From: a virus
Direction: 5' to 3' (one strand)
Virus record (IMG/VR): IMGVR_UViG_3300025000_000065
Span: 1 to 64,000 of that record
Length of the DNA stretch: 64,000 nucleotides
Shown here: positions 1 through 64,000 of the stretch, in pieces
Layout of the letters: each line of letters starts with the position of its first letter
Position numbering within the stretch: position 1 is the first letter of the stretch
Notes under the pieces: generated by a model
Databases searched by the model: none
What the model was told of the DNA's origin: nothing
What the model saw: the letters and a program-made list of their open reading frames with translations, nothing else
Translations under genes and position numbers: made by a program

Positions 1-522
1 ACCGTTGGCTTCTGCGTAGGTTCTAAATTCGACGATGTTCTTGTTTATCAATGGATATTCGTTCGGCAAGCTGTTTAACTTCGTACCACCCGTCAGGGTT
101 GTGCCTGCAGGATATTTGCCAACATAGATAAAATCGTTATATGTTCCGGTTGTAAAATTGTAAAAACACCAGGGTTTATAACTGCCAGGCATTCTTGCCT
201 TACTAATCTGCCATGTTTTCTTGCTGGCTGTGTCAGTCTTACGGATGTAGAACGCTGGTATCTTTATAAACTCGTTACTGTCATCGTCTGTGAAAGTGTC
301 AAACTCTGAATAAATCGCGGCGGTATCGAAATCGTTTGTGGCAGCTCCGGCATCTACTCCGGCTTCTGCTGTAAATCCAACACTGCCATTGATACGGGTT
401 AGTGGTGTGTCTGTTTTATCCCATGATACACCATAAACCGCCTCGCCTGCATAGGTTGTTTGGACTTCGTTGATTCGATTACCGCCCAACAATAGTATCA
501 TTTTTTGTGCTGAACTTGGCAT
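1..522 (-). CDS. N-terminal part of a probable tail fibre/receptor-binding structural protein (runs off window start)
   Basis: Open frame from ATG at 522 (RBS AGGGGAGAGGAG) to position 1, MPSSAQKMILLLGG...YGVSWDKTDTPLTR...FIYVGKYPA; visibly GC-richer than the rest; absent from ORF track because it is truncated. Confidence 0.55.
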   Translation of the reverse strand, partial: MPSSAQKMILLLGGNRINEVQTTYAGEAVYGVSWDKTDTPLTRINGSVGFTAEAGVDAGAATNDFDTAAIYSEFDTFTDDDSNEFIKIPAFYIRKTDTASKKTWQISKARMPGSYKPWCFYNFTTGTYNDFIYVGKYPAGTTLTGGTKLNSLPNEYPLINKNIVEFRTYAEANG

Positions 523-690
523 GCTACACTCCTCTCCCCTGCTTTATCGCTAATCGTTGTCGTAATCGCATTATTCTGTCAGTTTGGAGCAGATTGGTAA
601 AACGAATAGTAAAGATGTCAATACTATTCTGAATATTTAAACCATCTTGATAAAAAATTTTTTTATTCATATTTTCTCACAATCTTCTCC

Positions 691-1221
691 TTAAAGAGGT
701 CTTGTTACAAGAGTAATAATTCTACTTCCAGATTGAGCAACAGGAGAAGCACTTAATCCCGAAATAACTTGTAAATCAGTTACCCCATAAAAATTTTGAA
801 GAATTAACGGATACCATCTTCCAGCAGAAGCAGAAGTAATGTAATATTCTGTTCCTGTGTCATATCCTTGCAAGGAACGGAAAATACCATCTCCATGAGA
901 AACTTGAAAAGAAATGTTGTTTGTAGTCCAATTTGAAGGAGTAATTAAAGCTGCAAGATCCGTACTGCTAATTGTGGCAGAACCAGATATTCCAGAACCA
1001 GAATCCATAATTGTTATAACTTCATTCCTCAGTGCAGATTCAGACACAGAAGTTAAAGGATACAGAATTAAATCTTCGCCAACCCTATACCATTGTTGTG
1101 TATCTATAATATAAACATCAGCACCAATCCAAGAAGCATTATCAATTTTACCACCAACTATATCACTTGATAAAGCCTGATAACTTTTTTTACTATTTTC
1201 ACTTATTACTATTAAACTCAT
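691..1221 (-). CDS. Hypothetical protein, probably virion-associated (Ser/Thr/Gly-rich)
   Basis: ORF track 691..1251; more likely start MSLIVIS at 1221 after a GGAG RBS. Confidence 0.55.
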   Translation of the reverse strand: MSLIVISENSKKSYQALSSDIVGGKIDNASWIGADVYIIDTQQWYRVGEDLILYPLTSVSESALRNEVITIMDSGSGISGSATISSTDLAALITPSNWTTNNISFQVSHGDGIFRSLQGYDTGTEYYITSASAGRWYPLILQNFYGVTDLQVISGLSASPVAQSGSRIITLVTRPL

Positions 1222-1342
1222 ATCTAATCTCCTTTTCTTCCTCTTCCTCAAGAGAAAACTATGAAATAAATTCTATAAAAATAAATTTTATAATTTAATC
1301 CAATAAAATCACTATTTTATTTTTCAATATTGTTTCAATAAA

Positions 1343-2194
1343 TTATTTTGTTTTATAAACCTCTCCAATTGGAGTTAAAGAACCGTTATTGTTTACAAGG
1401 TTGAAATCATACCAACCATCAGGGATATATTCAGCCTCAGGATCATATCTATTGGTAAAATAGCCATATTTAGTTATATATTCTTTGCTATCAATTACAT
1501 CTAATAATGATGAAAAAGATTCTGTATTTCCTGTTGTGTCTGCAAATTCAGTAACCCATATCTCAGGATGAACATCAGAAAATCTATAAATCATATATTC
1601 CATATCAATCCACCATATGTCTAATTGTTCAACTGTAATCCAACTTTCTACATAACCATGAAATCCATAATATTGTGGTTTTTGAATATTGGGATAATTA
1701 TCACGTAATTCAATAAGAAAATCTATAAACCACCATGAAGCCCACGCTGAAACATTTCCAACTACTAATTTTGCATTAGGTCGTGCTTGTATGAAATCAG
1801 CGTATCTTTTTGCGCCTTCAATTGGTGATATTGCCGATCCATAGGGAGCAACGTTGTTTGGTTCATTCAAAAATAAAATAAAACCATTATAATCTATTGG
1901 CAAACATTCTGGAACTAATCCAGCATAAGACATAGGAATGTACCTATTATCATTCAATCTAGTACAATCACACGACCATACATAATACCAACCTGCACCA
2001 ACCATATCTAAATCTGATAACTGATTGGTAACTAGGGCTATTCCTTTATTTTCATCATAATGAGGAGATATATAGTTTTTGAGTACAAGAGGAATAAAAA
2101 CCCGATATTCTTCATTTCCATAAGCAGGAACACTACGAGATAAAAGACATGCTATTAAAATAAGAAGAATAATTAAAAATATTTTACGCTTCAT
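1343..2194 (-). CDS. Secreted glycoside hydrolase, GH128/Glyco_hydro_cc-like
   Basis: N-terminal signal peptide; WYYVW, FLNEPN, GFHGY and IWVTEF clan GH-A type motifs; YRVFIPLVLKN motif after the signal peptide. Confidence 0.7.
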   Translation of the reverse strand: MKRKIFLIILLILIACLLSRSVPAYGNEEYRVFIPLVLKNYISPHYDENKGIALVTNQLSDLDMVGAGWYYVWSCDCTRLNDNRYIPMSYAGLVPECLPIDYNGFILFLNEPNNVAPYGSAISPIEGAKRYADFIQARPNAKLVVGNVSAWASWWFIDFLIELRDNYPNIQKPQYYGFHGYVESWITVEQLDIWWIDMEYMIYRFSDVHPEIWVTEFADTTGNTESFSSLLDVIDSKEYITKYGYFTNRYDPEAEYIPDGWYDFNLVNNNGSLTPIGEVYKTK

Positions 2195-2258
2195 TGAATT
2201 CCTCCCATTTCATTATTTTTTTGTTTAAATGCAATTTTATTTAAATTGTTTTTTATTA

Positions 2259-2663
2259 TTAAAATTCATCATCTTCTAAATCATCTAATTCAATATCTTC
2301 AAAATATTTTGCTGAATTTCTGCCTTCAGAATAAACATTATCATAAAGCAATTCTTTTAAGGTTTTAGAAAATTGAAAAACAATTCTTTTTGATTCGTCA
2401 ACCCATGCTTCTTTTTTCTTTAATCCAATCCACATTCTTCTTGCTGGAATTGTTTTTACATAAATTTTTCCAAGTCCATGAATCTTTAAGATTTTCTCTG
2501 CAATAATAGCACGAGCTATAATTCTAATTACAGATCTCCAAAATATTCTAGTATCTGATATTGTAAATCCAGCATCTTGCGATACTAAATGCAGAAATTT
2601 ATCAGTAGTTATTTCATTTATTTCTGGTCTATTTTGAAGATTGTATTTATTTTTTTTTAACAT
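2259..2663 (-). CDS. HU/IHF-like DNA-binding protein (SPbeta YonN-like position)
   Basis: LKIHGLGKIYVKTIPARR...RIVFQFSKTLKELL matches the HU/IHF beta-arm pattern; acidic tail; near the YonO-type RNAP. Confidence 0.75.
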   Translation of the reverse strand: MLKKNKYNLQNRPEINEITTDKFLHLVSQDAGFTISDTRIFWRSVIRIIARAIIAEKILKIHGLGKIYVKTIPARRMWIGLKKKEAWVDESKRIVFQFSKTLKELLYDNVYSEGRNSAKYFEDIELDDLEDDEF

Positions 2664-2725
2664 TTTGTTTTTCCTGTTGAAGTTTTGTTAATTTTAGTAT
2701 ATTCTATACCTATATAGCACAACCT

Positions 2726-3490
2726 TTAAACTGTATAAAAATTCTTTTTTTTATTACTATAATATTTTTTTGCATTTTCATTTATTTCTTTTTTTCTTTT
2801 TTCCTTAAAACATTTTTCACACATTTTTTTGTTCTTTCCTGTTTTTTCAATTTCAATTCCACAAATTTCACAATATGGTTTGTAATAATCAATAAAATTA
2901 TTAAAATTTTCAATAATTATTTTTGGATCGGAATTATCATTTTTATTAATATTAACAATGTAATATGCACCATCATTTCCAAAATTAGTATTAATTATAT
3001 TTTTTTCTAAAAGTTGGTTAAATATCCATTCTTTATTTTTTTCATTAGTTTTTGCAAATTTTAATATATGATAAGGAGTTGTTTTCAAAGTATAGTAATT
3101 AGTATTATTTTCATCAAAATTTTTACCAATAATAAAATAATACTTTGATAAAACAAGCATTATAAAAAGTATTTTTTCAAGGCGATAATTTTTTATGTTT
3201 CTAATTATATTAAATTCGTTCTCAGTAACTACTATGTTTTGAAATTTTTTTATTTTACTTTTCTTAGATGTTTTTATAATATTTAATAAAAATTCTTGAT
3301 ATAATATTTCATTATAGTTTTCTTGACGTTCTAATAGCCAGTTATTTATTTTATTGTATATTTCAGATTCTTCCACACCAATGTTTCTAAAATACATAAT
3401 TAATAATCTAATATCTTTTCCATTCATAAAAGAAGATAAACAATTATTGAACATATTTTTAGCATATGAAAACTCATCCAAAATAATCAT
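2726..3490 (-). CDS. Hypothetical protein with C-terminal Zn ribbon, coupled to the RNAP gene
   Basis: CEIC...CEKC; start overlaps the end of the RNAP ORF. Confidence 0.6.
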   Translation of the reverse strand: MIILDEFSYAKNMFNNCLSSFMNGKDIRLLIMYFRNIGVEESEIYNKINNWLLERQENYNEILYQEFLLNIIKTSKKSKIKKFQNIVVTENEFNIIRNIKNYRLEKILFIMLVLSKYYFIIGKNFDENNTNYYTLKTTPYHILKFAKTNEKNKEWIFNQLLEKNIINTNFGNDGAYYIVNINKNDNSDPKIIIENFNNFIDYYKPYCEICGIEIEKTGKNKKMCEKCFKEKRKKEINENAKKYYSNKKKNFYTV

Positions 3491-6251
3491 AAATTTCTCC
3501 AGTGTAATCAGTGATTTCTATTGTTTTCATTTCATATTTGTTACCCAAATAATTAATGCTTCCTTTTATATCTAAGAATGGAACTTTTACTTCGTCTTGC
3601 TTATTTTTTATAATATTGCTTATTAAATCTTCTCCAAAAACATTCCATAAAAAAGATTTATTGTCAGATGGATGAATAACGTAGCAAATATCAACTGCTA
3701 AATTTGCCAATTCAGATCCATTAGAAGAGATATCATTAGCCAAATTTCTAAAATGGGAATTAAATTGTTCTACGGTTTCATAATTATAATCATAATGTTG
3801 CTGATTTTTTTTATTTATATTTTTCTTTTCTTTTTTATATTGTTTATAAAGATCATATAATTTTTTTAATTTTTCTTTATCTGTATTAATTTCACTGTCT
3901 TTTAATATCAAGATATTTTCTTCACTTACTTTATTAAAATCTTCTGATTTCATTTCTTTTATAGAATTTATCATAAAATTTGAAACATTATTCATAACAC
4001 AATTGGTTTCTAAAAAAGGACTTAATGCATAATATTTATTTACAAAAGATAGTTCTTTTTCACTTAATTGAGTTTTATCTTTTTTATATTGATCAAGAAT
4101 ATCTTCTAATTTCTTCTTAAACTGTGTTCTTACATGAATTAAGTCTATGGACTTATAATAATTATTAAATTTTACATTATATTTTGGATATAGCCATCTC
4201 ATAAAATGAACACGTTGGTTTATACAAATGGCATTTAAAAATTCTTTTTCTTTTATTATTTCTTCGCTATCGGTTTCTTTTATCTTATTCCATTTTGTCC
4301 AATGCATAGGAAATGGTTTAATTTCTAATCCTTTAGTTGCATCAATTGTGCTTCCCTGTTCTTTTCTAAAACATTTCAATCTTTTTATGATTTCATTATA
4401 TTCTTTTGATTCTTCTTCAAATTTAGGCAGAAGAGCAGATGCTGTAGTACCGACATTTGTAACAAATCCAACAGAATTATTGAATCCTCGGATATCAGAT
4501 AAATATAATTCGTTTTTATTAATTATTTTTTTAGGTGCTTTTTTATTTTCATAATCCACAGGTAATCCACCGTACACACCATTTATTATTTCTTTATTAT
4601 TTGTGATACAAACTATGTCTCCATCAAAATCAGATCCACCATGAATTAAACAATCATTTCCAAAAATATTATATACAACACAGTTATCTAAATATTGAAA
4701 CCATTCTTTTATTTTTTCATTATATTTTAAATTAAGAATATTTACTTCACTTCTCCAGATAAGAGGAGCTCTCATTCCTGCTAGTATATATTCTCCTTTA
4801 TTCACCCAATATTTATTATAATGTTCTCCTCTTTGTAATAATCCTTTTATTGGAAGATCAAATATATATTCCAAAAAAGCATAAGGATCAGAAACCATCA
4901 TAGTGTAAGATCCATCAATTATTAACTTTCCTATATATGATTGTTTAATTTTTTTATTTAAACTATGAACAATGTTGTTTTGTACATATGGATCTTTTAA
5001 TAACTGATTATTTAAGATAATGGCTTTTACAACCTTATCATTAATCTTATTGAAAATATTTTTATCATATTCTCCATCAGACATTCTTCCAAGAAAATAT
5101 AATAAAGTTTTTGATATATCAGATTTAATAATACTTTTAAAATATTTTACAGTTGGGGAGCAAAGATTTTCAATAGATTGATTATCAAGATTTAATGCTT
5201 GAATAAACTGATAATTTAAAAAAGTATGCTTTTTCTCATGTTTTGGAGCAACCCTGGTAATAGACCATTGTAAATTATTCGACTTAGATTTTTTCTTATA
5301 TTCTGAAATTGAAGAAAAGGCATTCCATAATTTAAATTGAGATTGTGTTAAAATAACGTCCATGTCTCGAATATTAACATTATTTCCATAAATATCAGTA
5401 ATAAATCTTTTTCCTATTTTATCAGAAAATTTATGAAAATCAATTACGACAACCAGTCCTTTTATAAAATTTGATCGAACAATAAAAGAAGATGGAATAT
5501 AGTCTAGTTCTAATTCTTCAGCCCAATGTTTAGCCATTTTAGGAGATATGATTCCTTGACCGTCCCATAAATTAAAAGTAATATCTCTGTCCATTTCAAT
5601 TACTTCGTCATCGCCATTTTCTATTTCTTTTACAAAATCAACTCTTTCTGTTCTGACAACTTCTTTGTCTGGAACTACACAAAAATAAGGTTCAGAAACA
5701 GGAATAGATGCAGATGTAGATAAACTAAAATAAGCATTATATTTTTCAGGAGTTATCTCGATATCATTTCTATCATTATTTAAAATTGAATACATTTTTT
5801 CTTCATATTCCTGATCAATGTATAAAGCATTATTTCTTCTTGCTTGACCTGCTCCACAAGCAAATCTAATATATTTTTTGTTATTTAATATAAAACCATT
5901 TTTCCCAATATATTTATAATGTCTTATATCATCTACAAAAATTGAAATGATTTCAGGAACAAATAATAAATCTCTTAATTTTTGTTCTGTTTCCAATAAT
6001 TCTTTCAGGTTTTCTTTATTATGAGATCTTCTTTTTATTTTTCTTTTTTCTGATAATAATATATCAATTTCATCAGTATCAATATTTATACCTTTTATTT
6101 GTCTAAGAGTTCTCAACATTTGAGAATCACCTAAAGAAATAATTTTTGAAGATTTTTGCGCCTCTTCAAAAGACATTGTTATATTATAATTTGAATGATT
6201 TAATTGAGTTGTTGAAATTTTAAAAATGTAATACTGTTGAAGTTTTTTCAA
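3474..6251 (-). CDS. yonO: YonO-like single-subunit DNA-dependent RNA polymerase (cellular RdRP-related double-psi-barrel family)
   Basis: About 925 aa; catalytic GGSDFDGD, DGQG, IKG and RAP motifs; likely TTG start at 6251 after AAGGG RBS (ORF track extends to 6314). Confidence 0.88.
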   Translation of the reverse strand: MKKLQQYYIFKISTTQLNHSNYNITMSFEEAQKSSKIISLGDSQMLRTLRQIKGINIDTDEIDILLSEKRKIKRRSHNKENLKELLETEQKLRDLLFVPEIISIFVDDIRHYKYIGKNGFILNNKKYIRFACGAGQARRNNALYIDQEYEEKMYSILNNDRNDIEITPEKYNAYFSLSTSASIPVSEPYFCVVPDKEVVRTERVDFVKEIENGDDEVIEMDRDITFNLWDGQGIISPKMAKHWAEELELDYIPSSFIVRSNFIKGLVVVIDFHKFSDKIGKRFITDIYGNNVNIRDMDVILTQSQFKLWNAFSSISEYKKKSKSNNLQWSITRVAPKHEKKHTFLNYQFIQALNLDNQSIENLCSPTVKYFKSIIKSDISKTLLYFLGRMSDGEYDKNIFNKINDKVVKAIILNNQLLKDPYVQNNIVHSLNKKIKQSYIGKLIIDGSYTMMVSDPYAFLEYIFDLPIKGLLQRGEHYNKYWVNKGEYILAGMRAPLIWRSEVNILNLKYNEKIKEWFQYLDNCVVYNIFGNDCLIHGGSDFDGDIVCITNNKEIINGVYGGLPVDYENKKAPKKIINKNELYLSDIRGFNNSVGFVTNVGTTASALLPKFEEESKEYNEIIKRLKCFRKEQGSTIDATKGLEIKPFPMHWTKWNKIKETDSEEIIKEKEFLNAICINQRVHFMRWLYPKYNVKFNNYYKSIDLIHVRTQFKKKLEDILDQYKKDKTQLSEKELSFVNKYYALSPFLETNCVMNNVSNFMINSIKEMKSEDFNKVSEENILILKDSEINTDKEKLKKLYDLYKQYKKEKKNINKKNQQHYDYNYETVEQFNSHFRNLANDISSNGSELANLAVDICYVIHPSDNKSFLWNVFGEDLISNIIKNKQDEVKVPFLDIKGSINYLGNKYEMKTIEITDYTGEIYDYFG

Positions 6252-6329
6252 ATTGAAAATTTCCCTTGTTGTAATATTCTTTTTTTTTTTTTTTACCAAT
6301 AAAAAATAACTCAATAAATAGAAAGTAAT

Positions 6330-6476
6330 TTAAGTTATTATATACATTCCGGTTTTATTATCTTTTAATTTACGGTTCATACCTTTCCCTACAACTGTAT
6401 ATTCTCCAGATTTTACTTTCTCTTTATTCCCTGAATTAAAAATAGCTGCTAAAAGTAATCCTATAATGATATGCAT
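6330..6476 (-). CDS. Small hypothetical protein (48 aa) with hydrophobic N-terminus
   Basis: ATG at 6476 after GAAAGGA RBS, MHIIIGLLLAAIFNSG... Confidence 0.45.
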   Translation of the reverse strand: MHIIIGLLLAAIFNSGNKEKVKSGEYTVVGKGMNRKLKDNKTGMYIIT

Positions 6477-6497
6477 AATATTATCCTTTCTTTTGTT

Positions 6498-6833
6498 TTA
6501 ATCTTTTAGTAAATCAATTAATGTTTTATTGATATCTTCATCCCAATTTCCACACGAATATTCATCATAATTATAATCTAAAATATTTTGACCATTTATT
6601 TCAAATCTGTAATAAGACATTTCTTCCCAATCAAATTCATTTCTACACATATAATTTTCATCTTTTTCTATGGCTTCATCCAATAGGATTTCATAAAATT
6701 CATTGTAGCATTTATTCTCATCAATATCTATATCTTCAAAACTTACATCAGAAAAAGTTTCTAAATAAACATCTTCTAAATCTTCTTCATCAAATATTAT
6801 TATTCTTTGTAGTAACCCTTTGTTGTGTGACAT
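6498..6833 (-). CDS. Highly acidic hypothetical protein
   Basis: ORF track; strongly Asp/Glu-rich; AGGAG RBS. Confidence 0.6.
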   Translation of the reverse strand: MSHNKGLLQRIIIFDEEDLEDVYLETFSDVSFEDIDIDENKCYNEFYEILLDEAIEKDENYMCRNEFDWEEMSYYRFEINGQNILDYNYDEYSCGNWDEDINKTLIDLLKD

Positions 6834-6988
6834 TTTTCTTTTTAATTTACTCCTTATTCCCTTGCTTATACCAATAATGTGATATATAATACGGATAATT
6901 ATAAATAATTATTTTTTTCAGTAAACCAGCATAGAGCAAATAATATTCCAATAATAAAAATAAAATCTATACTGGTTTACTAAAATAA

Positions 6989-7081
6989 ATAATATCATAG
7001 AACATATTTTTTGTCAAGAAGAAATAAGTTTTAGAAAAAAGTATCGTTCTTCTTGACAACAATGGAATATCATGTTATAAA
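6989..7081. promoter_or_regulatory. Divergent sigma70-type promoter pair
   Basis: Minus TTGACA(7017-7012)-17-TATTAT and plus TTGACA(7053-7058)-17-TATAAA; both -35 boxes lie in an inverted TTCTTGACAA repeat. Confidence 0.65.
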
Positions 7082-7133
7082 TTTGTTTGCTATGAAAAAT
7101 AGCATTATTAAAAAAAATATAAAAAGGAAAAAT

Positions 7134-7655
7134 ATGATTAATCAAGAAAATAAAGGTTATTTTGAAGATGGATCTGGTCTTGAATATTTTAAAGTGTATA
7201 AAGACATGTTGAACCATTATGGAGTAATTCCTTCAATGGTATTTTCAGTTATTGCCAATTATTCAAAATATGCAATGTCTGGAGATAAAAGATGCTGTAC
7301 TAAATCAGAAGTTGCTATAGGAAATGAACTTCAATTAAGTTGGTCAAGTGTAAGAAAAGCCATCAAACTTTTATTAAAAGACAAGTTAATTGAAAAAGTC
7401 AATAAATCTCAAATGACTTTAGAAGAGAAATTAAATAGTGCTAACTGGTACAGACCTGTTTCAAAAAATATTTATCAATTGAAAAATAAAGAAAAAAAGA
7501 CTTATCTAAAAACAAATTATCAAAGACAAAGATATCAGGAAACAGGTCGTGAAAAAATTAAAGAAAACATCAAAGAAAAGATAAATCAAAAAGAAAAGGA
7601 AAAGGAAAAAGAAAATAAAAAAGGTGAAGAAAATAATGATGAATATTCCTGGTAA
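7134..7655 (+). CDS. HTH replication-initiator-like protein
   Basis: SEVAIGNELQLSWSSVRKAIKLLLKDKLIEK winged-HTH pattern; iterons directly downstream; start at 7134 after AAGGA RBS (ORF track 7053). Confidence 0.6.
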   Translation: MINQENKGYFEDGSGLEYFKVYKDMLNHYGVIPSMVFSVIANYSKYAMSGDKRCCTKSEVAIGNELQLSWSSVRKAIKLLLKDKLIEKVNKSQMTLEEKLNSANWYRPVSKNIYQLKNKEKKTYLKTNYQRQRYQETGREKIKENIKEKINQKEKEKEKENKKGEENNDEYSW

Positions 7656-7680
7656 AAATTTAAAAAACTTAAAAACTATC

Positions 7681-7788
7681 GTTGTTAAAAAGAACAATTC
7701 ATTGTTGTTAAAAAGAACTATGTATTGTTGTTAAAAAGAACAATACATAGTTGTTAAAAAGAACAATACACCTGTTGTTAAAAAGAAC
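7681..7788 (+). repeat. Five iterons GTTGTTAAAAAGAAC, putative replication origin
   Basis: Exact 15-mers at 7681, 7704, 7727, 7750 and 7774 (period 23,23,23,24), followed by AT-rich TAAAAGAA repeats to about 7845. Confidence 0.85.
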
Positions 7789-7960
7789 CTATTAAAGAAT
7801 ATATAAAAGAATATTTAAAAGAAATATTAAAAGAACTCTTAAAGAGAGAAATAGTGTACACCAGTAAAATTCTTTACAAAAAATTTTTTACAAAGAATTA
7901 ATTAAATAGCCTACGGCGTTTACTGCAAAAGAATAAGAAAAATAAAAAGGAAATTAATTT

Positions 7961-8236
7961 ATGAGCGAGATAAATGTAAAAATAATTAAGTGTGATAGTT
8001 GTGGAGGAATCATTCCTGGTAAGTTTTATATAGATCAGGATAAGTTTATTAATCTTTCTGAAGTAAAAGCAAAAGATTCTATGGAAAATAACTTAGACTT
8101 TTGTTTTGAATGTTGGAAGTATTATGCCAGAAGAGCCAGAGGAAGGATTGATACAGTAGAATTGATCAATGCTGAATTAGGTTTCAATATTACTGAATAT
8201 AAGGTTATTGGTTGTAGTGAAGAAGAATTAATTTAG
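7961..8236 (+). CDS. Hypothetical Zn-finger protein
   Basis: CDSC...CFEC; AAGGA RBS. Confidence 0.6.
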   Translation: MSEINVKIIKCDSCGGIIPGKFYIDQDKFINLSEVKAKDSMENNLDFCFECWKYYARRARGRIDTVELINAELGFNITEYKVIGCSEEELI

Positions 8237-8271
8237 AAATAGAATTAGTGTAGATATATGGGAGGTATAAT

Positions 8272-8586
8272 ATGAGTGTTAAAAATAATAGTGGTAAAAA
8301 TAATACTGGTAATAATAAAGAACAAATGTATCAACAATGTCTTCTGAGAAAAAGATCTGGAAATGTAAGTATTCTTGATGTTAGTTGGATTCCTGTAGAG
8401 TATGCTGTTGTTGGTAAGGTTTTGAAGTTAAAAAAAGAAGAAGGAAAATTAGATCAATCAGGTGAATGGAAAAGTGGTTGGGATGATGGTTGGATTGTTA
8501 TAAAAGTATATGGGGTGAGAAGTGAAAGTGATATTGTGAAGATGAATTGGGATTATAGAAAGTGGAGTGAAATTGGTTCTTCATGA
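8272..8586 (+). CDS. Hypothetical phage protein
   Basis: GGAGG RBS; ORF track. Confidence 0.65.
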   Translation: MSVKNNSGKNNTGNNKEQMYQQCLLRKRSGNVSILDVSWIPVEYAVVGKVLKLKKEEGKLDQSGEWKSGWDDGWIVIKVYGVRSESDIVKMNWDYRKWSEIGSS

Positions 8587-9765
8587 TTGACCTAATTATT
8601 GTTATTGGTTTGTTTTTATTAATTTGGTTAATTTTTTTGTTATTGGGTTATTAGGGTTATTAAGGGGAAAGGTTTTATTTTAGTGTTTTATAATTTTAGG
8701 TGTAATTTTTGTTGTTAGTATATTTTTTATAGTTTTTTGGTTTATGTTTTTTTATGTGAAGGTTTTTGTTAGTGATTTTGTGTAGTTTTATTTGAGGTTT
8801 TTGTGTTTGTTTAGGGGGTTTTGGATTGTTTTTGTTGTGAAGTTTGGAGGGGGGTTTATTGAGGGGATTTTGGTGATGTTTTGGATGAGGAAGTTAAGGG
8901 GGTTTTGTAGGGTGTGTGAGTTGATGTGCCATACCTGGTTTTCGAATCTGTTTTCAATTAAATCACGTAAACATACGCCTATCAATCTCATGTTATGCCA
9001 TGCTATACGCTCATATAACTTGCCATAATATACACATTATGACAACTTTTAAGGCTATTTTAAAGGATTTTAAAGCGATTCTATTGGTTGTATGTATAGA
9101 ATGATCATTCAAGGCTGATTGATACCAGGATTGACTATTCTTAACTTGTTGATTGATATCCAATGTCATGCCATAGGTTGACTATATACCAGTATGCAAT
9201 GGTATAGCATCCTGTTTAAGCATGATTTAAAGGATTTTAAACGGTTTATATAGTGATATGATATATAATGACCTATTGACTATATAAACGCCTTAGAATG
9301 GCTTAAACGATGATTGATTAATGGTATTTTTGGAGATTAAAAGTATATCACAACGTGATATATCATGACGTGATACATCGTATAACATGCTGTTTTCTGG
9401 AGAAGCACTATATAACTACTATGTAATACATAATACTGATTGTTAAATAATTTACACTTGTAAAATAAAATACATTTATAAATCATTTAACAATTCATAC
9501 CAATACATCAATCAATACATCAATCCTTAACTATCAATCAATACCATCAATTAAAGTATAACCAGGGTTACACTATTCAATACATCAATCCAACAATACA
9601 ACCTTAACCAACAATCAATACAATCCAACAATCCAACAACTTAACCAACAATCCAATAAACAAATTAAAAAAAATAAAATCCTGATAATTTTTTTCTACC
9701 AGGATTTTATTTTTTATTTTCTCCAGTAATTTATTTATTGTTTGATCAATTAATCAATTCTTTAA
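8587..9765. other. Long non-coding region with G/T-rich left arm and C/A-rich right arm
   Basis: 8590-8935 is almost devoid of C and 9495-9660 almost devoid of G; lies between convergent gene blocks. Confidence 0.7.
9672..9714. terminator. Intrinsic terminator, probably bidirectional
   Basis: AAAATAAAATCCTG...CAGGATTTTATTTTTT hairpin after the minus-strand early genes. Confidence 0.6.
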
Positions 9766-11399
9766 TTAATATTTTACATGAATTCTATTCCATCCATCAA
9801 TCATGATACTATCATCATATAAATCAATTTGATATAAATAATTATCATTATTTTTAATATTTTCTAAATTTTCAGAATATAAAGTTAAATATCCATCTTT
9901 TAAAATCCAATTATTTGATTTAAATTTATCAATTAAAATGTCTTCATTTTCTAACTTATCCCAAATTAAAATTTTTTGAACACTTTGATTTTTTATTTTT
10001 TCATAATTTTTTTGATTCATTTTAAAATCTCCAATTATCCAATTTTTTATTTTTTATTTTCTGATTATTTATTTATAAATTTTCTGGAATTCCATCATAA
10101 TAATAGTTAGTCATAATATTTGAAATACTATCATGATCAAATTTTGACATTAATTTAAAATTCCAATCTTTATTAAAATCCTGAAAACCAAAAAAATCAT
10201 TTTCAAAATTCATAAAATAAACTGAAAAATTATAATTATAGCCATCGTTAAGATTTACATATAATTTAATATTATTTTCCTTGTTTTCATAAATCAATTT
10301 TGAATTTTTATTATTTTTATTTGTTTTCATTTTATAATCTCCAATTTTTTATTTTTTATTTTTTTTATGATCCAATACTTATTTATGATTATAGGGATTA
10401 TTTTTTAAATGTCAATAGTCAATTTTCTATTTTCTGAAAATTGACTATTTTTTATTTTTTTTTAATTTTTATTAATTATTTTTTTCTGTTTTTTTTGTTA
10501 CCGATAAAATTGTACCGATCCGATTCACTTCAAAAATTTTATCAATCCATTTATTATCATGATCAAAAAATCTTAATGTATAAATAACTATACCCGTTTT
10601 TTGATCAAAATTTATCGATGCATTAATAGGTTTTAAAATGAACCATAATTCGCTTAATTTGTTGTCTTGTTTTTTTGAAGTGGTTTTATACATCCCATTA
10701 TTATATTTTATAGTTGACATTTTATTTTCTCCAATTCAATTTTTAATTATTTATTATCCCATGAAAATTTAGAATTAATAAATAAATTATTATTTTTTTC
10801 AAATAAGAAAAAAGATTTTTTCCAAAAAAACTTATCTATACCATGACCATTTTTTGTCAAACAATAATTCCACTTATTAACTGGATTGTATTTTATAACA
10901 TGGTAACAATATTTTATTTTATCCATTGTAAGCATTTTACCATCTCCAATTCTAATCTAATTTTTTTAATATCAATCTAATATCTTTTATATGCTGATTT
11001 TTTGGTAATTACTGAATTATTAAACATAATAACCAAAAAAACCAAAAAAATCAATACAATCATAATAATTGGATTTTTATCAATTGTTTTAAGAATAAAT
11101 TCGATAAAATCTCCAATTAAGCCAAAATTATTAAAGCTTGCTAAAATCTTATTAATTGTCATTTTTTAATCTCCTCATTATTCCATTAACCTATTGATCT
11201 ATTATTGACAATGAACAACGCGCACTGATTGATCAAATAATACTACGTCCCAATTGTGATTTAAACCAGTGTCAAAGCAGGTAATTTTTGTCTCAGAAAT
11301 TGCATACAATGGTTTCAAGTGAGAATTTACACTTAAAAATTCTACAATTTTTGGATCGATTGTGTATTTTCCGTTTCCCATCATATTTTCGATTTTCAT
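9766..11399 (-). other. Leftward early cluster of six small hypothetical CDS (9766-10020, 10073-10330, 10472-10720, 10747-10935, 10977-11162, 11202-11399)
   Basis: Each preceded by a GGAG/TTGGAG RBS; sigma70-type promoters at about 11477 and 10415 on the minus strand. Confidence 0.7.
10387..10415 (-). promoter_or_regulatory. Consensus sigma70 promoter
   Basis: TTGACA-17-TATAAT on the minus strand. Confidence 0.7.
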
Positions 11400-11999
11400 T
11401 TTTTTTGTCTCCTCATTATTTATTTTTAATTATTAACTATCATCAATACCAGTATACACAACATTTTATTAAATACAATACTTTTAAACAAATTAATACA
11501 ATTTTCAACTATTCGATTAACTTATACTAAAACCCAAAACCTATAAATTAAACTTATACTAAACTCATCCAGCATACTAAAAATACAGCCAAAATAAAGC
11601 ACTTTCAAGCGTTTTAAATCAATATAGGTCACTTTATATCTTAACTTTTAAAATCCATTTTAAAGCCAAAAATAACGATTTATAGCAATTTAAATTATTT
11701 TTTTTATGAGTTTTTTCTACCAAAAATTATTAAAAATTATTAAAAAATTTTATTTTTTACACGTGAAAATTAAAAATAAAATTATTTTTTTTATGGTCAA
11801 TTCCTAGAGATGATTATTTTTATTTTTTATTTATTTTTTTGATTATTTTAATGATCAAAATAATTTTAAAATAATTTTAATAAATTTTTAAAATTGATAA
11901 AAAAAAATTCATACTTGTATTATATTTTTTTTCTGTTATGATTTTTATATCGTATTTAATCAAAAAAAATAAAAAATAAACAATTGGAGAAAAAACAAA

Positions 12000-12853
12000 A
12001 TGACATTAAAAAAATATACTAAAAAACAATTAATTAATTTGTCGCCTGAATCAATGCTATACCAACATATTGATAATTTAAATTTACCTGAATTTATTAA
12101 AATTGAATTGTTCGAACAAATGAATTTTTTTTCACGAACAAAAAAAATATTAATGAATTCCTGGTCAAAGTGGGAATTTGAAAACTGGTATTATTCGGAT
12201 TAAAAAAAAAAAAATAAGGATATTAAAAAATGAATCAATATTATTATATCTATGGCTTAATGGGTTTAACGTCCTCAAGTACTTACACAAAAAATATTAA
12301 TAGATGGATTCGATTTTCTGAAGAGGAGAAAATTAAATTTGAAAAAAATAACATTTTACCATATGGCGTGACCAAAAAAGGAATTTTTATTAATGTTAAT
12401 AAATTTCATTAATAACAGATCATTAATAACAGATTAGATTAAACAAATAACAAATTATCAAATAAAATTAGAATTTTATCAGGAGATTAAAAAATGGAAA
12501 ATAAAAATATTAAATTAAAATTAGATAATAGTCACGAAAAAACATATAAAAATATTGAATATATTAATTCTATTATTTTTAAAAATAATGATCATGACAA
12601 TAATAAAATCGATAAAATATTAAATAATTATGATTGTATTTTAGCGTATTTTGAAGGACGTTTAAATTGTCAAAATGATGAAATTATTCTAACCAATTTA
12701 AAAATCGAAAATGAAAATTATATCATTGTTGGACAAAATTGTTTAAATAAACCTTATTTATCATCAATAGAATTATATAAAAAATCTGTAGACTATTCTT
12801 ATCCATTAACATATGATTTAATTGATAATTGGATTGATTCTAATAATTGGTAG
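12000..12853 (+). other. Three small early hypothetical CDS (12000-12203, 12230-12412, 12494-12853)
   Basis: ORF track, RBSs, promoter TTGTAT-16-TATGAT at 11915-11942. Confidence 0.65.
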
Positions 12854-12926
12854 AATGTCAACAGATTGTTAACAATTGTATCATTGTATCAAAATCTATT
12901 GACAATAATAAAAAAATGGCTATACT
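12853..12926 (+). promoter_or_regulatory. Early promoter with 45-bp upstream repeat, copy 1
   Basis: GAATGTCAACAGATTGTTAACAATTGTATCATTGTAT then TTGACA-16-TATACT. Confidence 0.7.
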
Positions 12927-12990
12927 GGAATATATCAGAATAACAAAATAATAAAATCAAATAACAGAAAATTAAAAAAGGATGTAGAAA

Positions 12991-13290
12991 ATGGAAGAGA
13001 CAACAACAACAACAACAAATAAACCAAAAATTAAATACTGGGTAACGATGACTGATAAATTTATGTCAAACTGGGGATTATCAGAAAATAGAATTAATAA
13101 ACTTGTTTTCGAATGTGAAAATTTTAATGAGGCTCGAATCGTTGCGGAAAATGCAGAAAATAGGTCAGATCAAAAATATATTAATATTTGTTCAAATAAA
13201 CCGTATTATAATAATAAAAGATATTTTGTTCAGATCAAAAATAAAGAAATTTATCCCTCCTGGTATGAAAAAGATTATTTCAAAGCATAG
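12991..13290 (+). CDS. Early phage hypothetical protein (YWVTMTDKFMSNWG)
   Basis: ORF track, RBS, own promoter. Confidence 0.7.
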   Translation: MEETTTTTTNKPKIKYWVTMTDKFMSNWGLSENRINKLVFECENFNEARIVAENAENRSDQKYINICSNKPYYNNKRYFVQIKNKEIYPSWYEKDYFKA

Positions 13291-13430
13291 GAGCAAAAAT
13301 GAAAAAGTAAAAATTATTAAATTATATTATACAGTATAAAAATAAAAAATTATAAAAGATTTATACTGTATAAAATTAATAGAATAATTTTAAAATTCTA
13401 TAAAATAAAAAAAATGGAGAAAATAAAAAA

Positions 13431-13826
13431 ATGAAAACCGTAACAAAATTAAACAAAAATGCTGAAAATAAATTAGAAAAATATATCGTAAAATACTTAA
13501 AAGATTATACTAATGATGAACAAGAATTAGAATCCCATATTTCAGATATTTTGCAATATGGCTGCCAATCCGGCGCAGTTAGTCCATTAATTTATTATTC
13601 TGATACTATACCATTTTTCAAAAAATATCAAAATGAAATTAATCAGTTATTATCAGAATTAATTAATGATACTGGTATGCCAATTTCAGAATTATTACAA
13701 TCTTTTGATGATACCGATCCTTTATGCCTGGATACTCAAAATCAGAATTTAATGGCGTGGTTTGGATTTGAAGAAACCTTAAGAAATTTGTGCTTAAAAT
13801 CTGAAGTATTGGAAGGTGAAATATAA
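13431..13826 (+). CDS. Acidic early phage hypothetical protein (GCQSG...LIYYSDT)
   Basis: ORF track, GGAG RBS. Confidence 0.7.
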   Translation: MKTVTKLNKNAENKLEKYIVKYLKDYTNDEQELESHISDILQYGCQSGAVSPLIYYSDTIPFFKKYQNEINQLLSELINDTGMPISELLQSFDDTDPLCLDTQNQNLMAWFGFEETLRNLCLKSEVLEGEI

Positions 13827-13958
13827 ACCAATAAAAATTATATTTTATTATCTGATTATTGCCATTATAAAAAATTATAAAATCCTATAATGGCAATGAT
13901 CAGGAAATAAAAAATAAAAATCAAATAACAGATCAAAAAAAAAAAAAGGAATGATATC

Positions 13959-15088
13959 ATGACAACAAATAGCAAAAATTTATTTAATATTTTACCTGAA
14001 GAAAACTTTAATCAATATGCTGAAAATAGAAAAGAATATGTAATCAATCAATATATCGATTATGCCATAAAAAGAGATTATGAAACACGAACAAGGGAAC
14101 AAATAGAAAAAAGCATAACAGATTATTTTTATTATATGGAAGTAGATTTTAAAAGATATCAGGAAGAAGTTTTTAAACATAATGAAGAATATAAAAGAAA
14201 ATACGGAAGAAGTTTAAATCCATTTTTAAATCAAACAATTCCTGATCATGATTATGCTAGTATGAAAACTGGTATTTCTACATTTTTTATTATGAATTTA
14301 TTTGGTATATTTGATTCTTTATGTCGTCAATATAAAAAAGAAAATGATCAAATAACAGAATAAAAAAATAGTATAATAACAAATAAGGAATTATAAAAAT
14401 GAATGATCGAAAATCCTATAAAATAACAAATTCAGAAAACAATGATTATATAAAAGATTTAATTATTCCTGATTATGTTATACAGGAATTAAATAAAAGT
14501 TTTCATAATCAAAAATCAGATTATTATAATAATTTTGGAAATTTTTTTCCTATTTGGAATGAAAAAATTAATGAATTTTTAATTAAAAATTTTCCAATTT
14601 TCACAAATGAAAACATGATTTATAATATAAATAATATTTATAAAATTGTTTTTAATTGGAATAATCAAATATTTTATATATCATCATAAAATAAAAAGGA
14701 ATAACAGATCATAAAAACCATTAAATTTATGCTACGTGAAAATAGCAATGAAATAGACAACGAAGGAAAGGAATTTTTCCATAAATTCTATATACTACCA
14801 AAAAAATTAACATTATCCTGGAAATGGCTATTTTTTGACATGGTAATTATTGATAAGGATTTTATAACACAACGGATTAAAATTTTTAAACATGTAATTA
14901 CATTCTACTATAATTTTAATAAAAAGGATTTTAGAATTATTTTGTATGATGCAAGAGGATATATGTATATAGAAATTCAAAATTTAAATCCTGATCATAA
15001 AATAACATTCTGGAAAAATGAAAAAAGGAAATTAAATGGTAAAATGAAATTCCCAAAATATATTTTCACTTCAGATAAAATTAAATAA
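13959..15088 (+). other. Three early hypothetical CDS (13959-14363, 14399-14689, 14729-15088)
   Basis: ORF track, AAGGA RBSs. Confidence 0.6.
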
Positions 15089-15632
15089 AAATAAAACAAT
15101 AAAATAATAAAACAATAAACCATAAAACAAAATAACAGAAAGGGAATAACAGATCACGAAAACAAAAAAAGAAACGCAACAATTGAAAAAGAATCGCAAG
15201 GAAAAAGAAAATAAAAAATTATTGTATTTTGCTTTATTACGTGAAGATAAGGAAAATTAAAAATGGATAATTCAGGATTTTTTATAGCCATAATGGTATT
15301 TATTGGGATTTTTTATATTGTCATTTATGAAATTATTAAAGATAAAATGAAACAAAAAAGAATTGAAGATCAAAATAAATGGAGAAAAAATATATGTAAT
15401 TTTCCTAAGCATAACAGATAAAAAAATAAAAAAATCCTTCCTCCTCCTCTGAATGTGATATCTAAAATTAAAAAAAGATATCACATTCTATTTTAAACAC
15501 ATTTTCCAGTATAATAAAATGATTTATATACTAATAGATATAAAATGATCAATGGTAATTTAAAAACGCTGAAAATGGCTAAAAATAACCAATAAAAACA
15601 GTATTTTATTTAATAAATTGCTGGTTGAATTG

Positions 15633-15706
15633 GAATGTTAACAGATTGTTAACGATTGTATCATTGTATAAAAAACTATTGCAATTTATTTATAACTTGC
15701 TATAAT
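15633..15706 (+). promoter_or_regulatory. Early promoter with 45-bp upstream repeat, copy 2
   Basis: GAATGTTAACAGATTGTTAACGATTGTATCATTGTAT then TTGCAA-16-TATAAT with an extended TGn. Confidence 0.7.
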
Positions 15707-15749
15707 TAGTATAGAAATAAAAAATAAATAAAAAATAGGAGATAAAAAA

Positions 15750-16136
15750 ATGAACAACAAATTATATAAACACTTTTCGGGAACATTACAAGCTTATCAA
15801 AATTGTATTAAAACTGGTAATAAAATTTGGGAAGATAAACACGAAGAAAAATTAAATGAATTGGTTAAAAATGAAATGCCACATGGAAGTGGTATTGATG
15901 CTGGTATGGAATTAGATTTAATCAATTCCAAACCAAATAAATTGATTTTTACATTCGAATTTCATCATATGGATGAAAATGGTATGTATAATGGATGGAC
16001 TGATCATAAATTAGTTGTTACGCCTGATTTATACAATGATTTTTATACAAATATAACAGGAAGAAACAAGAATTATATTAAAGATTATTTATATGAAATT
16101 TTTGAATATGCTTTACGACAGGAAGTTGATTATTAA
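15750..16136 (+). CDS. Early phage hypothetical protein (PHGSGID motif)
   Basis: ORF track, AGGAG RBS, own promoter. Confidence 0.7.
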   Translation: MNNKLYKHFSGTLQAYQNCIKTGNKIWEDKHEEKLNELVKNEMPHGSGIDAGMELDLINSKPNKLIFTFEFHHMDENGMYNGWTDHKLVVTPDLYNDFYTNITGRNKNYIKDYLYEIFEYALRQEVDY

Positions 16137-16341
16137 TAACAGAAAAAAATGGAGATTAAATCATGTGGCAAACAAAAATTTTTAAAACAGAAAAATCAAG
16201 AAATAACTGGATTGAAAAAAATAAGAATAAGTATAGAATTGATATTATTTTTGTCAATAATGGCTATGGAATAGAATATAAAAAACTGGTGAAAATTTAA
16301 ATAATAAAATCAAAATTTTATTAGAAAAGGATAACAACAGA

Positions 16342-17934
16342 ATGAAAACATATAATATCAGAATTCATAAAAAAGATGATACTACAATTTTAGAAAAAAT
16401 TCCTGCTTATCTTTATGAATATATGGGATATAAATTTTTAGTACATAAAACCTGGTTATCGATAAAAAATAATGAAAAAAATCCTGCATGGCAAGTATCA
16501 GAATTTGATACTGGTATGGGATTTATTTCATTTTGTGATAGTAAAAAAGAATGTTATGAAAAAATTCATAATTGGTTTAATGTAGACAATATTGGATCAA
16601 GAATAGAATTTTTTGATCAAGCTGTAAAATCTCAAATAAACAGATACGGAAAAGCAAATTAAACAATAACAAAAGGATTGAATAAAATGAGAACAAGAAA
16701 AACATTAAAAATTGGAAGTGAAGTATTATATCAATATTTTAATAAACCTGAAAAAAAGTTTTATGGTGATATCAGAAAAGGAATTGTAAGAGATATTTTT
16801 GATCATAATGGAGAAAAACTTTTTGAAATAGAACACGCAATAGAAGATACAAATATTCTTGTTTCGATAATTGTACATAGAAAAGAAATTAAATCAATCC
16901 TATCATAACAGAAATACAAACCAATAAAAGGTTAATTTTATTAGAATAACAATAACAGAAAATAAAAGGAAAAAATAAAATGAGTGCATTTATAGTAAAC
17001 AAAAAACATATTGATTACCTTGTATCAGCATTATATTATAATAATAAAGATTACAGTAATAAATATATGGATATTCAAGAATTAAACAAAATTGGTCAAA
17101 CCTTAGTTGATGCAAATTATAAAAGTGTTAATTATCGTTATAATGAATCTGAAAAACCATATAAATATATTTTTTCTCAAGTTTTTGCAATTGATTTTAT
17201 TCAAGTATTAAAAGGAATTAATTGTCTTGATTATCAATCCTGCGAATATCCTGCATGGGAAAGATCAAAAGCAAAAAAGATTTTAAATCAAATAAAAGAT
17301 CAATGTATTTATCATCTTACCGATTCTGAAAAATATAAATGGGAAATTAGATAATAACAGAATATAAAAGATAATGGAGAATAACAAAATGAAAATAAAA
17401 TCAAAAGATAACAGAACAATATATGAACCAGTTGAATTTCAATATATTATTCCCAATGGAGTATTTTATCTTGAAAATCCACTTGAAAATAAAAATGCTT
17501 TACCTCATTATACATGCGAAAATTTTGATCCTGAATTGATGGTATGGACAGTTTATTTTGAATGGCAAAATACTAATCCCTGGATTAAAAAAGAATTTCG
17601 ATCCTTCCAATATGGAAATAAATTAGCTGGATTAATCAATTCAATAGATTCAGATATGTTTTAAGGGAATAACAAAATGATCAAAGTATTTTTTTATGGC
17701 GAAGATGATAACAAAAGAAAAATAACAGTAAAAATGAGTAGCATTAAATCTTATGATAAGTTTATTGATGAATATAAATATATTGGAGGATTCAACAGGT
17801 TTTCAAGTGAAATATATGGTGATATGAATAAAAAAGAATCTGATCGATATATCTTTATTCCTGCGAACAACAGAGGATTTGAAGTAATTTATAAAATGTT
17901 ATATGGTCATTCTCCATATGTAGTAAGAAAATAA
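16342..17934 (+). other. Five early hypothetical CDS (16342-16662, 16678-16908, 16980-17354, 17374-17664, 17677-17934)
   Basis: ORF track, RBSs; 16980 carries MSAFIV...LDYQSCE. Confidence 0.65.
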
Positions 17935-17947
17935 AAAAAATTGGCTA

Positions 17948-17975
17948 TTGTAAATAATAAAAAACTTGTTATAAT
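17948..17975 (+). promoter_or_regulatory. Sigma70-type promoter
   Basis: TTGTAA-16-TATAAT with TGn. Confidence 0.65.
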
Positions 17976-18022
17976 AAAATTAGAAATAAACAACAATAAC
18001 AGAAACGAAAGGGAAAAATAAA

Positions 18023-20514
18023 ATGACGACACCAGTAATTTTTAGAAAATTTAAAGAAGGCGATGTAATAGCGTTATTTCCTACAATTCCTTATTCCTGG
18101 AAATATGATTTTACATGCTATCAACATATTGGTCAACATTCTGGATGTGAAGGAATTATCACAGAATTAACAAAGTTATGTAAACCCGAAGAATATAAGG
18201 ATTTATTAGAAGAATTAATCTCAATGGGTTATGATGATTTAGTTGTAAGAAAAAAGATTACCTACAAACATTTTTTAGAACGAGAAAAAAGTATGAAGGA
18301 GATAACAGAATGAAAATTAAATTAAATAAATCAGAATATTGGATTTTATTAGAAGCATTAAGACGATATTTAAAATTCAATGATCAAAATAAATCAACAA
18401 CAGAATGTTGGACAGGTTTAGAAACATTGACGACAGCAAAAAGTGTTATTGAAAAAGGATATATGAATTGGGTATATAAAAAACCTTATCGATCATTAGG
18501 ATGGTTGAAATTAACAGAAAAAGGATCAAAGATTATTGAACAATGGATAAACGATGGTTATACAGAATTAGAATTTATTGAAGGTTTCGATTGGGAATAT
18601 CCAACAAAAAATAAAAATTTACCTGGTCAATTAGTTGAAATAAATTTGTAAAACCAATAAAAAGATTGTTTTATTAGATAATAACAGAAAGGAATTGTAA
18701 CATGAATAATAATAAAAGAAAAACAATTATTTATGAATATGATAAAATTAATACGTTTATTGGAGAAAAATCTTTATCTCCATATGAAAAAAAATTACTT
18801 CATCAATGGAAAAAAGAATGTGGATTTATTGGTTATATTTCAGGATATCGTTATTGGAACAATGAAACAGAATCGGTATTAGTTTATTGTAAAAATTATC
18901 CTGGAATTACTGATATTGAAAACAGACGATCAAACGGATTACATAAAGCAAAATTTTATTATCTATAACAGAAAGGATTTTATAAATGTATATTCAATGG
19001 ATTTGTGGAAGTTGCAAAGAAATAAATTCAAATAACAATACAAAAAATAGTGTTTGTACATGTGGTGCATGTGGAAAAAAGAAAAATATTAATTATATTA
19101 AAAAATATTTTATATATATTATAACCAATAATTTATCAATTAATAATTTTAAAAGCTAATAATAAAAAGGATTTTATAAATGGATAAAACATTTTATATT
19201 CAAAAAAATATTGGAAGGTCAAAATATGTGCTGAATTATCACGATGGAATTCAAACACATAAAGATAACAGTCCGTTTTTTGGAATTGAGATTTTTTCAA
19301 ACATAAAAAAATTGAATAACAGAATTAAAGAATTAAGATTGTTGGGATATCAGGAAAAATATTAATAAAAAGGAAAAAATTATGATTATTGAAGTTGAAA
19401 ATAAAACGTATGAATATAATAAAGAAAATCCAACCAATATTTTAGCCATACTCAACCATAGTCCATTTAGATTATACAAGGTTAACAAAAATTGGGTTTA
19501 TCATATAGTTGACAACGGTAACATTGATTCAATATTGATTGTCGATGGTGGATTTGTTATTCAGGATATAAAACAACAAAGAAGTGTTATGTTTATGGTT
19601 GATGATATAGATTGTATTGCTGTTTATACGGATGTTGTTGAAATTTATTATCATAAACATATTACTTATACTCAATTTGAAGGGATTATAAAATGAGAAA
19701 TAATAATGATGAAAGTAATCCAACATGCAAGGGAATTGAATTAGAAGATTTATATAACAAATTGTCAAATTTTTATGAGGATAATTATTTTGAATATTAT
19801 GATAATAATGAAATTCATACAAAATTAAGGGAAATTCAAGATTTATTACATGAAACCTTAAAATTAATGGAATGGCAAATGAAAAACAACAATCAAGTAA
19901 AGCTTGACAATTGGAAAAGAAATTCTAATAATCAATAAAAGGAAAATAAAATGTATATTTATAACTATCAATTAATCGATGCAATAAAAAAATTAGAAAA
20001 TGAGATTAAATCTCATGCTGGAAAAGATTCAATAAAAAATTATTTGTTATTTGAATATAATCCTTTAGGTGATGCTGATAAAAGAATTTGTTTATATAAA
20101 ACCGATGGATTATTCACTGATAATAAAGATAACAAAAATTTCAAAACCTGTTTTACGGCAAACTCAAAGGTATTTTCAAGCAATGATGAATTTTATGCCA
20201 TTGTACCAGTAAAACAACTGTTAGAATCCCTTAAATTCTACGATAAAAGCAGTATGGTTCAAATATCTATTGATGAAAATTATAAAATGATAAAAAAATA
20301 TTGTCAAATATTTGATACCACAAAATTAGAAAAACAAAAAACATTAAGAAATTTAGATTATAGTTATCTTTATAACAGAGGAAATTTTACCGTAAAAACA
20401 ATTTGTTTTGTTATTGATGGATGTAAAATAAATTTTATTTCTCAAGAAGGAAGAGATGAAATTCTTAAAAACATTTTCCAGGACGAAGAAAGAATTTATG
20501 AAATTATTGAGTAA
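18023..20514 (+). other. Seven early hypothetical CDS (18023-18313, 18310-18651, 18702-18968, 19180-19365, 19382-19696, 19693-19938, 19951-20514)
   Basis: ORF track, RBSs, ATGA overlaps. Confidence 0.65.
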
Positions 20515-20559
20515 CAGTTAACAACCAATAAAAAATCTATTTTATTAGAAAATTGGTAC

Positions 20560-20587
20560 TTGTAATTTGAAAATAAGTTGCTATAAT
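20560..20587 (+). promoter_or_regulatory. Sigma70-type promoter
   Basis: TTGTAA-16-TATAAT with TGn; upstream AAAATTGGTAC also precedes the recombinase promoter at 44190. Confidence 0.65.
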
Positions 20588-20609
20588 CAATAGTAAAGGA
20601 GATAACAAA

Positions 20610-23600
20610 ATGACAACTGTACTCAACCTAAGAAATACACCAGTAAAAATTATGAATGATAAATTGTCTACAATAAATTTTAGTGTTATTGAACCTATAA
20701 TTTATGATTATCACATTATGAATAATATACAAATGTATTTCAATATGGAATATTATCAATTTACTAATGAACTTGCGAATAGTGACCTTGAAATTGTTGG
20801 ATGGGAATATAAATCAGGAGATAAAACCTTGATTGTAAATTTTGATTATAAAAATTGTGCTGGTTATATCTATCTTTAGAATAAAAAAAGGAGAAAAATA
20901 AAATGACAAATAATCCGAAAATTACAGTAAATAATTTATTGAAAGGTTTAATTGGATCGGGAATAATCATAACAGATTGGAATAAATTAAATAACAGAAT
21001 GGATGTTTTATTTGGATGTAATACCAATGTTGAAATAACAATCAATAGAAAAAAAGAACAGGTTTTAATTGATGTAAAAGGTGGTGTAGTACAAAATATT
21101 TTGACAACTTGTGAGAACACTGATTTTACACTTATTGATTGGGATAATATTGAAGGTGGTCAAGAAGATTTATTTGAATTAGGTGATTATGGCGCAGAAG
21201 TAAAAACAGAAGGTGATATCTTAAATGCAATCAATGAAGCTAATCAAGAAATCTTAGATAATAACAAATTTTATAATGAGGAAGAATAAAATGACAGAAA
21301 AACATTTTTTTAAGCCTGGTGAATATTGGATTGGTGATCCTTGTTATGCAGTGAAAGATGAAAACTGGAATGAGTTATGTGATAACACAGGATGTTTTGG
21401 TTTAGAATTAGAGAAATTTCCCTCTAATTGGCAAAGCGGTTTATTTGAATATAATGATCAATTGTGCTTTACATATAAAACAAAATATGGAGATGGTACA
21501 TATTATGATAACAAAGGGAATGAATATGGTGTAGATGCTGGATTAATTGGAATTATGCCGATTGAATGTTGTGATGGTGATAGTATGCATGGTGGAAATA
21601 TTCATATTTTTGAACATTCTTTTCAAGTATGGGAAGAAAATGGAAAATTTTATTTTGGAGATATTGAAATAAATACTGATGATATTGATGATTTTTGGAA
21701 TGAAGATTTAGAATATTAATAAAAAATAAGGAAAATTAAAATGAAAAAAACAGAAAATAATCAAATAAAAATATCTGAAAAAGAAATAATTGAACATTTA
21801 ACAACTTTTATTGAGGAATGCGATTCAGATGAATTAGCAAGAATAACAGGAGATATTTTTGGTGGAAAATGTTTTTGGTCAGGAGATATTGAATATATGG
21901 ATGAAATATATGATGCAATTTACACTTTTGAACCTGATGAAAATTATGCTGGCGAATTTGATAGCCTTGATTTAGACCAATAAAAAGTTTATTTTATTAG
22001 AAATGATATAACAGAAAGGACAATAACAATGAGCGAAAATAGAAAAAGACATCCTGGAAATTATAAAAAATTAGCACGAGCATTAGAACAACGTGGTTAT
22101 AAGGTAGAAAAAGAAATTATTTTTGACTATAAATATATTTTTTCCAACCTATCTAATAAGAAGAAACAATCACTTTTCACATTTTGGAAAATAACAGGAA
22201 AAGGAATTGATGGTGGTTTTTGTACACCTAACAAACAAAGTTATAAAAGTCTTCGAGGTCATCTTACAGCAGATAACACTGAATGCTTTGATAAATGGAG
22301 CAAGTGTCCGTTGAGAATGAAAATTCAAAATCTTGATTATGAAAAACTTTTCAAAGAATTGGAATTATTGGGAAGTCCAGAAGGATTAGAAATATCAGAT
22401 AATTTTGATGAAAATGGCGTTTTTACATACGAAGAAGCCTAATAAAATAAAAGTTTTATTGTATAATAACAAACAATCAATAACAGATAAGAAAGGACAA
22501 ATAACATGTGGAATTTTATAGATGCTGAAATAAAATGGAAAACAGATGACAGTATTAAAGATGAATTACTTATTATGTATTGGAATAAAAAAACGAAAAT
22601 TGGAGCTGATTTTTCTATCAAGTGGTATTTTTTAGACACTCCCACACCTAGACTTGAAATTTTTGAAGATTCCTGGTTGGCTTTATATCAATGTGGTCAA
22701 GATTTTCTGAAAGTGCTTGCTGAAAATGATAATAAAAATTTAACTAAAAATGAAATGAAAGTTAAATTATTGGAAATTGGTTTTGTTGATAAAACCCATG
22801 AGAATTCATAAAACAATAAAATGATATTTTTATCAGAAAGGAAATGAAACATGAATTTTATTATAGTTTTTAATCTTATTATAAATATATTAATTTTATT
22901 ATGTCTTTTATATTATTTTATTCTTTGGAGAATTAGTTTTACCTGGAATAAAACTTTTTGGACAGAAAAAAAATATGGATTTACTATGTGGTGGAAACCT
23001 TTTAATCATGATTATGAAAAAGGAATTATCAGTATCGATTTCATCAATATAAAAAAGATAGAAGAATTAGAAGAAAAAGAAAGGTTTGGTAAACGATGAT
23101 TGATAACGATATTGCAAATTTACGTAAAGATTGGAATTACAAAAATAATGATGATACATTAATTCTTTTGGAAAGAATAGATCAATTGTGTATAGAATGT
23201 GGTAGAATTTTCCAGGCATTGAAAGAAGTCCAAGAGCATTTAAGAAATGGTAACAAGAATAAAGCTTTAACAATCGTGAATGAAGCCTTAGAGCCAAAAA
23301 GATATAATAACAGACCATATAAGGAAAACGGTAATGAATATTAAACAAATATTTTGTTTTCATAATTATGAATTAAAAAAAGAAGAATATCTTTATTCGA
23401 AAAAAAGATGGAAGGTATTTGATAATGAAATTTGGGAAGTTTTTTATGATTATTACTCAGAAGAATATAAATGTGACAAATGTAATAAAGTAAAGAAAAA
23501 ATTAAAGAAAAGATAAGTTTTATTAAGGAAACCAGGAGAAAATAAAAATATGAACATAACAGAATTATTTACAAGAGAAAACGAAAATGATCTTGACATT

Positions 23601-24969
23601 AGAATAACTTGCGGTTATCGCTGGATGGTTATGGATGACAGAACACATGAATTCATTGTATATGAAAGAAAACCATACCAAAAAAATACTTATATAATTG
23701 GTCAAACTAAAGATGAAGATTTAGCATATGAATTTTTGACTACTAATATATGAAAGGAAAACGGATGGGATTGTTTACTTATGTTATTATTCCCGATGTT
23801 CTTTTGCCAAAAAAATATCAAGGATTTAATGAATGGCAAACTTATCAAATTGTAAAAAGAGAAATGGGAAAGATAGAAGTTTTAAATGATGGAACAATGG
23901 TTTATAATAAGAATGAATTTTATTCTGGAAACAATGAGATTTTTAAATTGACAAATAATAATTCTAATGGAAATGAGATTGTAAATATTGTGGCAAGCAA
24001 CGGAATGGATGTTAATTCTAAAAAGCATAAATTTATATTTGCCAAAATGAAAATTGAAAATTCTAAAGTAATAGAAGTATTTGATTTTGTAAAAAAATAA
24101 AAAGGAGAATAGTATGGTTAAAATATTTAATATAAAAAATTTTTCAATTATGTTATGGATCGATTTATTTTTTTATGATGATTTTAGTTTTTATTTTTAT
24201 TTACTTCCAACAATACAGTTATCGGGATCAAAATATGTTTCCAGGGCATCAATTCAATGGTTATTTTTTGAAATAGAAATAAGTTATTTTTTTGATAATA
24301 GAAATTAAATAAAACCGTTATTTTATTAGAAAAGGAGACTTAATTTATGACAAGTATGCTTGGAGCGTTTTTATTGATGTTGTTTGGAATTATAATTAGT
24401 GGAATGAAAAAAAAAGTAAAATAACAGAAAAGGAGAAATAAAAACATGAAATTAAACCCATTTGGTAATAACAAAAATAAACAGTTGGTCAAACAATTAC
24501 AAGAACTTAAAGCAGAAATTTTGAGAAATTCTTTGATCCCAAGAATTCGTTATCAGGGTTTTATTGTTAGAGATAGGAAAACCAAACAAGCTTTAGGTGG
24601 AAAAAATATTTCTGGATTTTTTGTTTATTTAGATAAAGAATTGGCTCAACAACAATTAGATAGTATAATGAAATCATCTAAAGAAAAATATGAAGTTTTT
24701 CCCGTAGATGTTGTTTATACCGAAGAAAGACAGGAACAATGAGAATTATATTTTATGATCAAAAAGAAGACGATAACAGTGAAATGACAATTGATCAGCT
24801 AATCCAATATTTACAAGTGATCAAATTAGAATGGGGAGGCGAGTGCATTATGGGACTTCCTCAAGAATTTCAAGATGATGATGGAGAAACAGTAAGATGG
24901 AATGCTTCAATTAGCAACATTGAAATTGAAACTTCATTACCTGATAAAACGGAAATTTTATTATATTGA
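20610..24969 (+). other. About fourteen small hypothetical CDS, several acidic (e.g. 20903-21289, 21276-21719, 21741-21983, 22029-22442, 22506-22811)
   Basis: ORF track, RBSs, tight packing. Confidence 0.65.
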
Positions 24970-24985
24970 AAGGAATATAAAAATA

Positions 24986-26056
24986 ATGGATAGAAAATTA
25001 GCCAGTGTTCAAAAAATTATTGATATTTCTCCAATAGAAGGAGCAGATAGAATTGAAGTTGCTACTGTTCTAGGTTGGAAATGTGTTGTTGCTAAAAAAG
25101 ATAATTTTAATGTTGGGGATCTTATAGTTTATTTTGAAATTGATTCCATTCTTCCAGATCTTCCCATGTTTGAATTTATGAAGGACAGAAAATATAAAGT
25201 AAAAACTATTAAATTACGAAAACAAATTAGTCAAGGATTAGTGATGCCGTTATCAATTCTTCCAGATAAAAATTGGAAAGAAGGAGATGATGTAACAAAC
25301 GTTTTAAGAGTTACAAAACATGATCCTCAAGCAGAACAGGAAGAACGAGAAACTAACATTAAAAAAAGTCAATTAGAAAGATGGCTTCGTAAACAGAAAT
25401 GGTATAGAAAATTATTTCCTAAAAAAAGAAGTGGTTTTCCTAATTGGATTAAGAAAACAGACGAAGATAGAATTCAATTATTTCCAAATTATTATTATCA
25501 TTGGAAAGATTTAAAATTTATTGTTACCGAAAAGGTTGATGGACAATCTTTAACTGTTTTTATTGTAAAAAATAAAAAACTTTTTTTCCGAAATAATATA
25601 GAATTTGGAGTTTGCAGTAGAAACTTAAAATTAAATAAACCGAATAACAGTTCCTGGTGGACAGTTGCCAAATATGCAAGATTAAAAGAAAAATTACTAC
25701 AAATTCCATTTAGTAAAACCATTGTTCTTCAAGGAGAAATTTTAGGACAGGGAATTCAGGGAAATAAATATAAGATCAGCGGATATAAGTTATATATTTT
25801 CAATTTAATTGTTGATGGGAAAATCATTGATAGCATTGCTGCAAAAGAAATTCTGGATAAATTAAATCTCAAATTTGTTCCCATTTTAGAAAAAGATTTT
25901 TCTTTATTTCCTACAATGCAGGAAATGGTTGATTACGCAAAAGGAAAGAGTGTATTATTCGATACTCTAAGAGAGGGATTGGTTCTTAGGAATTATGAAA
26001 ACAATATTAGTTTTAAGGTTATTAATCCTGAATTTCTTTTGAAAAACGATGTATAA
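24986..26056 (+). CDS. RNA ligase, Rnl2/DRB0094-like, with N-terminal OB domain
   Basis: MDRKLASVQKI...IEGADRIE start; nucleotidyltransferase motifs TEKVDG, LQGE, EGLV, FKVIN; start 24986 after GAAAGGA (ORF track 24902). Confidence 0.88.
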   Translation: MDRKLASVQKIIDISPIEGADRIEVATVLGWKCVVAKKDNFNVGDLIVYFEIDSILPDLPMFEFMKDRKYKVKTIKLRKQISQGLVMPLSILPDKNWKEGDDVTNVLRVTKHDPQAEQEERETNIKKSQLERWLRKQKWYRKLFPKKRSGFPNWIKKTDEDRIQLFPNYYYHWKDLKFIVTEKVDGQSLTVFIVKNKKLFFRNNIEFGVCSRNLKLNKPNNSSWWTVAKYARLKEKLLQIPFSKTIVLQGEILGQGIQGNKYKISGYKLYIFNLIVDGKIIDSIAAKEILDKLNLKFVPILEKDFSLFPTMQEMVDYAKGKSVLFDTLREGLVLRNYENNISFKVINPEFLLKNDV

Positions 26057-26095
26057 TAAAACGATGATTTTATTTGGAAAAAGTGTGAATTAAAA

Positions 26096-27419
26096 ATGAC
26101 AAAAATAAAAGATGTAACTAATAATGTAGTTTTTGGAAACAACGATGATGAAGCCTTACCAGTATTGAAATGTGTTTGTGGTCATAGATTTCAATCTTGG
26201 GATTTTATTATCAGTGTGTATGAAGAAGATCCATATCAATGTCCTAAATGTAGTGCTAAATTATTTTTTGGAAGTTCAATTACAGTTTATCAAATCGAAG
26301 AGGAAGAATGAAAAAACTCGAAGATGAAGAATTATATAAAAAATTAAATACAATAAGAACTCATCTAATTGTTCTTTTATCACAATATCAACCATATCAA
26401 TATAGAAGATTGATAGAGTGTTTAGATATTCTTTGTGATATAATGGAATTAGATCCAAATAAGAATTATGAATCGGATTAAATAAAAGGATTATTTTATT
26501 ATGATAAAAAAAGATGATGCAAAAAAAATAATTATAGAATATTATTATGTTTATGATTCTTGTTATAGGGGAAATGTTGGTAGTGAACATGATGGTTTTC
26601 CAAGAGGAAGTGGTATATATAATACTTTTAAAAAATCAAATGCACAAAGAATGGTTGATATAATGAATGTTGTTGCGGAAAAAGAAAATAAATTAAAATT
26701 ACAAATTGGAAAAGAAAGCATAATGTTAGACGCCTTGAACATTGAAAATATGTCTGATGAAGAAATTATAAAATGGGTAAAAAATAAATAAAAAAATTTT
26801 TATTATAAAAAGAGGATAAATAAAATGGAAGAAACTATTGTAGAAACAAAAATTTATAAATCAAGATTGGCTTCTCACTCTGACACAGAAGAACATATTT
26901 TATTAACCACTAATTCTAACAATGTTGATAATGATTTTTTAATTGTATGTACATCTGAAACAATACCATCATTAATAGAACTTTCTGATAAATTAAGAAA
27001 TCATGATTGGACATTTGAAATGTCAGATGATCATCGATATTGGAGTGCTGGAAATGCCGAAATGAATACAATACGTGGTCAAATTCTTCAATATGGAACT
27101 GGTGGAAAAAAATTATTGGATTTCTTTTATCCAGAGAATAATAGCGGTTGCCATAGTAAAAATAGTTATCTTTAAAAGCAAAAAATATAGATAAGGAGAA
27201 ATGATGGATAGATCAACATTTTGGACTGGATATTTTGTTTATGCTGTAATTCAAGGAATGATAATTATGGCTAGATTAGTAAAATTGATTGAAATATCTT
27301 GGTGGTTAGTTTTTATTCCAACTATTTTAATATTTCTTAGTGCGTTTGTTTTTTTAGTTTATCTTAGTTTTGTTTATAATTTAAGAATCGAAAAAGACGA
27401 TAAAGAAAGTAGGGTATGA
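26096..27419 (+). other. Five small hypothetical CDS (26096-26311 Zn ribbon, 26308-26481, 26501-26791, 26825-27175, 27201-27419 membrane)
   Basis: ORF track plus manual translation of 26308-26481. Confidence 0.6.
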
Positions 27420-30100
27420 TGAACGTAACCAATATTGTAGTGGATGAATTGCCGGAATATGGTTGTGATGATTGCCAAATTAGAAAACCATCTATATCTA
27501 GAAGCGGTTACGATATTTTTATGTGTTCTGCTGTTAATGAAGATGTAACAGAGCATACTGAGAATGCTACACGTCCCTCATGGTGTCCCCTGGTTGTTGA
27601 GGTTCCCGAAGTGTGCGAGTGGAAAAAGGAAGATAAAGCGACTAATGGGAATTATGATATTTATGTATCACCACATTATCCATACATTTATGTATCAAGT
27701 ATAGATCACAATATTCCAACTTTTTGTAGAGATTGTGGCAAGCGTATCAAGTATGTGGAGGAGGAGTGATGGATATAGAACAAATTGTATGGGACGAAAG
27801 AAAAATAAAACTTATTGAAAAGCAATTAGGAGAAGGATCTGTTTCATATGAAGTTGGAAGAGTTTATACAAAAATCGTTGCATATTGGGAAGTTGTTCCG
27901 TGGATTGCAGTTTATAAGGGTGATGAAATATTCGCTAGAATGGACGCTACAAACTGCGTGATCATTTACGCAGAAAAAGAAAGTGAGGAGTGATGAGCAC
28001 AAATAGCGACCCGATGGTCAAATGTTCTATATGTGGTTTTCTTTATTATCACTATACAAATATAGTATGTCCTCGTTGTAACTTCGATAACCAAAATATT
28101 TCGCAAAACGAATCATTAGACGCTCTCACCGCTACCATAGCGCAACGTGATGCGGAGATTGAAAGGCTGAGGGGAGTGTTGAAAGAGATAGCAACACATG
28201 ACTTAGATGTGTGGGCATGTGAGATTTGTAGGATTGCACAACAAGCATTGGAGGATGTGAATGATGAATAAGTTTACAAAAGCATGGTTAGATGCAAACA
28301 AGAATAATTTCGGAGAGCAATTACCAAATGAAGCTGAATTACAAGAACAGATAAACAATAAGGATGCGGAGATTGAGAGGTTGAGGGAAGCGTTGAAGGA
28401 AATATGGGATCTAACTCACAATAAACAAAAAATTAGATTGATAGACGCTCTCATTGAGATTGATATTGTTATAAAACAAGCCATAGAAGAGGTGAACAAT
28501 GACTAACAAAATAATGTGTGTGCTTATGGAATGGAACGGAGGGGATACCCTTATTGTCAGAGTAGAGGATTGGAAAGATTTTGTTACAGAAATAGACTGC
28601 CTTCTTATTGATGGTGAAGCAGGCGATACGTTTTCTATTACATTAATGGAGAACAGTGAAAAAGAACTTGACAATTTACCAGAATTTGAAGGGTGGTGAA
28701 CAATGACTGAATTTATTATGAAACATCAATTTGAAATTGGGTATCTTCTAGGTGTTGCAACAACTTTGATAATTACTTATTTAGTTTAGGAGGAATAATG
28801 ATTGAATTTACGAAAGAATGGATTGAGGAACAAAAAAAATTGCTAAACCGTATCTCTCCACTTCCGTGGAAAGCCTGTGATTGTGGAAAGTGTGGTCAAG
28901 TATCAAACAAAATTGATTGTGTTGCTAAAGCAACCATTGGTGATTGGGGTGATGATTACCCTTCCATAAGACGTATAGGAGGTTCAATCGAGGGGAGATT
29001 TGAAACGTACATGGAGCAAATAACTTATGGTTCTGTGTCAAAGGACGAAGGAATAGCGAACGCAAAATATATTGCCGAAGCCTGTAATAACTATCCGAAA
29101 GCCATTGACGAAATCCTACGTCTCCAATCACGTGTGCAGGAACTGGAAGAATCCTTGCATGACCAGATTAAAGAAGACGCTGATCGAATAGCCTACCGAG
29201 ATAAACGCATAGTAGAACTGGAAGCTGAGTTAATGTTCTATCAAATGGAATGCCCTGACCTTATTGGAAGATACCAACCACAAAAGGAGGAATGATGTTA
29301 AGAAGATGGTTAATGAATATTAGATGGGCTATCATCAAATTAATTGCTGGTAATAACACAATAATAATAAATTGTACTTTTCAATGTGATGGGCTAAAAG
29401 AAGGATGGAGTATTAGTAATCCAAATAATCCAGAAAGAAGTCTTGTTTTATATGGCAGAAAATTACAGGAAAGTGAGGAATGCCGATGAGTGAATTTCCA
29501 ATGAAATTAATTGGTAAAGAATTGCCTATCAGTATTGTGTATCAATATGAGGATGAAATACCAGAGAACATAAATGACATAATTTATAGCGCTATGTTTA
29601 AGTCAAGTTATGTTGATTTTTGTCGCATATTTCCAGTGTTAAAAATTAATGGTAGATACTTTTATCTTATTGAACAATGTGATGCAATCAATGACGGTGA
29701 ATAATGGTCATATTAACAAGAGTTGAATTTGTTATGATATTGTTTGGATTTTTCTTGGCTGGATATTGGTTAAAATATGTTTTGGAGAATAGGAGAAAAT
29801 AATGACTCATTTCTGGATTGGATTCATTTGTTTTGTTGTTGGCGTGATTGTAGGTTGTGTTGTCATATTTAGTGTTTCATTATATGTTGCGACTAGAAAT
29901 GAAGATAAGATATTTATTGATAGAGAGTAATGATGAAAGTTATCAAATCGATTATTCATTTTTTGAAGTGCCACTATGGTTATCACGAATTTATGAACAA
30001 TGTTCCTGTTTGTACTTGGTGCAGATATAATGCTCATGCATTAAGTGGTGGAAAATTTAGAAAAAAACTATGGCTATCAGATTTCAGAAAGAGAAGGTGA
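27416..30100 (+). other. GC-richer block of translationally coupled small hypothetical CDS, probably imported
   Basis: More G/C codons, GGAGGAGTGATG stop/start overlaps, Zn-finger and coiled-coil ORFs. Confidence 0.6.
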
Positions 30101-30373
30101 ATGATGTTTTGGATTGGATTGTATATTTTGCTTATAGTATTATTCGTGTTGTAGTGGAGAGCAACATATTATCGGACGCCAGACGAAGAAGCTCTTGATA
30201 TTAAGAAAGAAACCAAATATTGGAGAAAAGAAACAATACGAAAAAGGGAATTTGATAAAGATTGGAAAGAATATGTAAAGCGTATGAAAATTATATTGTA
30301 TGGCAATGGCAATTCACTTAAGTCAAAAAGTATAATAAACGCTAATTGTAAAATAGATAAGGAGATAAAATGA
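30101..30373 (+). pseudogene. Membrane-anchored ORF interrupted by one in-frame TAG
   Basis: MMFWIGLYILLIVLFVL*WRATYYRTPDEE...; TAG at 30152-30154; frame continues to a TGA overlapping the next ATG. Confidence 0.55.
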
Positions 30374-30522
30374 AAAAAGTATTTGCACTGTTATTGACGT
30401 TAGTCATGTTGGTCAGCATCTTTTCAGATGTGTCAGCAGGTGGGGATAAGGTTCGTGGCGATAAGGGTACTGGTGATGTTAATCAGCACCAGGTAATGAA
30501 TCCTCCACCATTCCAACCATAA
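30370..30522 (+). CDS. 50-aa secreted peptide precursor
   Basis: MKKVFALLLTLVMLVSIFSDVSA|GGDKVRGDKGTGDVNQHQVMNPPPFQP; AAGGAG RBS; signal peptide with VSA cleavage site; below ORF-track cutoff. Confidence 0.75.
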   Translation: MKKVFALLLTLVMLVSIFSDVSAGGDKVRGDKGTGDVNQHQVMNPPPFQP

Positions 30523-30546
30523 ATTTTGTATTTCAAAAGGTAAAAT

Positions 30547-30581
30547 AAAAACCCTTGATGGGTCTGGCATTAAGGGTTTTT
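30547..30581 (+). terminator. Intrinsic terminator
   Basis: AAAACCCTTGATG...CATTAAGGGTTTTT. Confidence 0.7.
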
Positions 30582-30640
30582 AGGAAGTATATATAGTGTT
30601 TGTCTTGTATCTAAACATTGAGTCAGAACAATAAAAAAAA

Positions 30641-31217
30641 ATGAATAAAATGATTATTTTATTAGGAGAAATAATGCCAAATCAAGATGTTATTGATAGA
30701 TATTTTAAATATAAAACAGAAGGGTATGAGATTGATCAAGATTATATTCAATATAGAACATCAATAGATAATAATTCATTCGGATCAATTTGTATCGAAG
30801 TTCTTGAAAAAGATAAACCCATTCATACTTCATTGAAATTATGGTTTGATAGAAAAACAAGTCTTGATATAATAAATAAATTAATTAAATGTTTAGCTGA
30901 TTATCCAGAAGATCAAAAAGCTAGAATTCAAAATGGTTTTGATTGTTCTTGTAAAACACGAATCGAGCATGAAGCCAAATAATAAAAAATAAACAACTAC
31001 ACGAAAAATAAACAAGGAGTAAAAATTGGTTAAAAAAACTACCACCAGTATTGTCCTAAAAAAAGTACAGAAAAATCCAGAAATCTTAAAGCAAGCAATT
31101 GAAAATTTATCTTTGGCAGTCAATATTTTAGAGTTTATAGGATCAGAGAATATTGCGTATAGAAAAACAATTAAGAAAATCGTTGAAGATTGGGATGAAT
31201 GGATGGTAGAAAAATAA
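30641..31217 (+). other. Two hypothetical CDS (30641-30982, 31026-31217)
   Basis: ORF track, AGGAG RBSs. Confidence 0.6.
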
Positions 31218-31446
31218 AATGTAGAATCAAATTATATTTATAGAAAAAAATAATTTAACTAATTTATTAGAAGAAAATATTAACACACTAAAGGGTTTGT
31301 TAAAATCTGAGATAATGTTTATAGATAATTTAAAAAATTTAAATAAATATTTATTGTGTAAAGGAAATTGTGGCACAATATTTTTTGGAATTGGTAAAAT
31401 TAATATTGAATAAAAAACGACTTTATTATTAAATAAAAATTGCCTA

Positions 31447-31475
31447 TTGACAAATCCAATAATATTTCGTATTAT
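31447..31475 (+). promoter_or_regulatory. Sigma70-type promoter
   Basis: TTGACA-17-TATTAT. Confidence 0.65.
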
Positions 31476-31525
31476 ATTAGAGTAAGTATAAAAAACATAT
31501 AAAATAAGAAAGGATAAAGTAAAAA

Positions 31526-33574
31526 ATGAAGTTTAAAGAATTTAAAGAAATTATGCAACAAAATTTCAAAAATCTAACAAAAAATACAAATCAATTATTT
31601 GAAGTGTCTTTAGATAAAGACGAGTTATGGAATTTATATTTAGATAGCTTTCTTCCTGGAACAAATGAAATTTATAGAGAAAGACGGGAATATGATTGTT
31701 CTTGTTGTAAACAATTCATTAGAGCAATTGGAAATGCTGTGTGCATTGACGAAAACAATAAAATTCAAACCATTTGGGATTTTGAAACAAATGATCTAGT
31801 GTTTCAAATTGTTATTGATGCCTTATCTAAACATATAAGATCAAAGCCTGTAACTGATATTTATTTTTCTCAATATGCAAAAATTGGAACAGATAAAAAT
31901 TACGAAGAATTAAAAAATGGAATAGTTCATGAATGGGATCATTTTTATTTGGAATTACCGAATAATTTTGTGAATCGATCTGGTAAAACCGAGGGAGACG
32001 TAAAGGGTTCATATCGAGATATCAAAAGTGTTTTTCAACGATCTCTTAATGAAATCAGTAAAGAAAGTGTTTTAACTGTATTGGAGTTGATTTCTCAGAA
32101 TTCCTTATATAAAGGAGAAGAGTGGAAGTCGGTTTTAGAAAAATTTTTAACATTGAAAAAAGAATATGAAAAATTAAATACTGATACAGAAAAAAATAAT
32201 TATGCTTGGACAAAATCTATTGATGTTGGAAGTGTCATTGGAAAAATTAGAAATCACAGCATTGGAACTCTTTTAGTTGATATTAGTGAAAATATGGATT
32301 TAGATCAAGCAGTTAGACGGTATGAACAAATTGTTGCTCCAACAAATTATAAAAGACCTAAAGCAATTTTTACCAAACAAATGTTAGAAGATGCAAAAAA
32401 AGAAATTGAGAAATTAGGTTATTTAGAATCTTTAAATCGCAGATATGCAAATTTAGATGACATTACTGTAAACAATATTTTATTTTCTAATAAAGATGCT
32501 TCTAAAAGAATCTCTGGAAATGTTTTTGATGACTTAGTTTCTGATGTGGTTATTAGTCCAAAAAAGTTTTCAAAAATAGAAGAAGTTCCCGTAAATGATT
32601 TTATTGAAAATGTTTTGCCAACAGCCAGAGAAATAGAAGTATTCTTTAAGAATAAGCATTCTCCTAATCTTGTGTCATTGATTGCTCCAGAAAATAAAAA
32701 ATCACCTTCAATGTTTAAATGGGATAATTCTTTTGGATGGGCATATTCTGGAAACATTACTGATAGTTCAATGAAAGAAAGAGTTAAATCTGCTGGTGGG
32801 AATGTAGAAGGAGTCCTGCGATTTTCAATTCAATGGAACGATACTCCGAATTCTCATGATAAAAATGATCTGGATGCTCATTGTCATGAACCACACGGCA
32901 ACGTCATATCTTTTAGAAACATGAGCAATTATCGTACAACTGGAGTTTTGGATGTAGACATTAGGTTTCCGAATGAGGGAAGTCCTGCTGTTGAGAATAT
33001 TACATGGTCTAATTTATCTAAAATGGAAAATGGAAAATATGAATTTTTAGTTCATAATTTTGCCAACCGAGGAGGAAAAAACGGATTTAAAGCAGAAATA
33101 GAGTTTGAAGGAAATATTTATTCTTTTGAATATAATAAAGAATTACGACAGGAAGAAAAAGTTTTAGTGGCATATGTGCATCTTGAAAATGGATTATTTA
33201 GAATTGAAGAAAAAATTCCATCTAATTTATCGTCAAAACAGGTATGGAACATAAAAACCAATCAGTTTATTCCAGTTTCCGTTATTATGTTTTCACCTAA
33301 CTATTGGGATCAACAAAATGGAATTGGTCATCGTCATTACTTTTTCATGCTTAAAGATTGTGTAAATTCTGAATCTCCTCATGGATTCTATAATGAATTT
33401 TTGAAAGAAGATTTGATGAAACATAAAAGAGTTTTTGAAGCTCTTGGTGGAAAAATGTCCGTAAGAGAAATTAATGATCAATTATCGGGATTAGGATTTT
33501 CATCAACAAAAAGAAACGAACTGATTGTAAAAATTAAAAATCAATCAGAGAGAATATTAAAAATTAAATTTTAA
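31526..33574 (+). CDS. Large phage protein of unknown function with DUF2135/YfaP-like C-terminal region
   Basis: 682 aa; EYDCSCCKQF, DLDAHC, LDVD and VENITW motifs. Confidence 0.6.
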   Translation: MKFKEFKEIMQQNFKNLTKNTNQLFEVSLDKDELWNLYLDSFLPGTNEIYRERREYDCSCCKQFIRAIGNAVCIDENNKIQTIWDFETNDLVFQIVIDALSKHIRSKPVTDIYFSQYAKIGTDKNYEELKNGIVHEWDHFYLELPNNFVNRSGKTEGDVKGSYRDIKSVFQRSLNEISKESVLTVLELISQNSLYKGEEWKSVLEKFLTLKKEYEKLNTDTEKNNYAWTKSIDVGSVIGKIRNHSIGTLLVDISENMDLDQAVRRYEQIVAPTNYKRPKAIFTKQMLEDAKKEIEKLGYLESLNRRYANLDDITVNNILFSNKDASKRISGNVFDDLVSDVVISPKKFSKIEEVPVNDFIENVLPTAREIEVFFKNKHSPNLVSLIAPENKKSPSMFKWDNSFGWAYSGNITDSSMKERVKSAGGNVEGVLRFSIQWNDTPNSHDKNDLDAHCHEPHGNVISFRNMSNYRTTGVLDVDIRFPNEGSPAVENITWSNLSKMENGKYEFLVHNFANRGGKNGFKAEIEFEGNIYSFEYNKELRQEEKVLVAYVHLENGLFRIEEKIPSNLSSKQVWNIKTNQFIPVSVIMFSPNYWDQQNGIGHRHYFFMLKDCVNSESPHGFYNEFLKEDLMKHKRVFEALGGKMSVREINDQLSGLGFSSTKRNELIVKIKNQSERILKIKF

Positions 33575-33587
33575 AAGGAGATAAAAA

Positions 33588-33983
33588 ATGAGTACAAATA
33601 ATAATCAAATGTTTGAAGTAGCAAGTCGTATGAAATTTCGGTTTCAATTTATGGGAGTTTTATCAGTAGAAGATTTATGGGATTTGCCATTAACTTCTTT
33701 AGACAAAATTTTTAAAGAATTAAACTCTCAGGTAAAGCAATCACAAGAAGAAAGTTTGCTTGAAACAAGAACAAAGAGCGATGAAGAATTAGAACACAAA
33801 ATTGAAATTATAAAACATATTGTGTCAGTTCGATTAGAAGAAAACGAAAAGAAACGAAGAGCAAAAGAACGCAAACAACAAAAAGAAAAAATCATGGAAA
33901 TCATGGCAAATAAACAAGATGAAAGTTTGCAGAGTAAATCTTTGGAAGAATTGTCTTCTATGCTCAACGAATTAGAAGGATAA
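33588..33983 (+). CDS. Coiled-coil phage protein, co-transcribed with the upstream gene
   Basis: KFRF...LSVEDLWDLPL motif; AAGGAG RBS. Confidence 0.65.
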   Translation: MSTNNNQMFEVASRMKFRFQFMGVLSVEDLWDLPLTSLDKIFKELNSQVKQSQEESLLETRTKSDEELEHKIEIIKHIVSVRLEENEKKRRAKERKQQKEKIMEIMANKQDESLQSKSLEELSSMLNELEG

Positions 33984-34002
33984 GAAACAATATAATAAAA
34001 AA

Positions 34003-34038
34003 TAAATAGAATCAGACTAATCTCTGATTCTATTTATT
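34003..34038 (+). terminator. Intrinsic terminator
   Basis: AATAAATAGAATCAGA-loop-TCTGATTCTATTTATT. Confidence 0.7.
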
Positions 34039-34137
34039 AAATAAAAGAACGATTTTATTATAAATTCCTTATTGACTTTATTTTATATTAATGCTAAAAT
34101 CTTTATATAAAAATAATTAAATGAAAGGAAAAATATT

Positions 34138-34932
34138 ATGGATGATAAAGAAAAAATTGAGTTTTTAGAACGCATTGTACAATCAAAAGATCTTTATTCT
34201 GAGGGACTGAGAAAACAAATAGAATTACAAGAAAAAGACCTTATTGAATTACGTAAAGCTAAAGATCGGGATGCTTTAAAACTTTACGGAGAAGGCATAT
34301 TTAAAGGAACTGAAATAGGGGAAAAAGCTCTTGGAGAATCGTTGTATTTTCATCCTTCTTATCATCATAAAAATAATCTTGGACAAATAGGTTTTCATAC
34401 AATTACCGTTGCTCCAGTAGCAGGAATGGTTTATTTAGGAGGATATGAATCTTATGAAGAAAGAAAACTAACATCTAGTTGTACTAGCTTTTGGTTAACC
34501 AGGGAAGAAACAATGATCTTGATAAAAGGTTTGGCAGAAGCAGTAGAAATGATTGAAAAGGGTGAGGAATAAATTATGAATGATAAATTTGAAAAAGATG
34601 AAATTGTAATAATTGATTATTCACAGTATGGAAGAATGAATTTCAGAAAAGGAAAAATTATTGAAGTTACAAAAGCTGGAAATTATAAGGTTTTAGAAGA
34701 CGGAAAAGAAAAATATGAAATTTTCACTCCGTTTGGAAAACTTCGTGGTGATAAAGATTGGAATTCAACATACATTAGGAAATTTTCTCAAGATTTATGG
34801 GATAAATTTTTAAGGCAACAAGAAAAATTAAATATTATTTATAAAATTCAAAAAGTAGTTTTTAAAAATTTTAATATTGAAGATTTAAGAGAAATAGAAA
34901 AAATTATTAAGAAATATGAAAGTCAAGAATAA
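34138..34932 (+). other. Two hypothetical CDS (34138-34572, 34576-34932)
   Basis: ORF track; promoter TTGACT-17-TAAAAT at 34072-34100. Confidence 0.6.
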
Positions 34933-35067
34933 AATACAAATAAAAATCAAAAGGAGAATAGAAATGCAAAAACTAAAAGATTTAGCTGACATGTATATGG
35001 AGACTATTATCTCAATCGTAATCATAATAATATTTTTTACTTTGATTATTCTTTTTGGAGGATTAAA

Positions 35068-36072
35068 ATGAAAAAGATATTACTAACTGGTGGAGCTGGT
35101 TTTATTGGAAGTCATACAATTGAACATTTTTTACGTAATACAGATATGGAAATATATGTTATTGATAGATTGAGTTATGCAGGTAATCTTAATCGTTTAG
35201 TAGAAATGGATATTTGGGAAAAGGAAAAGACAAGAGTTCACTTTATATATCATGATTTTAGATCTGCCTTTCCGTTTTTTATTAAAAAACAATTGTCTGA
35301 AATAGAATATATTATTCACATGGGAGGCGAAACTCATGTTGCAAATTCTTTTAAATATCCAAAAATATTCCTTGAATCAAATGTTATTGGAACAATGAAC
35401 GTATTAGATTTGGCAAGAGAAATAAATCCGTCTTTATTTGTTTACGTAAGCACCGATGAAGTTTATGGTGCTGTTGTTGGTGATAAGTTACATGTAGAAG
35501 GTGAACCACACAGACCTAGTAATCCTTACTCTGCAAGTAAATCAGGTGGTGAAGCTATTGTTCATTCATATTGGAAATCGTTTGGAGTTCCAATGATTAT
35601 TACCAACACGATGAATAATTTTGGACAAAGACAAGATCCTGAAAAATTTGTACCAAAAACAATGTTGAATATTTTACAAAATAAAACAGTGGATATTCAT
35701 TGCGCCACAGATTCTAAAAATGGAAAAGTAATTGACATTTCTTCTCGATGTTGGTTACACGCTCGTAATCATGCAGATGCATTATTATTTTTATTAGAAC
35801 ATAGTACAATTGGAGAACGCTATAACATTGTAGGTGAACGAAGAAATGTATACGAACTTGCTCAAATGATTGCTACTGCATTAGGAAAAAATAATTTTAA
35901 TTATGATTATGTTCCTTTTCATTCTTATTCTCCAGGTCATGATATGCATTATGGTTTAGATGGTACAAAAATGAAAGAACTTGGTTGGATTCCTCCTGTT
36001 CCATTTGAGAATAGTCTTGAAAAAACCGTACAATGGACTAAAGATAATCCCAAATGGTTGGGATTAGATTAA
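35068..36072 (+). CDS. rfbB: dTDP-glucose 4,6-dehydratase-like extended SDR
   Basis: TGGAGFIG, DRLSYAG, ETHV, STDEVYG, PYSASK, NNFG. Confidence 0.85.
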   Translation: MKKILLTGGAGFIGSHTIEHFLRNTDMEIYVIDRLSYAGNLNRLVEMDIWEKEKTRVHFIYHDFRSAFPFFIKKQLSEIEYIIHMGGETHVANSFKYPKIFLESNVIGTMNVLDLAREINPSLFVYVSTDEVYGAVVGDKLHVEGEPHRPSNPYSASKSGGEAIVHSYWKSFGVPMIITNTMNNFGQRQDPEKFVPKTMLNILQNKTVDIHCATDSKNGKVIDISSRCWLHARNHADALLFLLEHSTIGERYNIVGERRNVYELAQMIATALGKNNFNYDYVPFHSYSPGHDMHYGLDGTKMKELGWIPPVPFENSLEKTVQWTKDNPKWLGLD

Positions 36073-36096
36073 AAATAAATAAGCAAGGATGAAACC

Positions 36097-36345
36097 ATGA
36101 TCAATAAAAATAATAAAACAATATGTGATCGTCATACCAATATCTTAGAGATTGCGGAAGAGTGTGTTAGAATGAAATTTCATGAAGAATCTGCTGAAGA
36201 AGATTTTAATTATTTTATCAATAAAATGGATGATATTCATCGGTTAGCAAGACAAGCTTTAGATGATGGTCAAAATATGGAAGATAGGTTATATGAATAT
36301 AAAACCGCCATTGAGGAATTGGGATTTACAAGGAACAAAAAATAG
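36097..36345 (+). CDS. Hypothetical protein
   Basis: ORF track, RBS. Confidence 0.55.
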   Translation: MINKNNKTICDRHTNILEIAEECVRMKFHEESAEEDFNYFINKMDDIHRLARQALDDGQNMEDRLYEYKTAIEELGFTRNKK

Positions 36346-36423
36346 TATATAATACCAATGAAAACAAATATGTCAATGATTTCACTGTGAATGAAATCAT
36401 TTCCAAAAAAAGGAGAATATGTT

Positions 36424-36810
36424 ATGAGATTATGGCATGAAAGTTTATTAGATAAATTACCAAGACAACAGGTGTTAGGACTTCACAGAGAAATTTGTGC
36501 CCTCAGGGGGAACGGATGGGGAAAGAAACATAGCGTAGTGGATTACGTTTTTGAAAATCCTTATTTGAAATTAGTTGCCTATCATATGCGAGTAATGGCA
36601 GAAATGGAACGAAGAGGATATATTGTTGATTCCGAATGGAAAGAATATACTTATCGAGGCAAGAATTTAAAACATGATAGTTATAATAGTGAGGATGTGG
36701 CTGTCCTACAAGTGTATCTAAAGCGTTTTCCAGTGTATTCTGAGCATAATGAGGCATATTTACAAGAATGCTTGGATAATCTGTCTAAAAAGGGCGCAAA
36801 ATTACTATAA
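36424..36810 (+). CDS. TIGR02328/pyrimidine-dimer glycosylase-like protein
   Basis: MRLWH..L..LPRQQ.LG.HRE.CALRG.GWGKKH signature; start 36424 after AGGAG. Confidence 0.8.
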   Translation: MRLWHESLLDKLPRQQVLGLHREICALRGNGWGKKHSVVDYVFENPYLKLVAYHMRVMAEMERRGYIVDSEWKEYTYRGKNLKHDSYNSEDVAVLQVYLKRFPVYSEHNEAYLQECLDNLSKKGAKLL

Positions 36811-36842
36811 AAGCATGATTTTATTAGGAAAGAAGATAACGT

Positions 36843-38776
36843 ATGATCGTTGAATGGATTGAAAAATGCAAAGAATGTAAAGGAACTGGAATCTATGTTG
36901 GAGTAGCTGAAAATTATAGTGACTATGGAGTTATATGTTCTGTATGTAAAGGATCTGGAAAAAGACATAGAAAATTTGAATATGAAGAATTCACTAAAAA
37001 AGAATTTGCCAATGTAAATAAAGTTTTAGAAGTTAATCCAGGAATTATTATTGGAAAAACATGTTGGGATGCTGGTGGAATTCATTATATTGATTGGTAT
37101 AATGGCAAAGAATTTCCTATTGGATCAGAAATGAGAAATTATGTTTGTCCTTCCTGGTGGTTTCAATGTGCTGATTATAGCAAAAAACCAAAATGGAAAA
37201 AATGTGTTTCTGGTAGATTCTCCGATTGTAAACATTTTAAAAACAAAGATCATTGTTGGAAAAAATGGGATGAGGAAAATAAAAAATGACATCAAAAGAA
37301 AAGCAAAAATTAATAAAAAAATCACTTAATTATGGTAAAAAAGAATCGGAAATGACTTTACAACAGATTAAAGATAAATATTTCCCCAATAGAAATTTAA
37401 ATGATTTGAGGGGAGTTATAAAAAAAGAAAATCCAATAATGGATAAAATTAATGAAATTATTAAGGAGAAGAAAAATGAAGACTTGTACTGATGAAAATA
37501 AAGGATGGACATACAATGATGGTCGCTGTGAAAAATGTGGAAAACCATTTGTTTATGTCGGAGACGTTCCTCTAGGTGGATTTACTAAAGGTTTAGAACC
37601 CTATTGTACCTGTAATCAAAATGCAATCAGTATAAATTCGGATTTCCTAAGCTTATTTAATAATCAAGGTTGGACTTGTCCTAAATGTGGAAAAGTATTT
37701 TCTCCTAGTATTATTGAATGTATATATTGTAATAGAATAACTGTTACAACTACGAAAACAGATACTTATAATCTTGAAATTCATACAAAAAATCATGACT
37801 GAAAAAATAATAATTGAAAATTTTACTGATGTAATTTGTAAATCATGTGATTCTTGTGGAGTAACTGAGTGTTGCCCACCTTTCCAATGTTTGAAAAAGG
37901 CAGTTCAATTAAATAATAGATGTTCATTTGGGGAAACATATTTAAAAGAAGTTGAATTATATTATTTGTTAGGAAAGACATTGCATGATTTAATTTTGGA
38001 AAAAGGAAATATGAAAAATGTTCGTGTGGTAAAAAATATGTATGATGGTTTACACAAGAAAATATATAATGAATAAAATAAAAAATCCTTATTTAAAATA
38101 TTTTATTGAGCGATATTAAACCAGAAAAGATAAAGAAGAAAAATTTGTTAATTGGGATTATAATAGATTGATGAATAAAACAGTAATAAAAGAAGTGTTT
38201 TATTGGAAAAATTTAAAAGGAGATTCATGAATCAAGATCTATGGTTTTTGAAAGAGCAATATGATTTGCTAGAAGAATCAGCAGATAGGAACTTAGATAT
38301 ATTGCGTAAAATGAATGACTATTTTGGAAAATTCATCATTATGCCACAATTTTTAGCTCTTCTTATTATGAAAAGTAAAAAATATAAAAGGTTAGATAAA
38401 GAATTTGACTTAATATCTGCTAGACATAATAATGAACGAGCAACCCTTAAAATATTACAGAAAATGATTCATGAAATTTTAAATTCATCTATGATAATTG
38501 AAATTAATAAAATAAAATTTTAGTTTTATTAGATTTAAAAACCAATAGAATGATGGTTTTATTAGGAGTAACATGGGCGATTATATGAAAATGGAAGATT
38601 TTTTAAGATTTGTAGAAAAAGGATATTTAATTGATCATGATGGTTTAGGATATTTATGTTCTTCTGAAAACACGAAAACAGATCCCAAAATTTTAATTTA
38701 TCCTTCTGATGTGAATTATAAATTTGATAAAGAATATTTAAATACATTTCCTGGTGTTATATGGTACAATAGATAA
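36843..38776 (+). other. Six small CDS including Cys-rich/Zn-finger proteins (36843-37289, 37286-37492, 37452-37802, 37774-38076, 38203-38523, 38573-38776)
   Basis: CxxCxGxG repeats in 36843; CxxC pairs in 37452 and 37774. Confidence 0.6.
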
Positions 38777-38787
38777 AAGGAGAAAAT

Positions 38788-39735
38788 ATGGAAGTTAAAA
38801 AATCGCCAGATAAAGTTTTAGTTACCGGAGGAGCTGGATTTATTGGATCGCACATTGTAGATACATTAATCGAAAACTTTTATGATGTAATTATTGTAGA
38901 TGATTTGAGTAGTGGAAAATTAGAAAACATAAATAAAAAAGCAGATTTTTATCTTTGTGATATTTTTTCTAAAACAATATTACAAAATGTATTTGAAGAA
39001 ACTCATCCTGATTACGTTATTCATCATGCAGCACAATCCACAGTAGTAAAATCTATGAGTGATCCCGTTTCAGATGCTCAAACAAATATTATTGGAACTT
39101 TAAATTTATTAGAATTATCTAAAGAGTTTAAAATTAAAAAATTTATTTATGCTGGTTCTGGTGGAACAGCTTATGGAAATCCAAGCTATCTTCCATGTGA
39201 TGAAAACCATCCAGTAAATCCAATTTCCCCTTATGGTATTTCAAAACATACAGTGGAACATTATTTAAATTTTTATCATAATCAATATGGATTGGAATAT
39301 ATATCTTTTCGTTATCCTAATATTTATGGAGAGAGACAAGATCCATCAACTGAAGCAGGTGTAATATCCATTTTTGCAAAACAAATGTTACAAAATAAAG
39401 AAGTGATTATCTATGGAAATGGCTTACAAAGCAGAGATTTTGTTTATGTAAAAGATATTGCTAGAGCTAATTTATTGGCATTAGAAAACAACAATATTCC
39501 TTCGGGAATTTATAATATAGGATGGGGTCATGGAACTACAATTGATTTAGTTTATGAGACATTAAAAGTTATCACAAGATATAAAAAGAATCCTATCAAT
39601 AAACCAGAAAGAAAAGGCGAGGTTTACAGGACATTTTTAGATGGTGAAAAATTTAGAAAATATACCTGGTGGCAACCTGAAGTTAGTTTATCTCAGGGTT
39701 GTATGTGGGTTGTTGATTGGATGAAAAGAAATTAG
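38788..39735 (+). CDS. galE: UDP-glucose 4-epimerase-like NAD-dependent epimerase
   Basis: VTGGAGFIGSH, DDLSSG, HHAAQ, PYGISK, RYPNIYG, RDFVYV. Confidence 0.85.
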   Translation: MEVKKSPDKVLVTGGAGFIGSHIVDTLIENFYDVIIVDDLSSGKLENINKKADFYLCDIFSKTILQNVFEETHPDYVIHHAAQSTVVKSMSDPVSDAQTNIIGTLNLLELSKEFKIKKFIYAGSGGTAYGNPSYLPCDENHPVNPISPYGISKHTVEHYLNFYHNQYGLEYISFRYPNIYGERQDPSTEAGVISIFAKQMLQNKEVIIYGNGLQSRDFVYVKDIARANLLALENNNIPSGIYNIGWGHGTTIDLVYETLKVITRYKKNPINKPERKGEVYRTFLDGEKFRKYTWWQPEVSLSQGCMWVVDWMKRN

Positions 39736-39998
39736 TAAATGAAATATTGGTTTTATTATAAAGAAAGGAATAATTTAAATGACTGAAAATAAAGTTTTTA
39801 TAATTTTTTGTTACTATACTGTTCTTTATATAATTCTAGCATCTATTTTAAAGAGTGTACGTTCAGATATTTCAGACATAAGTTTTGTCATAGGATATTG
39901 TCTTTTTGTTGTATTGGGAATGCTAAAAGATATTATTAATTTTTCCAAAGATTTTTAAATATAATAAAAAATTGATTTTATTGGAAAGGAAATGAGAA

Positions 39999-40928
39999 TT
40001 GAACAATAACATCATTACATTAATTTTCTCAAAAAATAGATCATTACAATTATCATTACTTTTAGATAGTTTTTACAATCAATGTTTGCAACCAAACGCT
40101 ACTGATATCTATGTGGTTTATGCCTACGATCAAGAATACAGAAATTCATATCATCAATTGATCGAAGAACAAAAAGAAAAAGAAAGAAATAATATTCAGT
40201 TTATTGATGAAAATTGTTTTGTTTCTTTTAAATCATCTTTTGTTTATGAAACAAAAAATTATGAATATATAATGTTTTTAGTGGACGATAATATTTTTAC
40301 TAATAAATTTGATTTATCACAAATTAAAAGTTTATTGGAATATAATATTGATGCTGTTGGATTTAGTTTAAGGTTAGGAAAAAATACAAAAAATTGTTAT
40401 CCATTAAAAAAAGAGCAAGAAATTCCAAAAAGTATTGAACATCGTCATATTATAAATTTTTCTTCTTTGCATTTCATTGAAGAAAAGGGACTATTTAAAG
40501 AAGTTGATTTTGCTACTTTCGCTTTTGATTGGACTAAATCACAGTTGGATTTCAATTATGCTTTAGAGATTAGCTCAAGTATTTATAGAATAAAAGATGT
40601 TCGTGCCTTATTAGAAAATTTTAGATATAAAAATCCTAATGAATTAGAAGCACAGTTATATGCTAATTTGTGGCAATTCTATAATAAACCAAAACTATTG
40701 TCATATTATAGAAGTGTTGCTTTTTGTGCTCCAATGAATAAAGTACAAAATGTAGCCTTAAATAATAGATTTAGCAATATCAATATATACGATTCTAATA
40801 ACATGCTAAAAATGTATGAAAATGGCTTTAGAATTGATTGGAAAAAGTTTGATGGATTTACAAGCAATGGATGTCATCAAGAAGTAGAACTATATACTAT
40901 GGAGGAATTTGAAAAATATGGCATATAA
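39999..40928 (+). CDS. Putative GT-A fold glycosyltransferase
   Basis: IFSKNR..QL, MFLVDD, FSLRLG; sits among glycosyltransferase genes. Confidence 0.65.
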   Translation: MNNNIITLIFSKNRSLQLSLLLDSFYNQCLQPNATDIYVVYAYDQEYRNSYHQLIEEQKEKERNNIQFIDENCFVSFKSSFVYETKNYEYIMFLVDDNIFTNKFDLSQIKSLLEYNIDAVGFSLRLGKNTKNCYPLKKEQEIPKSIEHRHIINFSSLHFIEEKGLFKEVDFATFAFDWTKSQLDFNYALEISSSIYRIKDVRALLENFRYKNPNELEAQLYANLWQFYNKPKLLSYYRSVAFCAPMNKVQNVALNNRFSNINIYDSNNMLKMYENGFRIDWKKFDGFTSNGCHQEVELYTMEEFEKYGI

Positions 40929-41751
40929 AAAGAATTTTGTTTCAATTATTATTCCTTACTATAATTACAGTCAATATATAGATCAATGTTTAGAGAGTAT
41001 TTCAAAACAAACATATAAAAAATTTGAAGTAATTATTGTTGATGATCATAGCAACTTAGAAGAACATCATAAACTTTTAGAAATTAAAGCAAAATATTGG
41101 AAAAAAATGGATGTATCTCTTTATTGGAATATAGAAAATTTAGGATTGACACTTACAAGAAATAAAGGGGTAGAAAACAGTAAGGGAGAATTTATTTTAT
41201 TTTTAGATCCCGATGATAATATTCATGAGGACTACTTATTAAAAACAACCAAAACTTTAAAACAAAATCCCGAAATTGGTTTTGCATATGTAAACACAAG
41301 ATACTTTGGAGGAGAAAATAAAGTATTCTCACAACCAGAATATAACTTTTATAGATTGATTAATGCTGGAAATTTTATTTCTTATTGTAGCTTGATTAGG
41401 AAAAAAGCATTTATAGAATCAGGTGGATTTAATTTAGAGAATTGGTCTTATTTGGAGGACTATGAGTTGATAATCAGGTTATCTCGAAAGGGATGGTATG
41501 GAAAATTAGTTCCAGAAGTTTTATTCAATTATTATGTACACGAAGATTCAGCTATTCATTCTGGTTTTACTGCTGAAGCACAAAAATTATTTTATGCCTA
41601 TTTTATAAAAAAATATCATGAGTTATATCCTGAACAGTTGCAAGCAGAAGCAGATAAAATTTTACAAGATGTTCCTAAAAACTTTATGTCTTTGCCAAAA
41701 TCTGAAAATGAAAGGTGGTGGAATGAGTGGAAAAAGAATCATATCCGTTAG
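40918..41751 (+). CDS. Glycosyltransferase family 2
   Basis: VSIIIPYYN, IIVDDHS, RNKG, FLDPDD, LEDYE. Confidence 0.88.
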   Translation: MAYKKNFVSIIIPYYNYSQYIDQCLESISKQTYKKFEVIIVDDHSNLEEHHKLLEIKAKYWKKMDVSLYWNIENLGLTLTRNKGVENSKGEFILFLDPDDNIHEDYLLKTTKTLKQNPEIGFAYVNTRYFGGENKVFSQPEYNFYRLINAGNFISYCSLIRKKAFIESGGFNLENWSYLEDYELIIRLSRKGWYGKLVPEVLFNYYVHEDSAIHSGFTAEAQKLFYAYFIKKYHELYPEQLQAEADKILQDVPKNFMSLPKSENERWWNEWKKNHIR

Positions 41752-42554
41752 TATCCGTAATAGTTCCTACTTATAATAGAAACAACTTTCTAAAAAAATG
41801 TATTCAATCAATATTAAATTCTACTTATGAAAATTTTGAGATAGTCATTATTCAAGATGGAGGCGAAGAAAGTGCAAAAGATGTTATTGATTTATTTAAT
41901 GATAAAAGAATTAAATTGTTTGTGAAAAAAAACGGTGGTCTTGCATCTGCTAGAAATCATGGAATAAAAAAAGCACAGGGAAAATATATTTCATTTATAG
42001 ATAGTGATGATGGTGTTTATCCAAGCTTTATTGAAACGATGGTTAATTTATTAGAAAACAAAAAATCGGAATTTAAAATCTCATATTGTGATTCTGTAAG
42101 AATACATCAAAGAAAAAATAATAATGGAGAATATGAAAATTTTTGGAGAGACATTCCTTATTCACATGATTTTAATAGAGATTTATTGTTAGTTATGAAT
42201 ATTTCTCCGGTAAATTGTTTTATGATAAATCGCGAATGTTTTAATAATGTTCCACTATTTGACGAAACTGTTTCCGTATATGAAGATTATTTGATGAATT
42301 TAGAATTATCTTTAAAATATGATTTTTATCATTATCCTGTTCCTTTGGTATGGCATACTTGGAGAGAAGATGGCTCTACCATGTCAAGTAGTAGAGATTT
42401 TACAACTCCAATTCCAGGAATATATAAAAAATATTTTCAACATGCAAAAGATCAAATTTGGGTTGCAACTGCTATGAATAATGTATTGGTACAACGAGGA
42501 CTTCAACCACTTTTCAATATTCAATATAAGGAGGAACAAAATGAAAAAAAATAG
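41727..42554 (+). CDS. Glycosyltransferase family 2
   Basis: VSVIVPTYNR, QDGG, ARNHG, FIDSDD, YEDY. Confidence 0.88.
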   Translation: MEKESYPLVSVIVPTYNRNNFLKKCIQSILNSTYENFEIVIIQDGGEESAKDVIDLFNDKRIKLFVKKNGGLASARNHGIKKAQGKYISFIDSDDGVYPSFIETMVNLLENKKSEFKISYCDSVRIHQRKNNNGEYENFWRDIPYSHDFNRDLLLVMNISPVNCFMINRECFNNVPLFDETVSVYEDYLMNLELSLKYDFYHYPVPLVWHTWREDGSTMSSSRDFTTPIPGIYKKYFQHAKDQIWVATAMNNVLVQRGLQPLFNIQYKEEQNEKK

Positions 42555-42964
42555 AACCAATATTAAAGAATTATTAAAAGATTTTGACGTTTCTACTGAA
42601 GATGAACTTCAAGAAAAACTAATGAATGAATCTACCATAGTAAAATGTACAACTGAAAATTGTTTTAATATGGTAGACTTATTGGATGGACAATTTATTA
42701 ATGGAGATCCTGTTTGTAAAAGATGTTATAGAGAATATTATAGCGAAAGAAAAGATTATGATTTATAGTTTTGTTTGTGATGATTGTGGAAAATATTTTG
42801 AGATCAACTCTCAGCCATTTGTAATTAGCAACAATCAGATTTGTCCCAATTGTAGATCTAAAAATATTCATAGAAAATATAATTTAAATTCCATTCATTA
42901 TAAGGGAAAAGGTTTTACTAAAAAAATTAAAGGAGATGAGGAGAATTCCCCTTGGAAGAGTTAA
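42541..42964 (+). other. Two small Zn-ribbon CDS (42541-42768; FmdB-like 42758-42964)
   Basis: YSFVCDDCG...CPNC...IHYKGKGF. Confidence 0.6.
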
Positions 42965-44172
42965 AAGATAACCAACACAACGAAAAACTCCCATTAAATA
43001 TTTCTTTTGTATATGCTGATAAACCAGGCGAATTAAATACTTCAATTTACAGATGTGTAATTCCATATTTAGCATTAAAAAATGCAGGTCATCATGTTTC
43101 ATTGATTCCGGTTCATTTATTTGAACAAAATACAATTGAGGCTAATAATGCTTTAGAGAAATCCGATATTATTGTAATAGAAAGAAATTTCTTTGGAGAT
43201 GTTTTAACTAGAATTGCATATTGGATTGTTAGAGGAAAAATCGTAATTGCTAATTATGATGATTATTATGAAGGAATTGAAGAAACAAATGCTTCTTATT
43301 CTTTTTGGAATAAGGGAGAAGTAGATATTGAAAAAACTGATTATATTAAAGAACCTAGATCTTATGTTTATTCAGATAAATATTATAAGATTAAAAACGA
43401 AACAATAAAAGAAGTTAAAGAAAGACTAAAAAGAATAGGTTATCCTCATCCATTATGGCAATTTAAAATGGGATTGAAAATGGTATATGCTCAAATTATG
43501 CCTAGTAAGTATATGATGAAAAAATATAAAAATCTATCTCCAACATACTATATTCCAAATTATTTTGTAACACAAAATTATATTCATATTCCAAAAACTC
43601 CAAGAGATTTTAAAATAATAGGTTGGGGAGGTAGTTTATCACATCTTCAATCTTTTAAGGATAGTGGTGTCATCCAGGCATTAGAAAATATTATCAATTC
43701 CAGAAACGATGTAAAACTTTTGATTTGTGGTGATCAGAGATTATTGCCATTAATAAAAATTTCAGATGATAAAAAATTGTTTCAACCCTATGTAAAAAAT
43801 GAAGATTGGGGAAAAGTGGTATCATCTTTATTTGATATTGGTATTGCTCCATTAGAAGGAGAATATGATAAATATCGTTCTATGATTAAACCGATAGAAT
43901 TTATGTTAACAAAAACTCCATTTGTTGCATCTTATGGAGAAGCATATAAAGAATTGTTTCAAATTGGAGGTCTTGGAAGTTTTATAAAAAATTCTGCCGT
44001 AAATTGGGAACAAAAACTTTTATATATTTTAGATAATTATGAATCAGAAAAAGAAATAATGAACGGTAAACCGTTTGAATATGCTTTGACTTGGGACTAT
44101 ATGAATGGTGTTGATTACATGGTTGAAACATATAGAAAAATTGCCAGAGAATTAGCAAACAGGGATTTATAA
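42952..44172 (+). CDS. GT-B fold (GT4-like) glycosyltransferase
   Basis: YRCVIP, NYDD, IPNY, IGWGGSLSH, DIGIAPL, KPIEF, PFVAS. Confidence 0.75.
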   Translation: MEELKDNQHNEKLPLNISFVYADKPGELNTSIYRCVIPYLALKNAGHHVSLIPVHLFEQNTIEANNALEKSDIIVIERNFFGDVLTRIAYWIVRGKIVIANYDDYYEGIEETNASYSFWNKGEVDIEKTDYIKEPRSYVYSDKYYKIKNETIKEVKERLKRIGYPHPLWQFKMGLKMVYAQIMPSKYMMKKYKNLSPTYYIPNYFVTQNYIHIPKTPRDFKIIGWGGSLSHLQSFKDSGVIQALENIINSRNDVKLLICGDQRLLPLIKISDDKKLFQPYVKNEDWGKVVSSLFDIGIAPLEGEYDKYRSMIKPIEFMLTKTPFVASYGEAYKELFQIGGLGSFIKNSAVNWEQKLLYILDNYESEKEIMNGKPFEYALTWDYMNGVDYMVETYRKIARELANRDL

Positions 44173-44189
44173 TTATAAAAAATTGGTAC

Positions 44190-44218
44190 TTGACAATGAG
44201 TATTCTTTTTGATAAAAT
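44190..44218 (+). promoter_or_regulatory. Sigma70-type promoter of the recombinase gene
   Basis: TTGACA-17-TAAAAT with TGn. Confidence 0.7.
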
Positions 44219-44247
44219 AAGAACAGATAAATAAAAAAGGAGAAAAA

Positions 44248-45138
44248 ATGTACATATCAAAATATAATAATTTAGATTTCGTAAAAGAATATTCATTAGT
44301 TCTGTCTTTAGATAAAGATGAAAAAACAATTCAAAGTTATTTAAGTTCTATTGATCGATTTTTTGATTTTTTAAAAATTCAATCTAATGAAGACATTTTT
44401 AAAATTTCACCATTAGAGGGAAGAGAATATCAACAACATTTAAAAGATCATGCCCTTTCTAATAATTCAATAAACACTTACCTTCTGTTCTTAAAAGTGT
44501 TTTTTAATTGGTTAGTCAATGAAGAAAAAATTGAAAAATCCCCTTTGACAAAAGTAAAAAACTTAAAAGCAAATGAAATCAATAGGGCTTTCTTCAGTGA
44601 AGAAGAAGTAAAAAAGTTTTTTGAACACTGTAAAACAAATGAAGAATTTGCCATGTTTGGAATTTATTTTACAACTGGATTACGAAGATCAGAATTAATT
44701 AACATAAAATTAAATCAATTAGATGGATATACTATTCATAATGTAATTGTAAAACGAGGTAAAACCAGGGATATTTATATTCCAGATGATGTTTTAGTAT
44801 ATTTGGCAAAATATCTTCGAGAAAGAAACAGAAAATATCCCAATAATGAATATCTGTTTGTTTCCAATTGGGGTAAAAAGTTTTCTGGTGAAGGAATTAG
44901 ATATAAGTTTAATTCTATTTTAGAACGTGCTGGATTTCCAATAGAAAGAATTAACGAACTCCATGTACATTCTACGAGACATACTTTCGCAACAAATTTA
45001 TTGAGTAATGGAGAAAATATGAAAACCACTCAGGAAAGTTTAGGTCATTCAGATATTCAAACAACTCAGAAAATTTATGCTCATATACATAAAAATCGTG
45101 TATCAGAAGCAATGAGAAATCAATCTATTTTATCTTAA
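44248..45138 (+). CDS. Tyrosine recombinase (XerC/D-like), catalytic residues intact
   Basis: SAM-like N-domain; TGLRRSEL (R), VKRGK (K), HSTRH (HxxR), LGH, IYAH (Y). Confidence 0.92.
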   Translation: MYISKYNNLDFVKEYSLVLSLDKDEKTIQSYLSSIDRFFDFLKIQSNEDIFKISPLEGREYQQHLKDHALSNNSINTYLLFLKVFFNWLVNEEKIEKSPLTKVKNLKANEINRAFFSEEEVKKFFEHCKTNEEFAMFGIYFTTGLRRSELINIKLNQLDGYTIHNVIVKRGKTRDIYIPDDVLVYLAKYLRERNRKYPNNEYLFVSNWGKKFSGEGIRYKFNSILERAGFPIERINELHVHSTRHTFATNLLSNGENMKTTQESLGHSDIQTTQKIYAHIHKNRVSEAMRNQSILS

Positions 45139-45154
45139 CGGAATAGGATTCAAT

Positions 45155-46338
45155 ATGTGCAGAAAATGTTTTTTAAGAGGTAAAAAGGCAAAACTTTCAA
45201 AAGGTAAAATAAATTTTTTTGCTCATGAATTATTAAAAGGTCATGGAATTCCAATGTTTTCATATTCGCCAAATAATTATGCAATCGAAGGTAGAGTATG
45301 GCAAATTGAAAGAGAAAAAACAAAGAAAAATAAATATTATAATAAAGCAAGAAGAAAAATTAATAAAGAATTTGAAACTTATTGAAAGGAGAAAATAAAT
45401 TATGAAAATGCAAGAAATGATCAAAGAAATGCGAAGCGTTATGGGTGAAGATAAAGATATATCGATTAAACTATATGATAATGAAATATCTTTTTATTTA
45501 TTTGAAAAAGAAATTGGAATTTATTTAAATAAATATAATTATAATTATCATCCATATATTGACCTTGAGGGATGTGATGGTGTACATGCTCGTTTAGGAT
45601 TTAAAGAAATACGGGTTATTCTTATTGTAATGGCAATAATTGAAAATAACTTAAAGGAAATTTTAAGTTGGATCAATGTTGATTCTCAATAATTTTATAA
45701 AAAGAAAGGACTGATAAAATGCAATATCATTATATTCTTCAAATAGATTTAGGCAATGGAGCATATTCTGTAACCGATGGATATTTAGATGTGAATGATT
45801 ATCTTGATTTGAGTTTTGCAAACCAACAATTAAAACCAGAAAAAATTATATTTCAAAGTAATCATGCTACAATTGTTTATTGGAATGATGGTACAAAAAC
45901 AGTTGTAAAGAGAGCCGATGAAGATGATAAATTTATTCCCGAAGTAGGATTTGCTATGGCTTTAGTAAAAAGAATATATGGAAATAGATCAGAAGTTTTA
46001 AGATGGATTGAAAATGCTGAGATAAGGGAGTAATAAAAATGTCTGATAATAAAAATAAGGAAATCTTAAATAAATCTTTACCAGAATATCTTCCAGAATT
46101 TTTTGAAGAATTAACAAAACGAATTATTGAAAAAAACGAACAATACGGAGACGCATGGATAGAACGTGGATTAATTTATAATGGTCTTACTCAAGAACTA
46201 AGATTTAGTAATTGGAGTGATGATAAGTTTTTTAATCATTTTTGGTTAGATGAAAAATTACCCTGGTTAGACTTTGCTGGAGAAGCATTTATTGGATTCA
46301 TTCGTGAAAAGTATTTGAAAAACGATGATAAAATCTAG
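45155..46338 (+). other. Four hypothetical CDS (45155-45385, 45402-45692, 45719-46033, 46039-46338)
   Basis: ORF track; 45719 has the ATIVYWNDGTKTVVK motif typical of phage hypothetical proteins. Confidence 0.6.
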
Positions 46339-46360
46339 GTTTTATTTGAAAGGAAAATAT

Positions 46361-46663
46361 ATGAAACTAATTTCACACGAAGAAGTAATCAAGGAATCTT
46401 TAAAAGATCCAGAATTTAATATTGCATATAAAAAGATTTATTATCAAAGTGATATTGCAATTGCTGTTTATAGAATTCGAAAAAATAAAAAATTAACACA
46501 AAAACAATTTTCTAAAAAATATAAAATTAAGTTAAAGAAATTAAAAGATGTAGAAAATGGAATGATTGGAGATATGACATTAGATCAGTTAGAAAACATA
46601 TTGGAAAAATTAGGATTATATATATCAATTAAATTAAAAAATTTTAGTGAAGATTTAGATTAG
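46361..46663 (+). CDS. XRE-family HTH protein
   Basis: LKDPEF...IRKNKKLTQKQFS...VENG...TLDQL; start 46361 after GAAAGGA. Confidence 0.75.
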   Translation: MKLISHEEVIKESLKDPEFNIAYKKIYYQSDIAIAVYRIRKNKKLTQKQFSKKYKIKLKKLKDVENGMIGDMTLDQLENILEKLGLYISIKLKNFSEDLD

Positions 46664-46676
46664 GAGGATTAATTAA

Positions 46677-47417
46677 TTGGATAAATATTTATGTTTATTT
46701 GCTGAAGGAACGCAATATGAAGCGGTAATGATTCATCAAAATGAATTAATGGAAAAGCATTTCAAGACTATTTTTAATTACAATGGAAGATGGTTGAACG
46801 ATGCTGGCTTTTATGATTTACCTAATGCTAAATATATTCTTGAACACTCAAATACTGGACACGGTTTTGCCAGTTGGAAGCCATTTATAATGTTACAAAC
46901 AATGCCACACATTAAAGATGGTGATTTATTGTTTTATTTAGACGTAACAGATTATGTTTATAATGATGGATTTTACAATTGGGTTGAGCATTTAGTAAAA
47001 ACTGAATTAGATGGATCTTTCTTTAATATTAATTATTATAGACATGGTGATTGGACTACCAAAAAGTGTCAAGAAATAATGGGTTGTGATAATAAGTTTT
47101 ATTATGAACAGAGGCAATTAGAATGTGGAACAATTGCTCTAGTAAAAAATAAAAAGAATATTGCCTTACTTGAAGAATGGTTGCAGTGGTGTCTTACTCC
47201 TGATGCTATTCTAAAAGATAGAAATCCAAAAGAAGAAAACGATCCTGGTTTTATTGATCATCGTACGGATCAATCGATTCTTACTAACCTGTTTTATAAG
47301 TATGGTTTAAAGGGAGTTGGTATGGAATATGTTAGTCCTGCTCCACATGGTTATATTGTTTATAATTATTTTGAACGTGGAATGACTGGTTTAGAGAATA
47401 AACATAAATACGATTAA
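46677..47417 (+). CDS. Putative nucleotide-diphospho-sugar transferase
   Basis: WKPFIM, LFYLD, DHRTDQSIL motifs; cluster context. Confidence 0.65.
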   Translation: MDKYLCLFAEGTQYEAVMIHQNELMEKHFKTIFNYNGRWLNDAGFYDLPNAKYILEHSNTGHGFASWKPFIMLQTMPHIKDGDLLFYLDVTDYVYNDGFYNWVEHLVKTELDGSFFNINYYRHGDWTTKKCQEIMGCDNKFYYEQRQLECGTIALVKNKKNIALLEEWLQWCLTPDAILKDRNPKEENDPGFIDHRTDQSILTNLFYKYGLKGVGMEYVSPAPHGYIVYNYFERGMTGLENKHKYD

Positions 47418-47428
47418 TTGGAGGATTA

Positions 47429-48055
47429 TTGAAAACATTATATGATTTAGCAAATAAGTATGGAACAGATAAAAGAGAACAAGATCATAATTATGTAAGA
47501 ATGTATGAGGAATTATTGTCTAATAGAAAAATTGATAACCTCTTGGAAATTGGTTTAGGCTCTGGTGCTTCAGCTTTAATGTGGTCAGAAGCACTTCCTA
47601 ATTCCAATATTCATATTATGGAATATTTTGATAAAGAACACGTTGAAGTTTGGAACAGTCCTCAAATTTCTGCTCCAAATTTAATGATTCATCCTGGAGA
47701 TTCTACCAAACATGAATCATGGGCTAATATTCCTTATGGATTTGATGTTATTATTGATGATGGAAGTCACTATCCGAAAGATCAAATTGAAACATTTAAT
47801 TTGGCGTTTTCACATTTAATAAGAGGAGGTTTGTATTTTATTGAAGATACTCATTGTAATTTTGAACAAAAATATACTGAGGGGAAAGATATTATATATA
47901 ATTGGGCTTTAAACTTAGTTTTTAATCAGCAACTTCCACTTTTAGGAAACACAAATGGAAATTTTTATCAGCTAAGAAATCTAATGCCTATTCCAATTCG
48001 AGATATTTATTCTTATCATTTTTATAAATCTGTAATTGTGTTCGAGAAAGCATAA
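47429..48055 (+). CDS. Class I SAM-dependent O-methyltransferase, sugar-methylating type
   Basis: YGTDK, LLEIG, IIDDGSH, GGLYFIED. Confidence 0.8.
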   Translation: MKTLYDLANKYGTDKREQDHNYVRMYEELLSNRKIDNLLEIGLGSGASALMWSEALPNSNIHIMEYFDKEHVEVWNSPQISAPNLMIHPGDSTKHESWANIPYGFDVIIDDGSHYPKDQIETFNLAFSHLIRGGLYFIEDTHCNFEQKYTEGKDIIYNWALNLVFNQQLPLLGNTNGNFYQLRNLMPIPIRDIYSYHFYKSVIVFEKA

Positions 48056-48056
48056 T

Positions 48057-48857
48057 ATGAATAATGATATATCTATTGTAATGCCAATTCATAATCAAGA
48101 ATCAATTATCTTTAAAATTTTAATGGGAATTTATAAAAATTCTTCGGAGTATGTCAAAGAATTAATTTTAATTTTGGATGGATGCACTGATCATACTCAA
48201 GAAATTGTGGAAAAATTTTTAAATACTTATAATAAAGATAATAGATTTGATGCAAAAATTTTTATAACCCCAAATATTTTCGAAGTACAATCTTGTAATA
48301 TTGGATTTAAAAACGCTACTTGTTCCTGGATTATCAACATGCAAGACGATATAGAAATTACAGAAAGACATTTTGATAAAAGATTAATGAAGCCATTTTT
48401 AAGAATACATAATCTTTTGGGTGTTACAGGTAGAGATGCTGCAAATGTTTACCTGAATACAAAATATGAAATTGAGTTTCTTGATTTAGCAGGAAGGGAT
48501 GCAAAATTTCCTTTTTTAAAGGAAAGAAACAAATTTTATATCCGTGATATAATTAATCGTGCTCCAATTTTATTCAATCATGAAAAGTTAAAAGAATTAA
48601 ATTATTTAGATGAAGATTTTGCTCCAATTTGCCAGGATGATACAGATTTATTTTTAAGAGCGTATAAAAAATTTGGTTACACTTGCGGATCTTATTTAAT
48701 AGAGTATAATTCTCCCCTAGAGTGGGGAGGAACTAGAAAGAGTGTTGAAGTTAGTAATTTTGTTCATTGGTCTGAGCAAAAAAACATGCAATTATTGAAA
48801 GAAAGACATTTACACTTGATCTTAGGAGAAAAACATAATTTTGAAATCAATATATAA
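48057..48857 (+). CDS. Glycosyltransferase family 2
   Basis: ISIVMPIHN, ILDGCTD, MQDD, LDEDF, DDTD. Confidence 0.8.
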   Translation: MNNDISIVMPIHNQESIIFKILMGIYKNSSEYVKELILILDGCTDHTQEIVEKFLNTYNKDNRFDAKIFITPNIFEVQSCNIGFKNATCSWIINMQDDIEITERHFDKRLMKPFLRIHNLLGVTGRDAANVYLNTKYEIEFLDLAGRDAKFPFLKERNKFYIRDIINRAPILFNHEKLKELNYLDEDFAPICQDDTDLFLRAYKKFGYTCGSYLIEYNSPLEWGGTRKSVEVSNFVHWSEQKNMQLLKERHLHLILGEKHNFEINI

Positions 48858-48866
48858 AGGAGAAAA

Positions 48867-49406
48867 ATGAATTTTCAAGAATATTCACAAAAATATTTTA
48901 CACTACCAATTGACTGTGATCCCATAGATAGAGCACTCAAAGGATTGAAGTATTGTATAAAAAATAATATTTTAATTATTGTTGCTGGAAATGGTGGATC
49001 TGGCTATACCGGAAGTCATTTTGTACAGGATTTAATAAAAGCCTGTCATGCTAATGCCAAATCTTTAAATGATAATACAGGATTATACTCTGCTTTATCT
49101 AATGATGTTAGACATGATGATGTTTTTATTGAACAATTATTTAGAATAAATGGAAAGTATCTGTTTGTTCCCATTAGTTTTTCTGGCAATTCCAATAATA
49201 TAATTAAAGCATCAGATTATGTTAGGAATGTTCAAAAATTACCAGTTTTAAGTTTTACTGGCAATGATGGTGGAAAACTAAAAAAAATATCTAGTTTGAA
49301 TATTAATATTGAAACAAGCAACATTTATGTTGGTGAGGGTTTTCATTCTTTGATCTTACATTATTTAGTTGATGAGTTAGCAAAGTCAATTTCTCAATTA
49401 GATTAA
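48867..49406 (+). CDS. gmhA: Sedoheptulose-7-phosphate isomerase (SIS domain)
   Basis: AGNGGS, SALSND, SFSGNSNN, FTGNDGGKL, EGFH. Confidence 0.8.
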   Translation: MNFQEYSQKYFTLPIDCDPIDRALKGLKYCIKNNILIIVAGNGGSGYTGSHFVQDLIKACHANAKSLNDNTGLYSALSNDVRHDDVFIEQLFRINGKYLFVPISFSGNSNNIIKASDYVRNVQKLPVLSFTGNDGGKLKKISSLNINIETSNIYVGEGFHSLILHYLVDELAKSISQLD

Positions 49407-49474
49407 ATCCTTGACTTTTTTATTGAAATATAGTAAACTATTGTTTAATATAGAATTGAAATAAGGAGAATAAA

Positions 49475-50464
49475 TTGATTATAGCAAAAACTCCACTTAG
49501 AATAAGCCTTTTTGGTGGTGGCACTGATTTTCCAGATTATTTTAAAGATAACCCTGGTCAAGTTTTATCAACCGCTATTGATAAATATACATATGTCATT
49601 TTAAATAAAAGACCCTTTGATGAAAAAATAAGATTGGGATATTCTAAAACCGAACTTGTAAATTATGTTTTTGAGTTAGATCATGAATTAGCAAGGGAAG
49701 CCATTAAGTTATTTAGTGCTTCTGGAATAGAAATGTCAACAATCTCAGATGTTCCAGGAGGGGTCGGTTTAGCAACAAGCAGTTCTATTCTTGTAGGAAT
49801 GTTGAATGCCTTAGCAACATATTCTAATGTGGAGTTTGATGTTTCTCATTTGATTGATTGGGCTATAAACATTGAGGTAAATAAATTAAATAAGCCTATT
49901 GGATATCAAGATCAAATTATTGTTGCTAAAGGTGGCTTTCAAAATATACATTTTAGTTCTTTATATCAGAAGCCATATAATTTTGTATACAATTTCAAAC
50001 AAACCACAATAGATCAATTGGAAAGTTGTTTAAATTTATTTTATTTTGGAGGTCAAAGAAATTCTTCAGACATATTATTAGAACAAACTAAAAACATTGA
50101 AAAAAATAATGATACCCTAAGACAAATGTATAATATTTGTGATAATGCTTATGATGAACTATCTAAGGGAAATGTTTATGAAATCGGAAACATGTTGGAT
50201 GAATCATGGAAATTAAAAAAGACTCTTGCATCAAATATCAGTAATACTGAAATTGATTATGTTTATGAAAAAGCCTTGCAAAATGGATCAAATGGTGGTA
50301 AACTTTTAGGTGCTGGAGGAAATGGATTTTTATTATTTTTTACAAAGGATTATGAAAGTAAAGAAAACTTGCTTAGATTTATGAAATATCATATGCTACG
50401 AATTAAACATGTTCCATTCAAGTTTGATAAACACGGTTCGAGAATAATTTTCAATAATGAATAA
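49475..50464 (+). CDS. hddA: D-glycero-alpha-D-manno-heptose-7-phosphate kinase (GHMP family)
   Basis: KTPLRISLFGGGTD, PGGVGLATSS, GYQDQ, GGKLLGAGGNGF; promoter TTGACT-17-TAAACT at 49411. Confidence 0.85.
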   Translation: MIIAKTPLRISLFGGGTDFPDYFKDNPGQVLSTAIDKYTYVILNKRPFDEKIRLGYSKTELVNYVFELDHELAREAIKLFSASGIEMSTISDVPGGVGLATSSSILVGMLNALATYSNVEFDVSHLIDWAINIEVNKLNKPIGYQDQIIVAKGGFQNIHFSSLYQKPYNFVYNFKQTTIDQLESCLNLFYFGGQRNSSDILLEQTKNIEKNNDTLRQMYNICDNAYDELSKGNVYEIGNMLDESWKLKKTLASNISNTEIDYVYEKALQNGSNGGKLLGAGGNGFLLFFTKDYESKENLLRFMKYHMLRIKHVPFKFDKHGSRIIFNNE

Positions 50465-50473
50465 GGAGATAGT

Positions 50474-51067
50474 TTGAACATAAATATAATTTATACACCT
50501 ACTGAAGAAGATTGGCTGAGAGTTAGAAATAATGCTCTTACAACTCAGCGAAAACAATCTGATAAAGTACCATCTCCTGAATTAAAAAAGAAAATGATTA
50601 TTTCAGAGCATTCTCCAATTAGAGATTTAAAAGCTGTTTGGGAGTGGATTGATTTACCTTATTATGTTAGCGTACATTTTACCAGACATAAAATTGGAAT
50701 TGAGCATTATGTATCGTCTCAAAGGAACGATATTCAAAAAGAATTTGATAGAAAAAATGCACCTCAATCAAATCCCGTTACACATCGTTGCTCTGCTAAT
50801 TTTCAAGCAATATTAAATATAAGTCGTGCTAGATTATGTTTAAACGCATCTCCAGAAACAACAAAAGCCTGGAAATTATTTCTATCAAGACTTTATAATT
50901 ATGAACCAGAGTTGGTACAATTGTGTGTAAAGCCTTGTATTTATAGAAATGGAATTTGTCCAGAAGTTTTTAAACAATGTGGTTATAATAAGACAAATCA
51001 TTATCATATAGTTCAAAAAGGTTATAATTATTATATTGGTTTTACGAAGGAGGATGATTTGACATAA
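50474..51067 (+). CDS. thyX: Flavin-dependent thymidylate synthase-like protein, phage type
   Basis: SEHSPIR, VHFTRHK...SSQRND, RLC..A..ET, C.YRNG.CPE. Confidence 0.7.
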   Translation: MNINIIYTPTEEDWLRVRNNALTTQRKQSDKVPSPELKKKMIISEHSPIRDLKAVWEWIDLPYYVSVHFTRHKIGIEHYVSSQRNDIQKEFDRKNAPQSNPVTHRCSANFQAILNISRARLCLNASPETTKAWKLFLSRLYNYEPELVQLCVKPCIYRNGICPEVFKQCGYNKTNHYHIVQKGYNYYIGFTKEDDLT

Positions 51068-51136
51068 TAAATAAAATTATTGTTTTATTGAGTTTATTTA
51101 TTGTTTAAAATTTTATTAAATTAAAGGAGAAATTGT

Positions 51137-52189
51137 ATGGCAAAAACGCATGAAAGTTTTGGTGATTTAGAACAAACCGATGGATCATTCGCCTTAAAAG
51201 GCGTGATTACTGGAGTGGCAAAACCAACATTTTACCAGGAAAAAAATGATAAAAATGGTAAACCATTTCGAATGATTAATTTCGGTGTTCAGGTTTCAAA
51301 GGATTGGGTTCATTATTTATCAATCAATGGAATGACTCAGGAAAAAGTATATTTCTATTCAAAAGACGATAAGAAAACACTTAGCCAGGATTGGAAATCT
51401 CGTAATTCTTTCCGCAAAGAAGGATATCGACTAATTGGAATGAACTTGGGTCTTGAAAAAACCAAAGATGAAAAAGGAAATGATGTAAACGATAAGAAAA
51501 ATCTTGTTCCTTTTGATGCTTGTGGATATATTTATGAAAATTTAAAAGATGGAATGTCAGTGTTTGTTCGTGGAAAGCTAGAATATTCTAGTTTCAACAA
51601 TAATAGCGGTGAACTGCAACGAAGTGTCAAACTTGTTCCTAACCAAATTTCTTTATGTAAAGACGTTGATTTTGATGAAAAAGATTTTGATGTTCAATCA
51701 GATTTTACTCAAACATTTGTCTTTATGGATATGGAAATGGTCAAGGATGGCGAAGAAATTCTTGGGGCAAATGTTCATGGAAGCATTATAAATTACAATA
51801 GCATTGAACAAGCTGAATTCTTTATTCGAGATTCCGCATTAGGAAAGAATTTCAAAACATTAAAACCCTATACTTTCATTAAAACATGGGGCAACCTAGA
51901 AACCGAACGCAATAAAGAAGAAGTTGCATCCGAAGATGTTTGGGGTTCAAGTAACACTATGGAATCTGTTCGTTCACCTTATAAGAAATTGTTTGTTATT
52001 ACGGGTGCAGATCCAAAATCAATGAACCGTGAAGATTATAGTGAATTAAAAATGGATAAAGCATTGCAAGCAATGAAAAAATCACAATCAGAAAAAGAAG
52101 AATTTAAAACACAGAATACTTCTACTGCTGGAATTACCGAATGGGGAAATACTACACCCGTTGAAGATGAAGAAGAAACTGGTTGGTAA
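51137..52189 (+). CDS. Putative single-stranded DNA-binding protein (SPbeta YorF-like position)
   Basis: OB-like SVFVRGKLEYS; acidic tail ending EDEEETGW; first gene of the replication block. Confidence 0.6.
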   Translation: MAKTHESFGDLEQTDGSFALKGVITGVAKPTFYQEKNDKNGKPFRMINFGVQVSKDWVHYLSINGMTQEKVYFYSKDDKKTLSQDWKSRNSFRKEGYRLIGMNLGLEKTKDEKGNDVNDKKNLVPFDACGYIYENLKDGMSVFVRGKLEYSSFNNNSGELQRSVKLVPNQISLCKDVDFDEKDFDVQSDFTQTFVFMDMEMVKDGEEILGANVHGSIINYNSIEQAEFFIRDSALGKNFKTLKPYTFIKTWGNLETERNKEEVASEDVWGSSNTMESVRSPYKKLFVITGADPKSMNREDYSELKMDKALQAMKKSQSEKEEFKTQNTSTAGITEWGNTTPVEDEEETGW

Positions 52190-52202
52190 TTATTATTAAA
52201 AA

Positions 52203-52230
52203 TAGGTGGAATTGAAATATATTCCACCTA
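52203..52230 (+). terminator. Hairpin/terminator
   Basis: TAGGTGGAAT...ATTCCACCTA. Confidence 0.55.
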
Positions 52231-52248
52231 AATAAAATAGGAGATTTT

Positions 52249-52464
52249 ATGAGAGAATTAAAAACCGTAAAAATGAGCGCAGTTGACGAACTCAGTAATG
52301 TAACAGTAAAACTTGATAGGAAAAATTTACCTGATGAGGAAACCGAAGATATTCAAATGATCACAGAAAATTTCGTTGAACTTCTACGAAAATTACATTA
52401 TAATCCTTCGGATATTCGTAATGCTGTACGTGATGTTTTAGAAAACTATGATTTTGAAGATTAA
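52249..52464 (+). CDS. Hypothetical protein
   Basis: ORF track, AGGAG RBS. Confidence 0.6.
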   Translation: MRELKTVKMSAVDELSNVTVKLDRKNLPDEETEDIQMITENFVELLRKLHYNPSDIRNAVRDVLENYDFED

Positions 52465-52474
52465 GGAGTAATTA

Positions 52475-54568
52475 ATGAAATATGTTTTAAATGAGCCAAA
52501 GGTTGCGTTAGAAAGTTTTCGACATTATTTACGTGGAACTAAAAAGGTTGGTAAAGCACAACCACTATATTCAAAAATTCAAACTCCTTATGGCGAAAAA
52601 ACAATGGGAGAAATGAATGTTGGAGATGAAATTTTTACTATTGATGGAACTGTAACAAAAATCACTGATGTTTTTCCCCAAGGTGTTAAAGATATTTATG
52701 AAGTTACCTTTTCTGATGGAAGCAAAACAAGATGTTCGGAAGATCATTTGTGGTCTGTTAGAACTAAAAAAATGAAGATCCTCGGAAAGGGATTTAATCG
52801 AATTATGACTTTAGGAGAAATTAAAAAAGATTATTTTTCTTTGGAGAAAGACGGCTATAGACATCCTAAATTTGAAATTCCCATTGCAAGTGCCGTAGAA
52901 TTTGAAAAAAGAGAAATTCCATTAGATCCCTATTTGCTAGGATTATTGTTGGGAGATGGATATATCTGTGGAAGAGTTGTTGGATTTTCCAATACAGAAG
53001 AAGATGTTTTAGAGAAAATTGAAAAAATATCTTTTGAAAAATATGGATGTGGTTTTGTTAAAAATTCAGAGCATAATTGCACGCATCATATAAAAAAACC
53101 AGATGGAGAATACAGAAATCCAATTCGAACAAAATTATCAGAATTGGGATTATTGGGATTAAAATCAAAAGATAAATTTATTCCCCAAGAATATTTATAC
53201 AATGATTATTCAACAAGATTATCTATATTACAAGGATTAATGGATACAGATGGACACATTAGTCAAGAGGGACAAGTTAATTTTTCTTCAACATCTTTAC
53301 AATTAATTGAAAATGTAAAGTGGTTAGTTCATTCCTTGGGAGGTCTTGCCACAATTCATGAAGATGCTAGAATTGGAAAAGAATCTTATTACTTAATTAT
53401 TAGAGCAAATGGATTTGTACCCGTCACATCAGAAAAACATTCTCCAAAATTTGAAAAACATAATCCAAATTTAACTAGATTTATTTCCAATATTGAATAC
53501 ATTGGTAAAGAAGAATGTCAATGTATTAAAGTTGAAGATGATTCAGAATTATATTTAACAGATGAGTTTATTGTTACCCATAATAGCACGTTGTTCCGAG
53601 ATTTAATTGTCGAATATTATGGAGATCCAAAATATGGATTAATGATTGCTCCAGGCAATGAAACAGGTTTTAAAGCCTTAGATAATCTGTATGCTATGGA
53701 AGCTCAAACATGGGAAGATTTCTGCGAAATTGTTAATGATTTAGTATTGAATAAGGCAGACAATGAATTTAAGATTATAGCAATTGATACCGTGGATGAA
53801 CTAATTGCAATTGCAGAAGAAAAAGTATTGAAAATTCATTATCAACGAAAAGGCGAAAAGGCAACTTCTATCAATGCTGCTTTAGGTGGATATGGAGCAG
53901 GAAAGAAAATGCTTCGTAAACTCATCAATGATAAAATCAAAGAAGTTGAAAATGCAGGTTATACCTGGTTTTTCGTTGGACATACGAAAGTTCGTGATAT
54001 TAAAGAAAAGGGACAAGAGGAATCATATCAACAATTAACTTCCAATCTTGAGTTTGATTATGATGCATTATTTACAGATAAAGCAGACATTATTGCCTCT
54101 TGTTACATAGAAAGAAACGTAAAAGATAATTCTTTAGAATCAACTACACGATACATTTATTTTCGCCCTAATGGTTTTGTTGATGCAGGAAGTCGTTTCA
54201 AAGATATGCCAGAGCGTGTTCCTATGACTGCACGTGATTACATTAGTGCTTTTGAACAAGGTGCAAAAGGAACTTATACAAAACCATTGACGAAAAAAGA
54301 ATTGGATAAACGAAAGAAACAAGAAGAAACAGAACGTCAAGAACAAGCTCAAAAATTTACTGAAGCCAAAAAATCTAATTTTGAAGGATTAGAAACAGTT
54401 GAAGATTATCACAAAAAGATTCAGGAAATGAAAGAAGCATTGGACTCTGAGACTGCACGTGAAAAAGGTGAGCAATTAAAAGAAGCTGGATTGCCTCTAA
54501 GATTTAAAGAAATTGAAGATCTCGAACAACTAAAATTATTCTTAAAAATCGTTTCTTCAGACGATTAA
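52475..54568 (+). CDS. AAA_24/Sak4-like ATPase (YorG-like) containing an intein
   Basis: Walker A GTKKVGK/ST split by the intein; Walker B IIAIDT; FVGH motif. Confidence 0.8.
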   Translation: MKYVLNEPKVALESFRHYLRGTKKVGKAQPLYSKIQTPYGEKTMGEMNVGDEIFTIDGTVTKITDVFPQGVKDIYEVTFSDGSKTRCSEDHLWSVRTKKMKILGKGFNRIMTLGEIKKDYFSLEKDGYRHPKFEIPIASAVEFEKREIPLDPYLLGLLLGDGYICGRVVGFSNTEEDVLEKIEKISFEKYGCGFVKNSEHNCTHHIKKPDGEYRNPIRTKLSELGLLGLKSKDKFIPQEYLYNDYSTRLSILQGLMDTDGHISQEGQVNFSSTSLQLIENVKWLVHSLGGLATIHEDARIGKESYYLIIRANGFVPVTSEKHSPKFEKHNPNLTRFISNIEYIGKEECQCIKVEDDSELYLTDEFIVTHNSTLFRDLIVEYYGDPKYGLMIAPGNETGFKALDNLYAMEAQTWEDFCEIVNDLVLNKADNEFKIIAIDTVDELIAIAEEKVLKIHYQRKGEKATSINAALGGYGAGKKMLRKLINDKIKEVENAGYTWFFVGHTKVRDIKEKGQEESYQQLTSNLEFDYDALFTDKADIIASCYIERNVKDNSLESTTRYIYFRPNGFVDAGSRFKDMPERVPMTARDYISAFEQGAKGTYTKPLTKKELDKRKKQEETERQEQAQKFTEAKKSNFEGLETVEDYHKKIQEMKEALDSETAREKGEQLKEAGLPLRFKEIEDLEQLKLFLKIVSSDD
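52556..53584 (+). mobile_element. Class 3 intein with LAGLIDADG homing endonuclease (343 aa)
   Basis: Starts AQPL, block B DHLW, block F ECQCI, ends VTHN before Ser+1; LGLLLGDG and LQGLMDTDG motifs. Confidence 0.9.
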
Positions 54569-54703
54569 TTCGAATAAAAAATAAAATGTTCATTTTATTG
54601 GTTTTAGAAGGCTATTAGAGGCATGTTTTAGGCGATTTGGAACGTTTTTAATGGTATATTATCAGTAGACAGCTTTATAGGTATATTATCGGTAGAATTC
54701 AAT

Positions 54704-54739
54704 AAAATAGGGAAGAAAAATAAAATTCTTCCCTATTTT
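54704..54739 (+). terminator. Intrinsic terminator
   Basis: AAAATAGGGAAGAA...TTCTTCCCTATTTT. Confidence 0.65.
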
Positions 54740-54779
54740 AAAACAATAATACAAAATAAAAATTACTTCGGGAGGTACA

Positions 54780-55424
54780 ATGATTATCACCACTCGGAAG
54801 TGTGGATTGTGTAAAGAAAACATAGAATTAGAAAAAGAGAAAAAAACAGTTCTTCAAAGTAAAAAATATTATCATTATGATTGTTTTATAGAAAAAGAGA
54901 TAAATAAAAAACGCAATGTTTTAACTAAAGAAAAAATAGAAAATTTAGCAAATCAACTTATAGAAGAAAATAAAGATTTTATAAATGAAATAATTAATAA
55001 AAATCATTTATATTTATGGTTACAAAAAAAATATAATTTAATAATTATTCCAACTTATGTATATCAGAAATTAGCAGATATATATAATGGAACTTGGAAA
55101 GACATTAATATAAAAATTCCTCCAGAAGATATTCTGGATATGTTTAAAAGACAATGGCATAATCTAGAGCAAATCAATATTAGCAATATTAATAAAGGAA
55201 AAAAATTAAGTCCAGAAAATAGGTTGAATTATGACTTAAGTGTTATAATAAATAAATCAAGTAGTTATTATGAATGGAGGAAAAAACAGGAAGAGCAACA
55301 AATAGAAATGATGCAATCCATAGAATCTTCACAAGCAACTAATAATTTTAGAAGCTCTATGGGGATTGAACAAAATATTACAAGCAATGAAAACGACTTA
55401 TCTCAATATTTAGAGGAGATTTAA
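54780..55424 (+). CDS. Zn-binding protein upstream of the helicase (YorH-like position, possible loader)
   Basis: CGLC...HYDC; GGAGG RBS; position in operon. Confidence 0.55.
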   Translation: MIITTRKCGLCKENIELEKEKKTVLQSKKYYHYDCFIEKEINKKRNVLTKEKIENLANQLIEENKDFINEIINKNHLYLWLQKKYNLIIIPTYVYQKLADIYNGTWKDINIKIPPEDILDMFKRQWHNLEQINISNINKGKKLSPENRLNYDLSVIINKSSSYYEWRKKQEEQQIEMMQSIESSQATNNFRSSMGIEQNITSNENDLSQYLEEI

Positions 55425-55427
55425 AAA

Positions 55428-56954
55428 TTGATAGAACAAAAAGACTTAGAAAACATTCCAAATGAAATAGCGTTAGTTGGAGCATTTTATAAAAATCCAG
55501 AATTATATATTTCATATGGATCATCAATTAAATCAAAGTATGATTTTTCAGGAGAGGTATCAAAATTTTTATACGATTGTTTTGAGCTAATATATCAAAC
55601 CATATCTCAAAAAATAAATGAAACAAAAGTCAATTCGTTTATGATCATGGATGATAAAAGATTACAATTATATAAAAAATATGGGGGATATAAAACAATA
55701 GATGATTGGATGAATTTATCTGATCCAGAAGATTTTGATAATTATTTTGGAATATTAAAAAAATATTCTTTGCTAAGAGAATTTTATAGAAGTGGATATA
55801 ATGTTGAAAAACTTATCACTCATAAAAAATTTGATGTTTGGAGCGCACAAGATATTTTCAAAATGTTGCGATCTAAAGTTGATAAGATTCACACTGTTAT
55901 TCTTTCCAATCAAGAAAGTGTTATCTTAAATGAAAACGCAGAGAAAGACATTAAATCGTATGTAATAAAACCACAAGCAGGATTATCTTATCCCTGGATT
56001 GTTATTGATGAAATGTTTAAAGGAATGAGATTAGGAAAAGCTGTATTAACTGGATTCCTTAGCAATGAAGGAAAAACCAGAAATCTTATTATGCTCATGA
56101 GTTATATAGCATTAGTAAAAAATAAACCCGTTTTAATTATGTCAAATGAAATGGATGATGAAGATTTAAAATCCTGCTTGATTACTACAATTGTAAACAA
56201 TGAATGCTTCCAAGAATTACATGGTGTCAAAATGAAGAAAATGGAAGGGGAAATTGTTTTAGGAAAATATAGAGATCAAAGAGGAGCAATTATTCAAAGA
56301 GAAAAAGATGAAAATGATATCTATACCGAAAGGGAAGAAGACTTCATTAACAGACTAGAAAGAGACTCCGAAGAATACAGAAACATAATAAAAATTGGTC
56401 AATGGATTGATAGCAGAAAAGAAAAACTTATATTTTTCAAAAATGTTGGAACAGATTATTCCGATCAAACACTAGAATTTGAAATTCGAAAACATAAACT
56501 TTTATATGGTGTTGATTATGTTGCCTATGACACTATGAAGGGCTATCGAACAGATGATTGGATGACGGTAAAACAATCATTTACTAAGTTAAAAGAATTG
56601 ATGAGTGAATTGAATATTTGGGGATGGTTTGTATTTCAATTAGCTGACCAGGCAGTTCACATGGATATTTTCGATATGAGTAGTAATGAAATTGCCAATG
56701 CCAAACAGATTAAACATCCTGTAGACCACATGCTATTAGGAAAAAGAATTTATCCCTCAGAATATCATAAATATAAATATATTCCAAACTATCAATGGGG
56801 AGATCCTAGACCAATTCCATTAGACCTTTCTAAAAAATATATGGCTTTAAAAGTTGAAAAAAATAGAAGTGGTAACAAAGCAAATTATCCATTATTTGAA
56901 TATGATTTAGATTATAATACTTGGGACAATGTTGGAAGTTTAGTTAGAGCATAA
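55428..56954 (+). CDS. dnaB: DnaB-like replicative helicase
   Basis: Walker A SNEGKT, SNEM, VAYD, FQL, KNRSG arginine finger. Confidence 0.85.
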   Translation: MIEQKDLENIPNEIALVGAFYKNPELYISYGSSIKSKYDFSGEVSKFLYDCFELIYQTISQKINETKVNSFMIMDDKRLQLYKKYGGYKTIDDWMNLSDPEDFDNYFGILKKYSLLREFYRSGYNVEKLITHKKFDVWSAQDIFKMLRSKVDKIHTVILSNQESVILNENAEKDIKSYVIKPQAGLSYPWIVIDEMFKGMRLGKAVLTGFLSNEGKTRNLIMLMSYIALVKNKPVLIMSNEMDDEDLKSCLITTIVNNECFQELHGVKMKKMEGEIVLGKYRDQRGAIIQREKDENDIYTEREEDFINRLERDSEEYRNIIKIGQWIDSRKEKLIFFKNVGTDYSDQTLEFEIRKHKLLYGVDYVAYDTMKGYRTDDWMTVKQSFTKLKELMSELNIWGWFVFQLADQAVHMDIFDMSSNEIANAKQIKHPVDHMLLGKRIYPSEYHKYKYIPNYQWGDPRPIPLDLSKKYMALKVEKNRSGNKANYPLFEYDLDYNTWDNVGSLVRA

Positions 56955-56955
56955 T

Positions 56956-57975
56956 ATGGATATCAAGGAATTGAAAAAATATATTATCGAAAACGATAAA
57001 GTAGAATATATTTTAGAAAATTTAGATTGCCAAAAAATAAAATTTCATAATTCTGGTTATTGGACTTGTGGTAATCCTCCTCCATCAGATAATCCTAATG
57101 CTGTTACAATATATAAAGATAATTTAAAAGTAATTAATTACACAAAAGATATGTCAGAACCATCAGACATATTTACATTGATTGAATATTATAAGAACAT
57201 AAATTTCTTTGAATCTTTAAAATGGATTTGTGATTTATTAGAAATTGATTTCTATAAAGATTCCAATGAAGAACTACCAAAAGAGTTATTGATCACAAAA
57301 CAATTAATTAGTATGCGAACTGGATCAAAGAGAGAGGATGATGATGATACTCCAATAAAACCACTATCAGAAGAAATAATAAAATATTATCCAGCAATTG
57401 GGAATACAATGTTTTTTGATGATGGAATAGATTATCAGACTCAATATGAATTTGGCTTATCATATGATAATGAAAGTAATCGAATATTAATTCCCGTACA
57501 TTCTGAAATAGGAGATTTGGTATCTTATAAAGGAAGATTGTTTAAATATAAATTAAATAAGGACGAACAAAAATATATTTATTTATATCCTTGTCCTAGA
57601 AATAAACTCTTATTCGGATATAATAAAACACATTTGTATATTAAAAAAGAAAATTGGGTTTGGGTTGGAGAAGCTGAGAAATTTGTGTTACAATTATGGT
57701 CTTACGGTTATTATAATTCTATCGCTACAGGTGGTACAAAAATAGGACAGACACAAATAGATAAAATAAGTAGATTGGGAGTTCCAATTTGTTTTTGTTT
57801 TGATAAAGATATAAAAAAAGAAACTATAGAAAAAATATCTGAAAGGTTTACTGATGGAATTGATATTTATGCTATTTTCGATGAAGATAATTTGTTGAAA
57901 GAAAAAGAATCGCCTAGTGATCAAAAAGAAATTTGGGAATTATTGGTTAAAAATAATGTTTACAAAATAAAATAA
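56956..57975 (+). CDS. dnaG: DNA primase (TOPRIM)
   Basis: RILIPVH, KGR, KYIY, VGEAEK, FDKD, KESP.D. Confidence 0.8.
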   Translation: MDIKELKKYIIENDKVEYILENLDCQKIKFHNSGYWTCGNPPPSDNPNAVTIYKDNLKVINYTKDMSEPSDIFTLIEYYKNINFFESLKWICDLLEIDFYKDSNEELPKELLITKQLISMRTGSKREDDDDTPIKPLSEEIIKYYPAIGNTMFFDDGIDYQTQYEFGLSYDNESNRILIPVHSEIGDLVSYKGRLFKYKLNKDEQKYIYLYPCPRNKLLFGYNKTHLYIKKENWVWVGEAEKFVLQLWSYGYYNSIATGGTKIGQTQIDKISRLGVPICFCFDKDIKKETIEKISERFTDGIDIYAIFDEDNLLKEKESPSDQKEIWELLVKNNVYKIK

Positions 57976-58018
57976 ATATGATAGAATAGAAAAATAAATT
58001 ATTAAAGGAGAAAATTAA

Positions 58019-58717
58019 TTGAAAAAAGAATTCAATAAAGTTTATAACATTGATTTCTTTGAAGGAATGTCTTCTATAAAAAATGATTTTATAGATTTAT
58101 TACTTACAGATCCTCCATATGGAATAAACTTAACTCCTCAAAGACGAAATAGTAAATTTAAAAATACCAAAATAAAAAATGATAATAATTTAGATTGGTT
58201 AGAATCTTTTGTCAATGAATCTTATAGGATTATGAAAAATGCTGGATTTATTTTTTGTAATTGGCAAAAATATGATATTTTCAAACAAGCATTTGAAAAA
58301 AAATTTATTATCAAAAACCTTATAGTTTGGGATAAGATGTGGTTTGGAATGGGAAATAACTTTAGACCCAATCATGAATTTATTATGCTTATATGTAAAA
58401 CAAATATTACAATAAAATCAAATAATTTATCTAATATTTTATCTTTTAGAAGACTTCATCCATCTAAAATGATTCATTCCTGCGAAAAGCCAGTTCCATT
58501 ATTGCAATTATTAATTAATGAAACAACTAACGAAGAAGATATTATTTTAGATCCCTTTGCTGGAAGTGGAAGTTGTCTAGAGGCAAGCTTAAAAACAAAA
58601 AGAAAATTTATTGGATTTGATAATGGCAAAAATGAAAAAACCAATGAACATTGGGCTGATATAGCAAATCAAAGATGTCTTAATGTAAAAATAAAAGGAG
58701 AAACAAATGAATTATAA
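58019..58717 (+). CDS. DNA N6-adenine/N4-cytosine methyltransferase, beta class, orphan
   Basis: TDPPY then H...KP and DPFAGSGS. Confidence 0.9.
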   Translation: MKKEFNKVYNIDFFEGMSSIKNDFIDLLLTDPPYGINLTPQRRNSKFKNTKIKNDNNLDWLESFVNESYRIMKNAGFIFCNWQKYDIFKQAFEKKFIIKNLIVWDKMWFGMGNNFRPNHEFIMLICKTNITIKSNNLSNILSFRRLHPSKMIHSCEKPVPLLQLLINETTNEEDIILDPFAGSGSCLEASLKTKRKFIGFDNGKNEKTNEHWADIANQRCLNVKIKGETNEL

Positions 58718-60428
58718 ATTGCTAAATAAAAATTATAAAGAAGAGTTAGAAAATAAAACAATTAAGGAATTTATTTTATCTAACAGAAATATTGAAAATC
58801 CAAGTATCTATTTATCTCTTACAAAAGACAATGTTCATCATTATTCTTTATTAGAAAATATTGATAAAGCAAAAAATGTCTTGTTAGAAACAATAAAGAA
58901 TAAAGGAAAAATCGGAATTATTGTGGATGTAGATGTAGACGGATTCTCTTCGGCATCTATTCTATATCAATATCTTGCAAGAAATTATGATCAATCAAAA
59001 TTGTCTTATTTTATTCATACTAAAAAACAACATGGTATTTCAGATTTGTTATCTCAAATATTAAAATCAAAAATTAATCTTTTAATTGTTCCAGATGCAG
59101 GAACAAACGACACTAAGGAATGTAAAATTCTTCAAGAAAAAAATATTCAAGTAATTGTATTAGACCATCACCAGGTAGAAGAAGAAAATCCATATGCTAT
59201 TGTTGTAAATAATCAACTTGGAAATTATCCCAATAAATATCTCAGTGGAGCAGGCGTAACTAAAAAATTCCTAGAAAGTTTAGATGATGAATTATGGGAT
59301 GATTCAAGTGACTTTGATGATCTAGTTGCTATATCAATTATTGCAGATTCCATGTCCATATTAGAATATGAAAACCGTTATCTGGTTACAAAGGGTTTAA
59401 AAAATATTAGAAATAAATTTATTCAAGCAATTATAGAAAAACAATCTTATTCAATTGGCAACACAGATAATATCAATGTTAATATAGTTGCATTTTATAT
59501 TTCTCCATTAATCAATGCTTTAATTAGATCGGGTTCTTTAGAAGAAAAAGAATTAATGTTCAGAGCTTTTATTAATGATCCAGAAACTTTTCCATATAAA
59601 AAACGAAGCGGAGAAGAAATTCAGGAAACAATGCAAGAAATGGTTGCCAGATTAGCAACTAATTTAAAAGCCAAACAGAATAGAGAAATTGATAAGTCTT
59701 TAGAATATTTACGTGGATTAATTGATAAGAACGAATGGAATAAAAACAAGATTTTATTTGTTGATGCTGATGGAGTGGATTATAGTTTCACAGGATTAAC
59801 AGCAATGAAACTTGCTTCAGAATATCAAAAGCCTTGTCTATTAATTAGAAAAAATAGGGACAATGTTTTTGCTGGATCTGCGAGAAATTATGGAAATCAA
59901 ATTGAAAACCTTAAAGATTATTTATTGGAAACAGGGTATTTTGAATATGCTCAAGGGCATCCATCGAGTTTCGGATTAGGAATAAAAATTGAAAATATAA
60001 AACCTGCACTAGAAAAATTAAATGAACAATTGAAAGACATTAACTTTGGAGAATTTATTCATTATATTGATTTTGAAATTAGCATAGAAAATTTAAGCGT
60101 TGAAATAATTAAAGATATGAATGAACTTTATGACTATTATGGAAATGGAATTGAAGAAAGTTTAGTGTTAGTAAAAAATATTCCAGTAAATACAACTAAT
60201 ATTGAACTTATGGGAAAAACAGAAGACACATGGAAATTCCTGTATAATAATGAAATTCAATTTATCAAATTTAAAAACAATAAAGATGATGCTATTATGA
60301 AAGCAAGACAAAACGATTGGTCTGGAGCAAATTTAAAAATTAATGCTATCTGTAAATTAAGCATGAACGAATATGGTGGAGTTAGAATTCCTCAATGTAT
60401 TGTTGTTGATTATGAAAGTATAGAATAG
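58707..60428 (+). CDS. recJ: RecJ-like ssDNA exonuclease (DHH family)
   Basis: DVDVDG, HG, PD, LDHH, SGAGV, GSAR, QGH. Confidence 0.9.
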   Translation: MNYKLLNKNYKEELENKTIKEFILSNRNIENPSIYLSLTKDNVHHYSLLENIDKAKNVLLETIKNKGKIGIIVDVDVDGFSSASILYQYLARNYDQSKLSYFIHTKKQHGISDLLSQILKSKINLLIVPDAGTNDTKECKILQEKNIQVIVLDHHQVEEENPYAIVVNNQLGNYPNKYLSGAGVTKKFLESLDDELWDDSSDFDDLVAISIIADSMSILEYENRYLVTKGLKNIRNKFIQAIIEKQSYSIGNTDNINVNIVAFYISPLINALIRSGSLEEKELMFRAFINDPETFPYKKRSGEEIQETMQEMVARLATNLKAKQNREIDKSLEYLRGLIDKNEWNKNKILFVDADGVDYSFTGLTAMKLASEYQKPCLLIRKNRDNVFAGSARNYGNQIENLKDYLLETGYFEYAQGHPSSFGLGIKIENIKPALEKLNEQLKDINFGEFIHYIDFEISIENLSVEIIKDMNELYDYYGNGIEESLVLVKNIPVNTTNIELMGKTEDTWKFLYNNEIQFIKFKNNKDDAIMKARQNDWSGANLKINAICKLSMNEYGGVRIPQCIVVDYESIE

Positions 60429-60435
60429 AATAAAT

Positions 60436-63039
60436 ATGATTACTAATTTTGAAAAAAAATATGTTTATGATATTGAAGTATTTCCTAATTTTTTTTCTTC
60501 CATATTTTTAGATATAGATACTCAAGAAAAAGAAACTTTTATTATATTTCAAAAGAGAAATGATACTAAAGAATTATTCAATTTTTTAAACAGAAATATT
60601 CAAATAATAGGTTATAATAATATTTATTATGATGGTGCTATTTTATATTATATTCTTGAAAACATGGAATTATCAATAGAAGATTTACTAACTAATATAT
60701 TTAGAATATCTAGCAAATTAGTTTCTGATGATTTTAGATTTGATAAAGAGATTAGAGAATTACAATTTCCAGGAAAAGAGTTACCTTATTATCAATTGGA
60801 TTTGATGAAGATACTCGCTTTTGATAAGTTAGGTATAAGTTTAAAGCAAACATCCATTAACTTAAAATGGCATAAGGTACAAGATCTTCCTTTAGAATAT
60901 GATACCCTGATAAAAAAAGAACAAATTAACATTATACTAGATTATAACTTCAATGATGTTTTAATTACTTTCGAGTTATATAAAAAAATATTACCCTTAA
61001 TCAATTTAAGAAAAGATTTAGGAGAAATATTTAAGGTTGATTTAAATAACGCTAGCGATAGCAAAATGGCTAATGTTTTATTAGAAGAGATTTATTCTAA
61101 AGAATTAAATTTAGATATAAATACCATTAAAAATTTACGAACAAAGAGAGATCAATTCATGTTATCTGAATGTATATCAGATAAAATAGAGTTTAAGACA
61201 AATAAATTAAAGAAAATAAAACTAGAAATAGAGAATACTCTTGTTCGTAAAGACACTAATTATAGATATAAAAAGCAAATAGAATTCGCAGGATGTAAAT
61301 ACGAATTAGGTATTGGAGGATTGCATAGTGTAGATGATGCTAGATTGTTTGAAACAGATGATAACTATCTAATACAAGACTGTGATGTTTCTAGTTATTA
61401 TCCTAATATTATATTGAATGAAAAAATTATTCCTGAGCATTTAGATGAAGGATTTCTAAAGGTATTAGACAAAATAACTAAGGAAAGATTAGAAGCTAAA
61501 CACACAGGAGATAAAGTTAAAGCTGATGGTTTAAAAATCACAATCAATTCTATTTTTGGAAAATTAGGAAGTAATACTTTCTGGTTGGAAGATGCTAAAG
61601 CTATGATCAGTGTTACTTTATCTGGTCAATTATATTTATTAAGTTTAATAGAATCTCTAGTTTTAGAAGGAATACCTACCATATCTGCTAATACAGATGG
61701 TATAATTTGTAAAATACCAAAAAATCTAGAAAAAAAATATTATGAAGTATGTAAGCAATGGGAAAAAAGAACAAATTTTGAATTAGAGTACACTCCATAT
61801 TCTTTATATATTAGGTCGGATGTTAATAATTATATTAGCAAAAAGACAGATAATGAAACAAAAGAAAAAGGAAGATATACAAAAGAGATAAGTATTAAAA
61901 AGGGCTATAAATATCCTATTGTTGCTGTAGCAATGTATGAATATTTTATTAATAAAAAACCAATTTTAGAAACGTATAAGGAATCTACTGATATTTTAGA
62001 TTTTTGTATATCTCAAAAAGCTGGGGGAGATTTTCAAGTAGAATTTCATAAAAATGATAATATTGAATTTTTACAAAAAAATAATAGATTTTTTATTAGT
62101 AAAGATGGTGGAAAATTAATAAAAAGAAGAAAGTCAGATAATACTACAATTGGATTATTTGTAGATCAGCTAACTACAGTCATAAATGATTACGATAAAA
62201 ATATATCAATTGATACTTATAATATAGATTATGACTTTTACGTAGAAGAAGCTTACAAATATATTAACGATATTGAACTTAATAAAGATACAAAAATAGA
62301 TTTTTCTATTAATGATATTAGTGAAGACGAAATTAAAATAGAAAAACCTGATCCCGAAATAGAAAAAATATTAAATAAACTAAACAAAATAAAAGGTTTG
62401 AGTACTGGAGTAGTTCAAAATTTGCTAATCATTCATAATAAGTTTAAATCTGGAAGTTTTTTAGACTTATTAGTATTCGCAGAAGACAACTCTTATCTAT
62501 CTACCAAATTTGAAGATCTAATAAAAATAAGATATTTTGAAGAATTTGGAAAAAACAAAAAACTATATGAATTTTATCAAGAATTTACTTCTGGTAAAAA
62601 CAGATATTCCAAAACACACACAGATAAAACAAAAGAAAAAAGGATTTCTGAACTACAAAAAATATGGAATGACATTCCCAATAAAAATTATTCAATTCAA
62701 GAACAAATAAAAAACGAATTAGAAATCTTAAACGAAATTCAAACTAACTTTCCAGTAAACAAAAACTATGCAGTAGCAATAGAATTAGATTTAAAATATT
62801 CTCCAAAAATAGAATTTCAAAATCTCTTGACAGGAGAAAGAAAAACGTTTAAAATAAAGAGTAAGATTTATAATGAATTTTCTATAAATAAAGGTGACAT
62901 TTTATTGTTTAAAAAGGTTATAAAAAAGAATTCTATGACTAAAAACGAAGAAGGTAAATGGGTTCAAATAGAAGATAAATTTGATTTATGGCTAGATGTA
63001 TATTATATTATTAAAGAAAATGATAAATTATCGAAGTAA
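60436..63039 (+). CDS. polB: Family B DNA polymerase with DnaE-like C-terminal extension
   Basis: Exo motifs YDIE, GYN...YD, YNFND; polymerase motifs DVSSYYPN, KITINSIFGK, NTDG; about 220-aa extra C-terminus starting LNKIKGL. Confidence 0.85.
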   Translation: MITNFEKKYVYDIEVFPNFFSSIFLDIDTQEKETFIIFQKRNDTKELFNFLNRNIQIIGYNNIYYDGAILYYILENMELSIEDLLTNIFRISSKLVSDDFRFDKEIRELQFPGKELPYYQLDLMKILAFDKLGISLKQTSINLKWHKVQDLPLEYDTLIKKEQINIILDYNFNDVLITFELYKKILPLINLRKDLGEIFKVDLNNASDSKMANVLLEEIYSKELNLDINTIKNLRTKRDQFMLSECISDKIEFKTNKLKKIKLEIENTLVRKDTNYRYKKQIEFAGCKYELGIGGLHSVDDARLFETDDNYLIQDCDVSSYYPNIILNEKIIPEHLDEGFLKVLDKITKERLEAKHTGDKVKADGLKITINSIFGKLGSNTFWLEDAKAMISVTLSGQLYLLSLIESLVLEGIPTISANTDGIICKIPKNLEKKYYEVCKQWEKRTNFELEYTPYSLYIRSDVNNYISKKTDNETKEKGRYTKEISIKKGYKYPIVAVAMYEYFINKKPILETYKESTDILDFCISQKAGGDFQVEFHKNDNIEFLQKNNRFFISKDGGKLIKRRKSDNTTIGLFVDQLTTVINDYDKNISIDTYNIDYDFYVEEAYKYINDIELNKDTKIDFSINDISEDEIKIEKPDPEIEKILNKLNKIKGLSTGVVQNLLIIHNKFKSGSFLDLLVFAEDNSYLSTKFEDLIKIRYFEEFGKNKKLYEFYQEFTSGKNRYSKTHTDKTKEKRISELQKIWNDIPNKNYSIQEQIKNELEILNEIQTNFPVNKNYAVAIELDLKYSPKIEFQNLLTGERKTFKIKSKIYNEFSINKGDILLFKKVIKKNSMTKNEEGKWVQIEDKFDLWLDVYYIIKENDKLSK

Positions 63040-63065
63040 GACTGATATAGAAACGGAGATAATTC

Positions 63066-64000
63066 TTGAAAGAATTCAAAATAAAACACTACAAGGAAGA
63101 AGAGGATTTATTGTCTGTGATTTACAATAATAAAAAATCGGATTTACCAATAGATTTTGATCAAGTATATGAATTTACAGGATTTTCAACTCATGAAAGA
63201 TTTTATTCTGATGATTCATCATGGGGTGTTTATACTTTTAATTCAGAAATAGAACTGCCTACTTCCATTATTATTAATGATATAAATATTTTTTCTACAA
63301 AAGAAGATGACAAAATTCTATATCAGGTAACTCTACGTGGAAAAATGCAACAATTAGATCCTTTTTCTAATGTTCCATATAAAGTAAAAGCTAAGTTATC
63401 CAATCATTCAAAATGGGGATATGGATTTGAAGTTATCAGTATTTCTCAAGATACTCCAAAAACCGTTGAAGATACTGGACTATTTTTAAAATCAATTTTA
63501 ACAGAAAATCAAACCAATATACTTTTAGAGATTTATCCTGATATTGTAGATATGGTTATAAATAATCCTAATGTTGATTCAGAAATTGATTTGAATAAAC
63601 TCAATGGAATTAAAGAATTTACCTGGAAAATTATAAAAAATAAAATTTTAGATAATTATTTAATGGCAGATGTATTATCACTTTTATCACCATATGGTAT
63701 TTCACAAAAAAGAATTAAACAACTTTTCAATGAAGAGGCAAACCCATATTTATTAAAAGAAAAATTATTGAACGATCCATATATAATTACTGAAATAGAT
63801 GGTATTGGATTTAAAACTGCTGATGCAATTTCATTAAAAATAAATCCAAGTTTATTGATTTCCGAACAAAGAACAAGAGGATTTGTTAAAGATTATTTAA
63901 AAAATATTGGAGAAGAAAGAGGCGATACCTGGATTTATTTAAGTGAATTAGATTCCGCTATTAAAGAAAATGTTCTTGAGACAGAAATATTGTATAACGA
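63066..64000 (+). CDS. recD2: RecD2-like SF1B helicase, N-terminal part (truncated)
   Basis: TTG start after GGAG; HSKWGYGFE, LNGIKE, NDPYIITEIDGIGFKTADAI, GDTW are RecD2 N-terminal features; helicase motifs lie outside the window. Confidence 0.8.
   Translation, partial: MKEFKIKHYKEEEDLLSVIYNNKKSDLPIDFDQVYEFTGFSTHERFYSDDSSWGVYTFNSEIELPTSIIINDINIFSTKEDDKILYQVTLRGKMQQLDPFSNVPYKVKAKLSNHSKWGYGFEVISISQDTPKTVEDTGLFLKSILTENQTNILLEIYPDIVDMVINNPNVDSEIDLNKLNGIKEFTWKIIKNKILDNYLMADVLSLLSPYGISQKRIKQLFNEEANPYLLKEKLLNDPYIITEIDGIGFKTADAISLKINPSLLISEQRTRGFVKDYLKNIGEERGDTWIYLSELDSAIKENVLETEILYN

Follow-up and report, generated by a model that had tools for sequence, protein, structure and literature searches.

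Two inverted arms around a 6-bp centre are characteristic of the Xer/dif and Cre/loxP sites. The palindrome AATAAAA-N6-TTTTATT, which recurs in the phage described here, has the same layout, and the genome likewise encodes a recombinase with a full catalytic set. In phage SPbeta the symmetric arm consensus extends to about 11 bp, which would give the 11-6-11 layout of dif. The identical arms fit the single-recombinase systems XerH, XerS, XerA and Cre. In contrast to dif and loxP, which are present as one site, dozens of palindromes are found per genome, every spacer is different and strong conservation covers only 6-7 bp per arm. The pdif/dif modules of Acinetobacter plasmids resemble the palindromes in having many Xer-type sites in the accessory part which flank small variable modules, while they differ in possessing distinct XerC and XerD arms and in using the host Xer proteins (PMC6449649). 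The arms of the palindromes are identical, the candidate enzyme is phage-encoded and copies are also situated in core and late regions and within genes. Integron attC/attI sites are similar in that a recombination-type site is repeated behind short genes, which are mostly promoterless and co-directional. The attC sites, imperfect palindromes of 57-141 bp, recombine in a folded, single-stranded form with extrahelical bases, and intI, attI and a cassette promoter adjoin them. No attC-type features were found in the palindromes, which are perfect and 20 bp long with a free 6-base centre, and no integrase-adjacent array was found, the recombinase genes being kilobases away from the dense arrays.

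More than 20 copies of a short site in short intergenic spaces, partly oriented with transcription, are also a feature of stoperators and of the SPbeta repeat SPBRE. In cluster A mycobacteriophages the stoperators are 13-mers without symmetry, to which the immunity repressor binds as a monomer (PMC9283540), whereas the palindrome core is symmetric, though its last spacer base is biased by gene direction. SPBRE is a dispersed repeat bound by MrpR, a recombinase-fold protein acting as repressor (PMC10516654). The palindrome differs from both in being found in several other phage groups besides the SPbeta-like phages. In T4-type phages, PeSL cassettes contain a strong promoter and a terminator stem-loop and recombine by homology (PMC2839356). 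They share with the palindromes a repeated intergenic element in variable small-gene regions, at the swap boundaries of close relatives, but most palindromes are promoterless, would form only an unstable hairpin and are accompanied by a dedicated recombinase family.

Number, geometry and placement of the palindromes

The window analysed is a stretch of 64,000 nt from a 112-kb genome. It possesses 20 exact copies of AATAAAA-N6-TTTTATT against 0.12 expected from shuffles. Exact matches for spacers N3 to N9 numbered 0, 1, 0, 20, 0, 0 and 0, so only N6 is enriched and the proposed fixed spacer length held against the shuffled background. Palindromes with one mismatch were also most frequent at N6 (11, versus 2-8 at other spacer lengths), and about half of them could be chance matches. 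Genome-wide, 27 exact palindromes and 32 copies of the 6-bp core ATAAAA-N6-TTTTAT were observed. Between positions 1302 and 54599 there are 19 exact palindromes and 9 with one mismatch, in agreement with the original prediction of about 26 copies, the coordinates of which were all correct. The sites of the window, which carry no strand, are as follows; G001 is a relative of this phage.

1302..1321, exact palindrome, within a block of minus-strand genes
12461..12480, one-mismatch palindrome (TTTTATC), start codon 14 nt downstream
13830..13849, exact palindrome, stop codon 4 nt upstream
15591..15610, exact palindrome, sigma-70-like promoter match (15679) about 70 nt further on
16303..16322, exact palindrome, start codon 20 nt downstream
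16923..16942, exact palindrome, gene junction
18656..18675, exact palindrome, gene junction
20527..20546, exact palindrome, TTGTAA-16-TATAAT promoter match 13 nt downstream
21979..21998, exact palindrome, overlaps a TAA stop
22441..22460, exact palindrome, overlaps a stop; G001 syntenic on both flanks
22815..22834, one-mismatch palindrome, G001 counterpart exact
22843..22862, one-mismatch palindrome, G001 homology stops at its right edge
23505..23524, one-mismatch palindrome, possibly chance
24308..24327, exact palindrome, right flank same as in G001, left gene and spacer different
24943..24962, one-mismatch palindrome, directly upstream of the RNA ligase start; kept in G001
26055..26074, exact palindrome, overlaps the stop of the RNA ligase gene
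26481..26500, exact palindrome, ATG immediately 3'
30644..30663, exact palindrome, followed by AGGAG and ATG; left flank non-homologous in G001
34040..34059, exact palindrome, TTGACT-17-TAAAA promoter-like site 12 nt downstream (by eye)
36806..36825, one-mismatch palindrome, spacer GCATGA; G001 spacer is the reverse complement TCATGC
38185..38204, exact palindrome, gene junction
38511..38530, exact palindrome, overlaps the end of a gene
38544..38563, one-mismatch palindrome, start codon 10 nt downstream
39738..39757, one-mismatch palindrome, stop codon 3 nt upstream
39963..39982, exact palindrome, right arm and ribosome-binding site common to a different gene in G001
46327..46346, one-mismatch palindrome, kept in G001
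51070..51089, exact palindrome, gene upstream (50474-51067) missing from G001
54580..54599, exact palindrome, AAA_24/LAGLIDADG gene stop 12 nt upstream
59739..59758, exact palindrome, within a RecJ-like gene; kept in G001

Although 90% of the genome is coding, 22 of the 27 exact palindromes were situated outside called ORFs (P=3e-18), and the single genes described earlier as bracketed by consecutive sites are indeed so placed. Two exact copies are truly intragenic, 59739 in the RecJ-like gene and one at genome position 66990, and both are conserved; the former contradicts the earlier statement that the motif is absent from the helicase-to-polymerase block. Palindromes were also observed in convergent and divergent regions, and some have a terminator on one side and a promoter on the other (genome 86691; SPbeta 99496). 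Most have no promoter. Promoter-like matches were no commoner than in shuffles, and no plus-strand terminators were found in the region 11.5-31.4 kb. Of the 27 exact palindromes, 20 have A as the final spacer base, 5 have G, 2 have C and none has T. The base is mostly a purine, as had been noticed, and this bias tracks the direction of the genes.

The symmetry of the arms reaches about 9-11 bp, extending beyond the 7-mer to -3/-5 in pooled half-sites. The flanking CC and AG/GG noted before are real, but belong to the arms, which they extend symmetrically, with C at -3 in 31/64 half-sites. In each arm 6-7 bp are invariant, while the information content further out is 0.4-0.7 bit in SPbeta and, at -3, about 0.5 bit in this phage (G000) and phage G003, these outer positions varying from phage to phage. 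Between this phage and G001 the arms are 97% identical versus about 85% in the flanks, and the orthologous sites keep both position and spacer.

The location of copies between a stop codon and the following ribosome-binding site hints at an mRNA hairpin between cistrons, serving in processing, translational coupling or repression, or as a weak terminator. In G003 the left-arm TAA is the stop codon in 25/50 sites and the start codon lies about 14 nt past the right arm, and the direction-linked bias of the last spacer base would also fit such a hairpin. However, the predicted hairpin has a free energy of merely -0.2 to -1.3 kcal/mol at 37 C. No compensated variants were found among the arm variants compared, and left-arm A>G and right-arm T>C changes were similar in number (18 versus 12), giving neither covariation nor a bias compatible with G-U pairing. 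Some copies are past strong terminators and ahead of promoters and hence would not be transcribed with either gene, others are within genes or in regions of convergent or divergent transcription, and the symmetry extends to the flanking arm positions. The RNA alternative raised in the original prediction is thus weak and we regard it as highly improbable. The symmetric arms, the lack of compensation, the unstable RNA hairpin and the intragenic and terminator-promoter copies together point to a double-stranded DNA site bound by a dimer.

Motif distribution and two recombinase families

The phage encodes the following polymerase, which puts it among the SPbeta-like phages.

3474..6314, minus strand, YonO-type single-chain RNA polymerase

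An HU-like gene and the helicase-primase-RecJ-polymerase block complete the set of SPbeta-like features, all of which are present. Scored against a backwards-read control, the core ATAAAA-N6-TTTTAT was enriched in SPbeta and 13 other phages. The enriched phages include G001, G003 (56 copies), SPbeta, BUCT082, c-st, Perkons, GR1, 9183, CF9, SpP, Satyr, SA-C12 and Skywalker. Judged from these comparisons, many large phages that infect Gram-positive bacteria share the conserved motif. The sites are evenly spaced at about 10-14 kb in Geobacillus GR1, Enterococcus 9183 and Staphylococcus SpP, and multiplied at junctions of small genes in the SPbeta-like phages. Two tyrosine recombinases of this phage were compared with the distribution of the motif.

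44248..45138, plus strand, Xer-like tyrosine recombinase, full catalytic set; probably not the palindrome partner
genome 85134-86129, outside the window, minus strand, YomM-family tyrosine recombinase, catalytically complete

The catalytic residues of the 44248 protein are complete, as originally read, but the role proposed for it as the acting recombinase does not agree with the distribution of its homologues. These are present in the motif-less phages TR-TP1 and CB473P1 and were not found in the motif-bearing BUCT082 and Perkons. The presence of the motif instead tracks the YomM family, so the 44248 protein is probably not the partner. Fourteen of the 17 phages with the YomM family are motif-enriched versus 0/6 without it (Fisher P=0.0008), and they span several taxa; no enrichment was found in three carriers of a YomM homologue, phiL47, BceA1 and MT835469. 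The YomM-family gene follows a RuvC-like gene and adjoins the tape-measure gene, within the late (tail/lysis) region. Since palindrome and one recombinase family co-occur across phages, the palindrome is probably the DNA site of that enzyme, and a candidate recombinase site rather than a gene-expression signal. The co-occurrence could also be a product of shared ancestry of the structural modules which bear yomM.

A dimeric DNA-binding protein which does not recombine, either MrpR-like with a recombinase fold or another phage regulator, could instead use such sites, as operators or roadblocks silencing or insulating transcription units in the manner of mycobacteriophage stoperators and phiC31 CIR sites. 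The dispersed, intergenic and partly direction-linked sites, the copies just 5' of promoter-like sites (20527, 34040) or past terminators, and the conservation of arms without covariation are in line with this, and MrpR in SPbeta (PMC10516654) and the stoperators (PMC9283540) are precedents. The SPBRE/MrpR operator itself was rejected as the identity of the palindrome. The SPBRE-like consensus, approximately AAAAATATGTATATAAT, was derived from four MrpR-bound regions upstream of yorE, yorM, yorZ and yosX; it is a different sequence located at promoters, whereas the SPbeta palindromes are elsewhere, so the suggested likeness to the SPbeta repeat failed in both sequence and position. MrpR is non-catalytic, in contrast to the YomM family, which retains R, K, HxxR, H and Y in every lineage, and this full set argues for chemistry and not for binding alone. 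The two conserved exact copies within genes also speak against operators, as do the over-dispersed spacers described below, which operators would not be expected to have, and the evenly spaced motif in phages with no other integrase or repressor gene in the sampled regions. Operator or roadblock sites therefore appear unlikely.

Spacer diversity and a proposed function

Under a column-shuffle null, spacer pairs within one mismatch were fewer than expected in this phage (3 versus 11.8) and in G003 (20 versus 34.3), with P of about 0.003-0.004 across the tests in the two. Spacers more dissimilar than chance are expected for sites barred from recombining with one another, though avoidance of all-A/T spacers could alternatively produce the over-dispersion. 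The inverted arms and the strict N6 bear out the core-site geometry of tyrosine recombinases recognized in the original prediction, and the over-dispersed spacers and the co-occurring recombinase family are further points in favour of a recombinase site.

The explanation we tentatively prefer, at somewhat less than an even chance, is that the palindromes are dispersed dif/lox-like core sites, bound by the YomM-family protein and restricted in exchange by their spacers. Each site would have ATAAAA as its invariant inner arm, weaker symmetric positions reaching about 9-11 bp and, as the place of crossover, a 6-bp spacer differing at every locus. It would most likely be bound, and probably cut and rejoined, by the phage-encoded YomM-family tyrosine recombinase. 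With a separate spacer for each copy, exchange would be expected to be productive only between the identical locus on two DNA molecules, which may be sister copies, co-infecting relatives or both ends of a terminally redundant chromosome. Deletions within one genome would thereby be avoided, and gene swaps at junctions would arise as a by-product of allelic crossovers. What is observed is that the sites exist, are conserved and co-occur with the YomM family; the binding, the catalysis and the spacer-restricted choice of partner are inferred. Three features are awkward for YomM-family sites. The strongly conserved 6-7 bp per arm is shorter than known Xer/Cre arms, the late tail/lysis position of the gene does not suit a role straight after injection and the preference for A as last spacer base according to gene direction is unexplained by a symmetric dimer.

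A more speculative and rather doubtful extension is a 'multi-lox' genome in large phages of Gram-positive bacteria, comprising an array of mutually non-reactive sites and one late-expressed active tyrosine recombinase. If so, RecA-independent crossovers between genome copies could take place at fixed points, which could circularise permuted, terminally redundant DNA and convert concatemers, and co-infecting relatives could have a natural means of cassette exchange. Alternatively, the sites of such an array could be site-specific swivels. SPbeta has been under study for 50 years. No description of the palindrome or of a YomM role was found in the literature searched. The link, if true, would explain the presence of an orphan recombinase gene in several large-phage groups infecting Gram-positive bacteria, and would represent a new mode of phage genome recombination or organisation. 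It would also supply dozens of natural recombination sites which share one enzyme without cross-reacting.

Gene gain and loss at the palindromes

Breakpoints were modestly enriched at sites (11/15 versus 25/56 junctions in one comparison). Further values were 11/19 versus 23/74 for this phage and G001 and 3/6 versus 39/115 for SPbeta and phi3Ts, with SPbeta as reference. The expectation that breakpoints fall at the sites was thus partly realized: synteny breaks are about 2-3-fold enriched there, but most breakpoints have no site, including 23/34 broken junctions between this phage and G001. The two indels inspected each contained one site or half a site, never two complete sites.

The original prediction was an integron-like cassette system, with accessory genes lying between palindromes and being cut out, taken up and shuffled by the 44248 recombinase. 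The complete catalytic residues of that protein, the several single genes bracketed by sites and some differences from G001 which stop at a site are consistent with this. The limited enrichment of breakpoints, most of them away from sites, does not bear out such a system. The distribution of 44248 homologues, the orthologous sites fixed in place with the same spacer, the missing second flanking site of the indels and the lack of attC-like structure and of an integrase-proximal array are also contrary to it, and integron-like cassettes are very unlikely.

Passive linkers comparable to PeSL cassettes (PMC2839356) would act only as brief homology in general recombination, or as bent A-tract DNA, and would need no protein of their own. 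They would account for several details of the junctions. Between this phage and G001 the breakpoints adjoin either arm and the spacer goes with either flank. One deletion junction has the direct repeat GATTTAGA..AATAAAA, and the unit of right arm and ribosome-binding site is common to unrelated genes. On the other hand, 12-14 bases are exactly conserved at dozens of loci though the phage polymerases are only 46% identical, which needs direct selection on each copy, and homologous exchange would have a stretch of only seven bases, very short for the purpose, to act on. Passive linkers, which would also leave unexplained the strict N6 and the company of one recombinase family, are quite unlikely. 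At individual sites, the gene upstream of palindrome 21979 is missing from G001 and the junction falls at the left arm, and G001 possesses an additional gene directly after palindrome 20527.

Occurrence and placement of the palindrome

The palindrome AATAAAA-N6-TTTTATT is a real and conserved DNA-level element. The window possesses 20 exact copies against 0.12 expected from dinucleotide shuffles, as the original prediction of a repeated palindrome had it, and the whole genome of 111,969 bp possesses 27. The fixed spacer length was also borne out, as exact copies with spacers of N3 to N9 numbered 0, 1, 0, 20, 0, 0 and 0 in the window. The commonest palindrome of the whole genome is the 6-bp core ATAAAA-N6-TTTTAT with 32 copies. 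One-mismatch copies with N6 were only about two times as many as those at other spacer lengths; about half of them may therefore be due to chance. Although the genome is 90% coding, 22 of the 27 exact copies lie outside called ORFs (P=3e-18). Among the other five, three fall within mis-called ORF starts and two are truly intragenic. A typical copy is situated 0-15 nt past a stop codon and 10-50 nt ahead of the next start, and the internal TAA of the arm often serves as the stop codon of the upstream gene.

Truly intragenic exact copies
59739, in the RecJ-like gene, kept in a relative
genome 66990, in a nucleotidase gene, kept in a relative

The phage comes from groundwater metagenomes. The contig ends overlap with a few mismatches (window 1-228 and genome 111742-111969), which makes the map circular or permuted, with a probably complete genome. 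A YonO-type polymerase and an HU-like gene, together with a helicase, RecJ and family-B polymerase block, identify the phage as SPbeta-like. Identity of the polymerase is 34% with its homologue in BUCT082 and 27% with YonO of SPbeta.

2259-2663 (-), HU-family DNA-binding protein gene near the polymerase gene, comparable to yonN in SPbeta and BUCT082
3474-6314 (-), 946 aa, YonO-type single-chain, two-barrel RNA polymerase
52475-54568 (+), AAA_24 ATPase gene with a mid-gene LAGLIDADG domain, probably either an intein or a homing endonuclease insertion

No close nucleotide relative was found in the phage collection. The relative G001 shares about 83% nucleotide identity with the present phage, and genome 20-78 kb is collinear with it; G001 is effectively one strain with locus L040, so these two offer no independent comparison. 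G003, a phage of 130 kb, has a polymerase with 46% identity. A genome-collection scan for the host matched only two short MAG contigs, probably mis-binned. The 4.5-kb contig DIUG01000008.1 (L017), binned as a Patescibacteria MAG, carries a polymerase 92% identical to that of the present phage and is probably a mis-binned phage fragment.

Exact palindromes numbered 19 in G001 and 10 in G003, the latter with 56 core copies, while other spacer lengths gave 0-2. SPbeta has 15 palindromes at one mismatch or less against 2 in the backwards-read control, and BUCT082 has 14 against 0. Core copies were 13 against 1 in c-st and 9 against 1 in Perkons. The motif was not above control in Enterocloster CB473P1 and PMBT24, Thomasclavelia TR-TP1, Bacillus 0305phi8-36 and EZ-2018a and a 137-kb Staphylococcus phage. 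Between the present genome and G001 the arms are 97% identical and the flanks about 85%; spacers are 89-94% identical, a marginal constraint only over the flanks. The palindrome at window 36806-36825 has the spacer GCATGA, and its G001 counterpart (reverse strand 12708) has the reverse complement TCATGC, as if the spacer had been inverted or two substitutions had occurred.

DNA site, RNA hairpin and regulatory alternatives

An RNA hairpin had been offered as an alternative role, and this was not supported by the analysis. The predicted hairpin has only -0.2 to -1.3 kcal/mol at 37 C, and no compensated arm variants were found. Single arm changes that keep a G-U pair (18) were not clearly commoner than their pair-breaking mirror images (12). 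The sites at genome 86691 and SPbeta 99496 each come a few bases past a strong intrinsic terminator and ahead of the promoter or operator region of the next gene, and would thus be in neither transcript; other copies occur in convergent and divergent regions and inside genes. The original SPbeta annotation names the copy at 2627 'stem_loop' (2622-2651 of the SPbeta record L028), where flanks lengthen the pairing to about 12 bp. The predicted 'CC ... AG/GG' flanks are real, and pooled half-sites revealed them to be a symmetric extension of the arms. This extension has C at -3 in the present genome and T at -3 in G003, while in SPbeta T-Y-T-R-A precedes ATAAAA in an 11-6-11 layout. Taken together, hairpin energy, arm variation, placement and arm symmetry favour a protein dimer that would bind double-stranded DNA. 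Under the dimer reading, a bias with gene direction in the last spacer base (A in 20 and T in none of the 27 copies) stays unexplained.

As to the second alternative, repressor operators, identity with SPBRE, the repeat bound by MrpR in SPbeta, was rejected since the SPBRE-like consensus is a different sequence from the palindrome. A role as YonO promoter was rejected, as the SPbeta yonK-yonN interval with the YonO start site holds no copy. Stoperator-like roadblocks (PMC9283540) are the main rival explanation. Classic terminators are missing from the plus strand across the early region. With 174 matches against 160 in shuffles, a sigma-70 scan carried no information in DNA this rich in A and T. 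Two sigma-70-like promoters, TTGTAA-16-TGnTATAAT (window 20560-20587) and TTGACT-17-TAAAA (window about 34072-34100), start 12-13 nt past a palindrome, which places the palindrome centre near -58 both times. The heptamer ATAACAG recurs just 5' of ribosome-binding sites in window 16900-22500; its distance to the palindrome varies, so it belongs with the ribosome-binding site. Outside the window, two or three NrdR-box-like ACCCC-ATATAT-GGGGT boxes follow a palindrome upstream of the endolysin gene and of the RuvC-like/YomM-like operon (genome 74230-74420 and 86560-86800, loci L029/L030). At 86.7 kb a strong terminator precedes the palindrome and boxes.

The YomM family as candidate partner

The palindromes most likely represent a putative site array for a recombinase of the YomM family. 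The original prediction had assigned them to the Xer-like tyrosine recombinase at 44248, whose catalytic residues are indeed complete; as a partner it was disfavoured, because TR-TP1 and CB473P1, which lack the motif, have strong homologues and the motif-bearing BUCT082 and Perkons have none. All-against-all comparison revealed only 11 proteins common to the present phage, G003 and SPbeta, and one of them is a second recombinase-fold protein.

genome 85134-86129 (-), YomM-like protein matching SPbeta YomM, above Pfam threshold, its gene following a RuvC-like gene

A YomM homologue was found in all motif-bearing SPbeta-like phages tested and is absent from CB473P1 and TR-TP1. The family is also present in other phage groups, where the core motif was mostly enriched again.

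Core copies in YomM carriers of other phage groups (phage; core copies; control)
Geobacillus GR1; 8; 0
Enterococcus 9183; 6; 1
Staphylococcus CF9; 5; 0
Staphylococcus SpP; 6; 1
Lactobacillus Satyr; 3; 0
Lactobacillus SA-C12; 3; 0
Bacillus Skywalker; 17; 0

YomM carriers without enrichment were phiL47, BceA1 and one metagenomic phage, and the motif was absent from four further phages without a YomM homologue. Overall, the motif was enriched in 14 of 17 phages with the family and in none of 6 without it (P=0.0008), an association that shared ancestry may inflate because yomM lies within the structural module. An alignment of 12 family members kept R, K, HxxR, H and Y throughout, which argues for catalysis in the YomM family, in contrast to MrpR (PMC10516654).

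Spacers, gene exchange and spacing along the genome

The spacer of each site differs from that of every other site in the same genome. Spacer pairs with one mismatch or less in either orientation were fewer than expected from column shuffles, both in the present genome (3 against 11.8, P=0.003) and in G003 (20 against 34.3, P=0.004). Such a deficit would be expected if similar spacers let different sites recombine, and it could also arise from avoidance of all-A/T spacers.

Comparison with G001 gave 26 gaps. Breakpoints had been predicted to fall at the sites, and enrichment was observed: junctions were broken in 11/19 cases with a site and 23/74 without (P=0.04), or 11/15 and 25/56 at gene level (P=0.08). 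SPbeta and phi3Ts showed a like trend (3/6 against 39/115, and 6/9 against 42/115). At eight orthologous sites the site is retained with one unrelated flank, and the spacer moves with either side. However, most breakpoints have no site, neither of two indels examined in detail is bounded by two full sites, and in one case homology spans the right arm and the ribosome-binding site as far as the start codon of another gene. The sites are therefore preferred joints at most and not the integron-like cassette boundaries originally proposed.

Even spacing was not significant in the SPbeta-like Perkons and c-st or over the whole Skywalker genome. In GR1, 9183 and SpP, core copies follow one another at even intervals of about 10-14 kb (P=0.0004-0.05; for the 8 sites of GR1, locus L106, P about 0.0004-0.001). 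Skywalker has one copy within its 9-kb tape-measure gene. The even spacing and the tape-measure copy suggest that the role is linked to the genome as a physical molecule. Packaging in SPbeta-like phages is of the headful type and starts from concatemers (bioRxiv 10.1101/2021.11.22.469490).

Follow-up and report, generated by a model that had tools for sequence, protein, structure and literature searches.

A one-directional ATAACAG array in the first rightward block of an SPbeta-like phage, with strand-specific removal of the word from the rest of the genome

Short asymmetric sites repeated in a single orientation are known from cluster A mycobacteriophages, where stoperators (the L5 gp71 sites) are scattered in many copies over gene blocks, all pointing the same way with respect to transcription, and presumably act on the polymerase during elongation. 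Signals of only seven nucleotides are also familiar, as the class II termination/pause signal of T7 RNA polymerase is ATCTGTT and lambda cosQ measures 7 bp. Stepwise or slowed genome entry is exemplified by the first-step transfer of T5, with its injection-stop region, and by the slow, transcription-coupled entry of T7, and the known Chi sites of Bacillales are of the AGCGG type. Lambdoid phages carry terminally clustered, co-oriented Chi sites (PMC12315714), and SPbeta carries SPBRE, the 15-bp promoter-associated operator of MrpR (YopR), in about 10 places (PMC10516654). In the literature on the word itself, on YonO promoters and on SPbeta transcript maps we found no description of an ATAACAG array.

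The array considered here lies in a 64,000-nt window (the whole stretch of DNA that was analysed) of a 111,969-base contig, which is an SPbeta-like temperate phage with a YonO-type RNA polymerase. This polymerase is 27-34% identical to the YonO homologues of SPbeta, BUCT082, PMBT24, TR-TP1 and Perkons, and its residues 560-566 read G-x-D-x-D-x-D, the metal-binding aspartate triad, which is invariant in three distant homologues. In SPbeta-like phages the genome opens within the divergent region (bioRxiv 10.1101/2021.11.22.469490), and the Psychrobacillus phage Perkons has defined ends with a 264-bp terminal repeat (PMC13245101). Given that this short repeat lies at the place equivalent to the SPbeta opening point, the divergent region of our contig is the likely physical terminus (Table 1), and the rightward arm filled by the array starts at that region and would thus adjoin the end; the ends of this contig and of the relatives G005, G006 and G012 are all placed by such analogy. 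Gene content, together with the SPbeta and Perkons termini, suggests that the early end enters the cell first. With regard to the host, the terminase alignment hit nothing beyond an archaeal MAG contig that had been mis-binned and a Bacilli MAG, and a class-wide search gave three weak matches.

Table 1. Positions of the array and of neighbouring features in the window
Feature	Position	Strand	Remarks
Antisense strand of the leftward arm, within the window	1..11400	+	same-orientation ATAACA purged
YonO-type single-subunit RNA polymerase gene, head of the leftward arm	3474..6314	-	marker of the phage family
Leftward operon of eight small genes, from the same divergent region as the array arm	9011..11399	-	no sense-strand ATAACAG
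Divergent non-coding region separating the leftward and rightward arms	11400..12000	.	putative physical terminus
Reverse ATAACAG copy	11933..11939	-	sole reverse copy in the first 30 kb
ATAACAG array, 35 exact copies (28 of 35 are ATAACAGA) and 20 ATAACAA	12412..25650	+	extends over about 35 small rightward genes, spacers included
First ATAACAG pair, 14 nt apart	12412..12432	+	14-nt pair again at 15132/15146
RNA ligase gene with the last array copy (25644)	24902..26056	+	25644 copy position-conserved in the relative G001
Rightward middle block (extends to about 72.5 kb)	26001..64000	+	no sense-strand ATAACAG or ATAACAA

All of the plus-strand copies of ATAACAG in the window fall inside the array, on the coding strand of the rightward arm genes. 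The first-pass annotation had reported about 30 copies in the rightward early region; each of the 34 positions that it listed was exact, one copy (17722) had been missed, and the effect is stronger than was claimed. Counting both strands, the window contains 38 matches, three of them on the minus strand (at 11933, 30388 and 55894), while dinucleotide shuffles of the window gave 9.7 +/- 3.1 for the two strands together and 17 at most. Over the entire contig the plus-strand count stays at 35, with none beyond the array region where about 10 would be expected, and the minus-strand count is seven. Thus the earlier impression that there is almost nothing after 26 kb or on the opposite strand was right for the plus strand, but the minus strand is merely at expectation. 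The variant ATAACAA occurs once outside the array region against about 25 copies expected there.

ATAACAG is the top-enriched 7-mer of the 11.9-26 kb interval, for which an order-2 Markov model predicts 3.3 copies (Poisson p ~8e-24), in agreement with the earlier rough estimate that composition would yield few. When synonymous codons were shuffled (300 runs), 3.7 +/- 1.6 copies (maximum 8) were obtained against the 15 that lie wholly in called genes, all of which use the two frames creating no stop; the remaining 20 occupy 3.0 kb of non-coding or boundary DNA. Since both the Markov models and the codon-preserving shuffles, run by strand, are exceeded, codon or composition bias is ruled out as the source of the array. 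The distances between copies (mean 389 nt) are compatible with random placement, and a pair spaced by 14 nt is also present in G005 and G006. The array ends at the RNA ligase gene, yet small rightward genes run on to about 31 kb. In a close relative, copies at orthologous positions have been retained more often than under neutral drift. These analyses confirm that the array is a real oriented signal under selection, restricted to the first rightward block.

In G001, G005, G006, G012/G014, G013 and G015 and in the cultured phage Perkons, the corresponding arm is likewise filled with ATAACAG. G005 and G006 have 11-15 proteins in common with our phage, at 22-43% identity and none of them within the array, and the genes of the array arm are unrelated between this phage and its distant relatives. 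That distant relatives nevertheless carry the same array, which the first-pass annotation had suggested looking for in related phages, marks it as a genuine one-directional signal. Perkons has 27 copies situated 5.4-22.6 kb from one end, the first in an ArdA anti-restriction gene, with yonO at the opposite end of the genome and one reverse copy within the terminal repeat. The array is not a general feature of YonO phages, being absent from SPbeta, BUCT082, c-st, PMBT24, TR-TP1 and pCD1602_4, all of which are relatives with homologous packaging and tail genes. No gene family exclusive to the array-bearing phages was found at blastp E 1e-3, a threshold of limited sensitivity for small proteins, which suggests that the reader belongs to the core machinery or is a general factor of the host. 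The nearest approach to an array-specific gene is an SSB-like 350-aa protein (window 51137-52189), a candidate that was excluded as the array-free TR-TP1 has one too.

ATAACAG is a bare orientation-specific DNA signal of a subset of SPbeta-like, YonO-encoding temperate phages. At 134 sites the flanks (+/-40 nt) showed no conservation and no fixed partner such as a -35/-10 element or a downstream box, and there is no fixed distance to genes. About 28 of the 134 copies stand 10-30 nt upstream of a start codon and the others are evenly spread through genes; a promoter for a phage polymerase or sigma factor, of the T4 late TATAAATA type, would be expected at a fixed short distance upstream of transcript starts that include the ribosome-binding site. 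The word frequently follows immediately on a stop codon (as TAATAACAG in six cases) and precedes a ribosome-binding site. At many copies near start codons the ribosome-binding site abuts the word, and a start 6-8 nt downstream would remove it. Altogether 57% of copies lie in non-coding DNA, which makes up 22% of the block, and 43% lie inside genes; the earlier statement that copies occur both before ribosome-binding sites and in different frames of coding sequence was accurate. Few credible reverse-oriented genes are seen within the arrays. The reverse copy in the divergent region overlaps a promoter-like TTGTAT-16-TATGAT with a TG extension. SPBRE, too, recurs along the rightward arm in this phage family, but seven SPbeta genes that have SPBRE share an upstream word that is ATATGTAT-like and bears no relation to ATAACAG.

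The new observation of this analysis is a strand-specific purge outside the array: the same-orientation hexamer ATAACA is depleted there whatever the local gene direction. In the middle block there are 5 copies on the sense strand against 15-28 expected, with the opposite strand at expectation; on the plus strand of the leftward arm within the window, there are 3 against about 8; and in the late block (contig 72.5-112 kb) there are 6 against about 24, ATAACA being the most depleted 6-mer on that strand of this phage. Codon-preserving shuffles of three genomes gave z values of -4.8, -3.6 and -4.4 for ATAACA on the late-block plus strand, which is antisense there, and no depletion of minus-strand ATAACA in any tested block. 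The largest purge is that of the leftward arm, and it includes yonO and the terminus-proximal leftward genes (8 copies versus 23.9 expected). When five array phages were pooled, the plus-strand ratio of observed to expected ATAACA along the linear map was 1.52, 0.95, 0.66, 0.43, 0.41 and 0.30, while the opposite strand stayed flat at 0.72-1.18 and three array-free relatives were flat at 0.88-1.38. Furthermore, late-operon depletion tracked array strength in 11 phages (Spearman -0.81, p 0.0025, a value that is optimistic because the phages are related), with a rho of -0.05 for a control word. These counts show that one orientation has been removed from the rest of the genome irrespective of gene direction, increasingly so toward the far end, and that the opposite orientation is neutral throughout. 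There was no purge anywhere in the middle blocks of G005 and G012 or in the array-proximal half of the Perkons middle block. That the word has been kept across unrelated early genes, imposed on codons and cleared from one strand of a 100-kb genome argues for strong selection.

A purge that is anchored at an end, graded and strand-specific suggests that the reader travels the DNA one way, from or to the terminus, and is probably neither a symmetric DNA-binding regulator nor a sense-strand RNA factor; the candidates are thereby narrowed to machines moving one way from a terminus. In this respect ATAACAG would resemble the T7 class II signal and lambda cosQ, both of them bare signals of 7 nt that depend on orientation and are recognised by an enzyme in translocation, and its reverse complement CTGTTAT has CTGTT in common with ATCTGTT. 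However, those signals occur once or a few times, form no arrays and are read by unrelated enzymes. Stoperators share with ATAACAG an asymmetric site repeated in a single orientation relative to transcription, but they are 13 bp long, mostly intergenic and bound by a known repressor, and no repressor family specific to the array-bearing phages emerged from the gene-family comparison. They also occupy both arms, following the transcription of each, whereas ATAACAG fills one arm and has been purged, in that absolute orientation, from the other. A stoperator-type rule, in which every unit has the site and its orientation follows, fails here, as sense copies in leftward genes are only at expectation and the leftward early operon has none. 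Avoidance of Type III or ISP restriction was rejected, both orientations being present in the contig.

A possible, if doubtful, explanation is that RNA polymerase is stopped, paused or marked when it meets the word in one orientation, either through the non-template strand or through a protein bound to the word. The early arm would then be controlled as a unit, and a copy on the template strand in the long leftward arm would be lethal; stoperators and the T7 class II terminator are precedents. Consistent with this idea, (i) the copies all follow the coding strand of the rightward early genes; (ii) copies are concentrated in non-coding DNA, often after a stop and before a ribosome-binding site; (iii) several have host-type promoters upstream and (iv) the arm that is purged hardest is the one in which SPbeta has, among others, 37 late genes forming a single operon with one transcription start (PMC5467207). 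On the other hand, a symmetric block predicts that reverse copies should be purged from rightward blocks, where they are near expectation (170 versus 180), and a symmetric polar roadblock or template-strand nick was rejected on the same grounds. The purge also extends to leftward genes that are not YonO-dependent in SPbeta and to part of the rightward middle block, and a transcription signal gives no account of 35-60 copies running through coding DNA. The presence of the array does not track the YonO tree, the array-bearing YonO proteins not being a clade, and this together with the purge of genes independent of YonO weakens the case for YonO as the reader. A role as a YonO promoter is unlikely, as no reverse copy stands at the head of the late arm in G005, G006 or G012.

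It is unlikely that the signal acts at the RNA level, with AUAACAG in early transcripts being bound or cut by a nuclease or repressor for RegB- or RegA-like shut-off or processing of a transcript class. Early genes do have the word on their sense strand, in many cases immediately 5' to a ribosome-binding site, and the middle genes of this phage and of G001 have been purged of sense-strand copies. Nevertheless, a RegB-type rule for the early class fails, since the word is present in the rightward arm and missing from the leftward early operon. The universal purge, moreover, is that of the antisense strand of leftward genes, the sense strand of which has the word at expectation, and copies have not been purged from the middle block in G005 and G012, nor from its first half in Perkons. 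Display of the word in hairpins was also rejected: its unpaired probability and hairpin-loop frequency in predicted RNA folds equal those of controls of the same composition. No nuclease gene specific to array-bearing phages was found. The proposal in the first-pass annotation of a mark on early mRNA thus fits neither the leftward early operon nor the antisense purge of the leftward arm.

Chi-like protection had also been put forward there; in this case CTGTTAT, on the 3'-ended strand read from near the terminus, would switch off a host end-processing helicase-nuclease (AddAB or RecBCD) entering at the exposed early end. Like Chi, ATAACAG is short, bare and polar, it clusters close to one end of the genome with a single reading direction, it is probably oriented for an enzyme entering there, and phages with many terminally clustered Chi sites do exist (PMC12315714). 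We consider this very improbable, given that extra copies of a Chi site should cost nothing and the graded same-strand purge (0.95 to 0.30) was neither predicted nor is explained; Chi is not counter-selected elsewhere in a genome. Chi is also host-specific, whereas one word is common here to phages of very different composition and clearly different hosts, one of them on a Bacillales host. In the candidate host-like genomes examined, neither over-representation nor strand runs of the word were clear: two genomes that contain pieces of related phages had counts equal to those of the reversed control, and in a 401-genome sample of one bacterial class the word ratios were 0.2-3.3, the strongest case having no strand runs.

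A packaging signal, read by the terminase motor as it nears the terminal cut site in a head filled from the other end, as with lambda cosQ, is quite unlikely. The absolute orientation of the word and the sharp discontinuity at the terminus would suit such a signal, and, should the head be filled starting from the yonO side, the array would go in last. However, a premature stop would be equally fatal everywhere, so that no graded purge is expected, relatives with homologous terminases have no array, and dozens of copies over 14-20 kb are unlike any known termination site.

We favor the possibility, to which we assign a probability of roughly 0.3, that the array is a hold or brake on genome entry. 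The word would act while the genome enters the cell with its early end leading, holding or slowing either the passage of the DNA or the polymerase or translocase that draws it in, such that the block with takeover and anti-restriction genes is expressed while most of the genome is still unexposed. Farther along, where the driving force has waned or upstream rightward promoters are in short supply, stray copies would bring entry to a halt, and this would account for the deepening of the purge with distance. There is precedent for this logic in T5 first-step transfer and T7 entry, in which an early block adjoining the end, with takeover and anti-restriction genes, would likewise enter before the rest; in neither is a repeated short word known as a control, and we know of no entry system that uses dozens of copies of one. 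The general claim of the first-pass annotation, that this is an oriented early signal, therefore stands while its specific readings fared unevenly, a protein-coating site during entry coming nearest, at the level of suggestion, to the graded, end-anchored purge. Against an entry hold are the unpurged middle blocks of G005 and G012 and array-proximal half of that of Perkons, as well as the close relatives whose packaging and tail genes are homologous and which have no array. In one sub-variant a rightward RNA polymerase would pull the late arm in; the convergent junction contains hairpins resembling terminators (contig 72,983-73,215), which speak against it.

Tentatively, then, an entry programme may be written in the sequence itself, with an array of one-way words at the end that goes in first holding or slowing internalisation until anti-defence genes have been expressed and the DNA that enters later being cleared of them more thoroughly. 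This may be a new way of timing the exposure of a genome to host defences; whichever reading is true, the array and purge would constitute a new kind of genome-scale signal in phage biology. Perkons on Psychrobacillus sp. L4, being cultured and having defined ends, makes the array directly testable, and in uncultured SPbeta-like contigs the array and purge together flag the early arm and the orientation. Weak clustering of the word was also observed in two unrelated contigs, G007 and G008.

The heptamer ATAACAG matches the window 38 times: 35 copies lie on the + strand, all within 12412-25650, and three on the - strand. The window makes up the opening 64 kb of a viral contig of 111,969 bases, and beyond it the + strand holds no further copy. 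The first-pass annotation had described a word confined to one strand of the early region; this holds, and every position it listed was exact, one copy (17722) having been overlooked. An order-2 Markov model predicts 3.3 copies in the 11.9-26 kb interval (p about 8e-24), where ATAACAG is the top-ranked enriched 7-mer. Nor does codon usage, the check that the annotation had proposed, account for the excess, as 15 copies lie wholly inside genes versus 3.7 +/- 1.6 when synonymous codons are shuffled gene by gene. The other 20 fall within spacers or at gene boundaries, which together make up 3.0 kb. Copy spacing looks random (mean 389 nt), no conserved bases flank the heptamer (134 sites, four genomes) save lineage-specific preferences at -1 and +7, and the word shows no preference for the unpaired state or for hairpin loops.

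It had also been proposed that analogous polar motifs be sought in related phages. Searches with a tandem-pair pattern and with proteins brought up several relatives whose equivalent arm carries a one-strand ATAACAG array. G005 has 60 copies in 20 kb, G006 has 26 in 9 kb and the close relative G001 has 13 in the 6 kb compared; the arrays of G012/G014, G013 and G015 are weaker. The proteins in common with the present phage (15 for G005 and 11 for G006, at 22-43% identity) include none from the array block. An unbiased scan placed ATAACAG by far first among locally clustered 7-mers in the present contig, in G005 and in G006 (p from 1e-19 to 1e-36); in G001, whose contig is partial, the word came second (p 8e-8). 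The scan found no comparable 7-mer cluster in SPbeta, PMBT24 or TR-TP1, and the ATAACAG cluster is absent from BUCT082, c-st and pCD1602_4. Aligned copies are kept in G001 (about 83% nucleotide identity) in 6/9 and 7/10 cases versus a neutral expectation of 27%, and copies have been gained and lost as well. In G006 the array also takes the form of a local tandem repeat, with six copies at intervals of 45-89 bp (four exactly 45 bp) at original coordinates 62,696-62,980. A public MAG labelled Pacearchaeota archaeon includes a contig (DAKN01000024.1) 97% identical to the present phage's terminase and another (C40 of G011) with five same-strand copies in 2 kb; this is probably mis-binned phage DNA.

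The gene layout of the contig corresponds to that of SPbeta, and the terminase shows 37-40% identity with its counterparts in SPbeta and Thomasclavelia phage TR-TP1. In SPbeta the late genes are transcribed as one operon by YonO, a single-subunit RNA polymerase (PMC5467207), and SPbeta-like genomes are opened between yonP and yonR, in the divergent region that corresponds to the present one (bioRxiv 10.1101/2021.11.22.469490).

Features of the contig, in contig coordinates
Feature	Position	Strand	Remarks
Leftward arm: yonO and late genes	1-11.4 kb and 72.5-112 kb	-	
SPbeta YonO homologue, 946 residues	3474-6314	-	Invariant D-x-D-x-D motif
Gene weakly similar to replication initiators (phrog_428) and the repeats that follow it	7053-7800		The four or five direct repeats of ~22 nt (core GTTCTTTTTAACAAC) resemble an iteron-type origin, which would suggest plasmid-like maintenance
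G-free stretch, ~330 nt, non-coding	8590-8930		A, C and T only on the - strand; between the replication-initiator mini-operon and leftward small genes; possible RNA, origin or packaging element
Divergent non-coding region	11.4-12.0 kb		
Rightward arm, array block R	12-26 kb	+	
Rightward arm, middle block B	to 72.5 kb	+	
phrog_1735 protein, 682 residues	31526-33574		60% identity to Bacillus and Clostridioides phage proteins; in 537 phage records; unusually conserved for an unannotated protein
Tyrosine-recombinase-like protein	44248-45138		Kept in all SPbeta-like genomes compared; possibly the MrpR (YopR) master repressor counterpart rather than an integrase
SSB-like protein	51137-52189		
AAA_24 (RecA-like) protein	52475-54568		Split by a LAGLIDADG domain that probably stems from the insertion of an intein or homing endonuclease
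Two facing terminator-like hairpins	72,983-73,215		Located precisely where the two arms converge

Outside R, the + strand of the present contig is purged of the word: ATAACAG occurs 0 times versus about 10 expected, ATAACAA once versus about 25 and ATAACA 14 times versus about 63, and - strand counts are at expectation in each block. The depletion persists where genes lie on the - strand. In the late block, + strand ATAACA stands at 6 versus 23.7 under a codon-preserving shuffle (8 versus 20.3 in G005, 18 versus 32.4 in G006), and no other 6-mer is as depleted on that strand of the present contig. In the rightward blocks, antisense copies show no depletion (170 versus 180, pooled), and the purge therefore tracks absolute DNA orientation rather than a general cost of antisense copies. 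A symmetric DNA-binding regulator, or a polar roadblock for polymerases coming from both directions, predicts a purge of reverse copies in the rightward arm, and none was seen. It is also unlikely that the word tags sense-strand RNA, as this would leave the antisense purge in the leftward arm unexplained and the word is absent from the early operon at 9.0-11.4 kb, which runs leftward from the same divergent region.

Across 11 YonO phages, array strength correlates with late-operon depletion of TGTTAT, the antisense reverse complement of the hexamer (Spearman -0.81, with a p of 0.0025 that is generous because these phages are mutually related); the sense-strand control shows no relation to array strength. 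The gene for YonO and the terminus-adjacent leftward genes, which in SPbeta do not depend on YonO, are purged too (8 versus 23.9, pooled). Against a YonO-specific template signal, the purge extends to genes outside the YonO operon and to part of B, and array presence does not track the YonO tree.

When five array-bearing phages are pooled, the same-orientation hexamer becomes rarer along the linear map from the array end towards yonO, with observed/expected ratios of 1.52, 0.95, 0.66, 0.43, 0.41 and 0.30; on the opposite strand the ratio keeps within 0.72-1.18, and in three array-free relatives within 0.88-1.38. The abrupt change from 0.30 to the array coincides with the presumed site of the physical terminus. 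We favor the possibility that whatever reads the word moves one way, from or to the terminus, with an effect that is greater at sites farther from the array end. No gene family proved to be confined to the array-bearing genomes, the SSB-like protein coming nearest, and the reader would thus be either a general factor of the host or part of the core machinery of the phage. The force pushing DNA from the capsid drops as DNA exits, so genome entry has the required distance-dependent property. For this reason our favored, still tentative, scenario (probability about 0.3) is that the array acts as a hold or brake on entry, so that expression of the early anti-defence block can come first; this involves a step of inference, including which end enters first. 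If entry were drawn by polymerase, it would likewise be sensitive to distance, as it would come to rely on rightward promoters ever farther away; the hairpins at the convergent junction speak against this variant, and the unpurged middle blocks of G005 and G012 against an entry hold of either kind. Polar control of transcription is a possible, if doubtful, account of the same data, and a signal for the approach of packaging a quite unlikely one. Chi-like protection agrees with the position and polarity of the array but predicts that extra copies are cost-free, and the word serves phages whose hosts clearly differ; we consider it very unlikely.

The array is also present in a cultured phage, Psychrobacillus phage Perkons (MT325768.1), with 27 copies at 5,396-22,590 and three elsewhere on the same strand. 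The ends of this genome are defined and carry a direct terminal repeat of 264 bp (PMC13245101). Its array lies near one end, starting in the ArdA anti-restriction gene, with yonO at the opposite end, and same-orientation ATAACA in the late block numbers 4 versus 16.6 expected.

We found no paper describing an ATAACAG array, and the word "motif" is absent from the Perkons paper (PMC13245101). Chi, stoperators, cosQ and the T7 class II signal each have one or two features in common with the array, but each failed in at least one tested defining feature. Independently of ATAACAG, the palindrome AATAAAA-N6-TTTTATT (7-6-7) occurs 41 times in the whole contig with at most one mismatch, often at gene boundaries and in all blocks (in the window, for example, at 13830, 16923, 18656, 21979 and 26055); it could be an AT-rich terminator or the site of a repressor. 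In other YonO phages, the arm that diverges from yonO is enriched in TATGTAT/ATACATA-type words, as seen in the flanks upstream of yonO homologues. These words resemble one common to SPBRE-bearing SPbeta promoters and are probably repressor sites of those phages.

What the first reader, a model, noticed from the sequence alone, without database searches (positions are those of the whole stretch)
60436..63039. Chimeric polymerase: PolB core apparently fused to a retained DnaE C-terminal domain
Seen: complete PolB exonuclease and palm motifs ending near YDFYVEEAYKYI (about 62275), an acidic linker, then about 220 aa from about 62370 (LNKIKGL...FLDLL...LIKIRYFEEFGKNKKL...KYSPKI...GDIL...EGKWV...WLDVY). 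Knowledge: in SPbeta the gene after helicase-primase-RecJ is a DnaE-type (family C) polymerase, and from memory this tail resembles the HhH/OB C-terminus of such phage DnaE proteins. Inference: an in-place B-for-C swap that kept the old C-terminus, perhaps to preserve replisome contacts. Polymerase swapping in phages is known; an intragenic B/C hybrid would be unusual.
Basis: partly seen in the sequence, partly recalled or inferred. Interest (0 to 1): 0.72.

Follow-up and report, generated by a model that had tools for sequence, protein, structure and literature searches.

The report
PolB polymerase carrying a DnaE tail
The only DNA polymerase of this uncultured groundwater phage is a natural hybrid: a complete family B polymerase fused to the DNA-binding end piece (helix-hairpin-helix plus OB fold) of the unrelated bacterial-type DnaE polymerase that its cultured relatives use, showing this end piece can pass between non-homologous replicases.

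Summary
ORF 60436-63039 (867 aa) is one intact gene. Residues 1-616 are a family B exonuclease+polymerase core. Residues 617-639 are an acidic linker. Residues 640-860 are a basic HhH domain plus OB fold. The tail aligns end-to-end with the last 226 residues of the Geobacillus virus E3 DnaE (37% identity, E 5e-31). Every other tail carrier I checked is a DnaE-type polymerase. The gene sits in the polymerase slot of an SPbeta/E3-type helicase-primase-RecJ-polymerase module. The flanking genes are 37-41% identical to E3's, the same as the tail, so the DnaE catalytic part was probably replaced in place.

The fusion is not private to this phage. At least 95 protein clusters in metagenomes carry it, none of them from a cultured phage. 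OB-only and tail-less forms are nested inside the clade. It is therefore an old, standard architecture of this PolB clade, not a misassembly.

Trees hint that tails and cores were exchanged more than once (AU p 0.03-0.09); this is not decisive. The proposed function, clamp-independent DNA binding and processivity, is inferred and was not tested.

I found no paper describing this hybrid. This scan has already noted the same chimera in other genomes (e1-5769465, e1-5351338, e1-5689051).

The parts
60436..63039 (+). Whole hybrid polymerase gene (867 aa + stop). It is the only DNA polymerase found in the 112-kb virus record.
60436..62283 (+). Family B core, residues 1-616. It holds the 3'-5' exonuclease motifs (D12/E14, N61/D66, Y170/D174) and polymerase motifs A (D317-S320-Y322), B (K367-N371-G375) and C (N419-T420-D421).
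   Evidence: phrog_1252 E 7e-143. NCBIfam and PDB Pol II motif B-C match. Motif residues are invariant in 53 homologues. The AF2 model (pLDDT 89.9) hits Tgo/KOD/Pol II with Foldseek at E about 1e-13.
62284..62352 (+). Acidic, low-confidence linker, residues 617-639. This is the junction between the two modules.
   Evidence: pI 4.3. pLDDT 44-75 in the tail model and 66-73 in the full model.
62353..62730 (+). Helical HhH domain, residues 640-765. It is homologous to the HHH_6 / beta-binding domain of DnaE.
   Evidence: Pfam PF14579 E 0.0016, below the gathering score here but on record for many homologues. Aligns with E3 DnaE 789-915. Structural alignment to Taq Pol III alpha 875-1126 and Mtb DnaE1 844-1099.
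62767..63012 (+). OB-fold domain, residues 778-859. It is homologous to the OB fold that ends phage DnaE proteins.
   Evidence: AF2 five-strand barrel with pLDDT above 95. OB-fold hits RPA70N/SSB/PriB at Z about 7, plus DnaE. Aligns with E3 DnaE 925-1014.
55428..56954 (+). DnaB-like replicative helicase of the same module.
   Evidence: phrog_19; 40% identical to E3 GP100
56956..57975 (+). DnaG-type primase.
   Evidence: phrog_47; 37% identical to E3 GP98
58707..60428 (+). RecJ-like (YorK-type) ssDNA exonuclease, immediately upstream of the polymerase.
   Evidence: phrog_2484 E 1e-153. Best cultured relatives are E3 at 40% and SPbeta at 37%.
63066..63998 (+). RecD2-like helicase / exonuclease V gene downstream, cut by the window end. 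It is conserved next to the hybrid in L006, L008, L009, L010 and L019.
   Evidence: phrog_4412, Pfam HHH_RecD2

Best explanation
The gene encodes the phage's replicative DNA polymerase. It is built from two modules of unrelated origin.

Shown. Module 1 is an apparently active family B exonuclease+polymerase core of the phrog_1252 / Seuratvirus-IMEAB3 type. Module 2, joined by a short acidic linker, is the helix-hairpin-helix domain plus OB fold that forms the C-terminal end of phage DnaE (family C) polymerases. The gene occupies the DnaE slot of an SPbeta / Geobacillus-E3-type replication module (DnaB helicase, DnaG primase, RecJ-like nuclease, polymerase).

Inferred. In an ancestor of this PolB clade, the PHP-palm-thumb-fingers part of a resident DnaE gene was replaced by a PolB core. 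The break lay at the fingers / HhH domain boundary, and the 3' end of the old gene stayed in frame. The hybrid then persisted and diversified. Some descendants lost the HhH domain (about 750 aa, OB only) or the whole tail (about 620-650 aa).

Inferred function. The basic tail (pI 9.2, against 5.4 for the core) would hold duplex DNA through the HhH motifs and single-stranded template through the OB fold. This would give a clamp-less polymerase its grip on DNA, that is its processivity. No sliding clamp gene and no recognisable clamp-binding motif were found.
For: The ORF is intact, with both modules modelled confidently (pLDDT 89.8 and 89.9).

Core. It matches phrog_1252 at E 7e-143. It is about 30% identical to tail-less PolBs of cultured phages. 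It has the family B fold, and the catalytic motifs are invariant.

Tail. It is 37% identical to, and co-terminal with, the last 226 aa of E3 DnaE, E 5e-31. The tail hits 72 phage records under DnaE annotations. It aligns structurally with the HhH+OB region of Taq and M. tuberculosis DnaE, Z 6.9-8.5 over 175-205 residues. All 18 long non-PolB tail carriers scanned with Pfam are DnaE-type (PHP, DNA_pol3_alpha, finger, HHH_6), and 24 shorter fragments match DnaE upstream of the tail.

Synteny. The order matches E3. Identities to E3 are g350 38%, DnaB 40%, primase 37%, RecJ 41% and tail 37%, all colinear.

Only polymerase. The 112-kb, 93%-complete record has no DnaE palm and no beta clamp.

Distribution. 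95 of 126 PolB homologues carry the tail. The PolB core tree has a 100%-supported ingroup in which HhH+OB forms are basal and OB-only and tail-less forms are nested, with tail-less outgroups.

Charge contrast.
Against: No biochemical evidence exists for any function of the tail.

Pfam HHH_6 scores below its gathering threshold on this particular protein.

The fused gene also occurs in phages with a different replication module (L016, L022). The window's lineage could therefore have received the already-fused gene as a whole.

The DnaE phages whose tails are nearest in the tail tree do not have nearer flanking genes than E3 does.

The core tree is a FastTree with weak support at the node that joins the reduced forms (37-89%).
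Confidence: 0.8

Rival explanations
1. The tail is mainly a protein-protein adaptor. It was kept because it docks the polymerase onto partners of the old DnaE replisome, such as the phage DnaB helicase, the RecJ-like nuclease or a host clamp. It does not exclude DNA binding.
For: The tail is conserved across two non-homologous catalytic cores. A DnaB-like helicase is the one replication partner present in every context examined: the window, E3, L016 and L022. In bacterial Pol III alpha the equivalent region carries the clamp-binding site (my own knowledge of the family).
Against: No clamp gene is present in the phage, and I could not recognise a QxxLF-type motif in the tail alignments. RecJ is absent from the second genomic context, which still keeps the tail. 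The PolA that replaced DnaE at the same slot in Bacillus phage Goe12 works without any tail.
Confidence: 0.25
2. A whole-gene swap of a ready-made hybrid. The PolB-tail fusion arose once elsewhere. The complete fused gene later replaced a DnaE gene in the SPbeta/E3-like module of this lineage, so nothing was 'kept' in this genome.
For: The hybrid is ancestral to a large PolB clade and occurs in at least two different replication modules. In-situ whole-gene polymerase swaps are documented (PMC11348598).
Against: The tail-to-E3 identity (37%) equals that of the flanking genes (37-41%). The tail tree interleaves PolB-borne and DnaE-borne tails instead of giving one PolB clade. Starred branches force at least 3 changes, and the AU test gives p 0.094 and 0.029.
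Confidence: 0.25
3. The hybrid is an assembly or gene-calling artefact: a chimeric contig that joins a PolB phage to a DnaE phage.
For: Logan contigs of the source and related runs are fragmentary, and none spans 62335-62475.
Against: The same uninterrupted ORF is found in independent samples at 91-92% identity (L006, L009, L086) and at 40-76% identity in dozens of other contigs up to 140 kb. The linker and both modules co-vary in a 53-sequence alignment.
Confidence: 0.01
4. The tail is a generic HhH+OB DNA-binding module that only resembles DnaE by convergence, or DnaE phages took it from PolB.
For: HhH and OB folds are common. Many OB hits (RPA70N, SSB) score as well as DnaE for that sub-domain.
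Against: There is colinear sequence identity of 35-45% to DnaE C-termini over both domains. HHH_6 followed by an OB fold is the standard architecture of cellular DnaE, as seen in the Taq and Mtb structures. More distant PolBs lack the tail.
Confidence: 0.03

Closest known systems
Phage DnaE (family C) polymerases of Geobacillus virus E3 (GP96), Tsamsa-like Bacillus phages, phiCD211/LIBA2945 Clostridioides phages and SPbeta YorL
   Same: They hold the same slot after helicase-primase-RecJ. The C-terminal HhH+OB module is the same and ends at the same residue (37% identity to E3). They likewise lack a tau-binding domain and a phage clamp.
   Different: Their catalytic part is PHP + Pol-beta-like palm + fingers (about 790 aa). 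Here it is absent and replaced by a non-homologous family B exonuclease/polymerase core.
Tail-less phage family B polymerases of phrog_1252 (Escherichia phages Seurat/CAjan, Acinetobacter phage IMEAB3, Erwinia phage AH03)
   Same: The exonuclease and polymerase core is homologous (about 30% identity over residues 1-620).
   Different: They stop about 10-25 residues after the core. None of the 986 matching cultured-phage records covers the tail.
In-situ DNA polymerase swapping in Caudoviricetes (Yutin et al. 2024, Virol J, PMC11348598)
   Same: One polymerase family replaces another without changing the neighbouring genes, including in the SPbeta clade (PolC to PolA).
   Different: Those are whole-gene or multi-gene replacements. 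No PolC-to-PolB case in this clade and no intragenic hybrid is reported there. The Goe12 PolA at this slot has no tail.
Beta-binding (HhH) and OB domains of bacterial Pol III alpha (Taq 2HPI/3E0D/4IQJ, M. tuberculosis DnaE1 7PU7)
   Same: The same two-domain fold in the same order. In the Taq ternary complex these domains contact DNA (my knowledge of the literature).
   Different: Sequence identity is only 9-17%. I found no clamp-binding motif and no C-terminal tau-binding domain.
Engineered polymerase chimeras with added DNA-binding domains (HhH-fused Taq/Pfu 'TopoTaq', HhH-fused phi29 polymerase, Sso7d fusions), recalled from memory
   Same: The design principle is the same: a non-specific DNA-binding domain tethered to the C-terminus of a polymerase to raise processivity.
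   Different: Those are laboratory constructs. This one is natural, conserved and built from another replicase's own accessory module.

Membership tests
Family B DNA polymerase (PolB) | 3'-5' exonuclease motifs Exo I (DxE), Exo II (Nx2-3[FY]D), Exo III (Yx3D) | tested here: met
   D12/E14, N61/D66 and Y170/D174 are invariant in 53 homologues.
Family B DNA polymerase (PolB) | Polymerase motifs A (DxxSLYPS-like), B (Kx3NSxYG) and C (DTD) | tested here: met
   DVSSYYP (D317), KITINSIFG (K367, N371) and NTDG (D421) are present. Motif C is the variant N-T-D, invariant in the clade. It aligns with E. coli Pol II motifs B-C.
Family B DNA polymerase (PolB) | Family B fold | tested here: met
   Foldseek of the full model gives Tgo, KOD, Pol II and Pol alpha at E 3e-13 to 4e-11 over more than 700 columns.
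Family B DNA polymerase (PolB) | Match to Pfam DNA_pol_B / DNA_pol_B_exo models | tested here: not met
   There is no Pfam PolB hit at E <= 1. The clade is too divergent for those models, and PHROG 1252 covers it instead.
Family C DNA polymerase (DnaE / Pol III alpha) | PHP domain, Pol-beta-like palm (PF07733) and fingers (PF17657) | tested here: not met
   None is found in the protein or anywhere in the virus record. It is therefore not a DnaE.
Family C DNA polymerase (DnaE / Pol III alpha) | C-terminal HHH_6 domain followed by an OB fold | tested here: met
   HHH_6 covers residues 629-709 (E 0.0016-0.009, sub-threshold), and many homologues carry it on record. The OB fold is seen in the model. 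The region aligns with DnaE structures and with E3 DnaE.
Family C DNA polymerase (DnaE / Pol III alpha) | Internal beta-clamp-binding motif and tau-binding C-terminal domain | tested here: inconclusive
   The protein ends right after the OB fold, so there is no room for a tau-binding domain. I saw no QxxLF-like motif in the alignments, but I ran no formal motif search.
SPbeta / Geobacillus-E3-type replication module | Gene order DnaB helicase - DnaG primase - RecJ-like nuclease - polymerase, with homologous flanks | tested here: met
   An extra methyltransferase gene sits between primase and RecJ here.

The most novel reading that the evidence does not exclude
The HhH+OB tail is a portable replicase adaptor, and non-homologous polymerase cores have been exchanged around it repeatedly. 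The tail, together with the conserved upstream RecJ gene, would act as homology arms. Recombination between co-infecting phages would then swap a PolB core for a DnaE core, or the reverse, as a cassette. That would explain why polymerase swaps in phages occur 'in situ'. Under this reading the PolB-borne tails are not one lineage but were captured from different DnaE genes.
Probability: 0.3. Interest if true: 0.8.

Novelty: new variant of a known kind. Interest (0 to 1): 0.62.

Why it matters
Family B and family C polymerases have unrelated catalytic folds, and replacement of one by the other has so far been described only gene by gene. Here only the catalytic part was replaced and the accessory DNA-binding end of the old enzyme was kept. 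This shows that the end piece works independently of which engine it is attached to.

That gives a direct experimental handle on what the poorly understood C-terminus of phage DnaE does. It offers a mechanism (shared flanks as recombination arms) for in-situ polymerase swapping. It also provides natural, clamp-independent PolB enzymes with a built-in DNA-binding module, in three grades (HhH+OB, OB only, none). These can be compared directly for processivity and may be useful as reagents.

Tried and rejected
1. Complex prediction of the tail (alignment A1) with the phage DnaB helicase (alignment A3) returned 'no answer'. It is neither support nor evidence against binding.

2. Read laying on the junction returned only Logan contigs, which are short and patchy. 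None bridges 62335-62475. One exact 159-nt piece covers 62176-62334, from the core end into the linker. I relied on independent contigs instead.

I therefore could not fetch the contigs of the DnaE proteins with the nearest tails (P0132, P0133).

4. The search for related loci with P0132 hit only intein pieces. With P0135 and P0133 it gave DnaE loci whose flanks are no closer to the window than E3's.

5. The search for related loci with tail alignment A1 failed because no stretch was conserved enough.

6. Lactococcus phage WRP3 was inspected for a split DnaE next to RecJ. The polymerase is not in the fetched stretch.

7. Literature searches for a described PolB-DnaE hybrid found nothing.

8. 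The genome-contig scan gave only short contigs binned into MAGs of very different phyla, so I name no host.
Full report
OBSERVATION. The window has a single open frame at 60436..63039 (+), 867 aa. The PolB motifs end with YDFYVEEAYKYI at residues 602-613. A 23-residue acidic stretch follows (617-639; pI 4.3). A tail of about 225 residues then begins at LNKIKGL. The window belongs to an IMG/VR virus record of 111,969 bp, estimated 93% complete, from groundwater metagenomes.

THE CORE. Residues 4-618 match PHROG 1252 'DNA polymerase' at E 7e-143. Pfam's PolB models do not detect the core. NCBIfam and PDB sequence searches align residues 342-439 with motifs B and C of E. coli Pol II. The AlphaFold2 model of the whole protein (53-sequence alignment, mean pLDDT 89.9) matches archaeal, bacterial and eukaryotic family B polymerases with Foldseek at E about 1e-13 over more than 700 columns. 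The exonuclease motifs (D12/E14, N61/D66, Y170/D174) and polymerase motifs A, B and C (D317, K367/N371, D421) are invariant in 53 homologues. Motif C reads N-T-D instead of D-T-D throughout the clade. The nearest cultured-phage proteins are tail-less PolBs of Seurat/CAjan-like coliphages, Acinetobacter phage IMEAB3 and Erwinia phage AH03. They are about 30% identical over residues 1-620, and none of the 986 matching records covers the tail.

THE TAIL. Taken alone, residues 619-867 hit Pfam HHH_6 (PF14579, the helix-hairpin-helix domain of Pol III alpha). The score is below the gathering threshold here, but the domain is on record for many homologues. The tail also hits PHROG 11119 and positions 855-1067 of the 1190-position DnaE family PHROG 405. 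tblastn against 50,697 phage records finds 72 records. The listed hits lie under genes annotated DNA polymerase III alpha / DnaE in Geobacillus virus E3, Tsamsa-like Bacillus phages and phiCD211/LIBA2945-type Clostridioides phages. BLASTP aligns residues 639-864 with residues 789-1014 of the 1014-aa E3 DnaE. That is its very end, at 37% identity and E 5e-31.

The tail model (59-sequence alignment, pLDDT 89.8) shows three parts: a disordered linker, a helical domain (640-765) and a five-stranded OB barrel (778-859). The only multi-domain structural matches are DnaE structures. These are Taq Pol III alpha residues 875-1126 and M. tuberculosis DnaE1 residues 844-1099, at Z 6.9-8.5 with 175-205 aligned residues. 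The OB part alone also resembles RPA70N, SSB and PriB. The homology starts at about profile position 12 of HHH_6, so the break lies at the fingers / HhH domain boundary of DnaE.

WHO ELSE HAS THE TAIL. An exhaustive phmmer search of 1.84 billion cluster representatives finds 368 proteins with the tail. All of them fall into three groups:
- PolB hybrids like this one.
- DnaE-type polymerases. Eighteen long ones scanned with Pfam all have PHP, DNA_pol3_alpha, finger and HHH_6 domains, often with inteins. Another 24 fragments match DnaE sequence upstream of the tail.
- Short fragments without informative upstream sequence.
I found no PolA carrier.

CONTEXT. The genes upstream are a DnaB-like helicase, a DnaG-type primase, a DNA methyltransferase and a RecJ-like (YorK-type) nuclease. 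A RecD2-like gene lies downstream. The closest cultured relatives of the RecJ-like protein are E3 (40%) and SPbeta (37%). E3 has the order helicase - small ORF - primase - RecJ - DnaE. Against the E3 locus the window's proteins are colinear: g350 38%, DnaB 40%, primase 37%, RecJ 41%, tail 37%. The tail is thus as diverged from E3 as its neighbours are, while the catalytic parts are non-homologous. This is the pattern expected if only the 5' part of a resident DnaE gene was replaced. The virus record has no DnaE palm and no beta-clamp gene, so the hybrid is its only polymerase. Bacillus phage Goe12 is the published case of PolA replacing PolC at this same slot (PMC11348598). Its PolA has no tail and no remnant of one.

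DISTRIBUTION AND HISTORY. Of 126 PolB homologues retrieved, 95 carry the tail at 40-92% identity and about 99% coverage. Independent IMG/VR and MAG contigs carry the same ORF at 91-92% identity (L006, L009, L086). L006, L008, L009, L010 and L019 share the whole module. This rules out misassembly.

Other hybrids (L016, L022 and others) sit in a different module with an AEP primase, DnaB and a Cas4-like nuclease, and no RecJ. A profile of the tail shows that homologues of about 750 aa keep only the OB part (E 1e-7 to 7e-14). Homologues of about 620-650 aa have no tail.

In a PolB core tree rooted on distant tail-less PolBs, the ingroup has 100% support. HhH+OB forms are basal in it, and the OB-only and tail-less forms are nested (FastTree, weak support at some inner nodes). 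This favours one ancient acquisition followed by reduction.

The tail tree tells a less simple story. PolB-borne and DnaE-borne tails are interleaved, and well-supported branches force at least three changes. An AU test of 'all PolB tails on one side of a branch' gives p 0.094. After dropping one long fragment and adding the E3 tail it gives p 0.029. I read this as suggestive, not decisive, evidence that cores and tails were recombined more than once.

MECHANISM. Shown: the architecture, the homology of each module, the intact catalytic motifs, the synteny, and the absence of another polymerase or a clamp gene.

Inferred: the tail is a DNA-binding and processivity module. Three things support this. 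First, it is basic (pI 9.2) on an acidic core (pI 5.4). Second, it keeps the two HhH hairpins (IKGLSTGV and YFEEFG, the latter corresponding to the GAFDxLG hairpin of DnaE) and a conserved KYSPK strand in the OB barrel. Third, in Pol III alpha structures these domains lie on the DNA (my knowledge of the Taq ternary complex). A role as a docking site for replisome partners is possible and not exclusive. My single complex prediction gave no answer.

COMPARISON WITH WHAT IS KNOWN. In-situ swaps of whole polymerase genes are established. These include PolA/PolB, and PolC to PolA in the SPbeta clade (PMC11348598). That paper reports no PolC-to-PolB case and no intragenic hybrid. Kazlauskas and Venclovas (PMC3201878) noted that the region after the fingers of viral PolC is not recognisably like that of E. 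coli. The models here show it is HhH+OB without a tau-binding domain. The PolB survey of 2020 (PMC7544198) does not contain the terms HhH, helix-hairpin-helix or OB-fold. I found no paper that describes this hybrid.

Follow-up agents of this scan have reported the same chimera in other genomes (e1-5769465, e1-5351338, e1-5689051). Their conclusions agree with mine but are not independent evidence.

VERDICT. It needs correcting in scope, because this is an old architecture that is standard in the clade and is not limited to this one module. I class it as a new variant of a known kind, of real interest to people who study replisome evolution and polymerase engineering. Its function and the number of exchange events remain open.

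Noticed in passing
P0132, P0133, P0150, P0162, P0127, P0186, P0198, P0239, P0243 (DnaE homologues): Many phage DnaE proteins that share this tail carry an intein, often with an HNH or LAGLIDADG endonuclease, between the fingers domain and HHH_6. It ends about 70 residues upstream of the position equivalent to the PolB/tail junction. A homing-endonuclease cut site so near the breakpoint could favour recombination there.
   Followed up: partly
window 61690-61698 (residues 419-421): Polymerase motif C reads N-T-D instead of the canonical D-T-D. The Asn is invariant in all 53 aligned homologues.
   Followed up: partly
window 52475-54568 (+): This 697-aa protein lies upstream of the helicase. PHROG hits are spread over 'terminase large subunit' (phrog_19299, full length), DnaC-like loader, primase and Sak4-like annealing protein. 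It is probably a two-ATPase replication/recombination protein rather than a terminase. It is conserved in L006, L008, L010 and L019.
   Followed up: no
window 58019-58717 (+): A DNA methyltransferase gene is inserted between primase and RecJ relative to Geobacillus virus E3. Its end overlaps the RecJ start by 11 nt.
   Followed up: no
P0122 (303 aa): Residues 104-303 of this metagenome protein are 94% identical to the window's tail. Its first roughly 100 residues are unrelated to PolB or DnaE. It may be a rearranged gene, a chimeric contig or a wrong gene call.
   Followed up: no
P0208, P0211, P0233, P0258 and PHROG 11119 (299 positions): Short proteins start with Met only 12-17 residues before the tail, and there is a PHROG family of tail length. 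In some phages the HhH+OB module may therefore be a separate gene (a split DnaE).
   Followed up: no
P0057 (1057 aa): This PolB of the same clade has a 440-residue extension that contains a canonical PF01336 OB fold (residues 702-776) but does not match the tail profile. It represents a fourth C-terminal architecture.
   Followed up: no
P0147 (3828 aa) and P0259 (810 aa): These large proteins match a 45-70-residue piece of the OB region 18 and 8 times. They look like repeat proteins and are probably unrelated to polymerases.
   Followed up: no
L086 (DIUG01000008.1), L088-L091: Copies of the hybrid lie on short contigs binned into MAGs of Patescibacteria (92% identical), TM6, Saccharibacteria, Holosporales and Caldisericia. 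These are probably phage contigs swept into bins and are not a reliable host signal.
   Followed up: no
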